Program-made: the position numbers and the translations under genes
The notes under the pieces: model-generated
Seen by the model: the letters and a program-made list of their open reading frames with translations, nothing else
The model's database searches: none
What the model was told of the DNA's origin: nothing
Assembly: GCA_016282395.1 (NCBI GenBank)
Contig: JAEEKL010000150.1
Location: 1 to 45,388 of the forward strand
Direction: 5' to 3'
Length of the DNA stretch: 45,388 nt
Origin: Bacteroidales bacterium
GTDB taxonomy: Bacteria; Bacteroidota; Bacteroidia; Bacteroidales; WCHB1-69
Shown: positions 1 through 45,388 of the stretch, piece after piece
Layout of the letters: the number at the start of each line of letters is the position of its first letter
Position numbering within the stretch: position 1 is the first letter of the stretch

Positions 1-823
1 AAAGACCCTCGGCGACTTTGCCAACACCGTGCTTCTCGACAACGTGAAAACCGTGACGGTGGAGCGCGACGGCGAGGAAGTGGTCATCAACATCCCGAAA
101 GACCTGCCAAGAAAGGTAGTTGGCGCAGGCAGCACATCGCTCTTCTGCAACTACCGCATCCCGTTCGTCATCGACAGCGTTTTGGCAGGCACACCGGCAG
201 AAAAAGCCGGATTGATGAAGGGCGACTCGCTCGTCGGCATCAACGACTCCGCGATGTTCTGCTTCTTTGACTTCAAAAACGTCTTCAACGAGAACAAGAA
301 TAACGAATTGCAAATCGACTACATGCGCGGCGACAGTCTCTGTCACGCCATGGTGACGCTCGATTCCATAGGCAATATTGGGGTGGCCTACCGCCAACCC
401 GCCGATTTCTTCGATGTAGTGCATGTCGATTACAGTTTCTGGCAGTCCATCCCGACCGGCATCTCTCAGGGATTCAGCACGTTGGGCAACTATGTCAAGC
501 AATTCAAGATCGTGTTCACGAAGGAGGGTGCCACGCAGTTGGGCAGCTTCCTGACCATCGGCAGCATCTTCCCGAAAGTGTGGGACTGGTACCGTTTCTG
601 GAGCATGACCGCCCTGCTCGGCATCATCCTCGCCTTCATGAACATCATCCCGATTCCGGGTCTCGACGGCGGCTACATCCTCTTCATCCTCGTGGAGATG
701 ATCACCGGCAAGAAGCCCTCCGACAAGTTCCTCAGCGTCGCCAACACCATCGGCTTCGTGCTGCTCATCGCGCTGATGGTCTATGCGTTGGGATTGGATT
801 TCCGACGGTTCATCTTCAAATAA
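1..823 (+). CDS. rseP: RIP site-2 zinc metalloprotease RseP, C-terminal part (5' end outside window; reading frame starts at position 2)
   Basis: The ORF is open to the window edge. It has a PDZ-like segment 'AGTPAEKAGLMKGDSLVGIND' and a C-terminal membrane motif 'NIIPIPGLDGGYILF', both typical of RseP/S2P. Confidence 0.85.
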   Translation, partial: KTLGDFANTVLLDNVKTVTVERDGEEVVINIPKDLPRKVVGAGSTSLFCNYRIPFVIDSVLAGTPAEKAGLMKGDSLVGINDSAMFCFFDFKNVFNENKNNELQIDYMRGDSLCHAMVTLDSIGNIGVAYRQPADFFDVVHVDYSFWQSIPTGISQGFSTLGNYVKQFKIVFTKEGATQLGSFLTIGSIFPKVWDWYRFWSMTALLGIILAFMNIIPIPGLDGGYILFILVEMITGKKPSDKFLSVANTIGFVLLIALMVYALGLDFRRFIFK

Positions 824-872
824 TGTAGAATGAAGAATGTAAAATGTAGAATAATTCTGAATGATGAATTCT

Positions 873-905
873 GAATGTTGAATGTTGAATGTTGAATAAT
901 GAATG
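873..905. repeat. AT-rich heptamer tandem repeat (gaatgtt x3, then gaataat, gaatg), part of a low-complexity tract starting just after the rseP stop
   Basis: Read directly from the sequence: gaatgtt gaatgtt gaatgtt gaataat gaatg. Confidence 0.7.
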
Positions 906-1014
906 GGTCGAAGGACCATTCCCCCCTTTAGGGGGGATGCCCGAAGGGCAGGGGGGTAAGGGGCAAGACGCGCGAAGCGCTAATAACCCCACATAAGCGA
1001 AGCGCAGTGTGGGG
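906..1014. repeat. GC-rich cluster of short hairpins, a REP-like intergenic element
   Basis: Hairpins seen: ggtc-gaag-gacc (906-917), cccccc-ttta-gggggg (921-936), gccc-gaa-gggc (939-949), gcgc-gaa-gcgc (970-980), and ccccaca...tgtgggg (987-1014). The string 'gcgaagc' occurs at 972-978 and 997-1003. A related motif recurs at 5713-5780. Confidence 0.55.
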
Positions 1015-1017
1015 CCA

Positions 1018-1038
1018 GTAAACCGTAAACCGCAAACC
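1018..1038. repeat. Heptamer tandem repeat gtaaacc/gtaaacc/gcaaacc abutting the nadA start codon
   Basis: Read directly. The repeat ends 2 nt before ATG 1041. Confidence 0.7.
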
Positions 1039-1040
1039 GA

Positions 1041-1961
<921 letters not shown>

Positions 1962-2088
1962 TTTGAATCAAAAATTATCTCATTGAATAACGACTGTCCT
2001 CTTTCTCTATGCTGTAGCATTGAGAACAGAACATTGAAATAATACTGGTTTTTAATCATACATATTAAACATACAATTGAAAAAATCG

Positions 2089-2096
2089 TACTTTTG
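2089..2096 (+). promoter_or_regulatory. Bacteroidetes sigma-A -7 box (TAnnTTTG: TActTTTG) upstream of hpt
   Basis: Exact TAnnTTTG match 22 nt upstream of ATG 2118. Confidence 0.45.
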
Positions 2097-2117
2097 CACG
2101 TGCAAAAAAAAGTGGAT

Positions 2118-2654
2118 ATGAGTGAAAAAGTGACCTTTTTGGACAAGACTTTTGTCAAATACATCCCCTCAAACGAAATCGACGATGCCATCGCGCGGGT
2201 GGCCTCGGACATCATGCTGGAATACCGCTATGACGACCCGATTATGCTAATCACCCTCAACGGTGCCATCGTTTTTGCCGTCGATCTGCTGAAACGGCTC
2301 GATTTCCCTTGTCGCATCACCTGCGTGAAACTCGCCTCCTACAACGGCACCGAGAGTTCCGGCACAATCAACCAGCTTATCGGTCTCAACGAGGACATTC
2401 GCGGCAAACGCATCCTCATCCTCGAAGACATTGTCGATACCGGCGCCACCTATATCCACCTGTACAAAATGCTGACGGAGGCTGGGGCCAAGGATGTCCG
2501 CATCGCCACCATGACCATGAAGCCTGACGCATACAAAGGAGAACTGCCCGTCCACTACGTCGGCATAAAAATCCCCAACAAGTTCGTTATCGGCCGAGGC
2601 CTCGACTACGACGGATACGGACGCAACCTCCCTGACATTTACCAAGTGGTTTAG
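2118..2654 (+). CDS. hpt: Hypoxanthine(-guanine) phosphoribosyltransferase
   Basis: PRPP-binding motif 'RILILEDIVDTGAT'. I moved the start to ATG 2118 (MSEKV...) because the longer ORF start at 2094 overlaps the putative -7 box. Confidence 0.9.
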   Translation: MSEKVTFLDKTFVKYIPSNEIDDAIARVASDIMLEYRYDDPIMLITLNGAIVFAVDLLKRLDFPCRITCVKLASYNGTESSGTINQLIGLNEDIRGKRILILEDIVDTGATYIHLYKMLTEAGAKDVRIATMTMKPDAYKGELPVHYVGIKIPNKFVIGRGLDYDGYGRNLPDIYQVV

Positions 2655-2667
2655 ACAATGTTTTTCG

Positions 2668-2693
2668 TAGAGACGCAAAATTTTGCGTCTCTA
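2668..2693. repeat. Perfect 26-bp palindrome tagagacgcaaaattttgcgtctcta (dispersed Bacteroidales-type palindromic element, copy 1)
   Basis: Perfect self-complementarity, read directly. It lies 14 nt after the hpt stop. On the minus strand it translates as '...ETQNFASL...', as seen in the spurious ORF 2587..2901. Confidence 0.85.
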
Positions 2694-2764
2694 GAAACGG
2701 CATAAAACATAAAAACACCCATAATACGCCAACATTCAATAGACCAAGTAATAAAACGAACAAT

Positions 2765-4906
2765 ATGAAAAAAGTTCTATTCTTTTTCATCACCGCCATA
2801 CTTCTGTGCATAACATCAGCGTTAAAGGCGCAAAACACCACCATCCAAATCGGTGCGGGCAATGACACCATCGAAAACCTACCCACGAACACGTTTAACA
2901 CTAACAGTCTATCCCAGCAGATTTACACCGCAACGGAAATCGGACAGTCAGGCACCATCTACAGCATCGCTTTCTACAACATCAGTCCAAATGTCACACG
3001 CAATATGGACTTGTATCTGGCACACACCAACAAAACAGCCTTCAGCAGCGACAACGACTGGTCGGCAGTCGCTACCGGCGATCTCGTTTTTAGTGGATAT
3101 GTCACTTTTGTGCAGAATCAGTGGAGCATTGTGGAGTTCACCACACCGTTTGCTTATAACGGCACTGACAATCTTCTGGTTGTAGTGGATGACAATTCCG
3201 AAGGCTGGGTAGCAGACAGACACTTCCTTGTTTTTAATGCCACAGGCCAAGCCATATTCGACAACAGTGACGATACAAACTACGACCCCACCAACCCAAG
3301 CGGATATGAGGGTACTGTCTCAAATGTAAAGAACCAGATCCAGCTGAACTTCGCCCCTTCACCATGTCCCGCACCCACATCGTTAACTGTCTCCAACATA
3401 GAACCGACTTCTGTCACATTGAGCTGGACGGAAAATGGCAGTGCCACCGCATGGGACATCTGCCTTAATGGAAATGAGAACAACATCATCACCGTATATA
3501 CGAACCCCTACGTGCTTACCAATCTGACCCCAGGCATGCCCTACAGCGTGTCAGTGCGCGCTAATTGCGGCGACGGCGTCAGTGTCTGGGCCATGGAGAA
3601 TTTCCTCACCTCAACCTGTAGTTCCCCCAGCAATTTGTACGCCTCCAATATCAGCCAGACATCCGTCACGTTGAACTGGATAGAGAACGGCAGCGCCACC
3701 GCTTGGGATATCAGACTTAACGACAACGAGGACAGCATCATCACCATCTATACGAACCCTTACGTGCTCACTGGTCTGACCCCCAACACGCAATACAACG
3801 TGTCGGTGCGCGCCAACTGCGGCGACAGCAATAATGTGAGCTATTGGACCGATGCTATATTCACCACCGTCAGCGATTACCAAATCCAATCCACCGCCAA
3901 TTGGTACGGCTATGCTATCAACAGTTTCTTGGACAACGGCGAATATGCCCACAACGATTGGGAAAAAGAATTCATCAGTTTCTCCATGCAGAATCTCGCC
4001 TCCGTAACGGCCATAACGGACATGAACCTTTCGTCACCTTACACATACTCAGCCACATACGTCAATGGTTCTGTTTGGTGCATCACATGCCAAGAGGGGC
4101 ATTTGTGCAGAGCTTCCATTCATAACAATTCCCATACCATTTCTGATTTTGAAATAGTATTCCCATATTTCGATGAAGGCAGCAAAATCGAATCCATGTC
4201 ATATAATCCTGTTGACGGCAGATTTTATTACATCTTCAATGGACGTTACCTGAAAAGTTTCCATCCAGACCAGCCCGAAAATGTCATTGAAGTCGGCTTG
4301 ATTGGTTTTGATGCTAAGACTCTTGCCATCAACAATATAGGAGAGGCATACATCATACAAAACACAACAGGCGACCTATATCAACTGAATTTGAACGATG
4401 CTTCCGTCACCCTGATTGGAAGTACGGGTCTCCCCGCACAGCATGTGCAGAGCATGACCTTCGACCAGAATACTGGCGAGTTATTCTGGGCGCAATATTA
4501 CTCCAGATTTTCAAGCCACGGTCTCTATCTTGTGGATCCTGCCACCGCCGAAACACAATTCCTCGGCAGAATAAACGGGGACGGCTGCCAACTCGCATGC
4601 TTCTTCATGGTTGATACCAGCCATCACGATGGTGTTCAGATCTTACCCGAAAACAGCATCGTTCTCTACCCGAATCCGGCGAAAGAGATTGTCAATGTAG
4701 AATATACAATGTATAAACATATGGATAACGAAACGGTTGAGGTCATTGATGTCTATGGAAAGGTTGTCCGCACCGCTGTAGAAACGAATAATCATTTGCC
4801 CCTACAGACGGCACAAATCAACGTTTCCAATCTCTCCGACGGCCTCTATTTTGTCCGTGTGACCACATCCACGGGCCAGATAACCAAACCCTTTATCAAA
4901 CAATAA
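2765..4906 (+). CDS. Secreted T9SS cargo protein with an N-terminal beta-sandwich region, two FN3-like repeats, a propeller-like region and a T9SS C-terminal sorting domain
   Basis: Signal peptide 'MKKVLFFFITAILLCITSALKAQ'. Duplicated ~84-aa module 'SVTL.W.ENGSATAWDI.LN....IIT.YTNPYVLT.LTP...Y.VSVRANCGD'. C-terminus 'VLYPNPAKEIVNVEY...LSDGLYFVRVTTSTGQITKPFIKQ' is typical of a T9SS CTD. Confidence 0.8.
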   Translation: MKKVLFFFITAILLCITSALKAQNTTIQIGAGNDTIENLPTNTFNTNSLSQQIYTATEIGQSGTIYSIAFYNISPNVTRNMDLYLAHTNKTAFSSDNDWSAVATGDLVFSGYVTFVQNQWSIVEFTTPFAYNGTDNLLVVVDDNSEGWVADRHFLVFNATGQAIFDNSDDTNYDPTNPSGYEGTVSNVKNQIQLNFAPSPCPAPTSLTVSNIEPTSVTLSWTENGSATAWDICLNGNENNIITVYTNPYVLTNLTPGMPYSVSVRANCGDGVSVWAMENFLTSTCSSPSNLYASNISQTSVTLNWIENGSATAWDIRLNDNEDSIITIYTNPYVLTGLTPNTQYNVSVRANCGDSNNVSYWTDAIFTTVSDYQIQSTANWYGYAINSFLDNGEYAHNDWEKEFISFSMQNLASVTAITDMNLSSPYTYSATYVNGSVWCITCQEGHLCRASIHNNSHTISDFEIVFPYFDEGSKIESMSYNPVDGRFYYIFNGRYLKSFHPDQPENVIEVGLIGFDAKTLAINNIGEAYIIQNTTGDLYQLNLNDASVTLIGSTGLPAQHVQSMTFDQNTGELFWAQYYSRFSSHGLYLVDPATAETQFLGRINGDGCQLACFFMVDTSHHDGVQILPENSIVLYPNPAKEIVNVEYTMYKHMDNETVEVIDVYGKVVRTAVETNNHLPLQTAQINVSNLSDGLYFVRVTTSTGQITKPFIKQ
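3362..3868 (+). repeat. Intragenic tandem duplication (period 252 nt / 84 aa) encoding two FN3-like modules
   Basis: The two modules start at Cys codons 3365 and 3617. They are clearly alignable at both nucleotide and protein level. Confidence 0.75.
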
Positions 4907-4911
4907 TTCAA

Positions 4912-5028
4912 AAAAGGGCTGAAAGCCCGACCTATGCTAACCTAGGGTGAACGAAGTGAGCCCTAGGATTCCAAAAGGGCTGAAAGCCCGACACGTGTCA
5001 ACCTAGGGTGAACGAAGTGAGCCCTAGG
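4912..5028. repeat. Two direct copies of a 56-bp element (4912-4967 and 4973-5028), each with two hairpins
   Basis: The copies are identical except for an 8-nt central segment (ctatgcta vs acgtgtca). Hairpins in each copy: gggc-tgaaa-gccc and cctaggg-N13-ccctagg. Confidence 0.85.
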
Positions 5029-5059
5029 AAAATAAAGAAACATCAAAATACCCTACAAT

Positions 5060-5629
5060 ATGATCAACATCGTCATGTTCGGTGCCCCCGGCAGCGGGAA
5101 AGGCACCCAGGCTAAACAGATGGCCGAAAAATTCCAACTTGAACACGTCTCCACCGGCGACCTGTTCCGTTACGAGATCTCCCACAAGACCCCGCTGGGG
5201 CTGAAGGCGCAGGAAATCATCAACCGCGGCGACCTCTGTCCCGACGACATCACTCTCGGGATGCTCCGCAACCACATCGAGAAACACGCTGACACCAAGG
5301 GATTTATCTTCGACGGCGTGCCGCGCACCATCAAACAGGCCGAGATGCTCGACGACAAGAGCTTCTTCACCAACCTCGACATCACCAAGGTCATTTACCT
5401 GAAAGTGGAGATGGAGGAGGTCCAAAAACGCATCCTCAAACGCGCCGAAATCGAGCAACGCGCCGACGACACCCCCGCCACCGTCAAGGCCCGCGTCGAA
5501 AACTTCTTCGCCCAGACCATGCCGCTCGTGGAATACTACCAAAAACAAGGCAAATTGGTGGAAATCAACGGAATGCAGGACATTGAGCACGTGTTTGCGG
5601 ATATTTGCAAGGTGGTGGAGACGCTGTGA
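5060..5629 (+). CDS. adk: Adenylate kinase
   Basis: P-loop 'MFGAPGSGKGTQ', 'VSTGDLFR', 189 aa. Confidence 0.95.
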   Translation: MINIVMFGAPGSGKGTQAKQMAEKFQLEHVSTGDLFRYEISHKTPLGLKAQEIINRGDLCPDDITLGMLRNHIEKHADTKGFIFDGVPRTIKQAEMLDDKSFFTNLDITKVIYLKVEMEEVQKRILKRAEIEQRADDTPATVKARVENFFAQTMPLVEYYQKQGKLVEINGMQDIEHVFADICKVVETL

Positions 5630-5670
5630 CAGTTAGCAGTTAGCAGTTAGTAGTTAGCAGTTAGCAGTTG
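5630..5670. repeat. Heptamer tandem repeat (cagttag x5 with one tagttag variant, plus a final truncated unit cagttg) starting on the nucleotide after the adk stop codon
   Basis: Read directly: cagttag cagttag cagttag tagttag cagttag cagttg. Confidence 0.85.
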
Positions 5671-5712
5671 TAACGAAACGCCAACATATTATTAAACTAC
5701 TTCCTTAAGCAG

Positions 5713-5780
5713 CCCCGTTAGGGGCAAGAGCTTGGTAGCCAGGGGTAAGGCGCGAGGAACGAGCGCCGCCACCTCTGGTT
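5713..5780. repeat. GC-rich hairpin element related to 906-1014
   Basis: Hairpins cccc-gtta-gggg (5713-5724) and ggcgc-N9-gcgcc (5749-5767). It shares the strings 'aggggcaaga' and 'ggggtaagg' with the 906-1014 element. Confidence 0.5.
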
Positions 5781-5820
5781 AGTAAAAAAAAGAGCGTCCT
5801 CCGGTTAAAGATGAAATATT

Positions 5821-7005
5821 ATGAATAACAATTATAATCAACAAGAACAACCCCATCCCCGTCGCATCGCCGTTCTCGGCTCGACGGGCTCCATGGGCAC
5901 GCAAGCGTTGGAGGTCATCGCGCTCCATCCCGATGTGCTGCAGTTGGAAATCATCGCCGCAAACTCCAGCGCGGATCTGCTAATCGAGCAAGCGAAGAAG
6001 TACCATCCCAACATGGTGGTGGTGGTGCAGGAAGAGGCATACCGCAAGGTGAAAGAGGCTCTGGCTGACGAGGACGTGAAGGTCTTCTGCGGCGAGGAGT
6101 CGTTGTGCGACGTGTGCGAGATGGACTGCGTGGATATGGTGTTGTCTTGCATCGTGGGCATCGCGGGGCTCAAGCCAGCGTTCCGCACCGTATCATGCGG
6201 CACCCCGTTGGCCATTGCCAACAAGGAAACCCTCGTGGTGGCAGGCGAACTCATCATGCGCACCGCCAAAGAGCACAACACGCCCGTATTGCCTGTGGAT
6301 TCAGAGCATTCGGCGATTTTCCAATGCCTCGCGGGCGAGCAGTACAACCCCGTAGAGAAGCTGATCATCACGGCTTCCGGCGGCGCATTCCGGGGCTATA
6401 CCAAAGAGCAACTGGAAACGGTCACCCTGCAGAGCGCCCTCAAGCACCCCAACTGGAGCATGGGCCCGAAAGTGACCATTGACAGTGCATCGCTGATGAA
6501 CAAGGGCTTGGAGGTCATCGAAGCCAAATGGCTGTTCAACATGCCTTTGGAGAAGATTGACGTGGTGGTTCACCCGCAGTCGGTCATCCACTCCATGGTG
6601 CAGTTCGAGGACGGCTCCGTGAAGGCGCAACTCGGCGTTCCCGACATGCGGTTGCCCATACAATACGCACTCTCCTACCCGCTCAGATTACCGTTGCCAT
6701 ACGACCGGCTCGACTTCGCCAAATATTCCAAACTAACCTTCGAAAAACCTGACAGAGAAGTGTTTCCATGTTTGAATATGGCCTATAAAGCATCGGCTGC
6801 CGGAGGTGGAATGCCCTGCGTGATGAACGCCGCCAACGAGGTGGCCGTCAAGATGTTCATGCAGGAGAAAATCAAGTTCACGGACATTCCGCGCATCATT
6901 GAAAACGCCCTCGCCAATGCCCCAGCCATACATCCTCATACAATTGAAGATTACATAACTTTAGATTCGGAGACAAGAGAAAAACTAACTTCCGCCATTC
7001 GATAA
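5821..7005 (+). CDS. dxr: 1-deoxy-D-xylulose-5-phosphate reductoisomerase
   Basis: 'RIAVLGSTGSMGTQALEV' NADPH-binding N-terminus, 'LPVDSEHSAIFQCL', 'NKGLEVIEA'. Confidence 0.95.
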   Translation: MNNNYNQQEQPHPRRIAVLGSTGSMGTQALEVIALHPDVLQLEIIAANSSADLLIEQAKKYHPNMVVVVQEEAYRKVKEALADEDVKVFCGEESLCDVCEMDCVDMVLSCIVGIAGLKPAFRTVSCGTPLAIANKETLVVAGELIMRTAKEHNTPVLPVDSEHSAIFQCLAGEQYNPVEKLIITASGGAFRGYTKEQLETVTLQSALKHPNWSMGPKVTIDSASLMNKGLEVIEAKWLFNMPLEKIDVVVHPQSVIHSMVQFEDGSVKAQLGVPDMRLPIQYALSYPLRLPLPYDRLDFAKYSKLTFEKPDREVFPCLNMAYKASAAGGGMPCVMNAANEVAVKMFMQEKIKFTDIPRIIENALANAPAIHPHTIEDYITLDSETREKLTSAIR

Positions 7006-7058
7006 TCAAAAAAAATGTCCGAGCAAGAGTTTCCAAAACCGCCTCGGCCTGCATATTG

Positions 7059-8696
7059 TCACATCCGAATCTTCTTGAACATCCTGTTCCAACGGATTTT
7101 ACCCTTGTCGCTCCAAGTCTTGAACTTGTCCAACGAGAGCCACACGATGGAGGCTTTGCCCACGATATGGTCTTCCGGCACGAAGCCCCAGAAACGGGAG
7201 TCAGCGGAGTTGTGGCGGTTGTCACCCATCATGAAGTAGTAGTCCATCGCAAAGGTGTAGGCGGTGGCCTCCTGACCGTCAATCAGGATTTTGCCGTCCT
7301 TCACCTGCAAATCGTGACCTTCGTAATTGTGGATGATTTTCTCGTAAAGAGCGATGTTCTCGGGCGAAATCTGCACGGTAGCGCCCTTTTGCGGAATCGT
7401 GAGCGGGCCGAAAAAGTCCTTGTTCCACTTGTAGTTGCTGTCGTGCGGGAAAATGTCAGGACTAAAGACACCCTCTTCCTCCTCCAAAATCTGCACTTCA
7501 AAACCTTTCTTCTTGATAATGATCTGCTGCTCGCCATTCAGCATCGCCACATAACGGTTGACATCCACCTGTTGCATATCTTCTTCATTGATATTCAGAT
7601 TCTTGCGTTCCTTTTTAGAAAGTTGCAGACCTGTAGGATGAGAAATCAGGCAGGCATATTGGATACGGTCGGGATTGACAGCCTTCTCACCGTTGATATA
7701 AACCTGTTTGTCAACAATTTGCAACTTGTCTCCAGGGGTACCGATGCAACGTTTCACATAGTTTTCGCGTTTATCAACAGGACGGGCAATCACCTTGTAC
7801 TCGCTCCAGACCACTTCCCTACCCTTCCCGGGCACATACGCACCGGGATATTTCATCCGTAATTGTTGAATGTATTCGGGTGAGTACCGACGGAACACGT
7901 TGTTTTTCTCCGCTATGCTCGCATTCGGGTTAAGCATCGCCTCGTATTCTCGAACAATGGCGTAGTAACTTTCCGCCTGCCTTTCTACCACGACCGTGTC
8001 GCCGTCAGGATAGTTAAAGACCACCACATCGTTGCGTTTTATCGGTTTCAACGCCTTGGAACGCATGTAAGGCAGCTTGATGATTTCCGAATAGGATTTC
8101 ACCTCGGTCTTAGGCAGTTTGTTGTGGATAAACGGAATAGCTAACGGGGTTTGCGGTGCGCGGACACCATACGCAACCTTGCTCACGGAAAGGAAGTCGC
8201 CAATCATTAAGGAACTCTCCATGGAGGAAGTCGGGATGGTGTAGAGCTCGAACCAGCAGGAGCGGATGATGTAGGCAGCGGCCACCGCGAAAATCAGCGC
8301 ATCTCCCCAGGAACGAGCCGAGGTTTTCTTCGGACGCTCCAAATTCTCCGGCGTGACATACTGCTCCTTCGGCGAGAATCCCAGATACGGCAGGTAAAAC
8401 GGGAAGAAAAGCGTGCCGAAAATCAGCGGCAAGTAGCTGTATTTGTTGAATTGCCGGATGGTCTCCCAAATCATGTAGAAGAACATGAAAAAGCCGAGAT
8501 ACGGAATCAGGAACAGCAGCATCCACCACCATTTACGTCCGATGACCACCTTGATCCACAACCAGATGTTGTAGAACGGAATCAGCGACAGCCACGGCTT
8601 CAAGCCTGCTTTCTTGAAAATGCCCCACATCCCGGCTTGCCAGCCGAGAAAAGAGATGATGAGGATGATGATTAATGCGGTTTTTGATATGAACAT
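7059..8696 (-). CDS. lepB: Signal peptidase I (S26) with an extended N-terminal multi-TM domain
   Basis: Catalytic Ser box '[10 protein letters not shown]', Lys box 'YVKRCIG', and '[17 protein letters not shown]'. Confidence 0.9.
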
Positions 8697-8706
8697 CTTT
8701 TTGAAT

Positions 8707-8761
8707 GGTTATTGGTTATGGGTTATTGGTTATTGAAGGTTATTGAAGGTTAGAAGGTTAG
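8707..8761. repeat. Heptamer-based tandem repeat (ggttatt/ggttatg, degenerating to gaaggttatt and gaaggttag) just upstream of the lepB start
   Basis: Read directly. It starts 11 nt from the lepB ATG at 8696. Confidence 0.8.
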
Positions 8762-8772
8762 TGTTAAGGATG

Positions 8773-8800
8773 GTAGGAGCGAATAATTATTCGCCCCTAC
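8773..8800. repeat. Near-perfect 28-bp palindrome gtaggagcgaataattattcgcccctac (palindromic element, copy 2) overlapping the dapB stop codon
   Basis: One mismatch from perfect self-complementarity. The architecture (gtag..cg.a.aatt.t.cg..ctac) matches copies at 2668 and 24066. Minus-strand reading gives the DapB C-terminus 'TRRGE*'. Confidence 0.75.
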
Positions 8801-9521
8801 GGGTATCATTTAATGTTTCTTCAAACGGATACACGCCAGAAGGTTGCAACACCAGCCATTCGGCGGCGTGGACGGCTCCGCGAGCGAAGCCTTCGCGGCC
8901 GTGGGCGGTATGAGTGATTTCAATAGTATCTTCAGGAGATTTCCACACGATCTTATGCGTGCCGGGGACTTCACCCTCACGGATGGCCGTTATAGGCACC
9001 ACATTCGTATGGTCGCAAGGAGTCAACCGCCAGTCCTGCAGCGAATCGACCCCGCTGACAATATCCTTCGCAAGGTGGATGGCGGTGCCGCTCGGGGCGT
9101 CCTTTTTGTGGATGTGGTGGGTTTCCTCCATCGCTACTTGGTATCGATCTTGCGTGTTCATCAGCTTGGCCAAAAGCTGGTTGACTTTGAAGAAGATATT
9201 GACCCCGATGCTGAAGTTGGCACCATAGACCAGACGGCCGCTATGCGCCATGCACTGCTTACGGACCTCATCCAAACGGTCGTGCCAGCCGGTGGTGCCG
9301 ACCACTATCGGGACGTTTGCCTCGAATGCGCGGAGCATGTTCGGCACCGCGACACCTGGCTCAGAGAAGTCGATGGCGACCTCCGCAGAACGGAATTCGC
9401 GGTCAAGACGCTGCCAGTCCGCCTCGTTGTCGATGACGGCCACAACCTCGTGCCGCCGCTCTAACAGCACCTTCTCCACGATATGGCCCATTTTCCCGTA
9501 TCCTAATATTGCGACTTTCAT
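8787..9521 (-). CDS. dapB: 4-hydroxy-tetrahydrodipicolinate reductase
   Basis: 'MKVAILGYGKMGH' Rossmann N-terminus, 'EETHHIHKKDAPSGTA' motif, 244 aa. Confidence 0.93.
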   Translation of the reverse strand: MKVAILGYGKMGHIVEKVLLERRHEVVAVIDNEADWQRLDREFRSAEVAIDFSEPGVAVPNMLRAFEANVPIVVGTTGWHDRLDEVRKQCMAHSGRLVYGANFSIGVNIFFKVNQLLAKLMNTQDRYQVAMEETHHIHKKDAPSGTAIHLAKDIVSGVDSLQDWRLTPCDHTNVVPITAIREGEVPGTHKIVWKSPEDTIEITHTAHGREGFARGAVHAAEWLVLQPSGVYPFEETLNDTRRGE

Positions 9522-9865
9522 TATTCGATTCCTGCTTCTTGCAATAATTGTATTATTTCCTGATCTGTTATATTTTCTTTATAGGACTTGTCGTATATTG
9601 TTAACAAAGTCACCTCTTGTTGATTTAGTTCAAGTACAACGTTAACATGCGAAATGACTCTTGCTCCACCGCGTTTTCCTTTGCCTTTTGAGGTTATTGC
9701 GAAACGAATTTTATGAATTCCATGCCCTATAGAAGTTCCCAACGATGGGTTTTCCTTCAGATTAAGAAGAAAACTTTCAAAATCGTCCGCAAATGAAGGA
9801 TAGCGTTTGGATAGTTTTTTAGATTCACGAGAAAAAGTCGGAGTGACAACGATTCTACAGTTCAT
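9521..9865 (-). CDS. Putative RelE/ParE-superfamily (HigB/Gp49-like) toxin
   Basis: 114 aa with 'KIRFAITSKGKGKRGGARVI', resembling the G-K-S/R-G-G-x-R-V-I signature of this toxin family. Its start overlaps the upstream small ORF by 4 nt (ATGA). The region is visibly more AT-rich than dapB. Confidence 0.65.
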   Translation of the reverse strand: MNCRIVVTPTFSRESKKLSKRYPSFADDFESFLLNLKENPSLGTSIGHGIHKIRFAITSKGKGKRGGARVISHVNVVLELNQQEVTLLTIYDKSYKENITDQEIIQLLQEAGIE

Positions 9866-10110
9866 AATGTACGAAGTTCATTTAGTAAATCATCGGCAGA
9901 TTGAAATTCAAGTTGACCTTCCTTATATTGTTTAAATTCGGCAAATGCTTCACGTATGTTTCCAACGACATCTTCTTTGGTCTCGACCTCCTCATCTTTA
10001 ATGCGGACGAGATCTCTAACATAATTAATCACCTTGCGCATCAACCCCTCGTCTTCTGCAATGGGAGAGATTTCTCGCAACAGTTCGGTTTGTAATTCTA
10101 CAGCAGTCAT
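9862..10110 (-). CDS. Putative cognate antitoxin (small acidic protein)
   Basis: 82 aa from ATG 10110 (MTAVELQ...), with an ATGA overlap onto the toxin start. The longer ORF start at 10146 would overlap the -7 box at 10136-10143. Confidence 0.55.
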   Translation of the reverse strand: MTAVELQTELLREISPIAEDEGLMRKVINYVRDLVRIKDEEVETKEDVVGNIREAFAEFKQYKEGQLEFQSADDLLNELRTL

Positions 10111-10135
10111 ACGTCTAATCCTTTGTTTCAAAGTG

Positions 10136-10143
10136 CAAAAGTA
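10136..10143 (-). promoter_or_regulatory. -7 box TActTTTG (minus strand) upstream of the antitoxin gene
   Basis: The plus strand reads caaaagta. The box lies 26 nt upstream of ATG 10110. Confidence 0.45.
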
Positions 10144-10154
10144 CAAAAAACTGA

Positions 10155-11279
10155 CTATTTTTCCAATGCTTTTTTCACAGCCTTCTCGATTTCTTCCCCT
10201 CTCAAATCGCGGGCAATGATTTTCCCGTCCTTGCCGATGAGCAGTATCTGGGGGATGCCATCAATGCCGTAGGTATCAGTGGCATTACGGGTGGCGTCGG
10301 TCAGTTGTGTCCACGTCATGCCCAAATCCTTGATTGCTTTGGCCTGCGCGTCGGGTTTGTCCCACACGTTGAGACTGATTACCACAAAGTCCTTGCTACC
10401 GTATTGTTCGTGAATCTTCTTGATGTTGGGGATTTCACGGCGACAGGGTCCGCACCAGGAAGCCCAGAAGTCAATGAGCGCGACTTTGCCGTTAATCACT
10501 TTACTCAACTTTACAGGTTTCTTTGTCTTATAGTCCGTCAGGTCAAGGTCAATAAACGGTTTGCCCGCTGCCGTGTGGCTAACTTTTTCCATCGCCGCCA
10601 ATTTCGTCTTAAGAGGCTGATATGTAGTTACCACAGGAGCTGCCCCTTCCAACATCTCTACCACGGACTCATAATCTTCCGCCTCATATTCCAGATAATT
10701 CTCCATAACAAGTGCGCCCATGGCATTCGACTTGTTAGCGGTATAAGTGTCTTTCATCATAAGAAAGAGCATCCTGGTCCGGTCTTGATACTCCCGTACC
10801 TGTTTCTCCCGTTCCTCTCTCGGCATGGATATCATCTGATCCATCTTCGAATAATAGGCGCTGATGGCACTTACCTCATTATTGCACCATTTGGAAAAGT
10901 CATAGAAACGATCATTAAGCGGCGTTCCAGACAACGAATCGGTAACCAAGTCGGCGTAGATATTGCCCGGTTCGCCAACAATGCGCAGGTAATAGTAACT
11001 GCGGGCATCGTTGTTTTGAGGATCCGTCTTTAACATGCCCACGAACGGTTCCGACACTTCGATGTCCAATGTAAAAACGCTGTCCACTATCTTTGTGGAT
11101 GCCAGCGACTTGCCAGTGTTCATATTCAGCACTGCGATATTCTTGCCCTGCAGTGCCGGCACGGCAACTCTACCCGTAATATGGCAATTCTGCGCCGAAA
11201 GTCCAAACGGGAGCATGAACAGGACAATTACGGCTAAAATAATGTTGAATTTTGTCATTATTAAAATTTTAAAGGTCAA
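10155..11279 (-). CDS. TlpA-family thiol:disulfide oxidoreductase (thioredoxin fold) with an N-terminal DUF4369-like domain
   Basis: 'LIDFWASWCGPCRREIP' CxxC motif and a signal peptide. The start could instead be ATG 11258 (MTKFNII...). Confidence 0.85.
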   Translation of the reverse strand: MTFKILIMTKFNIILAVIVLFMLPFGLSAQNCHITGRVAVPALQGKNIAVLNMNTGKSLASTKIVDSVFTLDIEVSEPFVGMLKTDPQNNDARSYYYLRIVGEPGNIYADLVTDSLSGTPLNDRFYDFSKWCNNEVSAISAYYSKMDQMISMPREEREKQVREYQDRTRMLFLMMKDTYTANKSNAMGALVMENYLEYEAEDYESVVEMLEGAAPVVTTYQPLKTKLAAMEKVSHTAAGKPFIDLDLTDYKTKKPVKLSKVINGKVALIDFWASWCGPCRREIPNIKKIHEQYGSKDFVVISLNVWDKPDAQAKAIKDLGMTWTQLTDATRNATDTYGIDGIPQILLIGKDGKIIARDLRGEEIEKAVKKALEK

Positions 11280-11296
11280 AGTTTAAGTCCAAGTAA

Positions 11297-11884
11297 TTAT
11301 TTGAAGCTCAAAGCCACAGAGATGCCGTATGATGGCGAGGAGCTGCCCGGGGTCGGCAACAACATCGGACTCCAATACAGCGACAAATCATCAGAAACAT
11401 CAAAGTAATAGAGATGCGCATCCACCATGGCGTCGATAAAGTTTAGCGTATAGATGAGGGCGGTGGCCGCAAGACTGATTTCCATATTGCGGAGTGCCTT
11501 TTGGTGCATGGAGAGGATGTTCTCGTCATCAGAATTGGCCAGTCCGGGAATCAGCAAGTCTGTATGCCCATCGCGACGATTGATAAATTCCCTTCTGTAC
11601 AAGAGCATGTCAGACGTGTATTTGTACAAGAAATAGCCGGAGACTTCAAACAAGCCATAGATAATAGGCACTTTCCAATATTTGCGGTTATAAATCTGCC
11701 CGCCACCCGGAATGATGGAATACAGTATCGCGGCTGTCGGACTATGTTTGGCAACTTTCAGCGAATCATGTGCTTTCACACGTGAGACCTTCGGTGAGGT
11801 AATTTCTTGGGAATAAGCAAACAGACTCATGCAGAGCAAGATAACACCCACAAAAATCTGCTTTTTCATTCTCATAATCATCAC
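11297..11884 (-). CDS. DUF5683-family membrane protein
   Basis: Signal peptide plus 'AAILYSIIPGGGQIYNRKYWKVPIIYG'. It sits downstream of parB, the usual position for this family in Bacteroidetes. Confidence 0.7.
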   Translation of the reverse strand: MMIMRMKKQIFVGVILLCMSLFAYSQEITSPKVSRVKAHDSLKVAKHSPTAAILYSIIPGGGQIYNRKYWKVPIIYGLFEVSGYFLYKYTSDMLLYRREFINRRDGHTDLLIPGLANSDDENILSMHQKALRNMEISLAATALIYTLNFIDAMVDAHLYYFDVSDDLSLYWSPMLLPTPGSSSPSYGISVALSFK

Positions 11885-11916
11885 TTTTGCAACAGGCTAA
11901 CGCTGATGTTAACGAT

Positions 11917-12792
11917 TTATTGCAAAACGTCCAGAATATGTTTTAACTCTTCGTCGGAGGAGAACGGAATTTGAATCGTGCCCTTCCCCGAAATATCTTT
12001 CTTGATATTCACCTTTGTGTTCAATTTCTTTCCCAAGGCGGTCTGGGCGTTGCGCACTTCATCGGAAAGGGTTATTTTCACCTTCGACTTTTTGTTACGG
12101 GAGCCCTCCAAGACGGATTTCACCAATGATTCAGTCTGTCTCACAGACAGTTGATCTTTGATAATCTGTTGTACTAATTTGGCTTGTAACGCTTCGTCCT
12201 CCACAGGAACCAATGCGCGGGCATGCCCCATGGCGATCTGGTTGTCGCGCACAGCCACCTGCACGGGTGTCGAAAGTTTGAGGAGACGCAAGTAGTTGGA
12301 AATAGAAGTGTTGGTCTTTCCTACTTTAACGGCGAGCTCTTCTTGGGTGAAATGACACTCTTCCATGAGCATCTGGTAGCTCAAGGCTATCTCGATAGCA
12401 TTCAGGTCGGTGCGCTGGATGTTCTCCACAAGAGCCATCTGGATGGAAAGGGCATCATCCACAGTGCGGACGAAAGCGGGTATATCCGTCAGTCCGGCCA
12501 TCTGGGCGGCACGGAAACGTCGTTCCCCGGAAATGAGCTGGTATTTGCCGTTGCCTACCGGACGCACTGTCACCGGCTGAATAAGCCCATAAGTCTTGAT
12601 GGACTGAGCCAATTCCGCCAACGACTCTTCATCGAATCGAGTGCGCGGTTGGTAAGGGTTAGCTTCGATGGATTCTATGCGGATGTTGGTGTTTCCACTC
12701 ACCACCTGCGAATGCTCGCTGTGTACGGGTATCTCCATCCCGCCGAGCATCGCTTCCAATCCGCGTCCTAATGGTTTGTCTTTTTTTGGCAT
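11917..12792 (-). CDS. parB: Chromosome partitioning protein ParB/Spo0J
   Basis: 'GLIQPVTVRP', 'LISGERRFRAAQMAGL', and an HTH segment 'FTQEELAVKVGKTNTSISNYLRLL'. Confidence 0.93.
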   Translation of the reverse strand: MPKKDKPLGRGLEAMLGGMEIPVHSEHSQVVSGNTNIRIESIEANPYQPRTRFDEESLAELAQSIKTYGLIQPVTVRPVGNGKYQLISGERRFRAAQMAGLTDIPAFVRTVDDALSIQMALVENIQRTDLNAIEIALSYQMLMEECHFTQEELAVKVGKTNTSISNYLRLLKLSTPVQVAVRDNQIAMGHARALVPVEDEALQAKLVQQIIKDQLSVRQTESLVKSVLEGSRNKKSKVKITLSDEVRNAQTALGKKLNTKVNIKKDISGKGTIQIPFSSDEELKHILDVLQ

Positions 12793-12857
12793 AATATTTT
12801 GATTCAGATTAATTTTTGTGAAGAGTGATTAATGAATAGTGATTAGAACATTGTACA

Positions 12858-13631
12858 TTATACAGTATATCCGTTCTTCAAGAGGAACTCCTTGGCAAGG
12901 TTCATGTAGTTGACGTGGCCGACAGATTTGATGTCATAGACAGCGATCGGCACCCCGTAGCTGGGAGCCTCACTCAAGCGCACCGTACGGTTGATGACCG
13001 TGTCAAACACGATGTCGCGGCAATGGAAGCGCACATCCTCATAGACGGCATTGGCGGACTTGAAGCGATTCGTGTACATGGTCATCAAGATTCCCTCGAT
13101 GGAGAGATCCGGGTTCATGTTCGACTGCACGATACGGATGGTGTTGAGCAGTTTGCCGAGACCTTCGAGGGCGAAATACTCGCACTGCACGGGAATGATG
13201 ACTGAATCGGCGGCGACAAGCGCATTAAGGGTGACAAGGCCCAATGACGGCGCACAGTCGATGAATATAAAGTCGTAATCGTTCTTGACATCCGTAAGCG
13301 CATCCTTCATCCGATATTCCCGACGGTCGAAAGAAATCATCTCGATTTCGGCGCCCACGAGGTGAATGGTGGCTGGCATCAAATAGAGGTTGGGGGTTTT
13401 CGTTTCCACCACGGCCTCTGAAGCCATCTTACCATTCACAATGCAGTCATAGATACTTATGGTGTTGTCGTCAGGATAGACACCCACACCGCTGGAGGCG
13501 TTGCCTTGCGGATCCGCGTCAATCAACAGCACACGGAAATCCAGCAACGCCAGCGACGCCGCCAGATTCACGGCGGTGGTTGTCTTCCCCACCCCACCCT
13601 TCTGGTTTACAATGGCTACTATTTTCCCCAT
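12858..13631 (-). CDS. parA: Chromosome partitioning ATPase ParA/Soj
   Basis: Deviant Walker A 'NQKGGVGKTTT', 257 aa. Confidence 0.95.
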   Translation of the reverse strand: MGKIVAIVNQKGGVGKTTTAVNLAASLALLDFRVLLIDADPQGNASSGVGVYPDDNTISIYDCIVNGKMASEAVVETKTPNLYLMPATIHLVGAEIEMISFDRREYRMKDALTDVKNDYDFIFIDCAPSLGLVTLNALVAADSVIIPVQCEYFALEGLGKLLNTIRIVQSNMNPDLSIEGILMTMYTNRFKSANAVYEDVRFHCRDIVFDTVINRTVRLSEAPSYGVPIAVYDIKSVGHVNYMNLAKEFLLKNGYTV

Positions 13632-13978
13632 TATAATGAAAGGTCTATATCGTCAAAGGTGATACCCAGGTCCATGTCATCTTCCGTCTTCTCAAACTTG
13701 TCATTCTCGAAGAAGGTTTCCTCTGGAACAGTACCGTTTTCGATGAATTCAATCACGCCGGACAGGGCATTCTTGAATTTCTCGAAATCCTCCTTGTAAA
13801 GGAATATTTTATGTTTCTCGTAAAAGAAATTCCCGTTATCTGCGTTAAACTTGCGCTTGCTTTCCGTGATGGTCAGATACATCTCCTCGTTTCTGCTTCT
13901 TTTAACATCGAAGAAGTAGGTTCTTTTCCCTGCTTTCACTGCACGCGAGAGAACTTCGTTTTTGTCTTGATTTTCCAT
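13631..13978 (-). CDS. PUR-alpha-like nucleic-acid-binding protein (DUF3276)
   Basis: 'KAGKRTYFFDVKRSRNEEMYLTITESKR' and 'FFYEKHKIFLYKEDFEKF' repeats. Its stop overlaps the parA ATG by 1 nt (TAATG). Confidence 0.75.
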   Translation of the reverse strand: MENQDKNEVLSRAVKAGKRTYFFDVKRSRNEEMYLTITESKRKFNADNGNFFYEKHKIFLYKEDFEKFKNALSGVIEFIENGTVPEETFFENDKFEKTEDDMDLGITFDDIDLSL

Positions 13979-14013
13979 AATGTCTAATACTTTTATTGAT
14001 TCAAATGAGACCG

Positions 14014-14021
14014 CAAAAGTA
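14014..14021 (-). promoter_or_regulatory. -7 box TActTTTG (minus strand) upstream of the DUF3276-parAB operon
   Basis: The plus strand reads caaaagta, 36 nt upstream of ATG 13978. Confidence 0.4.
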
Positions 14022-14057
14022 CGGAAATTTCGTTCACTTTGCCATCTTTTTTTAAAA

Positions 14058-16001
14058 TTATTTTCTTTTTTGTGATTGTTGCTGTTGTTTAAGCATTTGT
14101 GCCTGCTGTTTTTGCAATTCCTCCATCTTGAGCTGCCATCTGGACTTCTTGACAGGCTTTTTCATATTCTCCTGCATCTTGGCGCGGAGTTTGTCCTCGT
14201 CAATTGCAATGCGGAAGATAAACATCTGCAGGAACGTGACGAGGTTGAAGAGCAGATAGTAGTAGGTAAGAGCGGATGCGAAATTGTTGAACATGAACAG
14301 GAACATGACCGGCATCATATACATCATGATATTCATCATGCGCTGCTGGTCCTTGTTGCCCTGCGTGGGGGCCATCAGTTTCTGGTTCAGCCAAGTATAG
14401 ACTATCGTGGCGATGGTCATAAGGATGGTGAACAGGCTGAGGTGGTCACCGAGAAGCGGGATATTGTGACCGAAATCCCAAATGGAGTCGTAGGTGGAAA
14501 GATCCTCAGCCCAAAGGAACGGCTGTTGGCGTAACTCATAGGCGGAGGGGAAGAACCGGTACATGGCAATGAGTATCGGCATCTGAAGCAACATCGGCAC
14601 ACAACCGCCGGCGGGCTTCACCCCCGCGCTGCGATAGAGGCTCATCGTGGCTTGCTGCTTCTTCATCATGTCCTCATCCTTCGGATATTTCGCGTTGAGA
14701 GCCTCGATTTCCGGTTTCAACGCACGCATCTTGGCCGACGAAATGTAGGTCTTATAGCTGACCGGAAGCACCACAACCTTGATGAAGATGGTGAGTATCA
14801 GAATGATAAGACCATAACTCAAACCGTAGGCTTCCAACCAGTTGAAAACGGGGATGATGATAAAGCGGTTGATCCACTGCAGCAGGAAGAACCCCCAGCC
14901 AAGCGGCACCTGACGCTCTAATTTCGTGTCATATTCCTTAAGCAGGCGATACTGGTTCGGTCCCACGTACATGTACATGCCGAAATGGCCCTTGTTAAGG
15001 TCGGCAATCTCAAAGTCAAGATCGGCGGTGCAGTCTTTCAGAATGTTGTCCCGCTTTTCCTCGGGAAGCTGTACCGACAGGGAGCCAGAAGAGAACGGCA
15101 CCTCCTTAGACACCAGACAGGTGGTGAAGAACTGCTGTTTGAAAGAGACCCACTTAAGCGGAGCAGTGAAATCCTTTTTGTCGGGCTTGCGCTCGTCAAG
15201 GTTGCCAACATCATCGCTGTTGTCCATATAATATATAGAAGTGATGTTCTTCTCATAGTCGAAGTTTTTCTCCACACACTTGGGCTGTGCCACCCACTGC
15301 ATTGTGAAAGCATGGCGGTTCGGATAAAGATACGACTCCATATTGACCACATTGATCTCATAGTCGAACTTATAGTCGTCATTGGAAAAAGTGTAAAGAT
15401 ACTCAATGTAGGATTTTTGGTCGAGAACCTGACACTGAGTGCTGTCGGCACTGGCATTGGGGTACAGCCGTAACGATAGTTTGTTGTGTTTCCCATCCAC
15501 TACCAATTCCTCAGTGTTGGCCACAAAGTAGCAGTCGCTGGTGGACACTTCCGTCTGGTCTCGGAGCATCAGCTTGATGGACATGCGGTTGGAGCCACCG
15601 TCGAAAATCACAAGGGGCTGTTTGGCGGAATCCTTCGCAGTGTAACGGTAAACATCTTTCAGTTCAATCTGCTTGAGATATCCGCCTTTCTTACTGAAAT
15701 GGTAATATGCCTTGGCGGTTTCCACCATATAGTCGCCATCTTCGGACACTTGGGCATTAGAGAATCGTTGTGCGGGAGTGAGGGAGGTCATTGCGGGATT
15801 CTCAACCGTGTTACCGGTCGTGTCCGACTGGTTGTCCAAGGAGAGTGCCTGTGCGGTTTCCGCCGTCTCTTTCTCAATTTCTTCCAACATCTGCGCTTCT
15901 TGCGCTGCTTTCTGCTTCTTCATCTGAGAGGTCTGGTAGAAGCTGAAGCCCAGAAACAGGGCGAAAATCAGCAACAGACCGATAACCGTATTCTTATCCA
16001 T
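14058..16001 (-). CDS. yidC: Membrane protein insertase YidC (long Bacteroidetes form)
   Basis: 647 aa with an N-terminal TM segment, a large periplasmic domain, and a C-terminal core 'GCVPMLLQMPILIAMYRFF'. Confidence 0.93.
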   Translation of the reverse strand: MDKNTVIGLLLIFALFLGFSFYQTSQMKKQKAAQEAQMLEEIEKETAETAQALSLDNQSDTTGNTVENPAMTSLTPAQRFSNAQVSEDGDYMVETAKAYYHFSKKGGYLKQIELKDVYRYTAKDSAKQPLVIFDGGSNRMSIKLMLRDQTEVSTSDCYFVANTEELVVDGKHNKLSLRLYPNASADSTQCQVLDQKSYIEYLYTFSNDDYKFDYEINVVNMESYLYPNRHAFTMQWVAQPKCVEKNFDYEKNITSIYYMDNSDDVGNLDERKPDKKDFTAPLKWVSFKQQFFTTCLVSKEVPFSSGSLSVQLPEEKRDNILKDCTADLDFEIADLNKGHFGMYMYVGPNQYRLLKEYDTKLERQVPLGWGFFLLQWINRFIIIPVFNWLEAYGLSYGLIILILTIFIKVVVLPVSYKTYISSAKMRALKPEIEALNAKYPKDEDMMKKQQATMSLYRSAGVKPAGGCVPMLLQMPILIAMYRFFPSAYELRQQPFLWAEDLSTYDSIWDFGHNIPLLGDHLSLFTILMTIATIVYTWLNQKLMAPTQGNKDQQRMMNIMMYMMPVMFLFMFNNFASALTYYYLLFNLVTFLQMFIFRIAIDEDKLRAKMQENMKKPVKKSRWQLKMEELQKQQAQMLKQQQQSQKRK

Positions 16002-16022
16002 CTTCCAAATTTAAATTGGCGG

Positions 16023-16030
16023 CAAAAGTA
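16023..16030 (-). promoter_or_regulatory. -7 box TActTTTG (minus strand) upstream of yidC
   Basis: The plus strand reads caaaagta, 22 nt upstream of ATG 16001. Confidence 0.4.
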
Positions 16031-16108
16031 CAAAAAAAAACATAACCGCCTGCACACAAAAAAACAGTTTAGAGATTATACATTTTTTTAAGACACTGAT
16101 ATTTTTTA

Positions 16109-16116
16109 TATCTTTG
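16109..16116 (+). promoter_or_regulatory. -7 box TAtcTTTG at the head of the biosynthetic cluster
   Basis: Exact TAnnTTTG match 18 nt upstream of GTG 16134 and 39 nt upstream of ATG 16155. Confidence 0.5.
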
Positions 16117-16133
16117 CGCCCTTAAAAATCAGA

Positions 16134-17666
16134 GTGAAAATTTTCATTTTAATCATGCAACTATTTGATATAGAGAATATATTATTCAACGGAATGTCAT
16201 TGGTCTTCACCGATGAGGACAAAAAAAGAATGACCGAAAGCTTCCATTATCTCAAAGAGTTTTCAAAAGATAAAATCATATACGGCATCACCACAGGTTT
16301 TGGACCGATGGCACAATATCGTGTAAAAGACGAGGACATCCGCGCTTTGCAATACAACATCATCCGCAGTCACTCCTGCGGTGCCGGCGAACCATTCCCT
16401 GAATTATATGTAAAAGCGGCCATGTTGGCGCGTTTCCACACTTTTGTTAGAGGAAAGTCCGGAGTGGATCCATACGCGATGGAGCTGCTGCAAACATTCA
16501 TCAACAAAGACATCTGCCCGGTCATCCCACAACACGGGAGTGTTGGGGCCTCCGGCGACCTGGTGCAACTGGCACACATGGCACTGGCCCTCATTGGCGA
16601 AGGTGACGTATTTTACCAGGGTCAGCGCAGGCCTACCGCTGAAGTGATGGAAGAATTGGGCATTAAGCCTCTGAAACCCACGTTGCGAGAAGGGCTCGCC
16701 CTTAATAACGGCACCGCCATGATGACCGGCGTGGGCATTGTCAACCTCCACTTCGCCAAAAAACTGCTTGACTACGCCCTCATCGCCTCTGTAATCATCA
16801 ACGAAATTGCCGGATCATACGACGACTTCATGGCCAAAGAGTTGAACGACCTCAAGAACCATGAAGGGCAATCGGTCATCGCACGCAAGATGCTCGAAGT
16901 GGCCGACGGCGACCAGTGCATGCGCAAACGTACCGCCGAGATGTTCCACCATCATGAAGAAAAGGTCTTCACCCATAAGGTTCAGCCCTACTATTCGCTA
17001 CGCTGTGTTCCCCAGATTCTCGGTCCCATCTACGATGCCTACAAGTTCACGGAAAAGATTCTGATCGAGGAATTTAACGCCGTTGATGACAACCCCGTGG
17101 TCGATATGGAGACGGAAATGGTCTATCATGGCGGAAATTTCCACGGGGATTATGTCTCCTTCGAGATGGACAAGCTCAAAATCGCCACCACCAAGATTGC
17201 CGTGCTGATGGAACGCCAGCTCAACTACCTGTGCCACGACCGCATCAACGGCATATTGCCCCCGTTCCTGAACCTGGGCACCCTGGGGCTCACCTACGGC
17301 ATCCAGGCCATGCAGTTCACCGCTTGCTCCACCACGGCCGAATGCCAGGCACTGTCCAATTCCATGTACGTGCATAGCATCCCCAACAACAATGACAATC
17401 AGGATGTGGTCAGCATGGGCACCAATTCCGCTATTTTGGCCAAACGCGTCATTGACAACTGCTACCAAGTGATGGCCATCCACTACATCGCTCTGGCGCA
17501 AGCCATCGACTGTATAGAGATTCAGGGCAAACTTTCCCCGCTCACGAGAAGCATCTACGATGAAGTGCGCGCCATCGTGCCGAAATTCATCGAGGACACG
17601 CCAAAAGACATTGACATTCAAAACATTGAACATTATTTAAGAACAAAATCCACCAATCTTCTATAA
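16134..17666 (+). CDS. Aromatic amino acid ammonia-lyase, tyrosine ammonia-lyase type (FjTAL/FlxA-like)
   Basis: MIO-forming 'GASGDLVQLAHMAL'. 'YGITTGFGPMAQYR' and 'YNIIRSHSCGAG' closely resemble my recollection of Flavobacterium johnsoniae TAL. The start is GTG 16134 or ATG 16155. Confidence 0.9.
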   Translation: MKIFILIMQLFDIENILFNGMSLVFTDEDKKRMTESFHYLKEFSKDKIIYGITTGFGPMAQYRVKDEDIRALQYNIIRSHSCGAGEPFPELYVKAAMLARFHTFVRGKSGVDPYAMELLQTFINKDICPVIPQHGSVGASGDLVQLAHMALALIGEGDVFYQGQRRPTAEVMEELGIKPLKPTLREGLALNNGTAMMTGVGIVNLHFAKKLLDYALIASVIINEIAGSYDDFMAKELNDLKNHEGQSVIARKMLEVADGDQCMRKRTAEMFHHHEEKVFTHKVQPYYSLRCVPQILGPIYDAYKFTEKILIEEFNAVDDNPVVDMETEMVYHGGNFHGDYVSFEMDKLKIATTKIAVLMERQLNYLCHDRINGILPPFLNLGTLGLTYGIQAMQFTACSTTAECQALSNSMYVHSIPNNNDNQDVVSMGTNSAILAKRVIDNCYQVMAIHYIALAQAIDCIEIQGKLSPLTRSIYDEVRAIVPKFIEDTPKDIDIQNIEHYLRTKSTNLL

Positions 17667-17667
17667 T

Positions 17668-18396
17668 ATGAAATACGCTTTAGTAACGGGTGGTTCCAGG
17701 GGTATCGGCAAAGCCGTCTGCATCAAGTTAGCCTCAATGGGGCTCCCCGTCCTCATCAATTACCAGTCGAACCAGCAGGCCGCCGAGGAAACCCGGCAGA
17801 TCATCACCGGAAACGGAGGCACCGCAGAGCTGATGCCATTTGATGTGACAAAAGCTGACGAAGTTGACCAAGCCATTGAGACCTGGCAGAATGCCCATCC
17901 CGAAGATTATATCGGTGTGCTGGTCAACAATGCGGGCATCCGCAAGGACACGCTGATGGTTTTCATGCAAAACGAAGATTGGCATAGTGTCATCGACACC
18001 ACGCTGAACGGCTTCTTCTACACCACCCGGAGGCTCATAAAAGGAATGCTGTCCAAGCGTGACGGACGCATCATCAACATGGCATCCCTTTCCGGGCTCA
18101 AGGGACAGGGCGGGCAGACCAACTATTCCGCCGCCAAGGCAGCCCTGATTGGCGCCACCAAGGCACTGGCGCAGGAAATCGGTTCCCGCAAAATAACTGT
18201 CAATGCCGTAGCCCCAGGGTTTATTGAGACGGACATGACGCAAGGATTTAACGAGGCTGATTTCAAGAAGATGATACCCGCAGGACGTTTCGGAAAACCC
18301 GAAGAGGTGGCCGCATTGGTCGGTTTTCTGGCCTCCGACGATGCCGCCTACATCACTGGCGAGGTGATTTCGATTAATGGGGGGCTTTATACGTAA
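17668..18396 (+). CDS. fabG: 3-oxoacyl-ACP reductase (SDR, FabG/ApeQ-like)
   Basis: 'VTGGSRGIGKA', and 'NYSAAKAA' for the YxxxK motif. Confidence 0.9.
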   Translation: MKYALVTGGSRGIGKAVCIKLASMGLPVLINYQSNQQAAEETRQIITGNGGTAELMPFDVTKADEVDQAIETWQNAHPEDYIGVLVNNAGIRKDTLMVFMQNEDWHSVIDTTLNGFFYTTRRLIKGMLSKRDGRIINMASLSGLKGQGGQTNYSAAKAALIGATKALAQEIGSRKITVNAVAPGFIETDMTQGFNEADFKKMIPAGRFGKPEEVAALVGFLASDDAAYITGEVISINGGLYT

Positions 18397-18446
18397 AAGA
18401 GGGTAGAGTCAAAAGATATAGGAATTAAAAGCTAAAATAATAGTTC

Positions 18447-19667
18447 ATGAGACGAGTAGTTATCACAGGTATGGGTATTTATTCCTGTCTGGGCAAGAAT
18501 CTGGAAGAGGTGACCCAGTCGTTATATGCAGGCAAGTCGGGCATCGGCATTGACCCGATGCGCAAGGAGTACGGTTACCGTTCCGCCCTTACCGGCATCG
18601 TGGAGCGTCCCGTGCTGAAGGGCGTGTTGGACCGCCGGTCCAGAGTCTGTCTGGCCGAGGAAGGCGAATATGCCTACATGGCCACCGCCGAGGCCTTGCG
18701 CAAGGCAGGTGTGGAAATGGACTATCTGGAGAAGAACGAGGTGGGCGTGCTGTTCGGCAACGATTCCTCCGCTAAGGCAGTCATCGAGGCGCACACCACC
18801 GCCATGGAGTATAAAGACACCCAGATGATGGGTTCTGGTGCCATTTTCCAATCGATGAACTCCACCGTGACCATGAACTTGTCCACCATTTTCAAGTTGC
18901 GAGGCATCAACATGACCATCAGTGCGGCCTGCGCCAGCGGCTCACACGCCATCGGGTTAGGGCTCATGTTCATCCGTAACGGGCTACAAGACATGGTAAT
19001 ATGCGGCGGTGCACAGGAGACCCACTATCTCTCCATGGGTAGTTTCGACGGCATTGGAGCATTCTCCATCCGGGAGAACGAACCCACCAAGGCATCGCGC
19101 CCGTTCGACCGCGACCGCGACGGGCTTGTGCCCGGAGGCGGGGCTGCGGCGGTCATTCTGGAAGACTACGACCACGCCGTCATGAGAGGCGCACCTATCA
19201 TTGCCGAAGTGGCCGGCTATGGGTTTTCCTCCAACGGAGCAAACATCTCCCAACCCAGCGACCTGGGCTCCAGCATCGCTATGGAACGCGCCCTCAACGA
19301 TGCCGGCGTTTCCGCCCAAGACATCGACTACATCAACGCGCACGCCACCTCCACCTTGCAAGGCGACGCGTTCGAGGCCATGGCCCTCGACCATCTCTTC
19401 TCCCCTTACCGCACACCTGTCAGCTCCACAAAGTCCATGACAGGGCACGAGTGCTGGATGGCCGGCGCCAGCGAAATTGTCTATTCCAACCTCATGATGC
19501 TCAACAGCTTCATCGCCCCTAACCTCAACTTCGAGAACCCCGACGAATACTCCAAGAATTTGAACATCGTCCCCAAAACCATAGAAAAAAACATCAACCT
19601 GTATCTCTCCAACTCCTTCGGGTTCGGAGGCACCAACAGCGCATTAGTCATCAAGAAAATTTTATAA
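18447..19667 (+). CDS. Beta-ketoacyl-ACP synthase (FabB/F-type, stand-alone)
   Basis: Complete Cys-His-His set: 'SAACASGSHAIG', 'INAHATST', 'KSMTGHECWMAG'. Confidence 0.9.
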   Translation: MRRVVITGMGIYSCLGKNLEEVTQSLYAGKSGIGIDPMRKEYGYRSALTGIVERPVLKGVLDRRSRVCLAEEGEYAYMATAEALRKAGVEMDYLEKNEVGVLFGNDSSAKAVIEAHTTAMEYKDTQMMGSGAIFQSMNSTVTMNLSTIFKLRGINMTISAACASGSHAIGLGLMFIRNGLQDMVICGGAQETHYLSMGSFDGIGAFSIRENEPTKASRPFDRDRDGLVPGGGAAAVILEDYDHAVMRGAPIIAEVAGYGFSSNGANISQPSDLGSSIAMERALNDAGVSAQDIDYINAHATSTLQGDAFEAMALDHLFSPYRTPVSSTKSMTGHECWMAGASEIVYSNLMMLNSFIAPNLNFENPDEYSKNLNIVPKTIEKNINLYLSNSFGFGGTNSALVIKKIL

Positions 19668-19679
19668 TTCATATTTGAT

Positions 19680-19922
19680 ATGCAAAGAGAAGAAGTAATC
19701 AAAACTGTCAACCATTTTTTGGTAGAGGAAATAGAAATCGAAGAAGATTTGTTAAAAGAGGATGCTCTTTTGAAAGAGAATCTGGGCATCGACAGCTTGG
19801 ACTTCGTCGATATTGTGGTCATCGTGGAGAAAAATTTCGGATTCAAGATCAAGCCCGAAGAGATGAAAGAGGTGAAAACTCTTGGACAATTCTATGATTA
19901 TATCATGGGCAAAGTAAACTAA
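19680..19922 (+). CDS. Acyl carrier protein 1
   Basis: 80 aa with the phosphopantetheine site 'LGIDSLDFVDIV'. Confidence 0.9.
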   Translation: MQREEVIKTVNHFLVEEIEIEEDLLKEDALLKENLGIDSLDFVDIVVIVEKNFGFKIKPEEMKEVKTLGQFYDYIMGKVN

Positions 19923-19927
19923 AACCT

Positions 19928-20839
19928 ATGGCGGACGGCCGACAATGGCAAGGCAAGACTAAAGGCGGGAAATTCGGACAACGTTTCTTACTTTCTTTTC
20001 TGAAACGTTTCCGTGTCACGGCGTTGTACCCCTCGCTTCCATTCATCATCCCCTTCTGCCTTATCTTTGCCCGCAAGCCTAACCGGGCACTGTACCGCTA
20101 TTTTCACGACATCCACAGGTACGGCAGATGGCGTGCCCTGCGCTCCACCGCACGCAACGCATACAATTTCGGGAAAGTGGTGATTGACAAGTTCGCCATC
20201 TGGGCAGGCCGCAGCGACCAGTTCTCCGTTCGGGTGGAGCAACCGGAAATTCCTCAACGACTCTTCGAACAGGAAAAAGGAGTCTTGTTTGCGGGATCCC
20301 ACATCGGAAATTTCGAGCTGCTCGCCACCGCCTTCGAAAAAAATCCCAAGAAAATCAACGTCATCATTTACGGTGGGGAGAGCGAGATGCTCAACCAGCA
20401 AAGAACCTCCGTGTTTGGGGAGAACCATGTCAACCTCATCCCTGTCACGGCAGACATGTCGCACCTCTTCACCATCAAAAACGCTCTTGAGAACGGCGAG
20501 GTGGTGGCCATCCTGTGCGACCGCCTTTTCGGCAGCCCGAAAAAGAAAACCCTTGATTTTTTAGGGCATCCGGCTGACTTTCCCATCGGACCGTTCCGAC
20601 TGGCCGCACAAATGGACGTGCCCGTGCTTTCCGTTGCCGTGATGAAGGAGAAAGGACTGTGTTACTCTTGCCACACAACCTTGTTGAACGTGGAACCCAG
20701 CCTTACAACAAGCCAAAAATGCGACATCTTGATAGAACAATATGTGAAAAGCCTTGAAAATGTGCTCCTACAATACCCCGAGCAATGGTTCAACCTTTAT
20801 GATTTTTGGAATCTGGAAAATAATCACAACAGAAAATAA
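19928..20839 (+). CDS. LpxL/HtrB-family (lipid A late acyltransferase-like) acyltransferase
   Basis: 'FAGSHIGNFEL' (Hx4E-type motif) and 'YPEQWFNLYDFW' at the C-terminus, both typical of the family. Confidence 0.75.
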   Translation: MADGRQWQGKTKGGKFGQRFLLSFLKRFRVTALYPSLPFIIPFCLIFARKPNRALYRYFHDIHRYGRWRALRSTARNAYNFGKVVIDKFAIWAGRSDQFSVRVEQPEIPQRLFEQEKGVLFAGSHIGNFELLATAFEKNPKKINVIIYGGESEMLNQQRTSVFGENHVNLIPVTADMSHLFTIKNALENGEVVAILCDRLFGSPKKKTLDFLGHPADFPIGPFRLAAQMDVPVLSVAVMKEKGLCYSCHTTLLNVEPSLTTSQKCDILIEQYVKSLENVLLQYPEQWFNLYDFWNLENNHNRK

Positions 20840-20856
20840 CTCAAAATACAATCACT

Positions 20857-21945
20857 ATGAAATTAAAATCTCCGCAAAAGGAAATATACGCCAAAGAACA
20901 CCACTCTGCTTTACAAGCACAACGTTTAGCACAGGAGATCGCCTTTGGACCCATTGTGTTCCAAGTTTCACGACTGATGGTCAAGTTCGGCATTTTCGAG
21001 ATGTTGAACGAACACAAAGACGGCTTGACCATGACAGAAATCGCCAATGCCACAAAACTGTCGCTATACGGCACAAAAGTCCTGCTGGAATCTTCTTTGA
21101 CCATCGGCACTATCCTTCTGCATGACGATCGTTTCTTTCTCTCCAAGACCGGCTGGTTTCTGCTCAACGACGAGTCAGTACGCGTGAACATGGATTTCAA
21201 CCATGATGTGAACTATCTCGGCATGTTCCGTTTGGAGGAGTCATTGCTCAACGGCAAACCTGAAGGATTGAAAGTGTTCGGAGACTGGCCGACCGTGTAT
21301 GAAGGGTTGTCGAAACTGCCGCCGCAAGTGCAGAAAAGTTGGTTCGGCTTTGACCATTTCTATTCGGACAATTCTTTCGCGCAAGCATTGGAAATCGTGT
21401 TCAAGAATCATCCCAAGACACTGTTGGACGTTGGGGGCAACACTGGACGCTGGGCCATGCAGTGCGTGAAACACGATGCCGACGTACATGTCACCATCAT
21501 GGACCTGCCACAGCAGTTAGCCATGATGCGCGAGCAAACCAAAGGTCTGGAGGGAGCCGACAGGATCCATGGCCACGGTTGCAACCTGCTCGACCGTACC
21601 ATACCGTTCCCCACAGGGTTTGACGCCATTTGGATGAGCCAATTTTTGGATTGTTTCTCGGAGGAGGAGGTGACCAGCATTCTCACCCGTGCCGCCAAGT
21701 CCATGGACACACAGAGCAAACTGTACATCATGGAAACTTTTTGGGATCTCCAACGCTTCGAAACAGCCTCCTATTGTCTTGCTCAAACCAGCATCTATTT
21801 CACCGCCATCGCCAATGGCAACAGCAAAATGTACTATTCCGGCGACATGGCCCGCTGCGTGGAAGAGGCTGGGTTGAAAATTGATGTGCTACACGAAAAT
21901 CTGGGTGTCGGAGGGCATAGTATCATGGAATGTAGTGTTAAATAA
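20857..21945 (+). CDS. SAM-dependent O-methyltransferase (family 2-like, with an N-terminal dimerisation/wHTH region)
   Basis: SAM motif I 'LLDVGGNTGRWA', 362 aa. Confidence 0.8.
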   Translation: MKLKSPQKEIYAKEHHSALQAQRLAQEIAFGPIVFQVSRLMVKFGIFEMLNEHKDGLTMTEIANATKLSLYGTKVLLESSLTIGTILLHDDRFFLSKTGWFLLNDESVRVNMDFNHDVNYLGMFRLEESLLNGKPEGLKVFGDWPTVYEGLSKLPPQVQKSWFGFDHFYSDNSFAQALEIVFKNHPKTLLDVGGNTGRWAMQCVKHDADVHVTIMDLPQQLAMMREQTKGLEGADRIHGHGCNLLDRTIPFPTGFDAIWMSQFLDCFSEEEVTSILTRAAKSMDTQSKLYIMETFWDLQRFETASYCLAQTSIYFTAIANGNSKMYYSGDMARCVEEAGLKIDVLHENLGVGGHSIMECSVK

Positions 21946-21953
21946 TCGCCCTC

Positions 21954-22370
21954 ATGTTTCCTACACCTGCACTTCCATACATCCCTCAACGTCCACCATT
22001 TGTACTGGTTGACAATCTGTTATCTTGCAACGAGGAAGAGGTTGTGACCGACTTTCACATCCCGCCGGATCACATTTTGGTGGAAAACGGCTATTTGTCA
22101 GAAGCGGGCCTGATCGAAAACGTCGCGCAAACCTGTGCCGCCCGCATCGGATGGGTTAACCGCAACAAACCTATCCCCATTGGCGTGATTGGAGCCGTCA
22201 ACAACTTCGAACACACGACCCTCCCAGCGGCTGGCGAAACCATAACAACTACCGTCACTGTCATTTCCGCCGTTTTTGAAGCCCTCGTTGTTCATGCGGA
22301 AACCCAATGCAACGGGCAACCCGTCGCACATTGCGACATGAAGGTCTTTGTTCGGACAACTAACAGTTAA
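21954..22370 (+). CDS. Hotdog-fold dehydratase-like protein (ApeP-like)
   Basis: 'LPYIPQRPPFVLVD' N-terminus, shared with the paralogue at 27088. 138 aa. Confidence 0.7.
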   Translation: MFPTPALPYIPQRPPFVLVDNLLSCNEEEVVTDFHIPPDHILVENGYLSEAGLIENVAQTCAARIGWVNRNKPIPIGVIGAVNNFEHTTLPAAGETITTTVTVISAVFEALVVHAETQCNGQPVAHCDMKVFVRTTNS

Positions 22371-22380
22371 AACGTAAAAA

Positions 22381-22818
22381 ATGGCAGACAAAATATTGCA
22401 AGTTGAGAAAGAGGTGGATGTCCGTTTCAGCGAAGTGGATTCCATGGGGTTTGTATGGCATGGTAACTACGCCTTATATTTTGAAGATGCCAGAGAACTC
22501 TTCGGGCAGACCTATCAGCTTGAATATCTCCGCATGTACGAGTTAGGAGTTTACGCGCCGCTGGTGGAATTAAAATTCAACTACAAGAAAGCCGTACACT
22601 ACCAAAGCAGAATAAAAGTCAAATGCACCTATCGGAACACAGATTCCGCCAAAATCGTGTTCGACTACGAAATCCGCGATGCGAAAACCGATGAAATAAT
22701 GGTAACCGGCCACACCGTGCAGGTGTTCCTTGACCGCAATTACAACCTGATCTGGCAAGTACCTGATTTCTATAAAGATATAAAGAGTGGAAGAGCATCA
22801 ACGGGATTCTCTAATTAG
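22381..22818 (+). CDS. 4-hydroxybenzoyl-CoA thioesterase/YbgC-family acyl thioesterase (ApeK-like)
   Basis: 'VRFSEVDSMGFVWHGNYALYFEDAR', a hotdog thioesterase signature. Confidence 0.8.
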   Translation: MADKILQVEKEVDVRFSEVDSMGFVWHGNYALYFEDARELFGQTYQLEYLRMYELGVYAPLVELKFNYKKAVHYQSRIKVKCTYRNTDSAKIVFDYEIRDAKTDEIMVTGHTVQVFLDRNYNLIWQVPDFYKDIKSGRASTGFSN

Positions 22819-22857
22819 AGCCATACCTTCCACTTGTCGAACTTACTGCTTTTTTTG

Positions 22858-22865
22858 TATATTTG
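22858..22865 (+). promoter_or_regulatory. Internal -7 box TAtaTTTG upstream of the second ketosynthase
   Basis: Exact TAnnTTTG match in the 65-nt gap after the thioesterase gene. Confidence 0.45.
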
Positions 22866-22904
22866 CGCCTTATTCTAAAATAGGTGGTTTATACACGTAA
22901 GTAT

Positions 22905-24680
22905 ATGATTTACAGCATTGGAGACAGCATCATTTCCCCTCTTGCCATGACCAGTCGTGGTAATTTTGAGGCAGTGCTTCGCGGAGAAAGCCGTCTTCAA
23001 TATTATGAGCATGCTTTCGGCCTGCCGGAGCCCTGTTTTATTTCACTCTTTGAAGAGGAACGTCTCAACAATACGTTCAGTGCCTTGGTTGATTTTGGCA
23101 TCGAGGGATACACCAAGATGGAGAAAGCCGCCATAGTCGCCGCCAGCCAAGCCATCGAAGAGGCCAACATCGCCGCAGACCGCGACAATGTCATCTTCAT
23201 CCTCTCCACCACCAAAGGGAACGTCGATTTGCTGGAGCACAACCCTTACGAGCCCGAGCGACCCTACCTGTGGCGTTCCGCGCAGATTATCGCGGAGTTT
23301 TTCGACAACCCCAACACCCCGATCGTGGTCAGCAACGCCTGCATTTCCGGATGTGCCGCACAGATAGCCGCCGCCAACCAACTCCGTTTTGGTGGCTACA
23401 AGTATGCTGTGGTCATCGGCGCAGAGACACTCTCCAAGTTCATCATTTCCGGATTCCAGTCGTTCAAAGCCCTTTCCAAGGAGCGTTGCATGCCTTTTGA
23501 TGCCAACCGAAAGGGGCTCAATTTAGGGGAGGCTGCCGCCGCCATCGTCTATACCATCGGCGACGAAAGTACCACCCTGCCCGACGACACGTTGATTCTA
23601 CGCGCCGGGGCCATCAACAATGATGCGAACCACATTTCCGGACCGTCACGCACGGGCGAGGGACTGTTGCGCGCCATCAACAGGGTGCTGCAAGGCCATG
23701 ACCCTGCGCAAATCGCCTTCCTAAATGCACATGGCACCGCCACCCCATATAACGACGACATGGAATCGGTGGCCATCACCCGCGCCAATCTCCAAGACAC
23801 GCCCGTCAACAGTCTGAAAGGTTATTTCGGACATACACTGGGCGCCGCCGGCGTGCTGGAAACCATCATGGCCCACCAGGCCGTCAAAAACCATACGGTT
23901 ATCGGCACGTTGGGCACCGTCAACCCGGGCACGGCCAACAAGGTCAATGTCACCTTGCAAAACCAACCGACAAACGGCAATGCATTCATGAAACTGATTT
24001 CCGGTTTCGGTGGCAGCAACGCCGCGTTATTGTTGGAAAACAGCAATAAATCTACCATACCCGCCGTAGAGACGCATAATTATGCGTCTCTACAACCACA
24101 ATCGACGAGACGTGCGAGTCTCTCATGTGTTTCCTCATGCCACATCACCAACGACAACGTCACGGTGAACGGGGAGACCCTGATCACCCGCAAGGAGCAA
24201 TGCGGGAACTGGTTGTCGGACATCTACCATGCCATCGGAATGCAATACCCCAAATTTTTCAAGATGGACAACCTGTGCAAGGCCGGCACGCTTGCGGCGG
24301 AAATCCTGCTACGCAATGTGGACTTTGACCGCGAAGCCGTCAAACCCGACTGGGCGGTGGTGCTGATGAACAGTGCTTCATCGTTAGACGACGACCGCCA
24401 CTACCAGACCACCATCCAAGACGCGGACAACTACTATCCAAGCCCTGCGGTGTTCGTCTATACCTTGGCCAACATCGTCACCGGAGAGATTGCCATCCGC
24501 CACAAACTCGGCGGGGAGAGTTCCTTTTACGTGTTCACGACTTTTTCTGAAGAATCAGTACAACAAATTGTACGTCAAACCTTTGATGCCAATCCAGAGT
24601 TCACTCACATCCTCTGCGGATGGGTGGATTACGATGCGGGGAATTGTGATGTGCGGATGAGGCTTTATAAGGTTGGATGA
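22905..24680 (+). CDS. Ketosynthase fused to a ~185-aa C-terminal accessory domain, with a palindromic element in the linker
   Basis: KS triad 'SNACISGCAAQ', 'LNAHGTATPYND', 'GYFGHTLGAAG'. The KS ends at 'GFGGSNAALLLEN'. The C-terminal part begins around 24125. I preferred ATG 22905 (MIYSIGD) over GTG 22884. Confidence 0.85.
   Translation: MIYSIGDSIISPLAMTSRGNFEAVLRGESRLQYYEHAFGLPEPCFISLFEEERLNNTFSALVDFGIEGYTKMEKAAIVAASQAIEEANIAADRDNVIFILSTTKGNVDLLEHNPYEPERPYLWRSAQIIAEFFDNPNTPIVVSNACISGCAAQIAAANQLRFGGYKYAVVIGAETLSKFIISGFQSFKALSKERCMPFDANRKGLNLGEAAAAIVYTIGDESTTLPDDTLILRAGAINNDANHISGPSRTGEGLLRAINRVLQGHDPAQIAFLNAHGTATPYNDDMESVAITRANLQDTPVNSLKGYFGHTLGAAGVLETIMAHQAVKNHTVIGTLGTVNPGTANKVNVTLQNQPTNGNAFMKLISGFGGSNAALLLENSNKSTIPAVETHNYASLQPQSTRRASLSCVSSCHITNDNVTVNGETLITRKEQCGNWLSDIYHAIGMQYPKFFKMDNLCKAGTLAAEILLRNVDFDREAVKPDWAVVLMNSASSLDDDRHYQTTIQDADNYYPSPAVFVYTLANIVTGEIAIRHKLGGESSFYVFTTFSEESVQQIVRQTFDANPEFTHILCGWVDYDAGNCDVRMRLYKVG
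24066..24093. repeat. Perfect 28-bp palindrome gtagagacgcataattatgcgtctctac (palindromic element, copy 3), in-frame inside a CDS
   Basis: Perfect self-complementarity. It translates as 'VETHNYASLQ'. A second small inverted repeat, gagac-N6-gtctc, lies at 24107-24122. Confidence 0.85.
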
Positions 24681-24763
24681 GGAGAGGAGATGAAATAGAG
24701 ATGCGGCTAAACAATCCTGATTATGAATTAAAATCGAAAATATATTGCAAAAAATTTAAGAAT

Positions 24764-25021
24764 ATGGACGAATTGATTTTAGAACTGAAAAAAGAAATTA
24801 TCGAAGTGTTGAATCTGGAGGGAATGACCCCTGCTGACATTGACGAGAACGCACCCTTGTTCGGCGAAGGTCTCGGACTGGATTCCATCGACGCTCTGGA
24901 ACTGATAGTGCTGATGGAGAAGAACTACGGCATCAAATTGGCCAACGCCGATGAAGGCAAGGAGATCTTCAAATCCGTCAAGGTGATGGCTGAATACATC
25001 AAAGAGCATCGGACAAAATAG
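24764..25021 (+). CDS. Acyl carrier protein 2
   Basis: 'LGLDSIDALELIVLMEKNYG'. I chose ATG 24764 (MDELILELKK) to give the usual ACP length of 85 aa. Confidence 0.85.
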   Translation: MDELILELKKEIIEVLNLEGMTPADIDENAPLFGEGLGLDSIDALELIVLMEKNYGIKLANADEGKEIFKSVKVMAEYIKEHRTK

Positions 25022-25050
25022 TTTTTTCCGCACGCATCAGCTGTCAACTC

Positions 25051-25797
25051 ATGGAGTCCGTCCTTCAGATCAGGCAACTGGTCAAGCGATACCACGGCAT
25101 GGATCATCCCGTACTCCAGGGGTTGGATATGACCATACTTCCTGGCGAGCGGTACGGATTTCTCGGACCTAACGGCACCGGCAAAACCACCACTGTGAGC
25201 ATCTTGTCGGGCCTTTTAGTTCCGGATTCCGGGGAGGTGTTTGTCTTGGGCAACAGCATGCCAGACAAACGCAAGCAGGTCACCACACAAATCGGAGTGG
25301 TGCCGCAAAACATTGCCCTCTTCCCCGAACTCACCGCGCTGGAGAACCTCCGTATCTTCGGTTCCCTGTACCCGATAACCTCCGCCCGCCTGAAGCAGCG
25401 CATCCACCAGCTTTTAGAGCTGTACGGTCTTACCGCTTTCGCCCGGAAACCCGTCAAGACGTTTTCCGGCGGCATGAAACGGAGCCTCAACATCATCGCC
25501 GGCATCCTGCACGAGCCGAAGTTCCTGCTGTTAGACGAGCCTACAGTGGGCATTGACGTGCAGACCAAAGCGCTTATTTTAGACAATCTCCGGCAGCTCA
25601 ACGAAGAGGGTACTACCATCTTGTACACCTCCCACGATATGGACGAGGCACAACACTTCTGCACCCGCGTTGGCATCATCGACCACGGGAAGCTGATTGC
25701 GGAAGACACTCCCGCCGCCCTGATCCAGTCTTGTCCGGACTGTAGCAATTTGGAGTCCGTTTATCTGCATCTCACAGGAAAATCCTTACGAAATTAG
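25051..25797 (+). CDS. ABC transporter ATP-binding protein
   Basis: Walker A 'GPNGTGKTT', signature 'FSGGMKRSL', Walker B 'LLLDEPT'. Confidence 0.92.
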   Translation: MESVLQIRQLVKRYHGMDHPVLQGLDMTILPGERYGFLGPNGTGKTTTVSILSGLLVPDSGEVFVLGNSMPDKRKQVTTQIGVVPQNIALFPELTALENLRIFGSLYPITSARLKQRIHQLLELYGLTAFARKPVKTFSGGMKRSLNIIAGILHEPKFLLLDEPTVGIDVQTKALILDNLRQLNEEGTTILYTSHDMDEAQHFCTRVGIIDHGKLIAEDTPAALIQSCPDCSNLESVYLHLTGKSLRN

Positions 25798-25801
25798 CAC
25801 C

Positions 25802-27091
25802 ATGTCCAAATTCACAGCCCTACTTTATAAAGATTTTCTGCTGCTACTCCGTGACAAAGCGGGGCTGCTTTTCATGTTCCTGATGCCCATGGCATTGGTG
25901 CTGGTGATGACCGGCATGCAGGAAGGCGCGTTCAGCAGCCATGCGGACAAACACATCGCCCTGATCATCGACGACCAGGACAAGGACACGGTGGGCGTGA
26001 CCATCACCCGGAAACTGCAACAGGAGAGTCTTTTCGACGTGACCGTGGCCAACGACGCAGAGAAAGGGATGACAGAGGAACGACTGAAAGAGCTGGTGAC
26101 ACAGGGCAAATACCTTATCGGCATCTACATTCCTGACAGCACCACACTTCGCATCCGTGACAATGCCGCCAACGCTATCGAAGACGCCCTCCCCCACCCT
26201 CAAAACGACGATTCAACCGACAGCACAGACACCGTAACGGAAACGCAAATCCGCATCTACATCGACCCCACCACGGAGCGCTCGTTCCGCCAAATACTTT
26301 CGGGCCACATACGGCTGGCCTCTTTGCAGGTGGAACACGACATCATCTTGGACGAAATCTCCAGTGCCCTGTGCAAGGCCACCCGGCAGGAAGAGGGCTC
26401 TGTTGATCTGTCGGACACCCAAAACATTGACTTACAGGAAATCATCGCTGGCGACGACACGCAAAACAGCATGTTCAACGCTGCCGTCCACAATGTACCG
26501 GCCTGGACGCTGTTCGCCATTTTCTTCATCGTCATCTCCTTTTCAGGAAATCTCATCAAAGAAAGACAGGACGGCAGTTTCGCACGTCTGATGACCACTC
26601 CCTGTTCCTACTTCATCTATCTGACCAGCAAGCTGGCCGTCTATCTAACCGTTTGCCTGCTGCAATTCTTCCTGATTGTCGCCATGGGCATCTGGCTGTT
26701 CCCCGTTGTCGGGTTGCCGGAGTTCTCCATGGCCGGGCATTTGGGATATTGCTTGATTGTGGTCGTCTGCGCCGCTTTGGCCGCCATCGGTTTCGGCATG
26801 ATAATCAGCACATTTGCCACCACACACCAGCAGGCTGCCACCTTCGGGGCCGTGGCCGTCGTCATCCTCTCCGCCATCGGCGGCATCTGGGTGCCCACCT
26901 TCCTGATGCCTAAATTCCTGAATGCCCTCAGCAAGGTTTCCCCGCTGAACTGGGGCATTGAGGCATTTTATGACATCCTCCTCCGAGGGAAAGGTCCACA
27001 AGCCTTCATGCCTAAATGTGCATTGCTGTTGACCTTTGCCTTAATTTGTTTCACAATCGCTGTTTTATCCAAGAAAAAAGAGCTCAAATGA
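25802..27091 (+). CDS. ABC-2 type transporter permease
   Basis: An N-terminal TM segment, a large extracytoplasmic loop, and a C-terminal bundle of about 5 TM segments. It lies 4 nt after the ATPase gene. Confidence 0.85.
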   Translation: MSKFTALLYKDFLLLLRDKAGLLFMFLMPMALVLVMTGMQEGAFSSHADKHIALIIDDQDKDTVGVTITRKLQQESLFDVTVANDAEKGMTEERLKELVTQGKYLIGIYIPDSTTLRIRDNAANAIEDALPHPQNDDSTDSTDTVTETQIRIYIDPTTERSFRQILSGHIRLASLQVEHDIILDEISSALCKATRQEEGSVDLSDTQNIDLQEIIAGDDTQNSMFNAAVHNVPAWTLFAIFFIVISFSGNLIKERQDGSFARLMTTPCSYFIYLTSKLAVYLTVCLLQFFLIVAMGIWLFPVVGLPEFSMAGHLGYCLIVVVCAALAAIGFGMIISTFATTHQQAATFGAVAVVILSAIGGIWVPTFLMPKFLNALSKVSPLNWGIEAFYDILLRGKGPQAFMPKCALLLTFALICFTIAVLSKKKELK

Positions 27092-27540
27092 ACCTCATAC
27101 CCGACCAGCCCATCCTGACTGGAGACCAGATTCTCCCGTACATTCCCCAACGTCCGCCCATGGTGTTTGTGGACACTTTTTATGGGTTGATTGACAACGC
27201 TCTATACTCCTCTCTGCTCGTCACGCCCGACATGGTGTTTGTGGAAGACGGCAAATTACTGGATATCGGGCTGATCGAGTTCCTCACCCAGTCGGGATAT
27301 GTATGGTTCTCCTACCGCGAGAAAGTCATCTTGCAAAAAGGCGACCTGGAAATCACCAAAGGGTACCTTTGCAAAATCAAAAATGTCCATGTATCCGATA
27401 CACCGTCTATCGGAACACGCATCTACTCAAGAATGGATGTTATCTTTTTTTCTTCCTCCTTCAGTACCATCCACATGACCGCCTACACGGAGGACGGCAC
27501 GCTGGCGGAAGGCGATTTTGATGTAATTTCTTTAAATTGA
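27088..27540 (+). CDS. Hotdog-fold dehydratase-like protein (paralogue of 21954..22370)
   Basis: 'ILPYIPQRPPMVFVD'. The ATG overlaps the permease stop (ATGA). The ORF-track start at 27016 lies inside the permease gene. Confidence 0.65.
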   Translation: MNLIPDQPILTGDQILPYIPQRPPMVFVDTFYGLIDNALYSSLLVTPDMVFVEDGKLLDIGLIEFLTQSGYVWFSYREKVILQKGDLEITKGYLCKIKNVHVSDTPSIGTRIYSRMDVIFFSSSFSTIHMTAYTEDGTLAEGDFDVISLN

Positions 27541-27543
27541 CCT

Positions 27544-27936
27544 ATGCTGCTAAAAGACGACCTGTATCAAATCATAGATTCTGAAAAATCAGAAGATTCC
27601 AGCACCTACACCCTGCTGATTTCCGAGACTTCCCCTCTATTCAAGGGGCATTTCCCGGGAAATCCCGTATTGCCTGGTGTATGCATCTTACAGATATTCA
27701 AAGAACTGGCTGAAACAGATCTGGCAATTGAACAGCCTATCATGTATGATGAAATCAAGCATTGCAAATTTCACCTACCCATTGCCATGAACAAGCCCTT
27801 CAAAGCCAAAGTCTCCCTCTCTTTGAAACAGGACGGGAATTTCTGGAATCTGTCCGCCTCCTTGAAAAACGACGCGGCCATTTTCACCACCTTAAAAGCA
27901 GTTCTTACAACCATAAAACAAGACATCCATGATTGA
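27544..27936 (+). CDS. FabA/FabZ-like 3-hydroxyacyl-ACP dehydratase
   Basis: 'FKGHFPGNPVLPGVCILQ', a catalytic His motif. Confidence 0.8.
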   Translation: MLLKDDLYQIIDSEKSEDSSTYTLLISETSPLFKGHFPGNPVLPGVCILQIFKELAETDLAIEQPIMYDEIKHCKFHLPIAMNKPFKAKVSLSLKQDGNFWNLSASLKNDAAIFTTLKAVLTTIKQDIHD

Positions 27937-28975
27937 AAATTTTCCCAACCAAAGAAGAGAACATTGCGAGACCGGCAGTCTTCAGAACTTGATGCAGTAT
28001 TACGGCATTGAACTTTCCGAGGACTTGGCTTTCGGCATTGGAGGAGGGCTTTACTTTTTATACTGTCCGTTCATAAAACTTGGGAGATACCCGTTCCCTA
28101 TTCTGCGCACCCGGCCCGGTTCCATCATCCGGAATGTATCAAAGCGCTTGGATTTATCAATGCATGAAATGACTTTCGGCGACGACAAGGCGAAATCCAT
28201 TGAAGTTCTGAACCAACTTGTTGACCAAAGCATACCCGTCATGTTGGTTGTCAACGTGTATCACCTTCCCTACCTTGATCATGCACTGCCCCCCGATGAC
28301 AAATTGAATTTCAATGGGCATAACATCATCGTCATCGGTCGGGAAGGCAGCACATATCACATTTCCGACAGTGACATGAAATTGGAGGACGAGTATTATA
28401 CGCTGAAGGAGACCGATTTGAACATTACGCGTTTCATGCCAGGTGCCAATGCGCCGCACGGACGATTATTCTATTTCGACAAGCCTGAACTTGAACGATT
28501 CAAACGCTTCGACTATCGTCCGGCCTGCATCGCCGGATTAAAAGAGGTATGCTATAACATGATGAAAATTCCCCTCCCTTATTTTGGATTCAAAGGAATA
28601 AAGCACATGGGTGATGTGATCAAAAAATGGGAGAGGAAGTATAGTTTCAAGGAAATCAGTCTGGGACTTCTTTTCTACTACCGCATTTTAGAGATGGCCG
28701 GCACCGGCGGCTCCGGATACCGGTACATTTACGCCCGTTTTTTGAAAGAGTGTGCCAGCATTTTCCAAGACGAACGTATAGAGACCTATTCTGACACTTT
28801 AGTGAAAGCAGCCGACAGTTGGCGTGCCTTTTCCGTAGATATCCTGCATTACCGCAAGCAAACTGGCGTCACCCTCAACGAAATGGCCGAGAAATTGTAC
28901 TCGGCCGCCAGCTACGAACAAGAAACCCTCAACGGCATCAAAAAAGACTTCTTAAAAAGACACAAAAACCTGTAA
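27929..28975 (+). CDS. BtrH N-terminal domain + DUF4872-type protein, paralogue 1
   Basis: 'FPNQRREHCETGSLQNLMQYYG' with a conserved Cys, 'NGHNIIVIG', 348 aa. The assignment rests on my recollection of the family signature. It overlaps the previous gene by 8 nt. Confidence 0.7.
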   Translation: MIENFPNQRREHCETGSLQNLMQYYGIELSEDLAFGIGGGLYFLYCPFIKLGRYPFPILRTRPGSIIRNVSKRLDLSMHEMTFGDDKAKSIEVLNQLVDQSIPVMLVVNVYHLPYLDHALPPDDKLNFNGHNIIVIGREGSTYHISDSDMKLEDEYYTLKETDLNITRFMPGANAPHGRLFYFDKPELERFKRFDYRPACIAGLKEVCYNMMKIPLPYFGFKGIKHMGDVIKKWERKYSFKEISLGLLFYYRILEMAGTGGSGYRYIYARFLKECASIFQDERIETYSDTLVKAADSWRAFSVDILHYRKQTGVTLNEMAEKLYSAASYEQETLNGIKKDFLKRHKNL

Positions 28976-29005
28976 TACAAATTCTTAAGAGTAGTTTTTA
29001 GCACT

Positions 29006-30049
29006 ATGATATCAAATTTCCCCAACAACAGACGAATCCATTGTGAAACCGGTTGCTTCGTAAACACGATGAAATACTATGGCATCGACATTTCTGAAGA
29101 GATGGTATTCGGTATTGGAGGCGGCATCTACCTGTTGTTCACCCCGTTTTTGAAACTGGACGGGCTTCCTCTTTTGATTTTGCGTGCCAAGCCATCCCAC
29201 CTCTACCGTAAAACCTCGGAAAGATTGGGGCTCTCGGCACACGAGATGACCTTCGGAGACGACAAAGACAAAGCCATGTCGGCGTTGGCGGAACTCGTTG
29301 ACCGCGACATCCCGGTCACGGTCGTGTCAAACATCTACCATATCCCCTACATGGCGCCGTTCACCCCCGACAAGATGAACTTCAACGGACACAACATGGT
29401 CATCATCGGCAGGGATGGCGACCGCTACACCGTGGCCGATTCGGAGATGAAACTGCCCAACGACGACTACACTTACATTGACGATGTGGATTTGCGCATC
29501 ACGCGCTTCATGCCCGGACCGCACACGCCACACGGACGCCTTTTCTACTTCGACAAACCGGATCCGCATATTTTCGACCATTACGACTTCCGTCCCGCCT
29601 GTCTGAAAGGACTCAAGGAGGCTTGTTACAACATGGTCGGCATCCCATTTCCCTATTTCGGAGCCAAAGGCATACACTATATGTCCAAAAAAGTACGAAA
29701 TTGGGATAAAAAATACACCCCCGAACAGATTGACGATGCACTGTACAACTACTACCGTCTGCTGGAGCGTGCCGGCACCGGAGGTTCCGGCTACCGTTAC
29801 ATGTATGCCCGCTTTTTGGAGCAATGTGCCGAGATGTTCCAGGACCAGACACTGTCCGTCAGTGCCGAAAGCCTCACCAAGGCCGCCGACGCCTGGCGAA
29901 ACTTCTCCGTGAACGTCCTGCATTATAGGAAGAAAATGGGTGTCACCCTCGGCGAACTGGCTGATGCGTTGGAGGAGGCCTCCAAACACGAGCACGACAC
30001 CTTTTACAACATCAAGAAGAACTTTTTAAACAAACACAAACGTCTGTAA
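29006..30049 (+). CDS. BtrH N-terminal domain + DUF4872-type protein, paralogue 2
   Basis: 'FPNNRRIHCETGCFVNTMKYYG', 'NGHNMVIIG'. It is colinear with paralogue 1 over the full length, with roughly half of positions identical by eye. Confidence 0.7.
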   Translation: MISNFPNNRRIHCETGCFVNTMKYYGIDISEEMVFGIGGGIYLLFTPFLKLDGLPLLILRAKPSHLYRKTSERLGLSAHEMTFGDDKDKAMSALAELVDRDIPVTVVSNIYHIPYMAPFTPDKMNFNGHNMVIIGRDGDRYTVADSEMKLPNDDYTYIDDVDLRITRFMPGPHTPHGRLFYFDKPDPHIFDHYDFRPACLKGLKEACYNMVGIPFPYFGAKGIHYMSKKVRNWDKKYTPEQIDDALYNYYRLLERAGTGGSGYRYMYARFLEQCAEMFQDQTLSVSAESLTKAADAWRNFSVNVLHYRKKMGVTLGELADALEEASKHEHDTFYNIKKNFLNKHKRL

Positions 30050-30072
30050 TACAAGCGAGAATATTTTTTGAC

Positions 30073-32379
30073 ATGGAAAAATCAGACAACCGAATAGTAA
30101 TCACCGGCACCGGCATCATCACCTCGTTAGGCATCGGGAAGGCGGAGATGCTGAAGAAGCTGAAGGCCGGCCAGAGGGTTATCGGCCCCATCCGGCACAT
30201 CCGCACCAAATATAGCCATCTGCCGTCTGGCGAGGTGGAATACAGCGACGAGCAACTGAAGGAGATAATCCACTATAGCGACACCGGCATCATTACCCGC
30301 ACCTCGTTGTTAGGACGCGTGGCCTTGAGGGAAGCCTTGGATGAGGCCGGTCTTGACGCAGCCCGTGGCTGCCGCATCGCCTTCATTTCCGGCAACACGG
30401 TGGGCGGTATGGAGAAAAGCGAGCAATACTATTACGACTTTCTCAACAACAATACGCGCAACGAATACATTGCCATGCATGACTGCGGGGCCTGTACGGA
30501 CATCATAGCCAAGGAGTTTTCCGGCAAGTTCGACCTCATCACCACCATCTCCACCGCCTGCTCATCTGCGGCCAACGCCATCATCTTGGGCGCGAACCTC
30601 ATCCGCGAAGGGCGTGTCGATATCGCCGTGGTGGGCGGCACCGAGTGTCTCTCCAAATTCCACATCAACGGTTTCAACACGCTAATGATTCTGGACAAAG
30701 AGCCTTGCCGTCCGTTCGATGCCGACCGGCACGGGCTGAATCTTGGCGAGGGTGCCGCCTATCTAGTCATGGAGACCGAGGTACACGCACGCCGGCGCAA
30801 CGCACGCGCCATCTGCAAGCTTTCGGGCTATGGCAATGCCTGCGACGCTTTCCACCAGACCGCCACCTCACCCAACGGCGAGGGTGCCTATCTGGCAATG
30901 CAACAAGCCCTGAAAAATAGCGGCCTACAACCTGGAGATATTGACTACATCAATGCGCACGGCACCGGCACCGGCAACAACGACGAGTGCGAAGGCATTG
31001 CCATGATGCGTATCTTCGGCGACCAGATGCCGCCCGTCTCCTCCACCAAATCCTACACCGGCCACACGACCAGTGCGGCAGGAGGCGTGGAGAGTGTCAT
31101 CTCCATCCTCGCCCTCACCCACCGTTTCATCCCCGCCAACCTTGGCTATCACACGCCGATTGAAGGCCACACGTTCAAACCCGTGGACCATGTCATCGAG
31201 AATGTGACCCTCAAACATATTCTCACCAACTCATTCGGCTTTGGAGGCAACGACACCTCGTGTATTTTCTCGACCTTGGATTCGGAAAACGCCAAATGTG
31301 CGCCGGCCGCCGGCACTCACGACTGCTACATCCAGTCCGCCGCCCACATTTCCATCCAGCAGCCGCTCACAGACGAATGGTTCTCGAATCCCATCCTGCC
31401 CGCACAAGCATACAACGAGAGTCTGGAGCCCGACTACAGCAAGTACTTTTCTCCCATGGCGGCACGGCGGATGGGTCGTCTTTTGAAGCGTTCTATGGCC
31501 ACAGCCATAGAAGCTTTAGGCCAGCAGCCTGTTCCTGATGCTGTCGTCACCGGCACGGGATTGGGATGCATCGCCAACACCGAGAAGTTCCTCTCCGCCA
31601 TGATTGACAATCAGGAGGATTTCCTGCAGCCCACCTATTTCATGCAATCCACGCACAACACCATCGGCTCGCAGATCGCCCAGCACCTCAAATGCCACGG
31701 CTACAACTGCACCTACTCGCACCGCGGCACCTCATTCGACAGCAGCCTGTTTGACGCCTACCTCCAGATGCAGACCGGTGCCATCCGAAGCGCATTAGTG
31801 GGCGGGCACGATGAGATGACCACCGAATACTTCAAAATGTTAGGCAAAATAGGATATTGGAAAAAGGGGGATATTAACCCCGACATGCTTCGTAACTCCG
31901 ACACCCCCGGCTCATTTTCCGGCAGTTGTTCATTAAACATGCTGCTTACCGACAAGTCAAGCAAAAGTTCTCTCTGCAAAATTGCCGGTATGGACATGTT
32001 ATACGAGCCCTCCATTGATGACCTTTGCTCCGCCGCCAAACGCCTGCTGGGAAAGGCAGGAATTGCCGTCGGCGACCTTTCCGGTATCGTTTTAGGGTTG
32101 AGCGGCGATTGCAACGGCGACCGCATCTACCTGGATTTCAAGAACGCGTTATGCCCTGACAAACCAGCCATTTGGTACAAACACCTCTTTGGCGAGTCTT
32201 TCTGCGCCTCCGCTTTCGGCGTATTGGTAGGTGCCAAGTGCCTGTACGAGCGCACGATTCCCGTCCACCTGAAATACCAACCGGAAATGGAATCAGCGGA
32301 ACCCAAAATCATATTAGTGCATAATCATTTTCACAACAAAGACCATTCATTAGTTCTTCTTTCATCATGTTCCTGCTAA
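30073..32379 (+). CDS. Ketosynthase fused to a chain-length-factor-like (KS N-terminal-like) domain
   Basis: The N-terminal half has 'STACSSAANA', 'INAHGTGTGNND' and 'KSYTGHTTSAAG'. The C-terminal half has 'FSPMAARRMGRLLKRSMATAIEAL', typical of ApeC/CLF-like proteins, and no obvious triad. Confidence 0.85.
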   Translation: MEKSDNRIVITGTGIITSLGIGKAEMLKKLKAGQRVIGPIRHIRTKYSHLPSGEVEYSDEQLKEIIHYSDTGIITRTSLLGRVALREALDEAGLDAARGCRIAFISGNTVGGMEKSEQYYYDFLNNNTRNEYIAMHDCGACTDIIAKEFSGKFDLITTISTACSSAANAIILGANLIREGRVDIAVVGGTECLSKFHINGFNTLMILDKEPCRPFDADRHGLNLGEGAAYLVMETEVHARRRNARAICKLSGYGNACDAFHQTATSPNGEGAYLAMQQALKNSGLQPGDIDYINAHGTGTGNNDECEGIAMMRIFGDQMPPVSSTKSYTGHTTSAAGGVESVISILALTHRFIPANLGYHTPIEGHTFKPVDHVIENVTLKHILTNSFGFGGNDTSCIFSTLDSENAKCAPAAGTHDCYIQSAAHISIQQPLTDEWFSNPILPAQAYNESLEPDYSKYFSPMAARRMGRLLKRSMATAIEALGQQPVPDAVVTGTGLGCIANTEKFLSAMIDNQEDFLQPTYFMQSTHNTIGSQIAQHLKCHGYNCTYSHRGTSFDSSLFDAYLQMQTGAIRSALVGGHDEMTTEYFKMLGKIGYWKKGDINPDMLRNSDTPGSFSGSCSLNMLLTDKSSKSSLCKIAGMDMLYEPSIDDLCSAAKRLLGKAGIAVGDLSGIVLGLSGDCNGDRIYLDFKNALCPDKPAIWYKHLFGESFCASAFGVLVGAKCLYERTIPVHLKYQPEMESAEPKIILVHNHFHNKDHSLVLLSSCSC

Positions 32380-32720
32380 TCATCCTTATCATCGTTCAGT
32401 CGGTGCTGTTAGTGGTCGCACAAAGTTTCCTGAAAATCTCCGTGGAGCTTTTCGGCAAGTTCTCGTGGTCATGGGAATACTTCAAAACCGTGTTCACCAC
32501 CTGGCAGTTCGCCGCCTCCGGCCTCTGCGCACTGACCGCCATGCTCGTGTGGATGTACGTGCTCAAGCACTATCCGTTCAGCGTGGCCTACCCGCTGCTG
32601 TCCATCAGCTATATCATCGGACTGCTGGTCGCATACTTTTTCTTCCACGAAGCCGTTCCCCTCACCCGCTGGATTGGCGTAATCATCGTGATGATCGGCG
32701 TGTTTCTTATTGTAAAATAA
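32367..32720 (+). CDS. Small 4-TM EamA/SMR-superfamily membrane protein, ArnE-like
   Basis: 'VAYPLLSISYIIGLLVAYFFFHEAVPLTRWIGVIIVMIGVFLI' resembles E. coli ArnE 'IAYPMLSLNF...[24 protein letters not shown]' as I recall it. It overlaps the KS-CLF gene by 13 nt. Confidence 0.65.
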   Translation: MFLLIILIIVQSVLLVVAQSFLKISVELFGKFSWSWEYFKTVFTTWQFAASGLCALTAMLVWMYVLKHYPFSVAYPLLSISYIIGLLVAYFFFHEAVPLTRWIGVIIVMIGVFLIVK

Positions 32721-32743
32721 ACCATTGTATGTATATAAACCTC

Positions 32744-33376
32744 ATGAAAAGAACCCTATTATTCCTCGTCGTCCTCTTCCTCGGCGCACCCATGTTCGCG
32801 CAAGAGGCGGGCAGCACAGAGGTTACCGGTGACAAGAAGAGCGCTCTGGTAACCGCCATAGAGAAAGCACACAAGCAGCTCACCACCTTGAGCGCGAATT
32901 TCACGCAGGAGAAGACCTCCACGCTCTTCACCGAAAAAGTGGTGCAGAAAGGCAAGCTGAGCTACAAAGCCCCCAAACAGCTGCGCTGGGAATACACCTC
33001 GCCCAAAGCCATGACCGTCATCTTCAGCAACGGCAAAGTGCTGCTGAAAACCGAAAAAGGGACAACCAGCAATCCGAACAAGATGCTCGGGGAGATGGGC
33101 AACATGATCATCAACACCATCAACGGCAGCTTTCTGAAAGAGAATTCCGATTTCAACACTCGGTACTACAAAAACAAAAGCGGCCAGTATGTCGTGATGC
33201 TCATACCCGTCAACAAAAGAATCAAGGCCTACTACAAAAGCATCTCCATCGCCTTGAATAACAGCACGTACTTAGCCGACAAGGTGATACTGACGGAAGT
33301 GAACGGAGATGCCACCACCATTATCTTTTCCGACAAAAAAGCCAACGCCACCCTTTCGGATTCCCTGTTCAAATAG
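32744..33376 (+). CDS. LolA-like outer-membrane lipoprotein carrier protein (ApeL-like)
   Basis: Signal peptide 'MKRTLLFLVVLFLGAPMFAQ' and 'LSANFTQEKTS...KGKLSYKAPKQLRWEY'. The ORF-track start at 32465 is an out-of-frame overlap with the preceding gene. ATG 32729 is an alternative start. Confidence 0.8.
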   Translation: MKRTLLFLVVLFLGAPMFAQEAGSTEVTGDKKSALVTAIEKAHKQLTTLSANFTQEKTSTLFTEKVVQKGKLSYKAPKQLRWEYTSPKAMTVIFSNGKVLLKTEKGTTSNPNKMLGEMGNMIINTINGSFLKENSDFNTRYYKNKSGQYVVMLIPVNKRIKAYYKSISIALNNSTYLADKVILTEVNGDATTIIFSDKKANATLSDSLFK

Positions 33377-33385
33377 CCCATCATC

Positions 33386-33754
33386 ATGTTCCAAGACAAT
33401 TTGTTTTCCATCATTTCTGAAAATAAAACGGACAACCAAGCCGATTTCATCATCCTTTTGGACGGCAAACACCCCATCTACAAAGGGCATTTCCCGAACG
33501 AGGCCATTACGCCGGGCGTGTGCATCATCCAGATGGCTGTGGATTTATTCTCCCACACCATGCAACAGACACACCATTTAGTGAAGGCCAAAAACGTGAA
33601 ATTCCTTCAGATTATCCGTCCGGACGAACATCCGGAAATCCACTACCGACTGACCTGGGAAAAGACCGAAGAAGGGCTGTTTACGGTGAAAGTGTTGGTT
33701 GATGACGGAGCAGTGACATTCTCCAAAATGAGTTTGCAAATGGGTGTGAAATAA
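33386..33754 (+). CDS. FabA/FabZ-like dehydratase (ApeI-like)
   Basis: 'YKGHFPNEAITPGVCIIQ'. Confidence 0.8.
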   Translation: MFQDNLFSIISENKTDNQADFIILLDGKHPIYKGHFPNEAITPGVCIIQMAVDLFSHTMQQTHHLVKAKNVKFLQIIRPDEHPEIHYRLTWEKTEEGLFTVKVLVDDGAVTFSKMSLQMGVK

Positions 33755-34539
33755 TGGAAGAAATCCGAAACAGATTAAAGCATTTGGGCATTTGCGTCAT
33801 CATCCCCACCTATAACAACGCGGGGACTATCATAGATGTAATCCATTCTGTATCTGAATATTGCAATGACATCTTGGTGATATGCGACGGCCCGACCGAC
33901 GGCACAGAGGAGCTTGTACGCCAGTGTGATATGCCCGTCCGCGTGCTCGCCTACCGCCCGAACAAAGGCAAGGGCACCGCGTTAGTCACGGGATTCCGCG
34001 AAGCCCTGAAACTCGGCTTCCGCTATGCCATCACGCTGGACTCCGACGGGCAACACTATGCCGATGACATTCCCGCATTTGTCCAAGCCATTGCGGAACA
34101 TCCGGACACCCTGCTCATCGGCAGCCGAGGGCTGAAGCATGACAACATGCCGCAGAAGAACACTTTCGCCAACAAGTTCTCAAACTTCTGGTTCACCGTG
34201 CAAACCGGCAAAAAGCTGCCCGACACGCAAACGGGCTACCGTCTTTATCCTTTGAGTAAAATGGGCAAGATGCGACTGATCACCTCGCGCTACGAGGCTG
34301 AACTGGAGATACTTGTGCGGTCAGCCTGGCGTAACATCCCCATCATCCCCATCCCCATCAAAGTCTATTACCCGCCACAAGAGGAACGGGTATCGCACTT
34401 CCGGCCGGGCAAAGATTTCACCCGCATCAGCATCCTCAACACCTTCTTCTGCTTCGCTGCCATCCTGTACGGCTACCCCTCCATGTTCCTCAGAAAAATT
34501 TTTGTATCTTTGCCGCTTTTTACCGCCAAAGAGCAATGA
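33754..34539 (+). CDS. Family 2 glycosyltransferase (polyprenyl-phosphate sugar synthase/ArnC-DPM1-like, ApeJ-like)
   Basis: 'CVIIPTYNNAGTI', 'DSDGQHYADDIP', and a C-terminal hydrophobic segment. The start overlaps the previous stop (TAATG). Confidence 0.85.
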   Translation: MEEIRNRLKHLGICVIIPTYNNAGTIIDVIHSVSEYCNDILVICDGPTDGTEELVRQCDMPVRVLAYRPNKGKGTALVTGFREALKLGFRYAITLDSDGQHYADDIPAFVQAIAEHPDTLLIGSRGLKHDNMPQKNTFANKFSNFWFTVQTGKKLPDTQTGYRLYPLSKMGKMRLITSRYEAELEILVRSAWRNIPIIPIPIKVYYPPQEERVSHFRPGKDFTRISILNTFFCFAAILYGYPSMFLRKIFVSLPLFTAKEQ

Positions 34540-37500
34540 AATCGTTTTTCATCAAAACATACAGATTCTTTGAAGCAAAACCTGTAATGCTTTGGACAAT
34601 CCTGTTCGTGACAATAGGATTGTCTGTCTTCAGTGCTTCCAGACTGCATCTGGTGGAAGACATCGGCAGTTTCCTGCCCAACAGCCGCGAATACAAGAGC
34701 ATCAACGAGGCATACCAGCATCTTGGCGGCGACAACAAGCTGATTGTCAGCATCGCCATGACGGACACTACGGCGGAGACCGATATGGATCTGCTCTCTT
34801 CGGTGGCTGACGAGGTGGCCGACAAGCTGTCGGAAGCTGACACCACAGGCCTCATCAAACAGCTTCGCTACCAAGTTGATGACCAGGAGGTCACCTCTGT
34901 AATGGCGTTTGTTTTGGAAAACATCCCCTATTTCCTCTCCGAAGCGGACTACCGCCGTATGGACACCCTTATCACGCCGGAGCACATCTCCTTGCAACTC
35001 GCCGCCGACCGGCAACTCCTCGCCTCCCCCATCCCCATGATGCGGCCCATGGTGCAAAACGACCCGCTTTTCTTCTCCTCCGATGTACTGCAATCTCTTT
35101 CCGACTTCAAATTGGACGACAGCTACCAAACCGACAACGACCATATCTTCAACAAAGCCGGAACGGAATCACAGGTCATTGTAACCTCCAACTACCCGTT
35201 AAGCGAAACACGCAGCAACGGGCAACTGATCCGGCTCATTGACGAGACCATACAGGAGGTGGCACGCCAGCATGATGGCAAGGTACACATTTCCTGTTTC
35301 GGAGCCTCGCAAGTGTCGCTGACCAATTCCAGACAGATCAAAAAGGACAGTTTCATCGCCATCGGACTGTCGCTTTTGCTCATCATCACCCTTTTGTACT
35401 ACTACTACCGGAATTCCCGCAGCATCCTGATGATTTTAGTCTCTATCTCCTTCGGCGCGCTGTTTGCCCTTGGACTTCTGTCGCTAATCAAAAACCCAGT
35501 CTCCGTCATCGCCATCGGGGTGGCTTCCATTATTTTAGGTATCGCCATCAACTACCCTATCCATTTCCTGTCCCATTTCAAGCGCACCGATGATAAAGAG
35601 CAGATACTCAAGGACATCGTCAATCCGCTACTGATTGGGAACATCACCACGGTGGGCGCCTTTCTCAGCCTTCTCTTCATCAGTTCCGATGCCATGAAGG
35701 ATCTCGGTCTGTTTTCCGCACTGCTTTTGGCCGGCACCATCCTGTTCGTGCTGATTTTCCTCCCGCACTTGATCGGCAAACATTTCCAAGGCACGAACCG
35801 GGATCTCGCCTTTCGTCGGGTGGCCGAGTTCCGCTTTGAAAACATTCCCGGAATTTTCTGGGTCATAGTGGCGCTGACAGTGGTATTCTACGTCTTCAGC
35901 TCGCGCACAACTTTCGACACGGACATGCACCACATCAACTACATGACCAAGGAGCAGCAGGCGGCTTTCGACAAGCTGCGGGCCGAGAGTGACACCTCCG
36001 TTCACACGATTTACGCCATAGCGGAGGGAGGAACTCTTGACGAGGCCCTGTCCCGACAAGAGCTACTCCTATGCGCATTGACCCGAAGCGACAGCGTATA
36101 TCCCTCTGCCATTGTTCGCTACAGCGGCATCGGACGTTTCTTCCCATCCCAAGAGACCCAGCGGCAACGGCTTGAGCAATGGAACACTTTCTGGGAAGGG
36201 AAACGTGAAGTCTTTTGCGCTAATCTGGACCAAGCCGCACGGCTAAACGGCTTTAATCCAGAGGCTTTCGCCCCTTGCAAGGAAAACATCCTGCGAACAT
36301 ATACCATCCAAGACAACAGCTTCTTCCAACCCATTCGGGAGCCGTTAGCCTCTAACTACGTATTTCAAGCGGAAGATAAAGTAATAGTCTATAACATACT
36401 GAAAGTCAAGAAAGAAAACAGCGATAATATCGTTAATTTTCTAAACAGGACAGCACCCACCGGCGCTTTCGCATTCACCGACACCTCCATTGCCTCGCTG
36501 TTAGTGAATGCCCTTTCCAACGATTTCAATTACGTACTCTACATTTGCGGTTTTATCGTCTTCGCTTTTCTGCTCTTCTCGTTCGGAAGAGTGGAAATAA
36601 GCCTCATGGCCTTCCTGCCGCTCTTCATCGCGTGGATTTGGATTTTAGGCATTATGGGAATAACCGGCATCCGCTTCAATATCGTCAACATCATTTTAGC
36701 CACCTTCATATTCGGCATGGGTGACGACTATTCCATTTTCGTCACAGAAGGATTGCTCCACGAGCGTGCCTACGGGAGGAAGATGCTGGCACAGTTCAAG
36801 AACTCCATCATCCTGTCGGCCACCATTATGTTCATCAGCATCGGCATGTTGATTTTCGCCAAGCATCCTGCCATGCGTTCGCTGGCCGAGGTCACCATCA
36901 TCGGTATGTTCTCGGTGGTGCTGATGGCGTACATTGTGCCTCCGGTTGTCTTCAAATGGCTCACCACCAGAAAAGGCAAACCCCGCCGCCAACCCGTCAC
37001 GCTTGGCAGTCTGTTCAGAAGTGCAATCGGATTCCCATACTTTTTCGGCGGCGTACTGGTTATGTCTGTCGGAGGTCTCATCTGGTTGAAAATCGGCAAG
37101 CGCAATGACGCCAACAAACTGAAATATCACACGTTGCTCCAGAAGTTGCTCTATTCCACCGCACGTACCATACCGAAATCATCATTTACGATTACCAACC
37201 CCTTTAGCGAAACCTTTGAAAAACCGGCGGTCATCATCAGCAACCACCAATCCCATTTCGACCTGATGTATTTGCTCATGCTCCATCCCAAAATCATAGC
37301 GCTAACCAACGACTGGGCTTGGAACACACCTTTGTACAAGCGCATCGTCAGAAACGCCGACTTCCTTCCTGCCTCTTATGGTATGGACTCCAATTTCCCC
37401 AAGATTCAGCAGATGGTTGACAAAGGGTATTCGGTATTAGTGTTCCCTGAAGGTACACGTTCTTTCGACCAAAACATTCTCCGATTCCACCAAGGGGCAT

Positions 37501-38099
37501 TCCTTCTGGCCGACAAACTGGGACTGGACATTCTGCCCATTGTCACGCACGGCATCGGTGACATGTTTCCCAAACACGACACATGCATCCATCGAGGAAT
37601 CGTCACGATTTCCATCCAAAAACGCATACAGCCTGACAATTGTGATTTCAGGAACGGGAAAAGCACATTAGAAACCAGCAGGCTCTTCCGTCATTATTTC
37701 ATTGAAGAATATGCCGCCTTAAAAGAACAATGTGAAGATTGCGATTATCTGAAAGATATCGTTTATCACAACTACATATACAAAGGCCGGGAGGTCGAGC
37801 GTCAATGTCGCAACAAATTTCATCATATCAATACGTTATGTAATCATCTCAAAGAGCTTCCAAAAGCAGGAAAGCTTTTGTACAAGCATTGCGGCAATGG
37901 CGAATTATCCTTGATGACCGCCCTGTTAAGCAAACACATCAAGGTTACTGCGTACGATGCCGACGACAACTGCATCGCTTTGGCATCCCATTGCTTTTCG
38001 GTTCCTGAAAACCTGCACTACACTTCCGAACACCCTGACGAATCACAGTATGACTTCATCATTGACGAACAAACCATCCTTCAGTCTCCAACGAAATAA
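34536..38099 (+). CDS. Trifunctional fusion of an MMPL/RND-like exporter, a PlsC-type lysophospholipid acyltransferase and a degenerate class I methyltransferase-like domain
   Basis: 1187 aa. About 12 TM segments occupy the first ~800 aa. The acyltransferase motifs 'NHQSHFD' (around 37242) and 'FPEGTRS' (around 37443) follow. The C-terminus has 'LLYKHCGNGELS...KVTAYDADDNCIALA'. ATGA overlap with the GT2 gene. Confidence 0.85.
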   Translation: MKSFFIKTYRFFEAKPVMLWTILFVTIGLSVFSASRLHLVEDIGSFLPNSREYKSINEAYQHLGGDNKLIVSIAMTDTTAETDMDLLSSVADEVADKLSEADTTGLIKQLRYQVDDQEVTSVMAFVLENIPYFLSEADYRRMDTLITPEHISLQLAADRQLLASPIPMMRPMVQNDPLFFSSDVLQSLSDFKLDDSYQTDNDHIFNKAGTESQVIVTSNYPLSETRSNGQLIRLIDETIQEVARQHDGKVHISCFGASQVSLTNSRQIKKDSFIAIGLSLLLIITLLYYYYRNSRSILMILVSISFGALFALGLLSLIKNPVSVIAIGVASIILGIAINYPIHFLSHFKRTDDKEQILKDIVNPLLIGNITTVGAFLSLLFISSDAMKDLGLFSALLLAGTILFVLIFLPHLIGKHFQGTNRDLAFRRVAEFRFENIPGIFWVIVALTVVFYVFSSRTTFDTDMHHINYMTKEQQAAFDKLRAESDTSVHTIYAIAEGGTLDEALSRQELLLCALTRSDSVYPSAIVRYSGIGRFFPSQETQRQRLEQWNTFWEGKREVFCANLDQAARLNGFNPEAFAPCKENILRTYTIQDNSFFQPIREPLASNYVFQAEDKVIVYNILKVKKENSDNIVNFLNRTAPTGAFAFTDTSIASLLVNALSNDFNYVLYICGFIVFAFLLFSFGRVEISLMAFLPLFIAWIWILGIMGITGIRFNIVNIILATFIFGMGDDYSIFVTEGLLHERAYGRKMLAQFKNSIILSATIMFISIGMLIFAKHPAMRSLAEVTIIGMFSVVLMAYIVPPVVFKWLTTRKGKPRRQPVTLGSLFRSAIGFPYFFGGVLVMSVGGLIWLKIGKRNDANKLKYHTLLQKLLYSTARTIPKSSFTITNPFSETFEKPAVIISNHQSHFDLMYLLMLHPKIIALTNDWAWNTPLYKRIVRNADFLPASYGMDSNFPKIQQMVDKGYSVLVFPEGTRSFDQNILRFHQGAFLLADKLGLDILPIVTHGIGDMFPKHDTCIHRGIVTISIQKRIQPDNCDFRNGKSTLETSRLFRHYFIEEYAALKEQCEDCDYLKDIVYHNYIYKGREVERQCRNKFHHINTLCNHLKELPKAGKLLYKHCGNGELSLMTALLSKHIKVTAYDADDNCIALASHCFSVPENLHYTSEHPDESQYDFIIDEQTILQSPTK

Positions 38100-38108
38100 T
38101 CCAGCATC

Positions 38109-39608
38109 ATGTCCAACAACAAATACGATATCGCCATACTTGGCACTGGTTTGGGAGGGTTAGTCTGCGGCTACATCCTCAGCAAAAACGGCTACAAGGT
38201 TCTTCTGTTAGAAAAAAACGCCCAAATCGGTGGTTGTCTGCAGACGTTCAAGCGTTTCGGCGTGAAATTCGACACAGGGATGCACTATATCGGCAGCATG
38301 CTGGAAGGCCAGATTCTTCATCGGCTTTTCTCCTATTTGAAATTAGCCGAAGCGGTCCCCATTAGCCAGTTAGACAAAAACGGATATGACGTTTTTTCCA
38401 TCAATGGGCAAACCTACCGCTATGCGTCCGGCTATGAGCAGTTCACCGAGGCACTATGCGAGAGCTTCCCAAACAACAGCAAAGACATCCGACGGTACGT
38501 TCAGCAGTTGAGGGAAATCGCCAGCGCATCGCCACTATACAACCTGCGTAAAGTGGAAGACAACGTGTTCATTGAGGCGGACTATATCAAGACCAGCATC
38601 AATGACTTTATCGCCTCTATCACGGACAACACCACACTGCAAAACGTTCTGGCCGGCAACCTGCCCTTGTATGCCGGTGTCAAGGACAAAACCCCGACAT
38701 ACATTCACGCACTCATCAACAATTTCTACATACAGAGTGCGTGGCGCATCATCGGGGGCAGCGACACCATTGCCGCCGCCCTTGCCCGGCACATCCGCGA
38801 TTTTGGCGGGGAAATCCGCACCAACAGCGAAATTTGCGAGATTGTATGCAACGATGAGAAAGCCACAGGTGTGACACTGAAAAACGGAGAGCAGGTGGAG
38901 GCTGATTATTTCATCTCCAATATTCATCCTCAGGCCACCATCAACATGATTCACTCCCATCTCATCAGAAAAGTCTATCGGACCCGCATCCTCAACCTGG
39001 AGAACACCATATCCAATTTCACCGTGTATATCAAATTCAAGGAACGGGCGACACCCTACCTCAACTACAATTACTATTTCTACGAGAACGAAGATGTATG
39101 GACGGCCAACAACCGACGAAAAGGCGACCCGTTGAAAAGCTATCTTTTCATGCACCAATGTGCCGAGAACCACCAACAGTGGGCGCAAAGTGCCGAGATG
39201 ATAGGCTACATGCACTTTGACGAGGTGAGCCAATGGGCAGACACTCGCGTCGGACATAGAGGCGACGACTACACAGCCTTCAAACGAGCCACCGCCGAGC
39301 ACTATCTCGACGTGTTGGAGCAATCCTTCCCTGGCATACGGTCTGCCATCGAGGGGTATGAGACCTCCTCTCCTCTCACCTACCGCGACTACACAGCCAC
39401 CAAAGACGGCTCCATGTATGGCATTATCCGCGACAAGAGCTTCCCCACGCAAACACTCGTTTCGCAGCGTACGAAAATCCCCAACCTCTTCTTGACAGGG
39501 CAGAACATCAACTCGCACGGCATTCTGGGGGTGACCATCGGTGCCGCCCTCACCTGCGCCGAATTTCTGGGACTGAATAAAATCATCGAAGAGATTGAAA
39601 ACGAATGA
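38109..39608 (+). CDS. FAD/NAD(P)-dependent oxidoreductase, phytoene desaturase (CrtI)-family
   Basis: 'DIAILGTGLGGLVCGYILSKNGYKVLLLEKN' dinucleotide fold, 499 aa. Confidence 0.85.
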   Translation: MSNNKYDIAILGTGLGGLVCGYILSKNGYKVLLLEKNAQIGGCLQTFKRFGVKFDTGMHYIGSMLEGQILHRLFSYLKLAEAVPISQLDKNGYDVFSINGQTYRYASGYEQFTEALCESFPNNSKDIRRYVQQLREIASASPLYNLRKVEDNVFIEADYIKTSINDFIASITDNTTLQNVLAGNLPLYAGVKDKTPTYIHALINNFYIQSAWRIIGGSDTIAAALARHIRDFGGEIRTNSEICEIVCNDEKATGVTLKNGEQVEADYFISNIHPQATINMIHSHLIRKVYRTRILNLENTISNFTVYIKFKERATPYLNYNYYFYENEDVWTANNRRKGDPLKSYLFMHQCAENHQQWAQSAEMIGYMHFDEVSQWADTRVGHRGDDYTAFKRATAEHYLDVLEQSFPGIRSAIEGYETSSPLTYRDYTATKDGSMYGIIRDKSFPTQTLVSQRTKIPNLFLTGQNINSHGILGVTIGAALTCAEFLGLNKIIEEIENE

Positions 39609-39618
39609 TGTTTTTTTC

Positions 39619-39626
39619 TATCTTTG
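39619..39626 (+). promoter_or_regulatory. Internal -7 box TAtcTTTG upstream of the radical SAM gene
   Basis: Exact TAnnTTTG match in the 100-nt gap 39609-39708. Confidence 0.45.
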
Positions 39627-39670
39627 CACTTTTAAATTTTCACCTAAAACATAATCATAAATTTATCGAC

Positions 39671-39705
39671 AGCTAATAGCCAATAGCTAAAAGCAAAAAG
39701 CTGAA
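39671..39705. repeat. Degenerate heptamer tandem repeat (agctaat agccaat agctaaa agcaaaa agctgaa) abutting the radical SAM start codon
   Basis: Read directly. It ends 3 nt before ATG 39709. Confidence 0.6.
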
Positions 39706-39708
39706 AAT

Positions 39709-40998
39709 ATGAAACTGAAACTCATCTATCCAAAATGGAAAAAGTTACCTGGGCAAACAACCTTTAACCTGCCGCCACACGGCCCTGTAGTCTTTGCCGC
39801 CACCCTGCCCGAATACGTTGATGTATCTTTCACGGATGAGAACGTGGAAGAGGTGGACATGGATGAGGCGTGTGATGTGGTGGCCATCTCCATGATGCTG
39901 ACCACACAGGTGAAACGGGGCTGGGCCATCGCCGACGCATATCGTGCCAAAGGCATCCCTGTGATGTTCGGCGGCATCTCCACCATGCTGCACGCCGAGG
40001 AGACCCTACAGCACGCCGACAGTATTTTCTTAGGCGAGTCGGAAGGCCGCCAAGAGCAGGTCTTCCAAGACTTACAGAACGGTTGCCTCAAGAAAGTATA
40101 TAACTACATGGGGCACCAGCCCGACATCAATTTGGTGGGGCCGGCGCGCCGCGACCTGTACAAACGAGAGCTTTACAACCACAAGGGAGTGCAGATGGTG
40201 GATCTTTTCCACGCTTCACGAGGCTGCCGCTTCAGCTGCTACCCCTGCGCCGTGTCATACTTGGGAGGGCGCTGCTTCCGCCCCCGCCCCATCGACAAGA
40301 CCATCGCCGACTTGGAAAGCATCGACAACAACCGTCTCTTCATCGTGGACAACTCCTTGGCACAGAACAAGCAATGGGAAATGGACCTCTTCCGCGAGAT
40401 GATTCCCCTGAAGAAAAAATGGATCAGCCATACCATCGAAGACGACCCGGAAGTGCTGGATCTCGCCGCACAAGCCGGTGCATGGTACGTCTATCAGGCC
40501 GTATATGACACCTCCGACTACATCAAGGAGCGCGTGAAACGCTACCACGACTACGGCATCGGCGTGGAGGGCACCATCCTGTTCGGATTGGACAACCAGA
40601 CTGAAGACGACATCCTGCGCCTCATCGACTTCCTGCTGAAGATAGACCTCGATTTGGCCGAGTTCACCATCCTGGCACCGTTCCCGCACACCAAAGCCTA
40701 CGACGACCTCATGCGGCAGGGCCGTATCTTCGACCACGACTGGGACCATTACAACGCCGGCCAAGTGGTTTACCAACCCAAGCACATGACCCCGGAGCGC
40801 CTGCAGGAACTTTACGAATACGCCTGGAGTGCCTTCTACCACGATGAGACCCAAGAGGAGAAAATGTTCAAGCTCTTCACCAAGGTCATGCTCCGCGAGA
40901 TGGAAGACGGCACCTACCGTCCCCGCGACCGCAAACTCGCCAACAAGAGCTTCGGCAAGGACGTGGACCGTTCCAAGAGCCATTTCAACGAATTTTAG
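39709..40998 (+). CDS. B12-binding-domain radical SAM enzyme (class B)
   Basis: CX3CX2C cluster motif in 'ASRGCRFSCYPCAV', preceded by an N-terminal Rossmann-like B12-binding region ('DVVAISMMLTTQ...GIPVMFGG'). Confidence 0.85.
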   Translation: MKLKLIYPKWKKLPGQTTFNLPPHGPVVFAATLPEYVDVSFTDENVEEVDMDEACDVVAISMMLTTQVKRGWAIADAYRAKGIPVMFGGISTMLHAEETLQHADSIFLGESEGRQEQVFQDLQNGCLKKVYNYMGHQPDINLVGPARRDLYKRELYNHKGVQMVDLFHASRGCRFSCYPCAVSYLGGRCFRPRPIDKTIADLESIDNNRLFIVDNSLAQNKQWEMDLFREMIPLKKKWISHTIEDDPEVLDLAAQAGAWYVYQAVYDTSDYIKERVKRYHDYGIGVEGTILFGLDNQTEDDILRLIDFLLKIDLDLAEFTILAPFPHTKAYDDLMRQGRIFDHDWDHYNAGQVVYQPKHMTPERLQELYEYAWSAFYHDETQEEKMFKLFTKVMLREMEDGTYRPRDRKLANKSFGKDVDRSKSHFNEF

Positions 40999-41045
40999 CT
41001 GTTGGCTGTTTCAATCATATAACGTATAAAATACAAGAAACATAC

Positions 41046-41417
41046 ATGAAAGTACCCGAAAAATATTACGATGAGATTTTCCCATTTGCAGGACAATGGG
41101 ATATGCCCAGCGCATGTGGTCTGAAGATCATCCATAAAAACGGTAAAACCTATATCATCACAACAGAATTGTATCAGGAGAATCCCGGCACCTCCATCAC
41201 GTATGCGGGCGGATCGCTGATCAAACAGATTTGCGAGCAGAAAAAACTCGACATGCAATCCATCATCTACATCGAATGCAATCCGAACACCAATTCCAAA
41301 CTCTCTTTTTACGACGAAGAGATGTTTGAAGTGTCGTACGACATTGTGGATAACATGCCGACAAACCTCTCATACCGCCAGCTCAGCAAAGAAGAGATCC
41401 AAAACATTGTGGAATAA
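41046..41417 (+). CDS. Hypothetical protein (123 aa, no motif recognised)
   Basis: Clean ORF with coding-like composition, on the same strand and tightly spaced with its neighbours. Confidence 0.5.
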   Translation: MKVPEKYYDEIFPFAGQWDMPSACGLKIIHKNGKTYIITTELYQENPGTSITYAGGSLIKQICEQKKLDMQSIIYIECNPNTNSKLSFYDEEMFEVSYDIVDNMPTNLSYRQLSKEEIQNIVE

Positions 41418-41429
41418 TGCTGTGGAATA

Positions 41430-42290
41430 ATGCGAAGAATACTACACTTCCTATTCTGTCTGCTTCTGGTTTTAGCGGTCAGTGCACAGCCAAAGCCGGT
41501 CAAGTTATGGAAAGATGTGCCGGGCATGAAGTCACAGCCCACGAAACTGTATATCTATCCCGCTGACAAGAGCAACAACACCGGCACGGCTGTTGTAATC
41601 TTCCCCGGGGGAAGTTACAGTCACACTATGGGCATCGCCACCGAAGGTTTCGGTGTGGCCGAGTGGCTTAACAAACAGGGAATCAATGCTTTCGTGGTAA
41701 AATACCGCACCGGCAACCGGGGCTATCATCATCCCGCCATGATTGAGGATGCGCAGTACGCCATCCATTACGTGCGCCAACATGCCAAGGAGTACGGAAT
41801 TGACCCCAACAAAGTGGGCGCAATGGGCTTCTCCGCAGGCGGACATCTTGTCACCATGACCGGCGTTTTTTCCAAAGACAACTATCTCTCCAAATTGGGT
41901 ATCAATGACCAAACCTCCCTGAAGCCTGACTTCGTGGTGCCCGTCTATCCGGTGGTCTCCATGAAAGATGGCGTCGCACATAAACGCTCACGCAAAAACC
42001 TGCTGACCAAGCACTACACACCAGAACAACAGACCAAATTCTCCATGGAACTGAGCATTCCGCCAGACATGCCGCCCGTGTTCCTCGTAACGGCCAAGGA
42101 CGACCCGGTGGTGAAATACGAAAACAGCGTGCTGCTGGACCGCAGTCTCAGCAAGGCACGCATTCCACATAAGTTCCTACTCTATGAGACCGGCGGCCAC
42201 GGCTATGGCATGGACGAGAAACTCGCCCCTGAAGCCGGAAAATGGAAGTACGATTTCATAAAATGGCTGAAAGAGATCAAAATATTATAA
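41430..42290 (+). CDS. Secreted alpha/beta hydrolase (esterase/lipase-type)
   Basis: Signal peptide 'LLLVLAVSAQ', oxyanion 'IFPGGSY', nucleophile elbow 'GFSAGGH'. Confidence 0.8.
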   Translation: MRRILHFLFCLLLVLAVSAQPKPVKLWKDVPGMKSQPTKLYIYPADKSNNTGTAVVIFPGGSYSHTMGIATEGFGVAEWLNKQGINAFVVKYRTGNRGYHHPAMIEDAQYAIHYVRQHAKEYGIDPNKVGAMGFSAGGHLVTMTGVFSKDNYLSKLGINDQTSLKPDFVVPVYPVVSMKDGVAHKRSRKNLLTKHYTPEQQTKFSMELSIPPDMPPVFLVTAKDDPVVKYENSVLLDRSLSKARIPHKFLLYETGGHGYGMDEKLAPEAGKWKYDFIKWLKEIKIL

Positions 42291-42309
42291 TCCAATTTAC
42301 CTTTTCAAC

Positions 42310-43614
42310 ATGAACTTCATCCCTGAAATAGAATTCCAACCCAAAGCAGTCATCAAAGCTTTTCAAGAAAAAAAAATGAAGGAACAATTAGCTTATCTCA
42401 AGGCCAATTCTCCTTATTACCAGAAACTTTTCAATGATTTCAACATTGATATTGACAAATTCGAAAAACTTGAGGACTTGCAACACATCCCGTTTACAGA
42501 CAAGAAGGACTTACAGCTGCACAATTGGGATTTTCTGTGCGTCCCAAAGGAAAGAATCATCGATTTCATCACAACATCGGGCACCTTAGGCGACCCTGTG
42601 ACCTTCGCCTGCACAGACCGTGATTTGGAACGTCTTGCGTACAACGAAGCCGTATCGTTCACCTGTGCTGGACTGACTTCCAGCAGCGTGCTACAGCTGA
42701 TGACCACCATCGACAAACGCTTCATGGCAGGACTGGCCTATTTCCTCGGTCTCAGGAAGATGGGTGCCGGTGTCATTCGCGTGGGCAATGGCATCCCCGA
42801 ACTGCAATGGGACACCATTGAGCGCATCAAACCCGACACGGTAATGTGCATCCCCTCATTTATCCTCCGCCTTATCGAATACGCGGAAGAGAACGGCATT
42901 GAGTACCGGAAGTCATCCATCCGACGGATTATCGGTATTGGCGAGGGTCTTCGCGACCAAAACTTCGAGCTGAACTCATTAGGCCGGAAGATCAAAGAAA
43001 AATGGGATGTGGACCTGTTCGCCACTTATTCCTCCACGGAGATGTCAGCCACCTTTTCGGAATGCGAATACGGCTGTGGCGGCCACCACCATCCGGAGCT
43101 TTTGATTGTGGAGATAATCGGCGAGGATGACAAGCCCGTGCCTGAGGGCGAAGTGGGCGAGGTGGTCATCACCACCTTGGGCGTGGAAGGAATGCCCCTG
43201 CTCCGCTTCCGCACCGGTGATATGGCTTGCATACATCCGGAACCTTGCCGATGCGGAAGACAGACATTCCGCATCAGTCCCATTGTAGGCCGCAAGAACC
43301 ACATGATCAAGTACAAGGGCACCACCCTCTACCCGCCCGCCATGACCGAGGTGCTGACCAACGCAAATTACGTGGAGAACTACTACATCACAATCGGCAC
43401 CAACGAGACCACCGAAACCGATGATGTCACCATCACCATAGGATTGCGGCAAGAGCCAGATTTCGATGTGATTAAGGATTTGAAAGACCGTTTCCGCGCC
43501 AAAATCCGTGTCGCACCGCAAATCATCATCGCCCCCGTCGAAGAGGTCCGCAAAGTGAACTTCCCCGCAATGAGCCGCAAACCCGTCACTTTCATCGACA
43601 ACCGCAAACACTAA
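42310..43614 (+). CDS. Adenylate-forming enzyme of the phenylacetate-CoA ligase (PaaK)/F390 synthetase family
   Basis: 'TTSGTLGDPV' AMP-binding core, 'YSSTEM', 'FRTGD', 434 aa. Confidence 0.8.
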   Translation: MNFIPEIEFQPKAVIKAFQEKKMKEQLAYLKANSPYYQKLFNDFNIDIDKFEKLEDLQHIPFTDKKDLQLHNWDFLCVPKERIIDFITTSGTLGDPVTFACTDRDLERLAYNEAVSFTCAGLTSSSVLQLMTTIDKRFMAGLAYFLGLRKMGAGVIRVGNGIPELQWDTIERIKPDTVMCIPSFILRLIEYAEENGIEYRKSSIRRIIGIGEGLRDQNFELNSLGRKIKEKWDVDLFATYSSTEMSATFSECEYGCGGHHHPELLIVEIIGEDDKPVPEGEVGEVVITTLGVEGMPLLRFRTGDMACIHPEPCRCGRQTFRISPIVGRKNHMIKYKGTTLYPPAMTEVLTNANYVENYYITIGTNETTETDDVTITIGLRQEPDFDVIKDLKDRFRAKIRVAPQIIIAPVEEVRKVNFPAMSRKPVTFIDNRKH

Positions 43615-43625
43615 ACCACACAGCA

Positions 43626-44735
43626 ATGTTCGAAGAAACCCGCCCCTATTACGACCATGAGATTCCCGCTGCCATTGCGCGAGTTGGCGCGAACCCTTTT
43701 TTCCCTTCCATTGTGAAATATCTGTTTCCCGAAGCGGACATTAATACATTCAAAGAGAATTTTTCCAAAATCAAAACCATTGATGAATTCCAAACCAATG
43801 TGATGCTGAAAGCCATCTGGCGCATTGTGCATAAAAGTTGTACAACGTTCACCTGGGAAGGATTTGACCGATTGGACGACCACCATCGCTACATGTTCAT
43901 CGCCAATCACCGGGATATTCTGCTGGATGCAGCACTCCTGCAAATTGTCTTGAATGCAAATCATATCCAAACATCGGAAATCACCTTTGGAAACAACCTG
44001 ATGCAAGGCGACCTCGTCATTGACATAGGCAAAATGAACAAGATGTTCCGGATTGTACGGGGCGGCACCGTGCATGATTTCTACCGCAATTCCATGGAAG
44101 TGTCCTCTTACATGCGCTACGCTTTGCTGGAAAAAAGGGAATCAGTGTGGATTGCCCAACGCAACGGACGCACCAAGGACGGGAATGACCAGACAGAAAG
44201 CGCAGTACTGAAGATGTTTTCCATCAGCAGTCCAAAACCGTTTGTGGAGAATCTCAGTGAGCTTAACATAACACCAGTGGTCATTTCATACGAGTATGAA
44301 CCCTGCGACTTCATGAAGACGCAGGAGTTATACATTTCCAAATACCAACAATACATCAAGGAACCGGGTGAGGACCTGCGAAGCATATTGCAAGGCATCA
44401 CCCAATTCAAAGGCCATGTACATCTTGCGGTAACCCCCACCATCACCAAAGAGGAGCTCTACGAATGCGACAAACAAGAAAAAAACATGAAATTTTCCAG
44501 TCTTGCCGCCATCATCGACCAGCGCATTCACAATCATTACAAAATATGGAACAACAACTACATAGCTTATGATATATTAAACAACACGCAGCGATATTCG
44601 AAACGCTACACCTCTGATGAAAAGGAGACGTTTATAAGCTATATGGAAAACGGACTTAAAGGCCTCCGCGGTGAGGCCGACGAGCTTCAGAACCTGTTTC
44701 TGAAGATTTACGCCGGTCCTGTCCGGGAGCAATAA
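43626..44735 (+). CDS. Glycerolipid/lysophospholipid acyltransferase-family protein
   Basis: 'FIANHRDILLDAALL' (an HXnD-type motif) and 'WIAQRNGRTKDG', 369 aa. Confidence 0.7.
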   Translation: MFEETRPYYDHEIPAAIARVGANPFFPSIVKYLFPEADINTFKENFSKIKTIDEFQTNVMLKAIWRIVHKSCTTFTWEGFDRLDDHHRYMFIANHRDILLDAALLQIVLNANHIQTSEITFGNNLMQGDLVIDIGKMNKMFRIVRGGTVHDFYRNSMEVSSYMRYALLEKRESVWIAQRNGRTKDGNDQTESAVLKMFSISSPKPFVENLSELNITPVVISYEYEPCDFMKTQELYISKYQQYIKEPGEDLRSILQGITQFKGHVHLAVTPTITKEELYECDKQEKNMKFSSLAAIIDQRIHNHYKIWNNNYIAYDILNNTQRYSKRYTSDEKETFISYMENGLKGLRGEADELQNLFLKIYAGPVREQ

Positions 44736-44736
44736 C

Positions 44737-44761
44737 ATAAAAGGCGGCCAAATTGACCGCC
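44737..44761 (-). terminator. Hairpin plus T-tract downstream of tRNA-Lys, possibly bidirectional with the end of the cluster
   Basis: The minus strand reads ggcggtcaatttggccgcc followed by ttttat. The stem is only 5+2 bp. Confidence 0.45.
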
Positions 44762-44766
44762 TTCCG

Positions 44767-44839
44767 TGTCCCCTCAGGGACTCGAACCCTGGACCCATTG
44801 ATTAAGAGTCAATTGCTCTACCAACTGAGCTAAGGAGAC
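44767..44839 (-). tRNA. tRNA-Lys (anticodon CTT), 73 nt, no encoded CCA
   Basis: I folded it by hand. Acceptor GTCTCCT/AGGGGAC, D-arm GCTC-AGTTGGTA-GAGC, anticodon arm ATTGA-CTCTTAA-TCAAT, T-arm CAGGG-TTCGAGT-CCCTG. Confidence 0.9.
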
Positions 44840-44883
44840 TTTTTTTCCTTTGCTTTTGCGGCTGCAAAAATACATTTTTTTTC

Positions 44884-44891
44884 TATTTTTG
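44884..44891 (+). promoter_or_regulatory. -7 box TAttTTTG upstream of the adenosyltransferase gene
   Basis: Exact TAnnTTTG match 15 nt upstream of ATG 44906. Confidence 0.45.
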
Positions 44892-44905
44892 CAAAAAAAA
44901 TCGCA

Positions 44906-45388
44906 ATGAAAATTTACACACGTACAGGAGATAAAGGAACAACCTCATTATCAGATGGTTCACGTATTTCCAAGAGTGATATTCTACTGCATGCATACGG
45001 CACTGTAGATGAGTTGAACAGCTTTATCGGGGCCGTGATTTCGCAGAATCCGGACGAATTTCTGACAAAAGTGCAAAACGAGCTCTTCGTTGTCGGGGGC
45101 ATGTTGGCCACCCCGGTGGCGAATTGGGAGAAATACTGGAAAGTGGAGCGGCTCGCGGAATTCACGAAAGAATTGGAGCAAGAAATCGACCGCATGAGCG
45201 CGGAGCTTCCACCGATGCGCGGGTTCATCCTGCCGCAGGGCAACCGACTCATCGCCGACACGCACATCTGCCGCACCGTTTGCCGACGCGCCGAAAGATA
45301 TGTGGTAGCCATGATGGAGGAAGACGAAGCCTATCAAAAAGTGCAAGTTTTGCTGAACCGACTGTCTGATTTCTTCTTTATTTTGGCC
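44906..45388 (+). CDS. pduO: PduO-type ATP:cob(I)alamin adenosyltransferase (3' end outside window)
   Basis: My own translation gives 'MKIYTRTGDKGTTSLSDGSRISKSD...HAYGTVDELNSFIG...CRRAERYVV', open to the window end. It is absent from the ORF track because no stop lies in the window. Confidence 0.9.
   Translation, partial: MKIYTRTGDKGTTSLSDGSRISKSDILLHAYGTVDELNSFIGAVISQNPDEFLTKVQNELFVVGGMLATPVANWEKYWKVERLAEFTKELEQEIDRMSAELPPMRGFILPQGNRLIADTHICRTVCRRAERYVVAMMEEDEAYQKVQVLLNRLSDFFFILA

Follow-up and report, generated by a model that had tools for sequence, protein, structure and literature searches.

Organization of the locus

The window, i.e., the whole stretch of 45,388 nucleotides that was analysed, carries an unbroken run of 28 ORFs (g1–g28) between positions 16134 and 44735, all on the plus strand in its ORF listing. 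The intergenic gaps range from −13 to +100 nt and measure 30 nt or less in 22 of 27 cases, in agreement with the compact single-strand arrangement described in an earlier sequence-only reading. Each junction claimed there is present: the ATGA stop/start overlaps at 27088 and 34536, the TAATG at 33754, and the longer overlaps of 8 nt at 27929 and 13 nt at 32367. A further ATGA, absent from that reading, lies at 24677, at the g9/g10 junction. Directly 3′ of the g28 stop codon, a hairpin with a 12-bp stem (44739–44765, no strand assigned) is present and probably marks the end of the transcription unit. The 29th same-strand gene, starting at 44905, encodes a cobalamin adenosyltransferase and is outside the cluster.

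Upstream of g1, the Bacteroidetes-type −7 promoter motif TATCTTTG (TAnnTTTG) occupies positions 16109–16116 of the plus strand, where its position fits, and further copies precede g9 (22858) and g24 (39619). The TAnnTTTG promoters proposed earlier stand as far as this motif is concerned, but not as an enrichment, the count over the whole window being at chance level (23 found, 21.5 expected). The cluster is flanked by housekeeping genes and, as previously stated, a T9SS cargo protein, and the close homologs of its proteins all come from MAGs or metagenomes, the MAGs being exclusively Bacteroidales. The host is an uncultured Bacteroidales bacterium, as the flanks had been taken to indicate.

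Starter supply and tailoring enzymes

The first gene, g1 (16134–17666), encodes the tyrosine ammonia-lyase FlxA, with a Pfam Lyase_aromatic domain, the MIO motif GASGD and an NCBIfam FlxA_rubin_TAL score of 803 bits (cutoff 700); its true start is probably the ATG at 16155. Near the other end, g27 (42310–43614) encodes FlxY, a PaaK-like 4-coumarate-CoA ligase (NCBIfam FlxY, 693 over a cutoff of 520). Both enzymes have been biochemically characterised in C. pinensis and, on the basis of equivalog-level homology to them, FlxA would deaminate tyrosine to 4-coumarate, which FlxY would convert to 4-coumaroyl-CoA.

The product of g2 (17668–18396) is FlxB, a beta-ketoacyl-ACP reductase of the SDR family and FabG type (NCBIfam FlxB, 406 over 340), and that of g6 (20857–21945) is the SAM methyltransferase FlxJ (NCBIfam FlxJ, 620 over 560). 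The latter had been read as an O-methyltransferase; a methyltransferase is indeed present, but C-methylation is more likely, because labelling data from C. pinensis place the methionine-derived methyl group on a carbon of the aryl ring. By this analogy, FlxJ probably methylates the ring carbon. The 4HBT/YbgC-type thioesterase encoded by g8 (22381–22818; FlxH/ApeK-like) may edit or release the chain.

Ketosynthases and carrier proteins

Three proteins carry a complete Cys-His-His set: g3 (AACASG/AHATST/TGHECW), g9 (NACISG/AHGTAT/FGHTLG) and g17 (TACSSA/AHGTGT/TGHTTS). The stand-alone ketosynthase g3 (18447–19667; FlxC/ApeR-like) scores 363 and 330 against the FabB and FabF models, under the equivalog cutoffs of 630 and 494. 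In g9 (22884–24680, true start probably the ATG at 22905), a FlxI/ApeO-like ketosynthase (top PDB match ApeO, 6qsp_A, 1.6e-32) is fused to a FlxL-like small condensing-enzyme domain of about 190 residues, which has no significant match among the solved structures of the PDB. The two halves of g9 are 54% and 46% identical to an unfused ketosynthase (371 aa) and its 188-aa neighbour in a Bacteroidia MAG locus (L018, GCA_025999935.1).

A second fusion, g17 (30073–32379), joins FlxN and FlxO (ApeO+ApeC-like). Its Pfam domains are ketoacyl-synt, Ketoacyl-synt_C and Ketoacyl-synt_2; the Cys-His-His residues reside in the N-terminal ketosynthase, the cysteine is missing from the C-terminal half, and the PDB matches are 6qsp_A (7e-50) and 6qsp_B (0.069). 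The fusion recurs in all 120 of its 120 best matches. Both g9 and g17 are fusions of the KS-CLF type. The carrier proteins are g4 (19680–19922), with a DSL serine, and the FlxM/DarC-like g10 (24677–25021), with a DSI serine and a score of 88.7 against NCBIfam PRK09184 (cutoff 70). The starter would be extended with malonyl units on these two ACPs by g3 and the fused KS/CLF-type proteins g9 and g17.

Dehydratases and proposed retention of the polyene

The four hotdog proteins fall into two pairs of paralogs. The ApeP/FabZ-like pair comprises g7 (21954–22370; FlxF-like), a dehydratase subunit with weak FabZ/ApeP matches whose equivalents in two related loci (L014 and L017) match Pfam ApeP-like, and its ApeP-like paralog g13 (27088–27540, the start being at 27088; blastp against g7, E = 1e-14), which is conserved in L007 and L017. 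The ApeI-like pair comprises the dehydratase subunits g14 (27544–27936), which matches Pfam ApeI-like/FabA and the ApeI structure 6qsr_A (2e-4), and the FlxS-like g20 (33386–33754). In each round of elongation, FlxB would reduce and the ApeI/ApeP-type pairs (g14/g20 with g7/g13) would dehydrate.

The absence of an enoyl reductase, claimed previously, holds: neither a FabI/K/L/V nor an MDR-type enzyme was found among the 28 products, and the ten longest antisense ORFs gave no Pfam match under E = 0.1. Since enoyl reduction would not follow dehydration, the conjugated polyene would be kept. This logic is left intact by the FAD oxidoreductase g23 (38109–39608), a CrtI/CrtD/RetSat-family homolog of FlxV, because this enzyme is a conserved member of true flexirubin clusters.

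Putative anchoring and export proteins

Several gene products are candidates for attaching the acyl chain to a membrane anchor: the tandem BtrH_N+DUF4872 acyltransferases g15 and g16 (27929–30049), which are 56% identical and DarH-like; the LpxL-family lipid acyltransferase g5 (19928–20839; FlxE/ApeD-like) with its HIGNFE motif; the PlsC-type domain (HQSHFD) that is fused to the MMPL/RND exporter in g22 (34536–38099; FlxU/Fjoh_1078/ApeM-like); and g28 (43626–44735), a 369-aa acyltransferase-like protein with an NHRDILLD motif and a weak PF01553 match, a family also matched by its ortholog in the related locus L011. A sugar-lipid part may be supplied by g21 (33754–34539), a GT2 glycosyltransferase resembling polyprenyl-phosphate-sugar synthases (FlxT/ApeJ-like), together with g18 (32367–32720), a small EamA/ArnE-ArnF-like protein with four transmembrane segments that is possibly a lipid-linked sugar flippase subunit.

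Transfer to the outer membrane could involve the MMPL domain of g22, the periplasmic lipid carrier LolA2 (g19, 32729–33376) and the DarI/DarJ-like ABC transporter g11–g12 (ATPase and ABC-2 permease, 25051–27091). LolA2 has a signal sequence, scores 157 against NCBIfam LolA2_flexi (cutoff 125), and starts at the ATG at 32729 instead of the longest-ORF start at 32465. These anchoring, sugar-lipid and export steps are drawn by analogy with flexirubin and with the Xenorhabdus APE-lipid work, which describes the structure of the lipid and assigns roles to ApeD, ApeJ, ApeM and ApeL.

The position of flxW-flxX is occupied by g24–g26. The first of these, g24 (39709–40998), is a radical SAM enzyme with a B12-binding domain and a CxxxCxxC motif (C173/C177/C180), which is missing from the C. 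pinensis and F. johnsoniae gene lists and conserved in L011. It is accompanied by g25 (41046–41417), a soluble 123-aa protein that matched no family and is conserved beside g24, and by g26 (41430–42290), a secreted BD-FAE/alpha-beta hydrolase esterase with a signal peptide and a GFSAGG motif. A radical-SAM/esterase/acyltransferase module replaces flxW-flxX.

Family assignment and functional state

The cluster is a real 28-gene member of a well-known family, and its product class is that of the flexirubin-like yellow membrane pigments. All components listed in the sequence-only reading (lyase, three ketosynthases, two ACPs, FabG ketoreductase, four hotdog proteins, thioesterase, methyltransferase, LolA, GT2 and MMPL proteins) were found. 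Its likeness to Ape and flexirubin gene sets was supported by five hallmark proteins above the NCBIfam curated equivalog cutoffs for flexirubin biosynthesis (FlxA, FlxB, FlxJ, LolA2 and FlxY), by Xenorhabdus ApeO/ApeC/ApeI as the nearest PDB structures of the ketosynthases and dehydratases, and by a gene order collinear with C. pinensis flxA-flxY and F. johnsoniae Fjoh_1075-1109. Judged from sequence, this is very probably a functional, chromosomal aryl-polyene cluster (type II PKS) of the flexirubin family.

Housekeeping type II fatty-acid synthesis, which would make the KS, ACP, KR and DH genes an ordinary lipid operon, draws on the resemblance of the ketosynthases to FabF/FabB and on g2 also passing one FabG model. 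It is effectively refuted by KS scores far under the FabF/FabB equivalog cutoffs (330 against 494, 363 against 630, 319 against 494), by the absence of FabD, FabH and FabI from the cluster, by the TAL, FlxY, FlxJ and LolA2 equivalogs, and by Ape proteins being the nearest structural relatives. The absence of darAB, flxW, flxX (the PPTase) and a halogenase gene that model clusters possess might suggest decay into a non-functional remnant, but such decay is highly improbable: none of the 28 ORFs is disrupted, relatives down to about 45–50% protein identity keep this DarAB-less gene set, and dN/dS is 0.04–0.2 for 17 genes compared with a relative at about 80% nucleotide identity, which argues for a working cluster. 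A proteobacterial-type ape cluster, as in E. coli CFT073 or Xenorhabdus, would share the core of ApeO/ApeC-like KS-CLF, ApeI/ApeP-like dehydratases, KR, two ACPs and thioesterase, as well as the methyltransferase, LPLAT, GT2, MMPL and LolA proteins. We consider this assignment very unlikely, given the TAL and FlxY starter pathway at flexirubin equivalog level, the LolA2_flexi match, the flxA-flxY gene order, and the lack of DUF3261 (ApeN) and COG4648 (ApeG) types among the 28 products.

Resorcinol genes and the nature of the product

The resorcinol of flexirubin is made and attached by DarA, DarB, DarG and FlxW, the last being the proposed DAR-coupling enzyme. DarA, DarB and DarG were found in no frame of the window or of the related loci L007 and L011–L017, and FlxW is likewise missing from the window and seven related loci. 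The DarH scores of g15 and g16 (264 and 246 bits) lie under the cutoff of 300, as do those of their orthologs in DarAB-less loci (10/10, 209–266) and of all 12 BtrH-like proteins from such loci, g15 and g16 included; the DarB-adjacent DarH of L018, the one DarB-positive Bacteroidia locus that serves as positive control for this split, reaches 431 bits. The BtrH-like proteins of the cluster thus appear to form a sub-threshold DarH-like group.

A canonical flexirubin, i.e., an aryl-polyene esterified to a dialkylresorcinol, would place darA, darB and darG at another locus of the genome. The absence of darAB from the window is no proof of their absence from the genome, because relatives of the host split the pathway over two or three loci and the dar genes of C. 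pinensis are separate from its flx cluster (PMC3992019). The window also holds DarH-like, ABC and ACP genes of the dar-accessory kind, and one distant Bacteroidia relative (L018) has DarB, DarG and DarH. However, in all described cases (L018, F. johnsoniae, C. pinensis and Azoarcus) darAB adjoin the BtrH-like and ABC genes, whereas the window and seven related loci carry the latter two without darAB, FlxW is missing too, and every BtrH-like protein of these loci is under the DarH cutoff. We regard canonical flexirubin as a possible but less favoured product. Given the missing DarA, DarB, DarG and FlxW and the sub-threshold BtrH-like proteins, a resorcinol-free aryl-polyene lipid seems somewhat more likely than classical flexirubin. 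The earlier designation as a flexirubin-type cluster is therefore upheld by the five equivalogs and the gene order, but, as the cluster lacks DarA, DarB, DarG and FlxW, 'flexirubin' in the strict sense of a resorcinol ester may not apply. The final product is probably a lipid that differs from flexirubin.

Comparison with known systems

Flexirubin-like gene clusters in Bacteroidia, Bacteroides and Prevotella have already been reported by genome mining. What is added to this well-known family is the absence of resorcinol genes, the sub-cutoff BtrH group, the KS-CLF-type fusions, the radical-SAM/esterase/acyltransferase module and the dN/dS indication of a working cluster.

The C. pinensis flxA-flxY and dar clusters (Schoner et al. 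2014, PMC3992019; MIBiG BGC0000839) share with the window a near-identical order (flxA-B-C-D-E, then F, H, I, L, M, N, O, Q, S, T, U, V, Y), FlxA, FlxB, FlxJ and FlxY at NCBIfam equivalog level, and genes for a dar-type ACP, an ABC transporter and BtrH-like proteins. The window differs in lacking darA, darB, darG, darF, flxW (C45 acyltransferase), flxX (PPTase), flxK (halogenase), flxP, flxG and flxR, in having flxI+flxL and flxN+flxO each as one fused protein, and in carrying two sub-threshold DarH-like paralogs, the radical SAM, 123-aa and BD-FAE esterase genes at the flxW-flxX position, and an extra acyltransferase after flxY. F. johnsoniae UW101 (Fjoh_1075-1110; McBride 2009; MIBiG BGC0000838) has the same gene families in a single consolidated cluster of inverted collinear order, including the MMPL-acyltransferase fusion, RetSat-like flavoenzyme, GT2, LolA, ABC transporter, BtrH-like protein, LpxL-like acyltransferase and TAL; unlike the window, it possesses DarB/DarA (Fjoh_1102/1103), a second Dar-like gene beside TAL, a halogenase, a C45 acyltransferase, and separate KS and CLF genes.

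The ape clusters of Xenorhabdus doucetiae and E. coli CFT073 (Grammbitter 2019/2020; Johnston 2021) have in common with the window a KS:CLF, an ApeI:ApeP dehydratase, a KR, two ACPs, no enoyl reductase, a methyltransferase, a thioesterase, an LPLAT, a GT and RND/MMPL and LolA-like export. Their product is resorcinol-free, its anchor being a sugar-phosphoglycerolipid to which a second conjugated acyl chain is attached as well. They differ in starter supply (neither TAL nor FlxY), in having ApeG and ApeN, in lacking BtrH-like, ABC, radical SAM and RetSat-like genes, and in their unfused proteins. The DAR locus of Azoarcus sp. BH72, a proteobacterium whose arcuflavin is a xanthomonadin-DAR hybrid (PMC3949708), has BtrH-like, ABC, ACP and KS genes comparable to g9–g16, but contains DarA and DarB and uses a chorismate-derived hydroxybenzoate starter. 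Within the same class, L018 differs by a DarA candidate, DarB (556 over 550), DarG, a true DarH, an unfused KS and FlxL-like protein, and LolB2-like and second LolA genes, yet both its KS-CLF fusion (49% identity) and its set of export genes are found in the window as well.

Organization and gene content of the cluster

The 28 ORFs g1–g28 form a chain without interruption on the + strand of the window from 16134 to 44735, as an earlier sequence-only reading had described, with intergenic gaps of −13 to +100 nt. The junctions listed in that reading are all present, i.e., ATGA at 27088 and 34536, TAATG at 33754, and overlaps of 8 nt at 27929 and 13 nt at 32367; one further ATGA, missing from its list, lies at 24677. 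The start codons of g1 and g9 are probably ATG 16155 and ATG 22905, the LolA gene g19 starts at ATG 32729 rather than at the longest-ORF start, and the g13 start at 27088 is backed by the ortholog in L007, a related locus. Depending on the strain, the g18 start is called at 32373, giving 115 aa, or at 32367, giving 117 aa, and the LolA2 gene start (32720–32740) has a 6-nt indel relative to the related loci L001 and L002.

The genes were assigned by Pfam and NCBIfam profile searches, with NCBIfam scores in bits compared with the curated cutoff. The claimed ammonia-lyase is g1, a FlxA tyrosine ammonia-lyase (NF053541, 803 against 700) with the MIO motif GASGD, and g27 is FlxY, a PaaK-like 4-coumarate-CoA ligase (NF053551, 693 against 520). 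The Cys-His-His triad is present in all three ketosynthase (KS) domains, comprising the stand-alone g3, g9 (598 aa) with an additional C-terminal domain, and g17 (768 aa), a KS plus Ketoacyl-synt_2. Both ACPs, g4 and g10, have the DS(L/I) serine, and the ketoreductase, described beforehand as FabG-type, is the SDR protein FlxB (g2, 406 against 340). The four hotdog dehydratases divide into two ApeI-like proteins, g14 (which matches ApeI, PDB 6qsr_A) and g20, and two ApeP-like proteins, g7 (weak FabZ/ApeP-like) and g13, which has no family match and is a paralog of g7 (E 1e-14). The expected thioesterase, LolA-like, GT2 and MMPL proteins are g8 (4HBT), g19 (LolA2_flexi, 157 against 125), g21, and g22, a fusion of MMPL with a PlsC acyltransferase (PF01553). 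In addition, the cluster encodes an LpxL-type acyltransferase (g5), an ABC ATPase and permease (g11/g12), two BtrH_N+DUF4872 proteins that are 56% identical (g15/g16), a small EamA/ArnE-F-like membrane protein (g18), a CrtI/CrtD-family, RetSat-like flavoenzyme (g23), a B12-binding radical SAM protein with CxxxCxxC at C173/C177/C180 (g24), a 123-aa protein with no family match (g25), a secreted BD-FAE esterase (g26) and a weakly acyltransferase-like protein with the motif NHRDILLD (g28, 43626–44735). On the antisense strand, none of the ten longest ORFs gives a Pfam match below E = 0.1.

The g6 product had been read as an O-methyltransferase. It is a methyltransferase (FlxJ, 620 against 560), but a ring C-methyltransferase is more likely than an O-type enzyme, because the ring methyl of C. 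pinensis flexirubin derives from methionine and takes the place of a ring hydrogen. The Pfam and NCBIfam searches agree with the earlier statement that no canonical enoyl reductase (ER) is encoded among the 28 products. Whether g23 might be an enoyl or polyene reductase in disguise was considered and rejected; its homologs FlxV and Fjoh_1077 belong to clusters that keep the full polyene, which leaves the argument from a missing ER standing. In locus L012 (3361–6369) the g23 family is represented by a doubled protein of 1002 aa and in locus L018 (19836–22328) by two tandem genes, so that enzyme dosage or pairing varies across the family.

The promoter motif TAnnTTTG, noted in the sequence-only reading, is found ahead of g1 at 16109–16116 (TATCTTTG). 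Its count in the window is at chance level, and only individual positions are noteworthy: the largest gaps, upstream of g1, g9 and g24, hold such motifs. Together with a module boundary in the related locus L014, which is the g8/g9 boundary, these motifs are a hint that the cluster may comprise as many as three transcription units. A hairpin with a 12-bp stem (44739–44765) directly follows the last stop codon, that of g28. Terminator-like sites inside the cluster (intrinsic-terminator scan) and sigma-70 promoters are at background level in scans that are unsuited to Bacteroidetes.

The flanking genes are ordinary chromosomal ones, encoding NadA, a T9SS-tailed protein (the T9SS cargo noted earlier), Adk, Dxr, LepB, DapB, a TlpA-like protein, ParB, ParA and YidC, and GC content does not differ between cluster and flanks. 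On the same strand 3′ of the cluster, a gene for a PduO-type cobalamin adenosyltransferase (44905–45388) runs off the window end; it has its own TAnnTTTG motif at 44884, and the protein is identified by Pfam Cob_adeno_trans in L001 and L002. A link between this gene and the B12-radical SAM gene g24 is doubtful, since the related locus L011 has no such gene beside the module.

Ketosynthase fusions

The g9 and g17 ketosynthases resemble the aryl-polyene enzyme ApeO (6qsp_A), which is the best PDB match of the g9 KS (1.6e-32) and is also matched by the g17 KS (7e-50). The C-terminal half of g17 passes Pfam PF13723, aligns weakly with the chain-length factor (CLF) ApeC (6qsp_B, E 0.069) and has the motif PT.F..S.HN in common with it. 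The g17 protein corresponds to FlxN plus FlxO, and the two are fused in all of its top 120 homologs. In g9, the KS is joined to a FlxL-like domain of ~190 aa, and the two halves correspond to separate proteins in L018, of 371 aa (54% identity) and 188 aa (46% identity). The g9 C-terminal domain gives nothing significant in a PDB sequence search; its identification comes solely from its likeness to the separate 188-aa neighbour in L018. Such natural KS-CLF fusions may be of use to type II PKS enzymologists.

Distribution, modularity and strain variation

The Bacteroidales-type host suggested from the sequence is borne out by the homologs: the best 120 matches of FlxA (62–94% identity) and of g17 (49–98% identity) are without exception metagenome or MAG sequences that bear the label Bacteroidales, Paludibacteraceae or Bacteroidia. 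Several metagenome contigs bear exact copies of window proteins. A genome search with g15 gives a single species-level match, L007, from a MAG labelled 'uncultured Bacteroidales bacterium', at ~80% nucleotide identity. Judged by comparison with relatives, the cluster is a maintained pathway: dN/dS is 0.04–0.2 for 17 genes versus L007, with dS near saturation, relatives with protein identity as low as ~45–50% have the same gene set, and all window ORFs are intact.

The pathway is modular and is consolidated only in the lineage of the window. Locus L014 has g1–g8 only, locus L016 g1–g6 only, and one Paludibacteraceae-labelled contig FlxA alone. In L007 (16685–21044) and L017 (14565–16571) the GT2 gene g21 is the last of the cluster and HtpG comes next, with g22–g28 not adjoining, whereas L011 conserves the run g22–g28 in the same order and also has the ABC and BtrH genes. 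This run includes a lineage-specific module absent from the gene lists published for C. pinensis and F. johnsoniae: g24–g26 (39709–42290) occupy exactly the flxW–flxX place of C. pinensis, and g28 comes after flxY.

Relative to the conspecific loci L002 and L003, nucleotide identity is 83–89% from 32304 to ~35800 and 98–100% from ~35800 to 45300, and the break falls within the MMPL part of g22. This mosaic points to an exchange of the PKS/export half between strains, by recombination or allele replacement. An identical NadA (window 1041–1961) is found in locus L008 beside genes for ribosomal protein L25, an AMP-ligase and LytTR proteins, without the phosphoribosyltransferase and T9SS cargo genes of the window, which indicates a strain-level rearrangement upstream of the cluster.

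A flexirubin-type cluster without darA, darB or darG

Flexirubins are pigments that shift colour with KOH, aryl-polyenes esterified to a dialkylresorcinol (DAR) that the dar genes make and attach. Among the 28 products there is no match to the NCBIfam models of DarB and DarG, and no peptidase C45 protein (Pfam) corresponding to FlxW, the proposed DAR-coupling enzyme. L018, a distantly related locus from a Bacteroidia MAG (GCA_025999935.1), encodes DarB (556 against 550), DarG (145 against 70) and DarH (431 against 300), and its dar genes directly adjoin its ABC, ACP and KS-CLF genes. The 301-aa protein upstream of DarB, which has no NCBIfam match, is a candidate DarA by position and size only. 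Six-frame tblastn searches of the window and of the 17 other loci compared, with the L018 DarA candidate, DarB and DarG as queries, give no match.

The BtrH-like proteins are divergent as well. On the DarH model (cutoff 300), g15 and g16 score 264 and 246 bits, and the range becomes 209–266 bits when ten orthologs from five DarAB-less loci are included; the DarAB-less BtrH-like proteins are merely 30–36% identical to L018 DarH. Relatives carry 1 to 4 tandem copies. L011 (JGI 3300037454, a 400-kb contig) carries four tandem BtrH_N+DUF4872 genes at 10001–14199, all below the DarH cutoff. A protein of ~450 aa with no Pfam match and no window counterpart follows the BtrH-like genes in L012 (10554–11900) and L013 (11055–12410).

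In every described case darAB adjoin BtrH-like and ABC genes, yet in the window BtrH-like and ABC genes are present without darAB. This argues for a product free of resorcinol, which we regard as the somewhat likelier outcome. Alternatively, dar genes may be encoded elsewhere in the genome: the pathway is split in relatives and the dar genes of C. pinensis are at a locus separate from flx, so the absence of darAB from the window is no proof for the genome. Contigs with NadA, examined on the upstream side, have differing strain contexts and no dar genes.

Proposed biosynthetic route

In the proposed route, g1 would convert tyrosine to 4-coumarate and g27 would activate it as 4-coumaroyl-CoA, from which g3, g9 and g17 would extend the chain iteratively on the ACPs. 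Each extension would comprise reduction by FlxB and dehydration by the ApeI/ApeP-type proteins, with no enoyl reduction, and g6 and g8 would serve in ring methylation and as thioesterase. In the Xenorhabdus aryl-polyene lipid, the polyene is esterified to GalNAc-phosphate-glycerol, which bears a second conjugated acyl chain; ApeD (LPLAT), ApeJ (GT/acyltransferase), the RND pump ApeM and LolA-like proteins take part. By analogy, g5, g21 (with the ArnE/F-like g18), g22 and g19 would be the matching parts for anchoring and export, in which the BtrH-like g15/g16 and the ABC transporter may also act. We speculate that the duplicated KS-CLF/ACP/DH sets build two different chains, as proposed for Xenorhabdus.

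Taking these elements jointly, we tentatively propose a distinct flexirubin branch in uncultured, probably anaerobic Bacteroidales that leads to a resorcinol-free aryl-polyene lipid. The divergent BtrH-like acyltransferases (1–4 in tandem) would load the polyene onto a non-resorcinol acceptor, perhaps along with a second conjugated acyl chain supplied by the second KS-CLF/ACP/DH set. A sugar- or amino-lipid is a possible acceptor, with the GT2 and the ArnE/F-like protein taking part in its assembly, and the lipid would be tailored by the B12-radical SAM enzyme and the secreted esterase. If this reading is true, Bacteroidales would have an outer-membrane pigment or antioxidant lipid of a new class, and a new membrane lipid would be relevant to the way in which anaerobic members of the order deal with oxygen or with radicals from the host.

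Comparison with known systems

Aryl-polyene and flexirubin clusters are among the commonest bacterial BGCs and are linked to oxidative-stress protection and biofilm formation. To our knowledge, the chemistry of the end products has been worked out for just a few aerobic Bacteroidota and for Xenorhabdus/E. coli. Our literature search found no publication chemically defining the product in Bacteroidales, in agreement with the sequence-only reading. Genome mining has found 268 flexirubin-type BGCs in five of six Bacteroidetes classes, Bacteroidia among them, an arylpolyene BGC of Bacteroides xylanisolvens shares synteny with the flexirubin cluster of C. pinensis, and oral Bacteroidales are reported to have aryl-polyene, resorcinol or flexirubin-like BGCs. 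The cluster belongs to a well-known family and would be picked up by standard tools such as antiSMASH and PGAP; what is new is its architecture, a variant specific to Bacteroidales with a product that may lack resorcinol. In this version from uncultured Bacteroidales, consolidated and maintained by selection, the tyrosine-primed polyene machinery is kept, the resorcinol branch has been lost or was never there, and the cluster has gained acyltransferase, radical-SAM and esterase genes of its own.

Housekeeping FAS II, the competing assignment named beforehand, is rejected because the KS scores are far below the FabF/FabB equivalog cutoffs; every DH score is likewise under its equivalog cutoff, and no FabD, FabH or FabI is present. 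The likeness to the Ape architecture that had been claimed stands for the PKS core, as judged by 6qsp_A, 6qsp_B, 6qsr_A and the Pfam ApeI-like family, but not for ApeG (COG4648) and ApeN (DUF3261 LolB-like), which have no Pfam match among the 28 products, nor for starter activation, which is of the hydroxybenzoate type in ape and proceeds through tyrosine ammonia-lyase and FlxY in the window. Like ape, the window has counterparts of the ApeO:ApeC KS-CLF, the ApeR KS, the ApeI:ApeP dehydratase, the ApeQ ketoreductase, the ApeE/F ACPs and the ApeM transporter; unlike ape, its KS and CLF are fused. The two ApeI-like and two ApeP-like hotdogs agree with the heterodimeric ApeI:ApeP dehydratase of Xenorhabdus.

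The claimed match to flexirubin architectures extends further. The cluster combines FlxA, FlxY and FlxJ with a type II PKS core free of ER (KS/CLF, ACPs, FlxB and hotdog dehydratases) and the LolA2/GT2/MMPL-acyltransferase localisation set. The gene families follow nearly the same order as flxA–flxY of C. pinensis (BGC0000839) and Fjoh_1075–1110 of F. johnsoniae (BGC0000838), as compared with the published gene tables rather than the sequences, and the flexirubin-family interpretation of the cluster is supported.

Follow-up and report, generated by a model that had tools for sequence, protein, structure and literature searches.

A flexirubin-type aryl-polyene cluster without dialkylresorcinol genes in an uncultured ruminant-gut Bacteroidales

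The window, that is, the whole stretch of 45,388 nucleotides that was analysed, contains a single flexirubin-type aryl-polyene cluster of 28 genes (16134-44735, all on the + strand), for a yellow pigment, from an uncultured ruminant-gut Bacteroidales of cattle and sheep. The genes DarA, DarB and DarG, which form the resorcinol arm, are missing from it, so that the polyene chain must have an acceptor other than the usual resorcinol.

Extent of the cluster and its polyene-building genes

Profile searches have revealed a full set of PKS genes. The starter, proposed originally to come from a tyrosine ammonia-lyase, is indeed accounted for by FlxA (16134..17666), an equivalog converting Tyr to 4-coumarate (NF053541 803 bits, cut-off 700; PF00221 E=3e-155) that harbors the MIO triad ASG at residue 139. 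Three further proteins, like FlxA, exceed their NCBIfam cut-offs: FlxY, of the 4-coumarate-CoA ligase type (42310..43614; NF053551 693 bits, cut-off 520), the FlxJ-family methyltransferase (20857..21945; NF053543 620 bits, cut-off 560), and LolA2, a periplasmic carrier of the flexirubin type that bears a signal peptide (32744..33376; NF053544 157 bits, cut-off 125). Chain elongation is represented by an SDR ketoreductase (17668..18396; PF13561/PF00106/KR), the ketosynthase KS1 (18447..19667; PF00109 and PF02801), the acyl carrier proteins ACP1 (19680..19922; PF00550) and ACP2 (24677..25021; PF00550; dN/dS 0.005), and a 768-aa KS-CLF fusion (30073..32379; PF00109/PF02801, plus PF13723 at residues 452-585). 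Another ketosynthase (22884..24680; PF00109/PF02801, residues 78-343) carries, as a fusion, a C-terminal domain some 200 aa long and without assigned function; in the canonical cluster of genome G042, ketosynthase and extension are encoded apart, by genes of 390 and 216 aa. A 4HBT-type thioesterase (22381..22818; PF13279/PF03061) and a CrtD/phytoene-desaturase-family FAD oxidoreductase (38109..39608; PF01593 and crtI family matches), of which G042 has two copies, are also present.

The dehydratases are of the hot-dog type or ApeI/FabZ-like. The first (21954..22370; 138 aa) has a weak FabZ match and an ApeP-like one at E=0.14, and its orthologues in related clusters are annotated as ApeP-like; its 174-aa paralogue (27016-27540) and a 130-aa ApeI/FabZ-like protein (27544-27936) were recognized by profile matches and by comparison with G042; a fourth, of 122 aa (33386..33754), is ApeI/FabZ-like by weak PF22818/PF07977 and FabZ matches. 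The pair at 27016..27936 was also considered as DarG and rejected (hhalign probability against the DarG profile, 0.15%).

The 16 kb upstream of the cluster hold housekeeping genes (YidC, ParAB, DapB, signal peptidase). In G030, a genome of the same genus, the orthologous cluster (64-99% amino-acid identity) has flanks unlike those of the window, so that the borders can be set at 16134 and 44735, with nothing concealed past the end of the contig. In comparison with G030, dN/dS ranges from 0.005 to 0.2 across the 24 comparable genes, revealing strong purifying selection on all genes tested. The cluster is complete and selectively maintained. In three bovine-gut metatranscriptomes, short exact contigs match the ABC permease gene and each of the two DarH-like genes, including contigs that map to DarH-like copy 2 with 0-1 mismatch; their low depth, together with possible DNA carry-over, makes them thin evidence of expression.

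The missing resorcinol arm and the shared core

The original prediction had seen no KAS III/FabH-like ORF in the cluster, and profile searches agree, detecting only sub-threshold ACP_syn_III matches within KS I/II-type proteins and no cryptic DarB or DarA homologue among the ORFs. That darAB is missing from the cluster would by itself say little, because in Chitinophaga pinensis darAB (Cpin_6850/6851) is distant from flxA-flxY (Cpin_1853-1877) (PMC3992019). In genome-wide searches, neither the window's own assembly (G000, 68.7% complete) nor G030 (97% complete) yielded DarB, DarA-type, DarG or type III PKS genes, the DarA probe being the G042 protein that adjoins DarB, whose homologues stand beside DarB in each of 10 further genomes that have DarB. 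The sole FabH-like gene of the assembly lies in a polysaccharide locus on contig C126 and reaches 30 bits with the DarB model, under its cut-off of 550. DarB was likewise not found across 35 further species of the genus (G001-G035, G030 included). The resorcinol arm is thus absent from the lineage, more than unlinked, a statement that rests on one 97%-complete congener. Therefore, a dialkylresorcinol made by DarAB cannot be the partner to which the polyene is esterified, and the acceptor of the polyene is something else, as had been anticipated when the anchor was called undefined.

The predicted acyl-transfer genes, the two BtrH-like proteins and the GT2 were all located by profile searches and motifs where they had been placed. 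The LpxL/HtrB-like acyltransferase (19928..20839; PF03279 53.7 bits, cut-off 22.3; dN/dS 0.09) carries the HX4E motif as HIGNFE at residue 125, and has homologues in G042, G133, G336, G149 and G137. The MMPL/RND exporter (34536..38099; 1187 aa; PF03176 and PF01553) is fused to a PlsC acyltransferase domain (PF01553 at residues 895-1003, about nt 37218-37545; motifs NHQSHFD and PEGTR) and a small C-terminal region. The GT2 (33754..34539; PF00535) is polyprenyl-phosphate sugar transferase-like, with AglJ/PpgS-like matches under cut-off, and has homologues in G042 and in DAR-less clusters alike. It had been argued that such enzymes are found instead of DarAB, marking a hybrid between flexirubin and aryl-polyene-lipid pathways. 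This does not hold, because the G042 cluster, with the same gene order, has LpxL-like, GT2, PlsC-MMPL (a full-length homologue of 31% identity) and LolA homologues together with DarA, DarB, DarG and DarH. The same conserved genes are listed for published flexirubin and arcuflavin clusters (PMC3992019, PMC3949708), and LpxL-like, PlsC and GT2 enzymes occur also in Bacteroidota clusters whose product is a plain DAR ester. These four genes are a shared core, neither resorcinol substitutes nor markers of a hybrid.

Clusters devoid of the resorcinol genes are fairly common, and for Bacteroidetes the literature already covers aryl-polyene clusters that have darAB as well as ones that do not; TAL-primed ones without darAB have been discussed for marine Flavobacteriia (PMC5932025). 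In our census, DarB is missing in 4 of 22 FlxA-positive Bacteroidota genomes and in 21 of 65 DarH-positive Bacteroidales genomes, the latter indicating that DarH is not bound to resorcinol.

The DarH-like pair and the tail module

What distinguishes the cluster is the presence of two divergent DarH-like transacylases and of a tail module (B12 radical SAM, 123-aa protein, hydrolase, FlxY, 369-aa acyltransferase). The two DarH-like proteins (27929..28975 and 29006..30049), both with BtrH_N and DUF4872 domains, are 56% identical to each other and score 264 and 246 bits against NF053550, under its 300-bit cut-off; in a tree they split from canonical DarH as a clade of their own (the window-type clade, support 100/99). 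Both copies keep the invariant Cys13/His131/Asp147 triad. The AlphaFold2 model of copy 1 (pLDDT 93.5) matches CcbD, CtaG and AziU2/U3 in Foldseek (E=1e-9 to 1e-7), the best PDB matches being CcbD and CtaG, which are carrier-protein-dependent, and the mutant entries of CtaG (C11A, H128A, D144N) concern positions near the three triad residues (PMC12865890). The pair is thus predicted to adopt the CtaG/CcbD fold of the BtrH family with a Cys-His-Asp triad. Characterised members of this fold form amides from amine acceptors, whereas in the cluster no amine-forming enzyme is evident. No biochemical assay of any DarH or DarH-like enzyme was found in the literature, and the NCBIfam name is an annotation.

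An ABC-2 transporter (ATPase 25051-25797, PF00005; permease 25802-27091, PF12698) adjoins DarH in every examined cluster with a DarH or DarH-like gene. The cluster also encodes a 117-aa membrane protein, weakly EamA/TMEM234-like (32367..32720; PF10639 and PF00892 both slightly under cut-off).

The tail module begins with a B12-binding radical SAM enzyme (39709..40998; weak PF02310/PF04055, TIGR04013/TIGR04072-like matches, motif CRFSCYPC), of a type seen in window-type clusters only among those examined. It is followed by a conserved protein of 123 aa (41046..41417) without family match, conserved in G030 and L053, whose model was poor and gave no fold match; DarG was considered for it and rejected. 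Next are a BD-FAE/esterase-like alpha/beta hydrolase (41430..42290; PF20434/PF07859; also in G133 and L053), FlxY, which is a core gene despite its location, and a 369-aa PlsC-superfamily acyltransferase (43626..44735; dN/dS 0.02). The last had been predicted as a second glycerolipid acyltransferase: its position and NHRDILLD motif stand, and its homologues bear precomputed PF01553, but its own PF01553 match is weak (18.9 bits against a 23-bit cut-off). Six ruminant-gut contigs (L051-L056) carry 2-5 tandem DarH-like copies of the window-type clade beside an ABC-2 transporter.

Possible fates of the polyenoyl chain

The explanation that, as a whole, we hold to be probable joins a flexirubin-type start, the lack of a resorcinol arm, DarH-like transfer to a non-resorcinol acceptor and a lipid-anchored product. 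Donor, acceptor, order of steps and product are as we infer them. FlxA would convert tyrosine to 4-coumarate and FlxY would form 4-coumaroyl-CoA, which would be elongated by the type II PKS-like KS/CLF, KR, DH and ACP proteins and methylated by FlxJ. By the most likely route, the polyenoyl chain would pass from ACP to Cys13 of the two cytoplasmic, papain-like DarH-like transacylases, which would hand it on to a non-resorcinol nucleophile, probably made or tailored by the tail module (radical SAM, 123-aa protein, hydrolase, 369-aa acyltransferase). The LpxL-like acyltransferase, PlsC-MMPL, GT2, LolA2 and the ABC-2 transporter, taken as the core conserved across aryl-polyene clusters in general, would build a membrane-anchored pigment lipid or export it to the outer membrane.

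It could be argued, although we consider it unlikely, that a lost dar module left the DarH-like pair and the ABC transporter behind as relics, or that these act in export or processing only, in which case the polyene would be a free acid or sit on a generic lipid anchor made by the core. The FlxA/FlxY clusters of G133, G336 and G149 are DAR-less and have core acyltransferases without DarH or ABC genes, so that the aryl-polyene pathway can dispense with DarH and the two copies may serve a side reaction. In its N-terminal domain, the DarH-like protein is also similar to the C39 peptidase domains found in ABC exporters (E=1e-4 to 1e-2), but the full-length fold matches are transacylases, not peptidase domains. 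Moreover, both copies retain the triad under low dN/dS (0.07 and 0.04), and the tandem copies of other lineages are unlike relics.

Distinctly improbable is a version in which the tail module makes a dedicated acceptor lipid that replaces the dialkylresorcinol and receives one acyl chain per DarH-like paralogue. The entire module accompanies the window-type DarH clade on L053, the sole such contig spanning it, and FlxY and the 369-aa acyltransferase do so on L055 and L056, while the module is found neither in G042 nor in DarH-less clusters; the radical SAM is 98.6% identical in G030 and, after ACP2, has the lowest dN/dS of the cluster (0.013), and a different B12 radical SAM gene occurs in 9 of 9 DarB-less DarG-DarH clusters examined. 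This support is purely associative, however; sequences reveal no chemistry, FlxY inside the module belongs to the core, and no tail module is seen in the fetched stretch of L051 and L052, although two DarH-like copies are present there.

Very improbable is an ordinary flexirubin, the usual dialkylresorcinol ester, whose darAB genes would be within the third of the genome that the assembly lacks: the incomplete assembly has no recognisable housekeeping fabH besides the C126 gene, and flx and dar loci are also split in G141 and G216 of the census, but G030 lacks DarB, DarA-type and DarG genes beside its orthologous cluster, none of the 35 congeners searched has DarB, and the DarH-like genes lie apart from canonical DarH in the tree and score under the curated cut-off.

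For the lipid-anchored product of the favoured explanation, Xenorhabdus offers a reasonable model by analogy, and to this extent the lipid-anchoring part of the proposed hybrid survives. Its aryl-polyene lipid is an aryl-polyene-GalNAc-phosphate-diacylglycerol, formed with ApeD (acyltransferase) and ApeJ (glycosyl/acyltransferase), while ApeM and ApeL serve as its exporters (10.1101/2020.12.19.423268). The 369-aa acyltransferase is the cluster-specific counterpart of a housekeeping paralogue, 37% identical, which is located on contig C256 between uvrB and another ORF, the start of which, read by eye, appears to resemble a glycosyltransferase.

Gene content and the missing resorcinol arm

The 28-gene array at 16134-44735, with all genes on the plus strand, is best read as a tyrosine-primed aryl-polyene pathway without the genes for a dialkylresorcinol (DAR). 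It starts with the tyrosine ammonia-lyase FlxA (NF053541, 803 bits against a cut-off of 700), followed by a ketoreductase, a ketosynthase and an acyl carrier protein (ACP), in that order, and then by an LpxL-like acyltransferase (19928-20839, motif HIGNFE), the methyltransferase FlxJ (620 bits, cut-off 560), a dehydratase and a thioesterase. A ketosynthase fused to a C-terminal domain of about 200 aa without known function (22884-24680) precedes the second ACP, after which come an ABC-2 transporter and two hot-dog proteins, the second of which has 130 aa (27544-27936). Two proteins with the Pfam domains BtrH_N and DUF4872 (DarH-like 1, 27929-28975; DarH-like 2, 29006-30049) are followed by a KS-CLF fusion (30073-32379), a small membrane protein, LolA2 (157 bits, cut-off 125), a dehydratase, a GT2, an MMPL-PlsC fusion (PlsC domain around 37200-37650, motifs NHQSHFD and PEGTR) and a CrtD-like flavoenzyme. 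The final genes form a tail module: a B12 radical SAM enzyme and a 123-aa protein (together 39709-41417, the latter at 41046-41417), an alpha/beta hydrolase (41430-42290), the CoA ligase FlxY that it adjoins (NF053551, 693 bits, cut-off 520), and, as the last gene, a 369-aa acyltransferase of the PlsC superfamily (43626-44735, motif NHRDILLD). The acyl-transfer genes named in the original prediction are all present at these positions, with catalytic motifs. The 4-coumaroyl starter pair FlxA and FlxY is present, both above their NCBIfam cut-offs, the broad aryl-polyene PKS set is complete (type II-like KS and CLF, KR, paired hot-dog dehydratases and dedicated ACPs), and so is the set for lipid anchoring and export, with LPLAT/LpxL-type acyltransferase, GT2, RND/MMPL exporter and LolA-like carrier. 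The source assembly (G000) is a metagenome-assembled genome of 2.5 Mb, 68.7% complete, of which the window is the longest contig (C208, 45,388 bp). Positions 1-16000 carry housekeeping genes (YidC, ParA/ParB, DapB, signal peptidase and a thioredoxin-like protein).

The prediction that the cluster has no DarB-like or KAS III ORF is borne out: nothing in it resembles DarB. A cryptic DarB is rejected, as only proteins of KS I/II type give KAS III matches there, all of them sub-threshold. The sole KAS III-like gene of the assembly, a FabH-like gene on contig C126, scores 30 bits against the DarB cut-off of 550 and is set in a polysaccharide locus, and is therefore no DarB either. This locus (C126:9750-12017, L002) groups FabH-, FabG- and FabD-like genes with a Wzx flippase and sugar-modifying enzymes, and the Fab-like genes seem dedicated to supplying acyl chains for a glycan. 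With the DarB model NF053539, nothing in G000 rises above 23-30 bits, tblastn is also negative, and no match is found in the 35 other species of the genus, including G030, the congener that has an orthologous cluster. DarA was probed with the 358-aa protein that adjoins an above-cut-off DarB in G042, a genome of the same order with a canonical DarA/B/G/H cluster; no curated DarA model matched this probe, whose identity is positional, and homologues of about 304 aa lie directly beside DarB in all ten further DarB-positive genomes. Neither G000 nor G030 contains a match to this probe, and the DarG model NF053536 gives nothing relevant in either genome. The 130-aa and 123-aa proteins are dismissed as divergent DarG by hhalign probabilities of 0.2% or less. 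A type III PKS, as another route to resorcinols, is lacking in G030 and in the DarB-less genome G133, and G000 offers only the C126 gene, at 27.5 bits.

In Chitinophaga pinensis the dar genes (Cpin_6850/6851) are distant from flxA-flxY (Cpin_1853-1877; PMC3992019), so that an unlinked darAB pair is unremarkable by itself, and an incomplete assembly is unable to prove absence; therefore, relatives were examined. G030, 97% complete with 1% contamination, is the only cluster carrier among the 35 other species of the genus. It has orthologues for 26 of 27 query genes, with amino-acid identities of 64-99%, and a match of 58% for the 122-aa dehydratase. Its cluster is split over two contigs (C8:24987-43780 and C18:29517-40261, against window 16102-44716), and since the outer flanks of both pieces are unrelated to those of the window, the cluster borders are placed at 16134 and 44735. 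A darAB pair just past the contig end is rejected on these unrelated flanks and on the negative result for the whole G030 genome. Both G000 and G030 are thus negative for darAB elsewhere in the genome and for a cryptic homologue, and the absence of DarA, DarB and DarG from the two supports the proposal of an anchor other than a dialkylresorcinol. The cluster occurs in two of 36 species of the genus, these same two, a patchy distribution that suggests transfer or repeated loss.

Decay of the cluster is contradicted by the comparison of window and G030, in which dS is about 1 and the 24 comparable genes all have dN/dS values between 0.005 and 0.2. Values are 0.07 and 0.04 for the DarH-like genes, 0.09 for the LpxL-like gene, 0.02 for the 369-aa acyltransferase and 0.013 for the B12 radical SAM gene, the second lowest after ACP2. 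In three bovine-gut metatranscriptomes, short contigs map with 0-1 mismatch to the permease gene of the ABC transporter and to the two DarH-like genes, which is weak but consistent evidence that the cluster is transcribed.

DAR-less clusters and the shared acyl-transfer core

Clusters without DAR genes are common in nature. In 400 high-quality Bacteroidota genomes, FlxA is above cut-off in 22, of which 18 have DarB and four do not (G133, G336, G149 and G137), and in 400 high-quality genomes of the order, DarH is above cut-off in 65, with DarB in 44 and without it in 21. DarH is therefore not tied to resorcinol. It has been described that Bacteroidetes aryl-polyene clusters become flexirubin-type only when DAR-synthesising proteins are present (Kumagai et al. 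2018, PMC5932025); a literature search found no paper on DAR-less clusters containing DarH, nor on a described function of DarH. Like the window, the DAR-less clusters of marine Flavobacteriia (PMC5932025) and of the four FlxA-positive genomes have a FlxA/HAL-type starter and no darAB. Three of these four (G133, G336 and G149), the ones in which the cluster is fully covered, have retained genes for the LpxL-like acyltransferase, GT2, LolA and exporter; neither DarH nor an ABC transporter lies within the 80 kb around FlxA in any of the four. In contrast to those three, the window still has the ABC-2 transporter and DarH-like genes, with the tail module as an addition.

Of the 21 DarB-less genomes of the order, nine were fetched (L068-L076, from G548, G502, G600, G656, G741, G816, G487, G607 and G477), and they have a flexirubin-type cluster with an ABC-2 transporter, a 452-aa B12 radical SAM gene and either one DarG-DarH pair or a tandem DarG-DarH-DarG-DarH. 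They thus resemble the window in flexirubin core, ABC-2 transporter, one or two DarH genes and a B12 radical SAM enzyme, but their DarH is above cut-off and paired with DarG, which the window lacks, and their radical SAM gene sits at another position in the cluster. In all nine it lies between the LpxL-like acyltransferase and the dehydratase (e.g. L069:5547-6908); it is absent from the G042 cluster and has no tblastn match to the radical SAM enzyme of the window at E<=1e-5. Many of the 21 genomes have a tandem-duplicate DarG-DarH, and a second tier of DarH-like genes, at 310-335 bits, is found at separate loci in many genomes of the order census.

The original prediction also took the listed acyltransferases as substitutes for the resorcinol and as the mark of a special hybrid, and this part does not hold. 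G042, a 99%-complete genome from another family of the order, combines canonical DarA, DarB (569 bits), DarG and DarH (466 bits) with homologues, at the same locus, of the LpxL-like acyltransferase, the GT2, the full-length MMPL-PlsC protein, LolA, the CrtD-like enzymes, FlxA and FlxY. The same conserved genes were listed in analyses of Chitinophaga and Azoarcus, where a role in export was proposed (PMC3992019, PMC3949708). The Bacteroidales 'acyltransferase' family that includes the 369-aa acyltransferase is very large, and a paralogue of this protein, with 37% identity, is encoded in a housekeeping context on contig C256. As to gene architecture, the counterparts of the fused ketosynthase and its C-terminal domain are two separate genes in G042, and the KS-CLF query matched G042 over its KS half only, where an adjacent 357-aa Ketoacyl-synt_2 ORF suggests a separate pair.

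The flexirubin clusters of Flavobacterium johnsoniae UW101 (Fjoh_1080-1110) and C. pinensis DSM 2588 share with the window the FlxA/FlxY starter and FlxJ, the type II PKS-like KS/CLF, KR, DH and ACP, as well as LpxL-like and PlsC acyltransferases, GT2, LolA and MMPL exporter (PMC3992019). In contrast to both, the window lineage (G000 and G030) yields no DarA, DarB or DarG, its DarH-like genes are duplicated, below cut-off and in a clade of their own, the B12 radical SAM enzyme, the 123-aa protein and the 369-aa acyltransferase are additions, and a C45-type acyltransferase and a polysaccharide deacetylase are lacking.

The DarH-like proteins and the tail module

The two DarH-like proteins share 56% identity with one another and 34-35% with the canonical G042 DarH, and score 264 and 246 bits with NF053550, below its cut-off of 300. 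In a maximum-likelihood tree, canonical DarH forms one clade (support 100/99). For nine of its ten members DarG is adjacent and the fetched 20 kb include DarB; the remaining one, from G058, has DarG and no true DarB. A second clade, also with 100/99 support, unites the pairs of the window and of G030 with tandem arrays of two to five paralogues on metagenome contigs from the ruminant gut. Proteins scoring in the range of the window pair are absent from the 400 sampled species of the order, and a scan of the genome-contig collection with DarH-like 1 matched G030 only. In this clade DarG, DarA and DarB were found neither in the two searchable genomes nor on the fetched contigs.

All contigs with window-type arrays carry the ABC-2 transporter, and three of them (L053, L055 and L056) additionally FlxY and the 369-aa acyltransferase. 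L053 has the entire tail module, with identities to the window of 82% for the B12 radical SAM enzyme, which is 98.6% identical between window and G030, and of 61% for the 123-aa protein. The radical SAM enzyme, the 123-aa protein and the 369-aa acyltransferase have no counterparts in the canonical G042 cluster or in the clusters without DarH. The 123-aa protein has three invariant cysteines and no detected family or fold, its structural model having a pLDDT of 66 and no Foldseek match with E below 0.03. A gene for GpsA, glycerol-3-phosphate dehydrogenase, directly follows the DarH-like arrays in two distinct contig lineages (L053:14202-15212, L054:5686-6696 and L055/L056:12093-13097). This adjacency may be a hint of a glycerol-phosphate acceptor or mere shared synteny, and as possible synteny it was set aside as evidence for a glycerol acceptor.

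The AlphaFold2 model of DarH-like 1 (pLDDT 93.5) has full-length Foldseek matches to AziU2/U3, CcbD and CtaG (TM about 0.6, E=1e-9 to 1e-7), while C39 peptidase domains match far more weakly and over the N-terminal half only. Sequence identity to solved structures of the CtaG/CcbD-type fold is only 11-15%, and searches of PDB sequences with DarH-like 1 and the 369-aa acyltransferase gave no useful match. Cys13, His131 and Asp147 are invariant in a 34-sequence alignment; in a second alignment, of 41 sequences, the same holds for Cys13 and His131, and Asp147 is present in at least 90%. The three residues, conserved in both DarH clades and in Paenibacillus outgroup proteins, lie at positions close to C11, H128 and D144, the triad of CtaG (PMC12865890). 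Fixed clade-specific differences occur at positions 7, 9, 109, 130 and 295, of which 7, 9 and 130 neighbour the catalytic Cys and His in sequence. CtaG, BtrH and AsbE are papain-like ping-pong transacylases, in which the acyl group passes from a carrier protein to the catalytic Cys and then to an amine (PMC12865890). [quoted passage not shown] CtaG-type enzymes form amides with amines in antibiotic and siderophore pathways; the donor in the window would be a polyenoyl-ACP. The DarH-like proteins lack a signal peptide, and there are two ACP genes nearby. A role in loading the starter is unlikely, as there are FlxA/FlxY clusters without any DarH. The simplest reading of their role would be the off-loading of the ACP-bound chain onto an acceptor, which could be a resorcinol hydroxyl in canonical clusters and must be something other than a resorcinol in the window cluster.

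Acceptor, product and nearest precedents

The most likely product is a membrane-anchored pigment lipid. In the proposed pathway, the clade-specific DarH-like transacylases would hand over the polyene chain, and the core set common to all aryl-polyene clusters would anchor and export the product. The nearest chemical precedent is the solved aryl-polyene lipid of Xenorhabdus (10.1101/2020.12.19.423268). The ape clusters of Xenorhabdus doucetiae and E. coli CFT073 have, like the window, two ACPs, paired dehydratases to which those of the window are weakly ApeI-/ApeP-like, a glycerolipid acyltransferase, a GT2, an RND/MMPL exporter and a LolA-like protein (10.1101/2020.12.19.423268; PMC8253772). 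The ape starter is of 4-hydroxyphenyl type, whereas that of the window would be TAL-derived 4-coumarate, and the ape pigment is an outer-membrane lipid with a structure known for the proteobacterial system only. The consulted text of the Xenorhabdus preprint names no BtrH-fold transacylase, ABC-2 transporter or radical SAM gene.

A more tentative idea, rather doubtful at present, is that the window-type DarH-like clade marks an undescribed class of aryl-polyene conjugates in anaerobic gut Bacteroidales, whose transacylases would load an ACP-bound chain on a non-resorcinol acceptor built or tailored by the tail genes. The chain would be polyene or fatty, the acceptor possibly amine- or polyol-bearing, and the B12 radical SAM enzyme, the 123-aa protein and the 369-aa acyltransferase would act as the module that builds or tailors it.

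A sizeable share of Bacteroidota clusters has kept the tyrosine-primed polyene machinery and dropped the resorcinol, and one family of BtrH/CtaG-fold transacylases persists, and even multiplies, in DAR-less clusters. Its members are therefore obvious candidates for the step that joins polyene and anchor, and these clusters offer a clean background and testable handle for that step in flexirubin-type pigments. Gut metagenomes of at least nine studies, among them ovine and bovine ones, contain near-identical DNA, and given this recurrence in cattle and sheep the product may be a membrane lipid that is common in the ruminant gut; by analogy with the role proposed for other aryl polyenes, it could act as an antioxidant.

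Two minor features of the window can be added. The alpha/beta hydrolase also adjoins FlxY in G133, and a C45-family acyltransferase/hydrolase, absent from the window, lies beside or near FlxY in G042 (L015:7991-9712), G336 and G149, which may reflect a swap of accessory enzymes. Immediately before dapB, on the minus strand at 9521-10146, a 114-aa RelE-like ORF (weak PF06296 match) and a 94-aa upstream ORF form a possible toxin-antitoxin pair.
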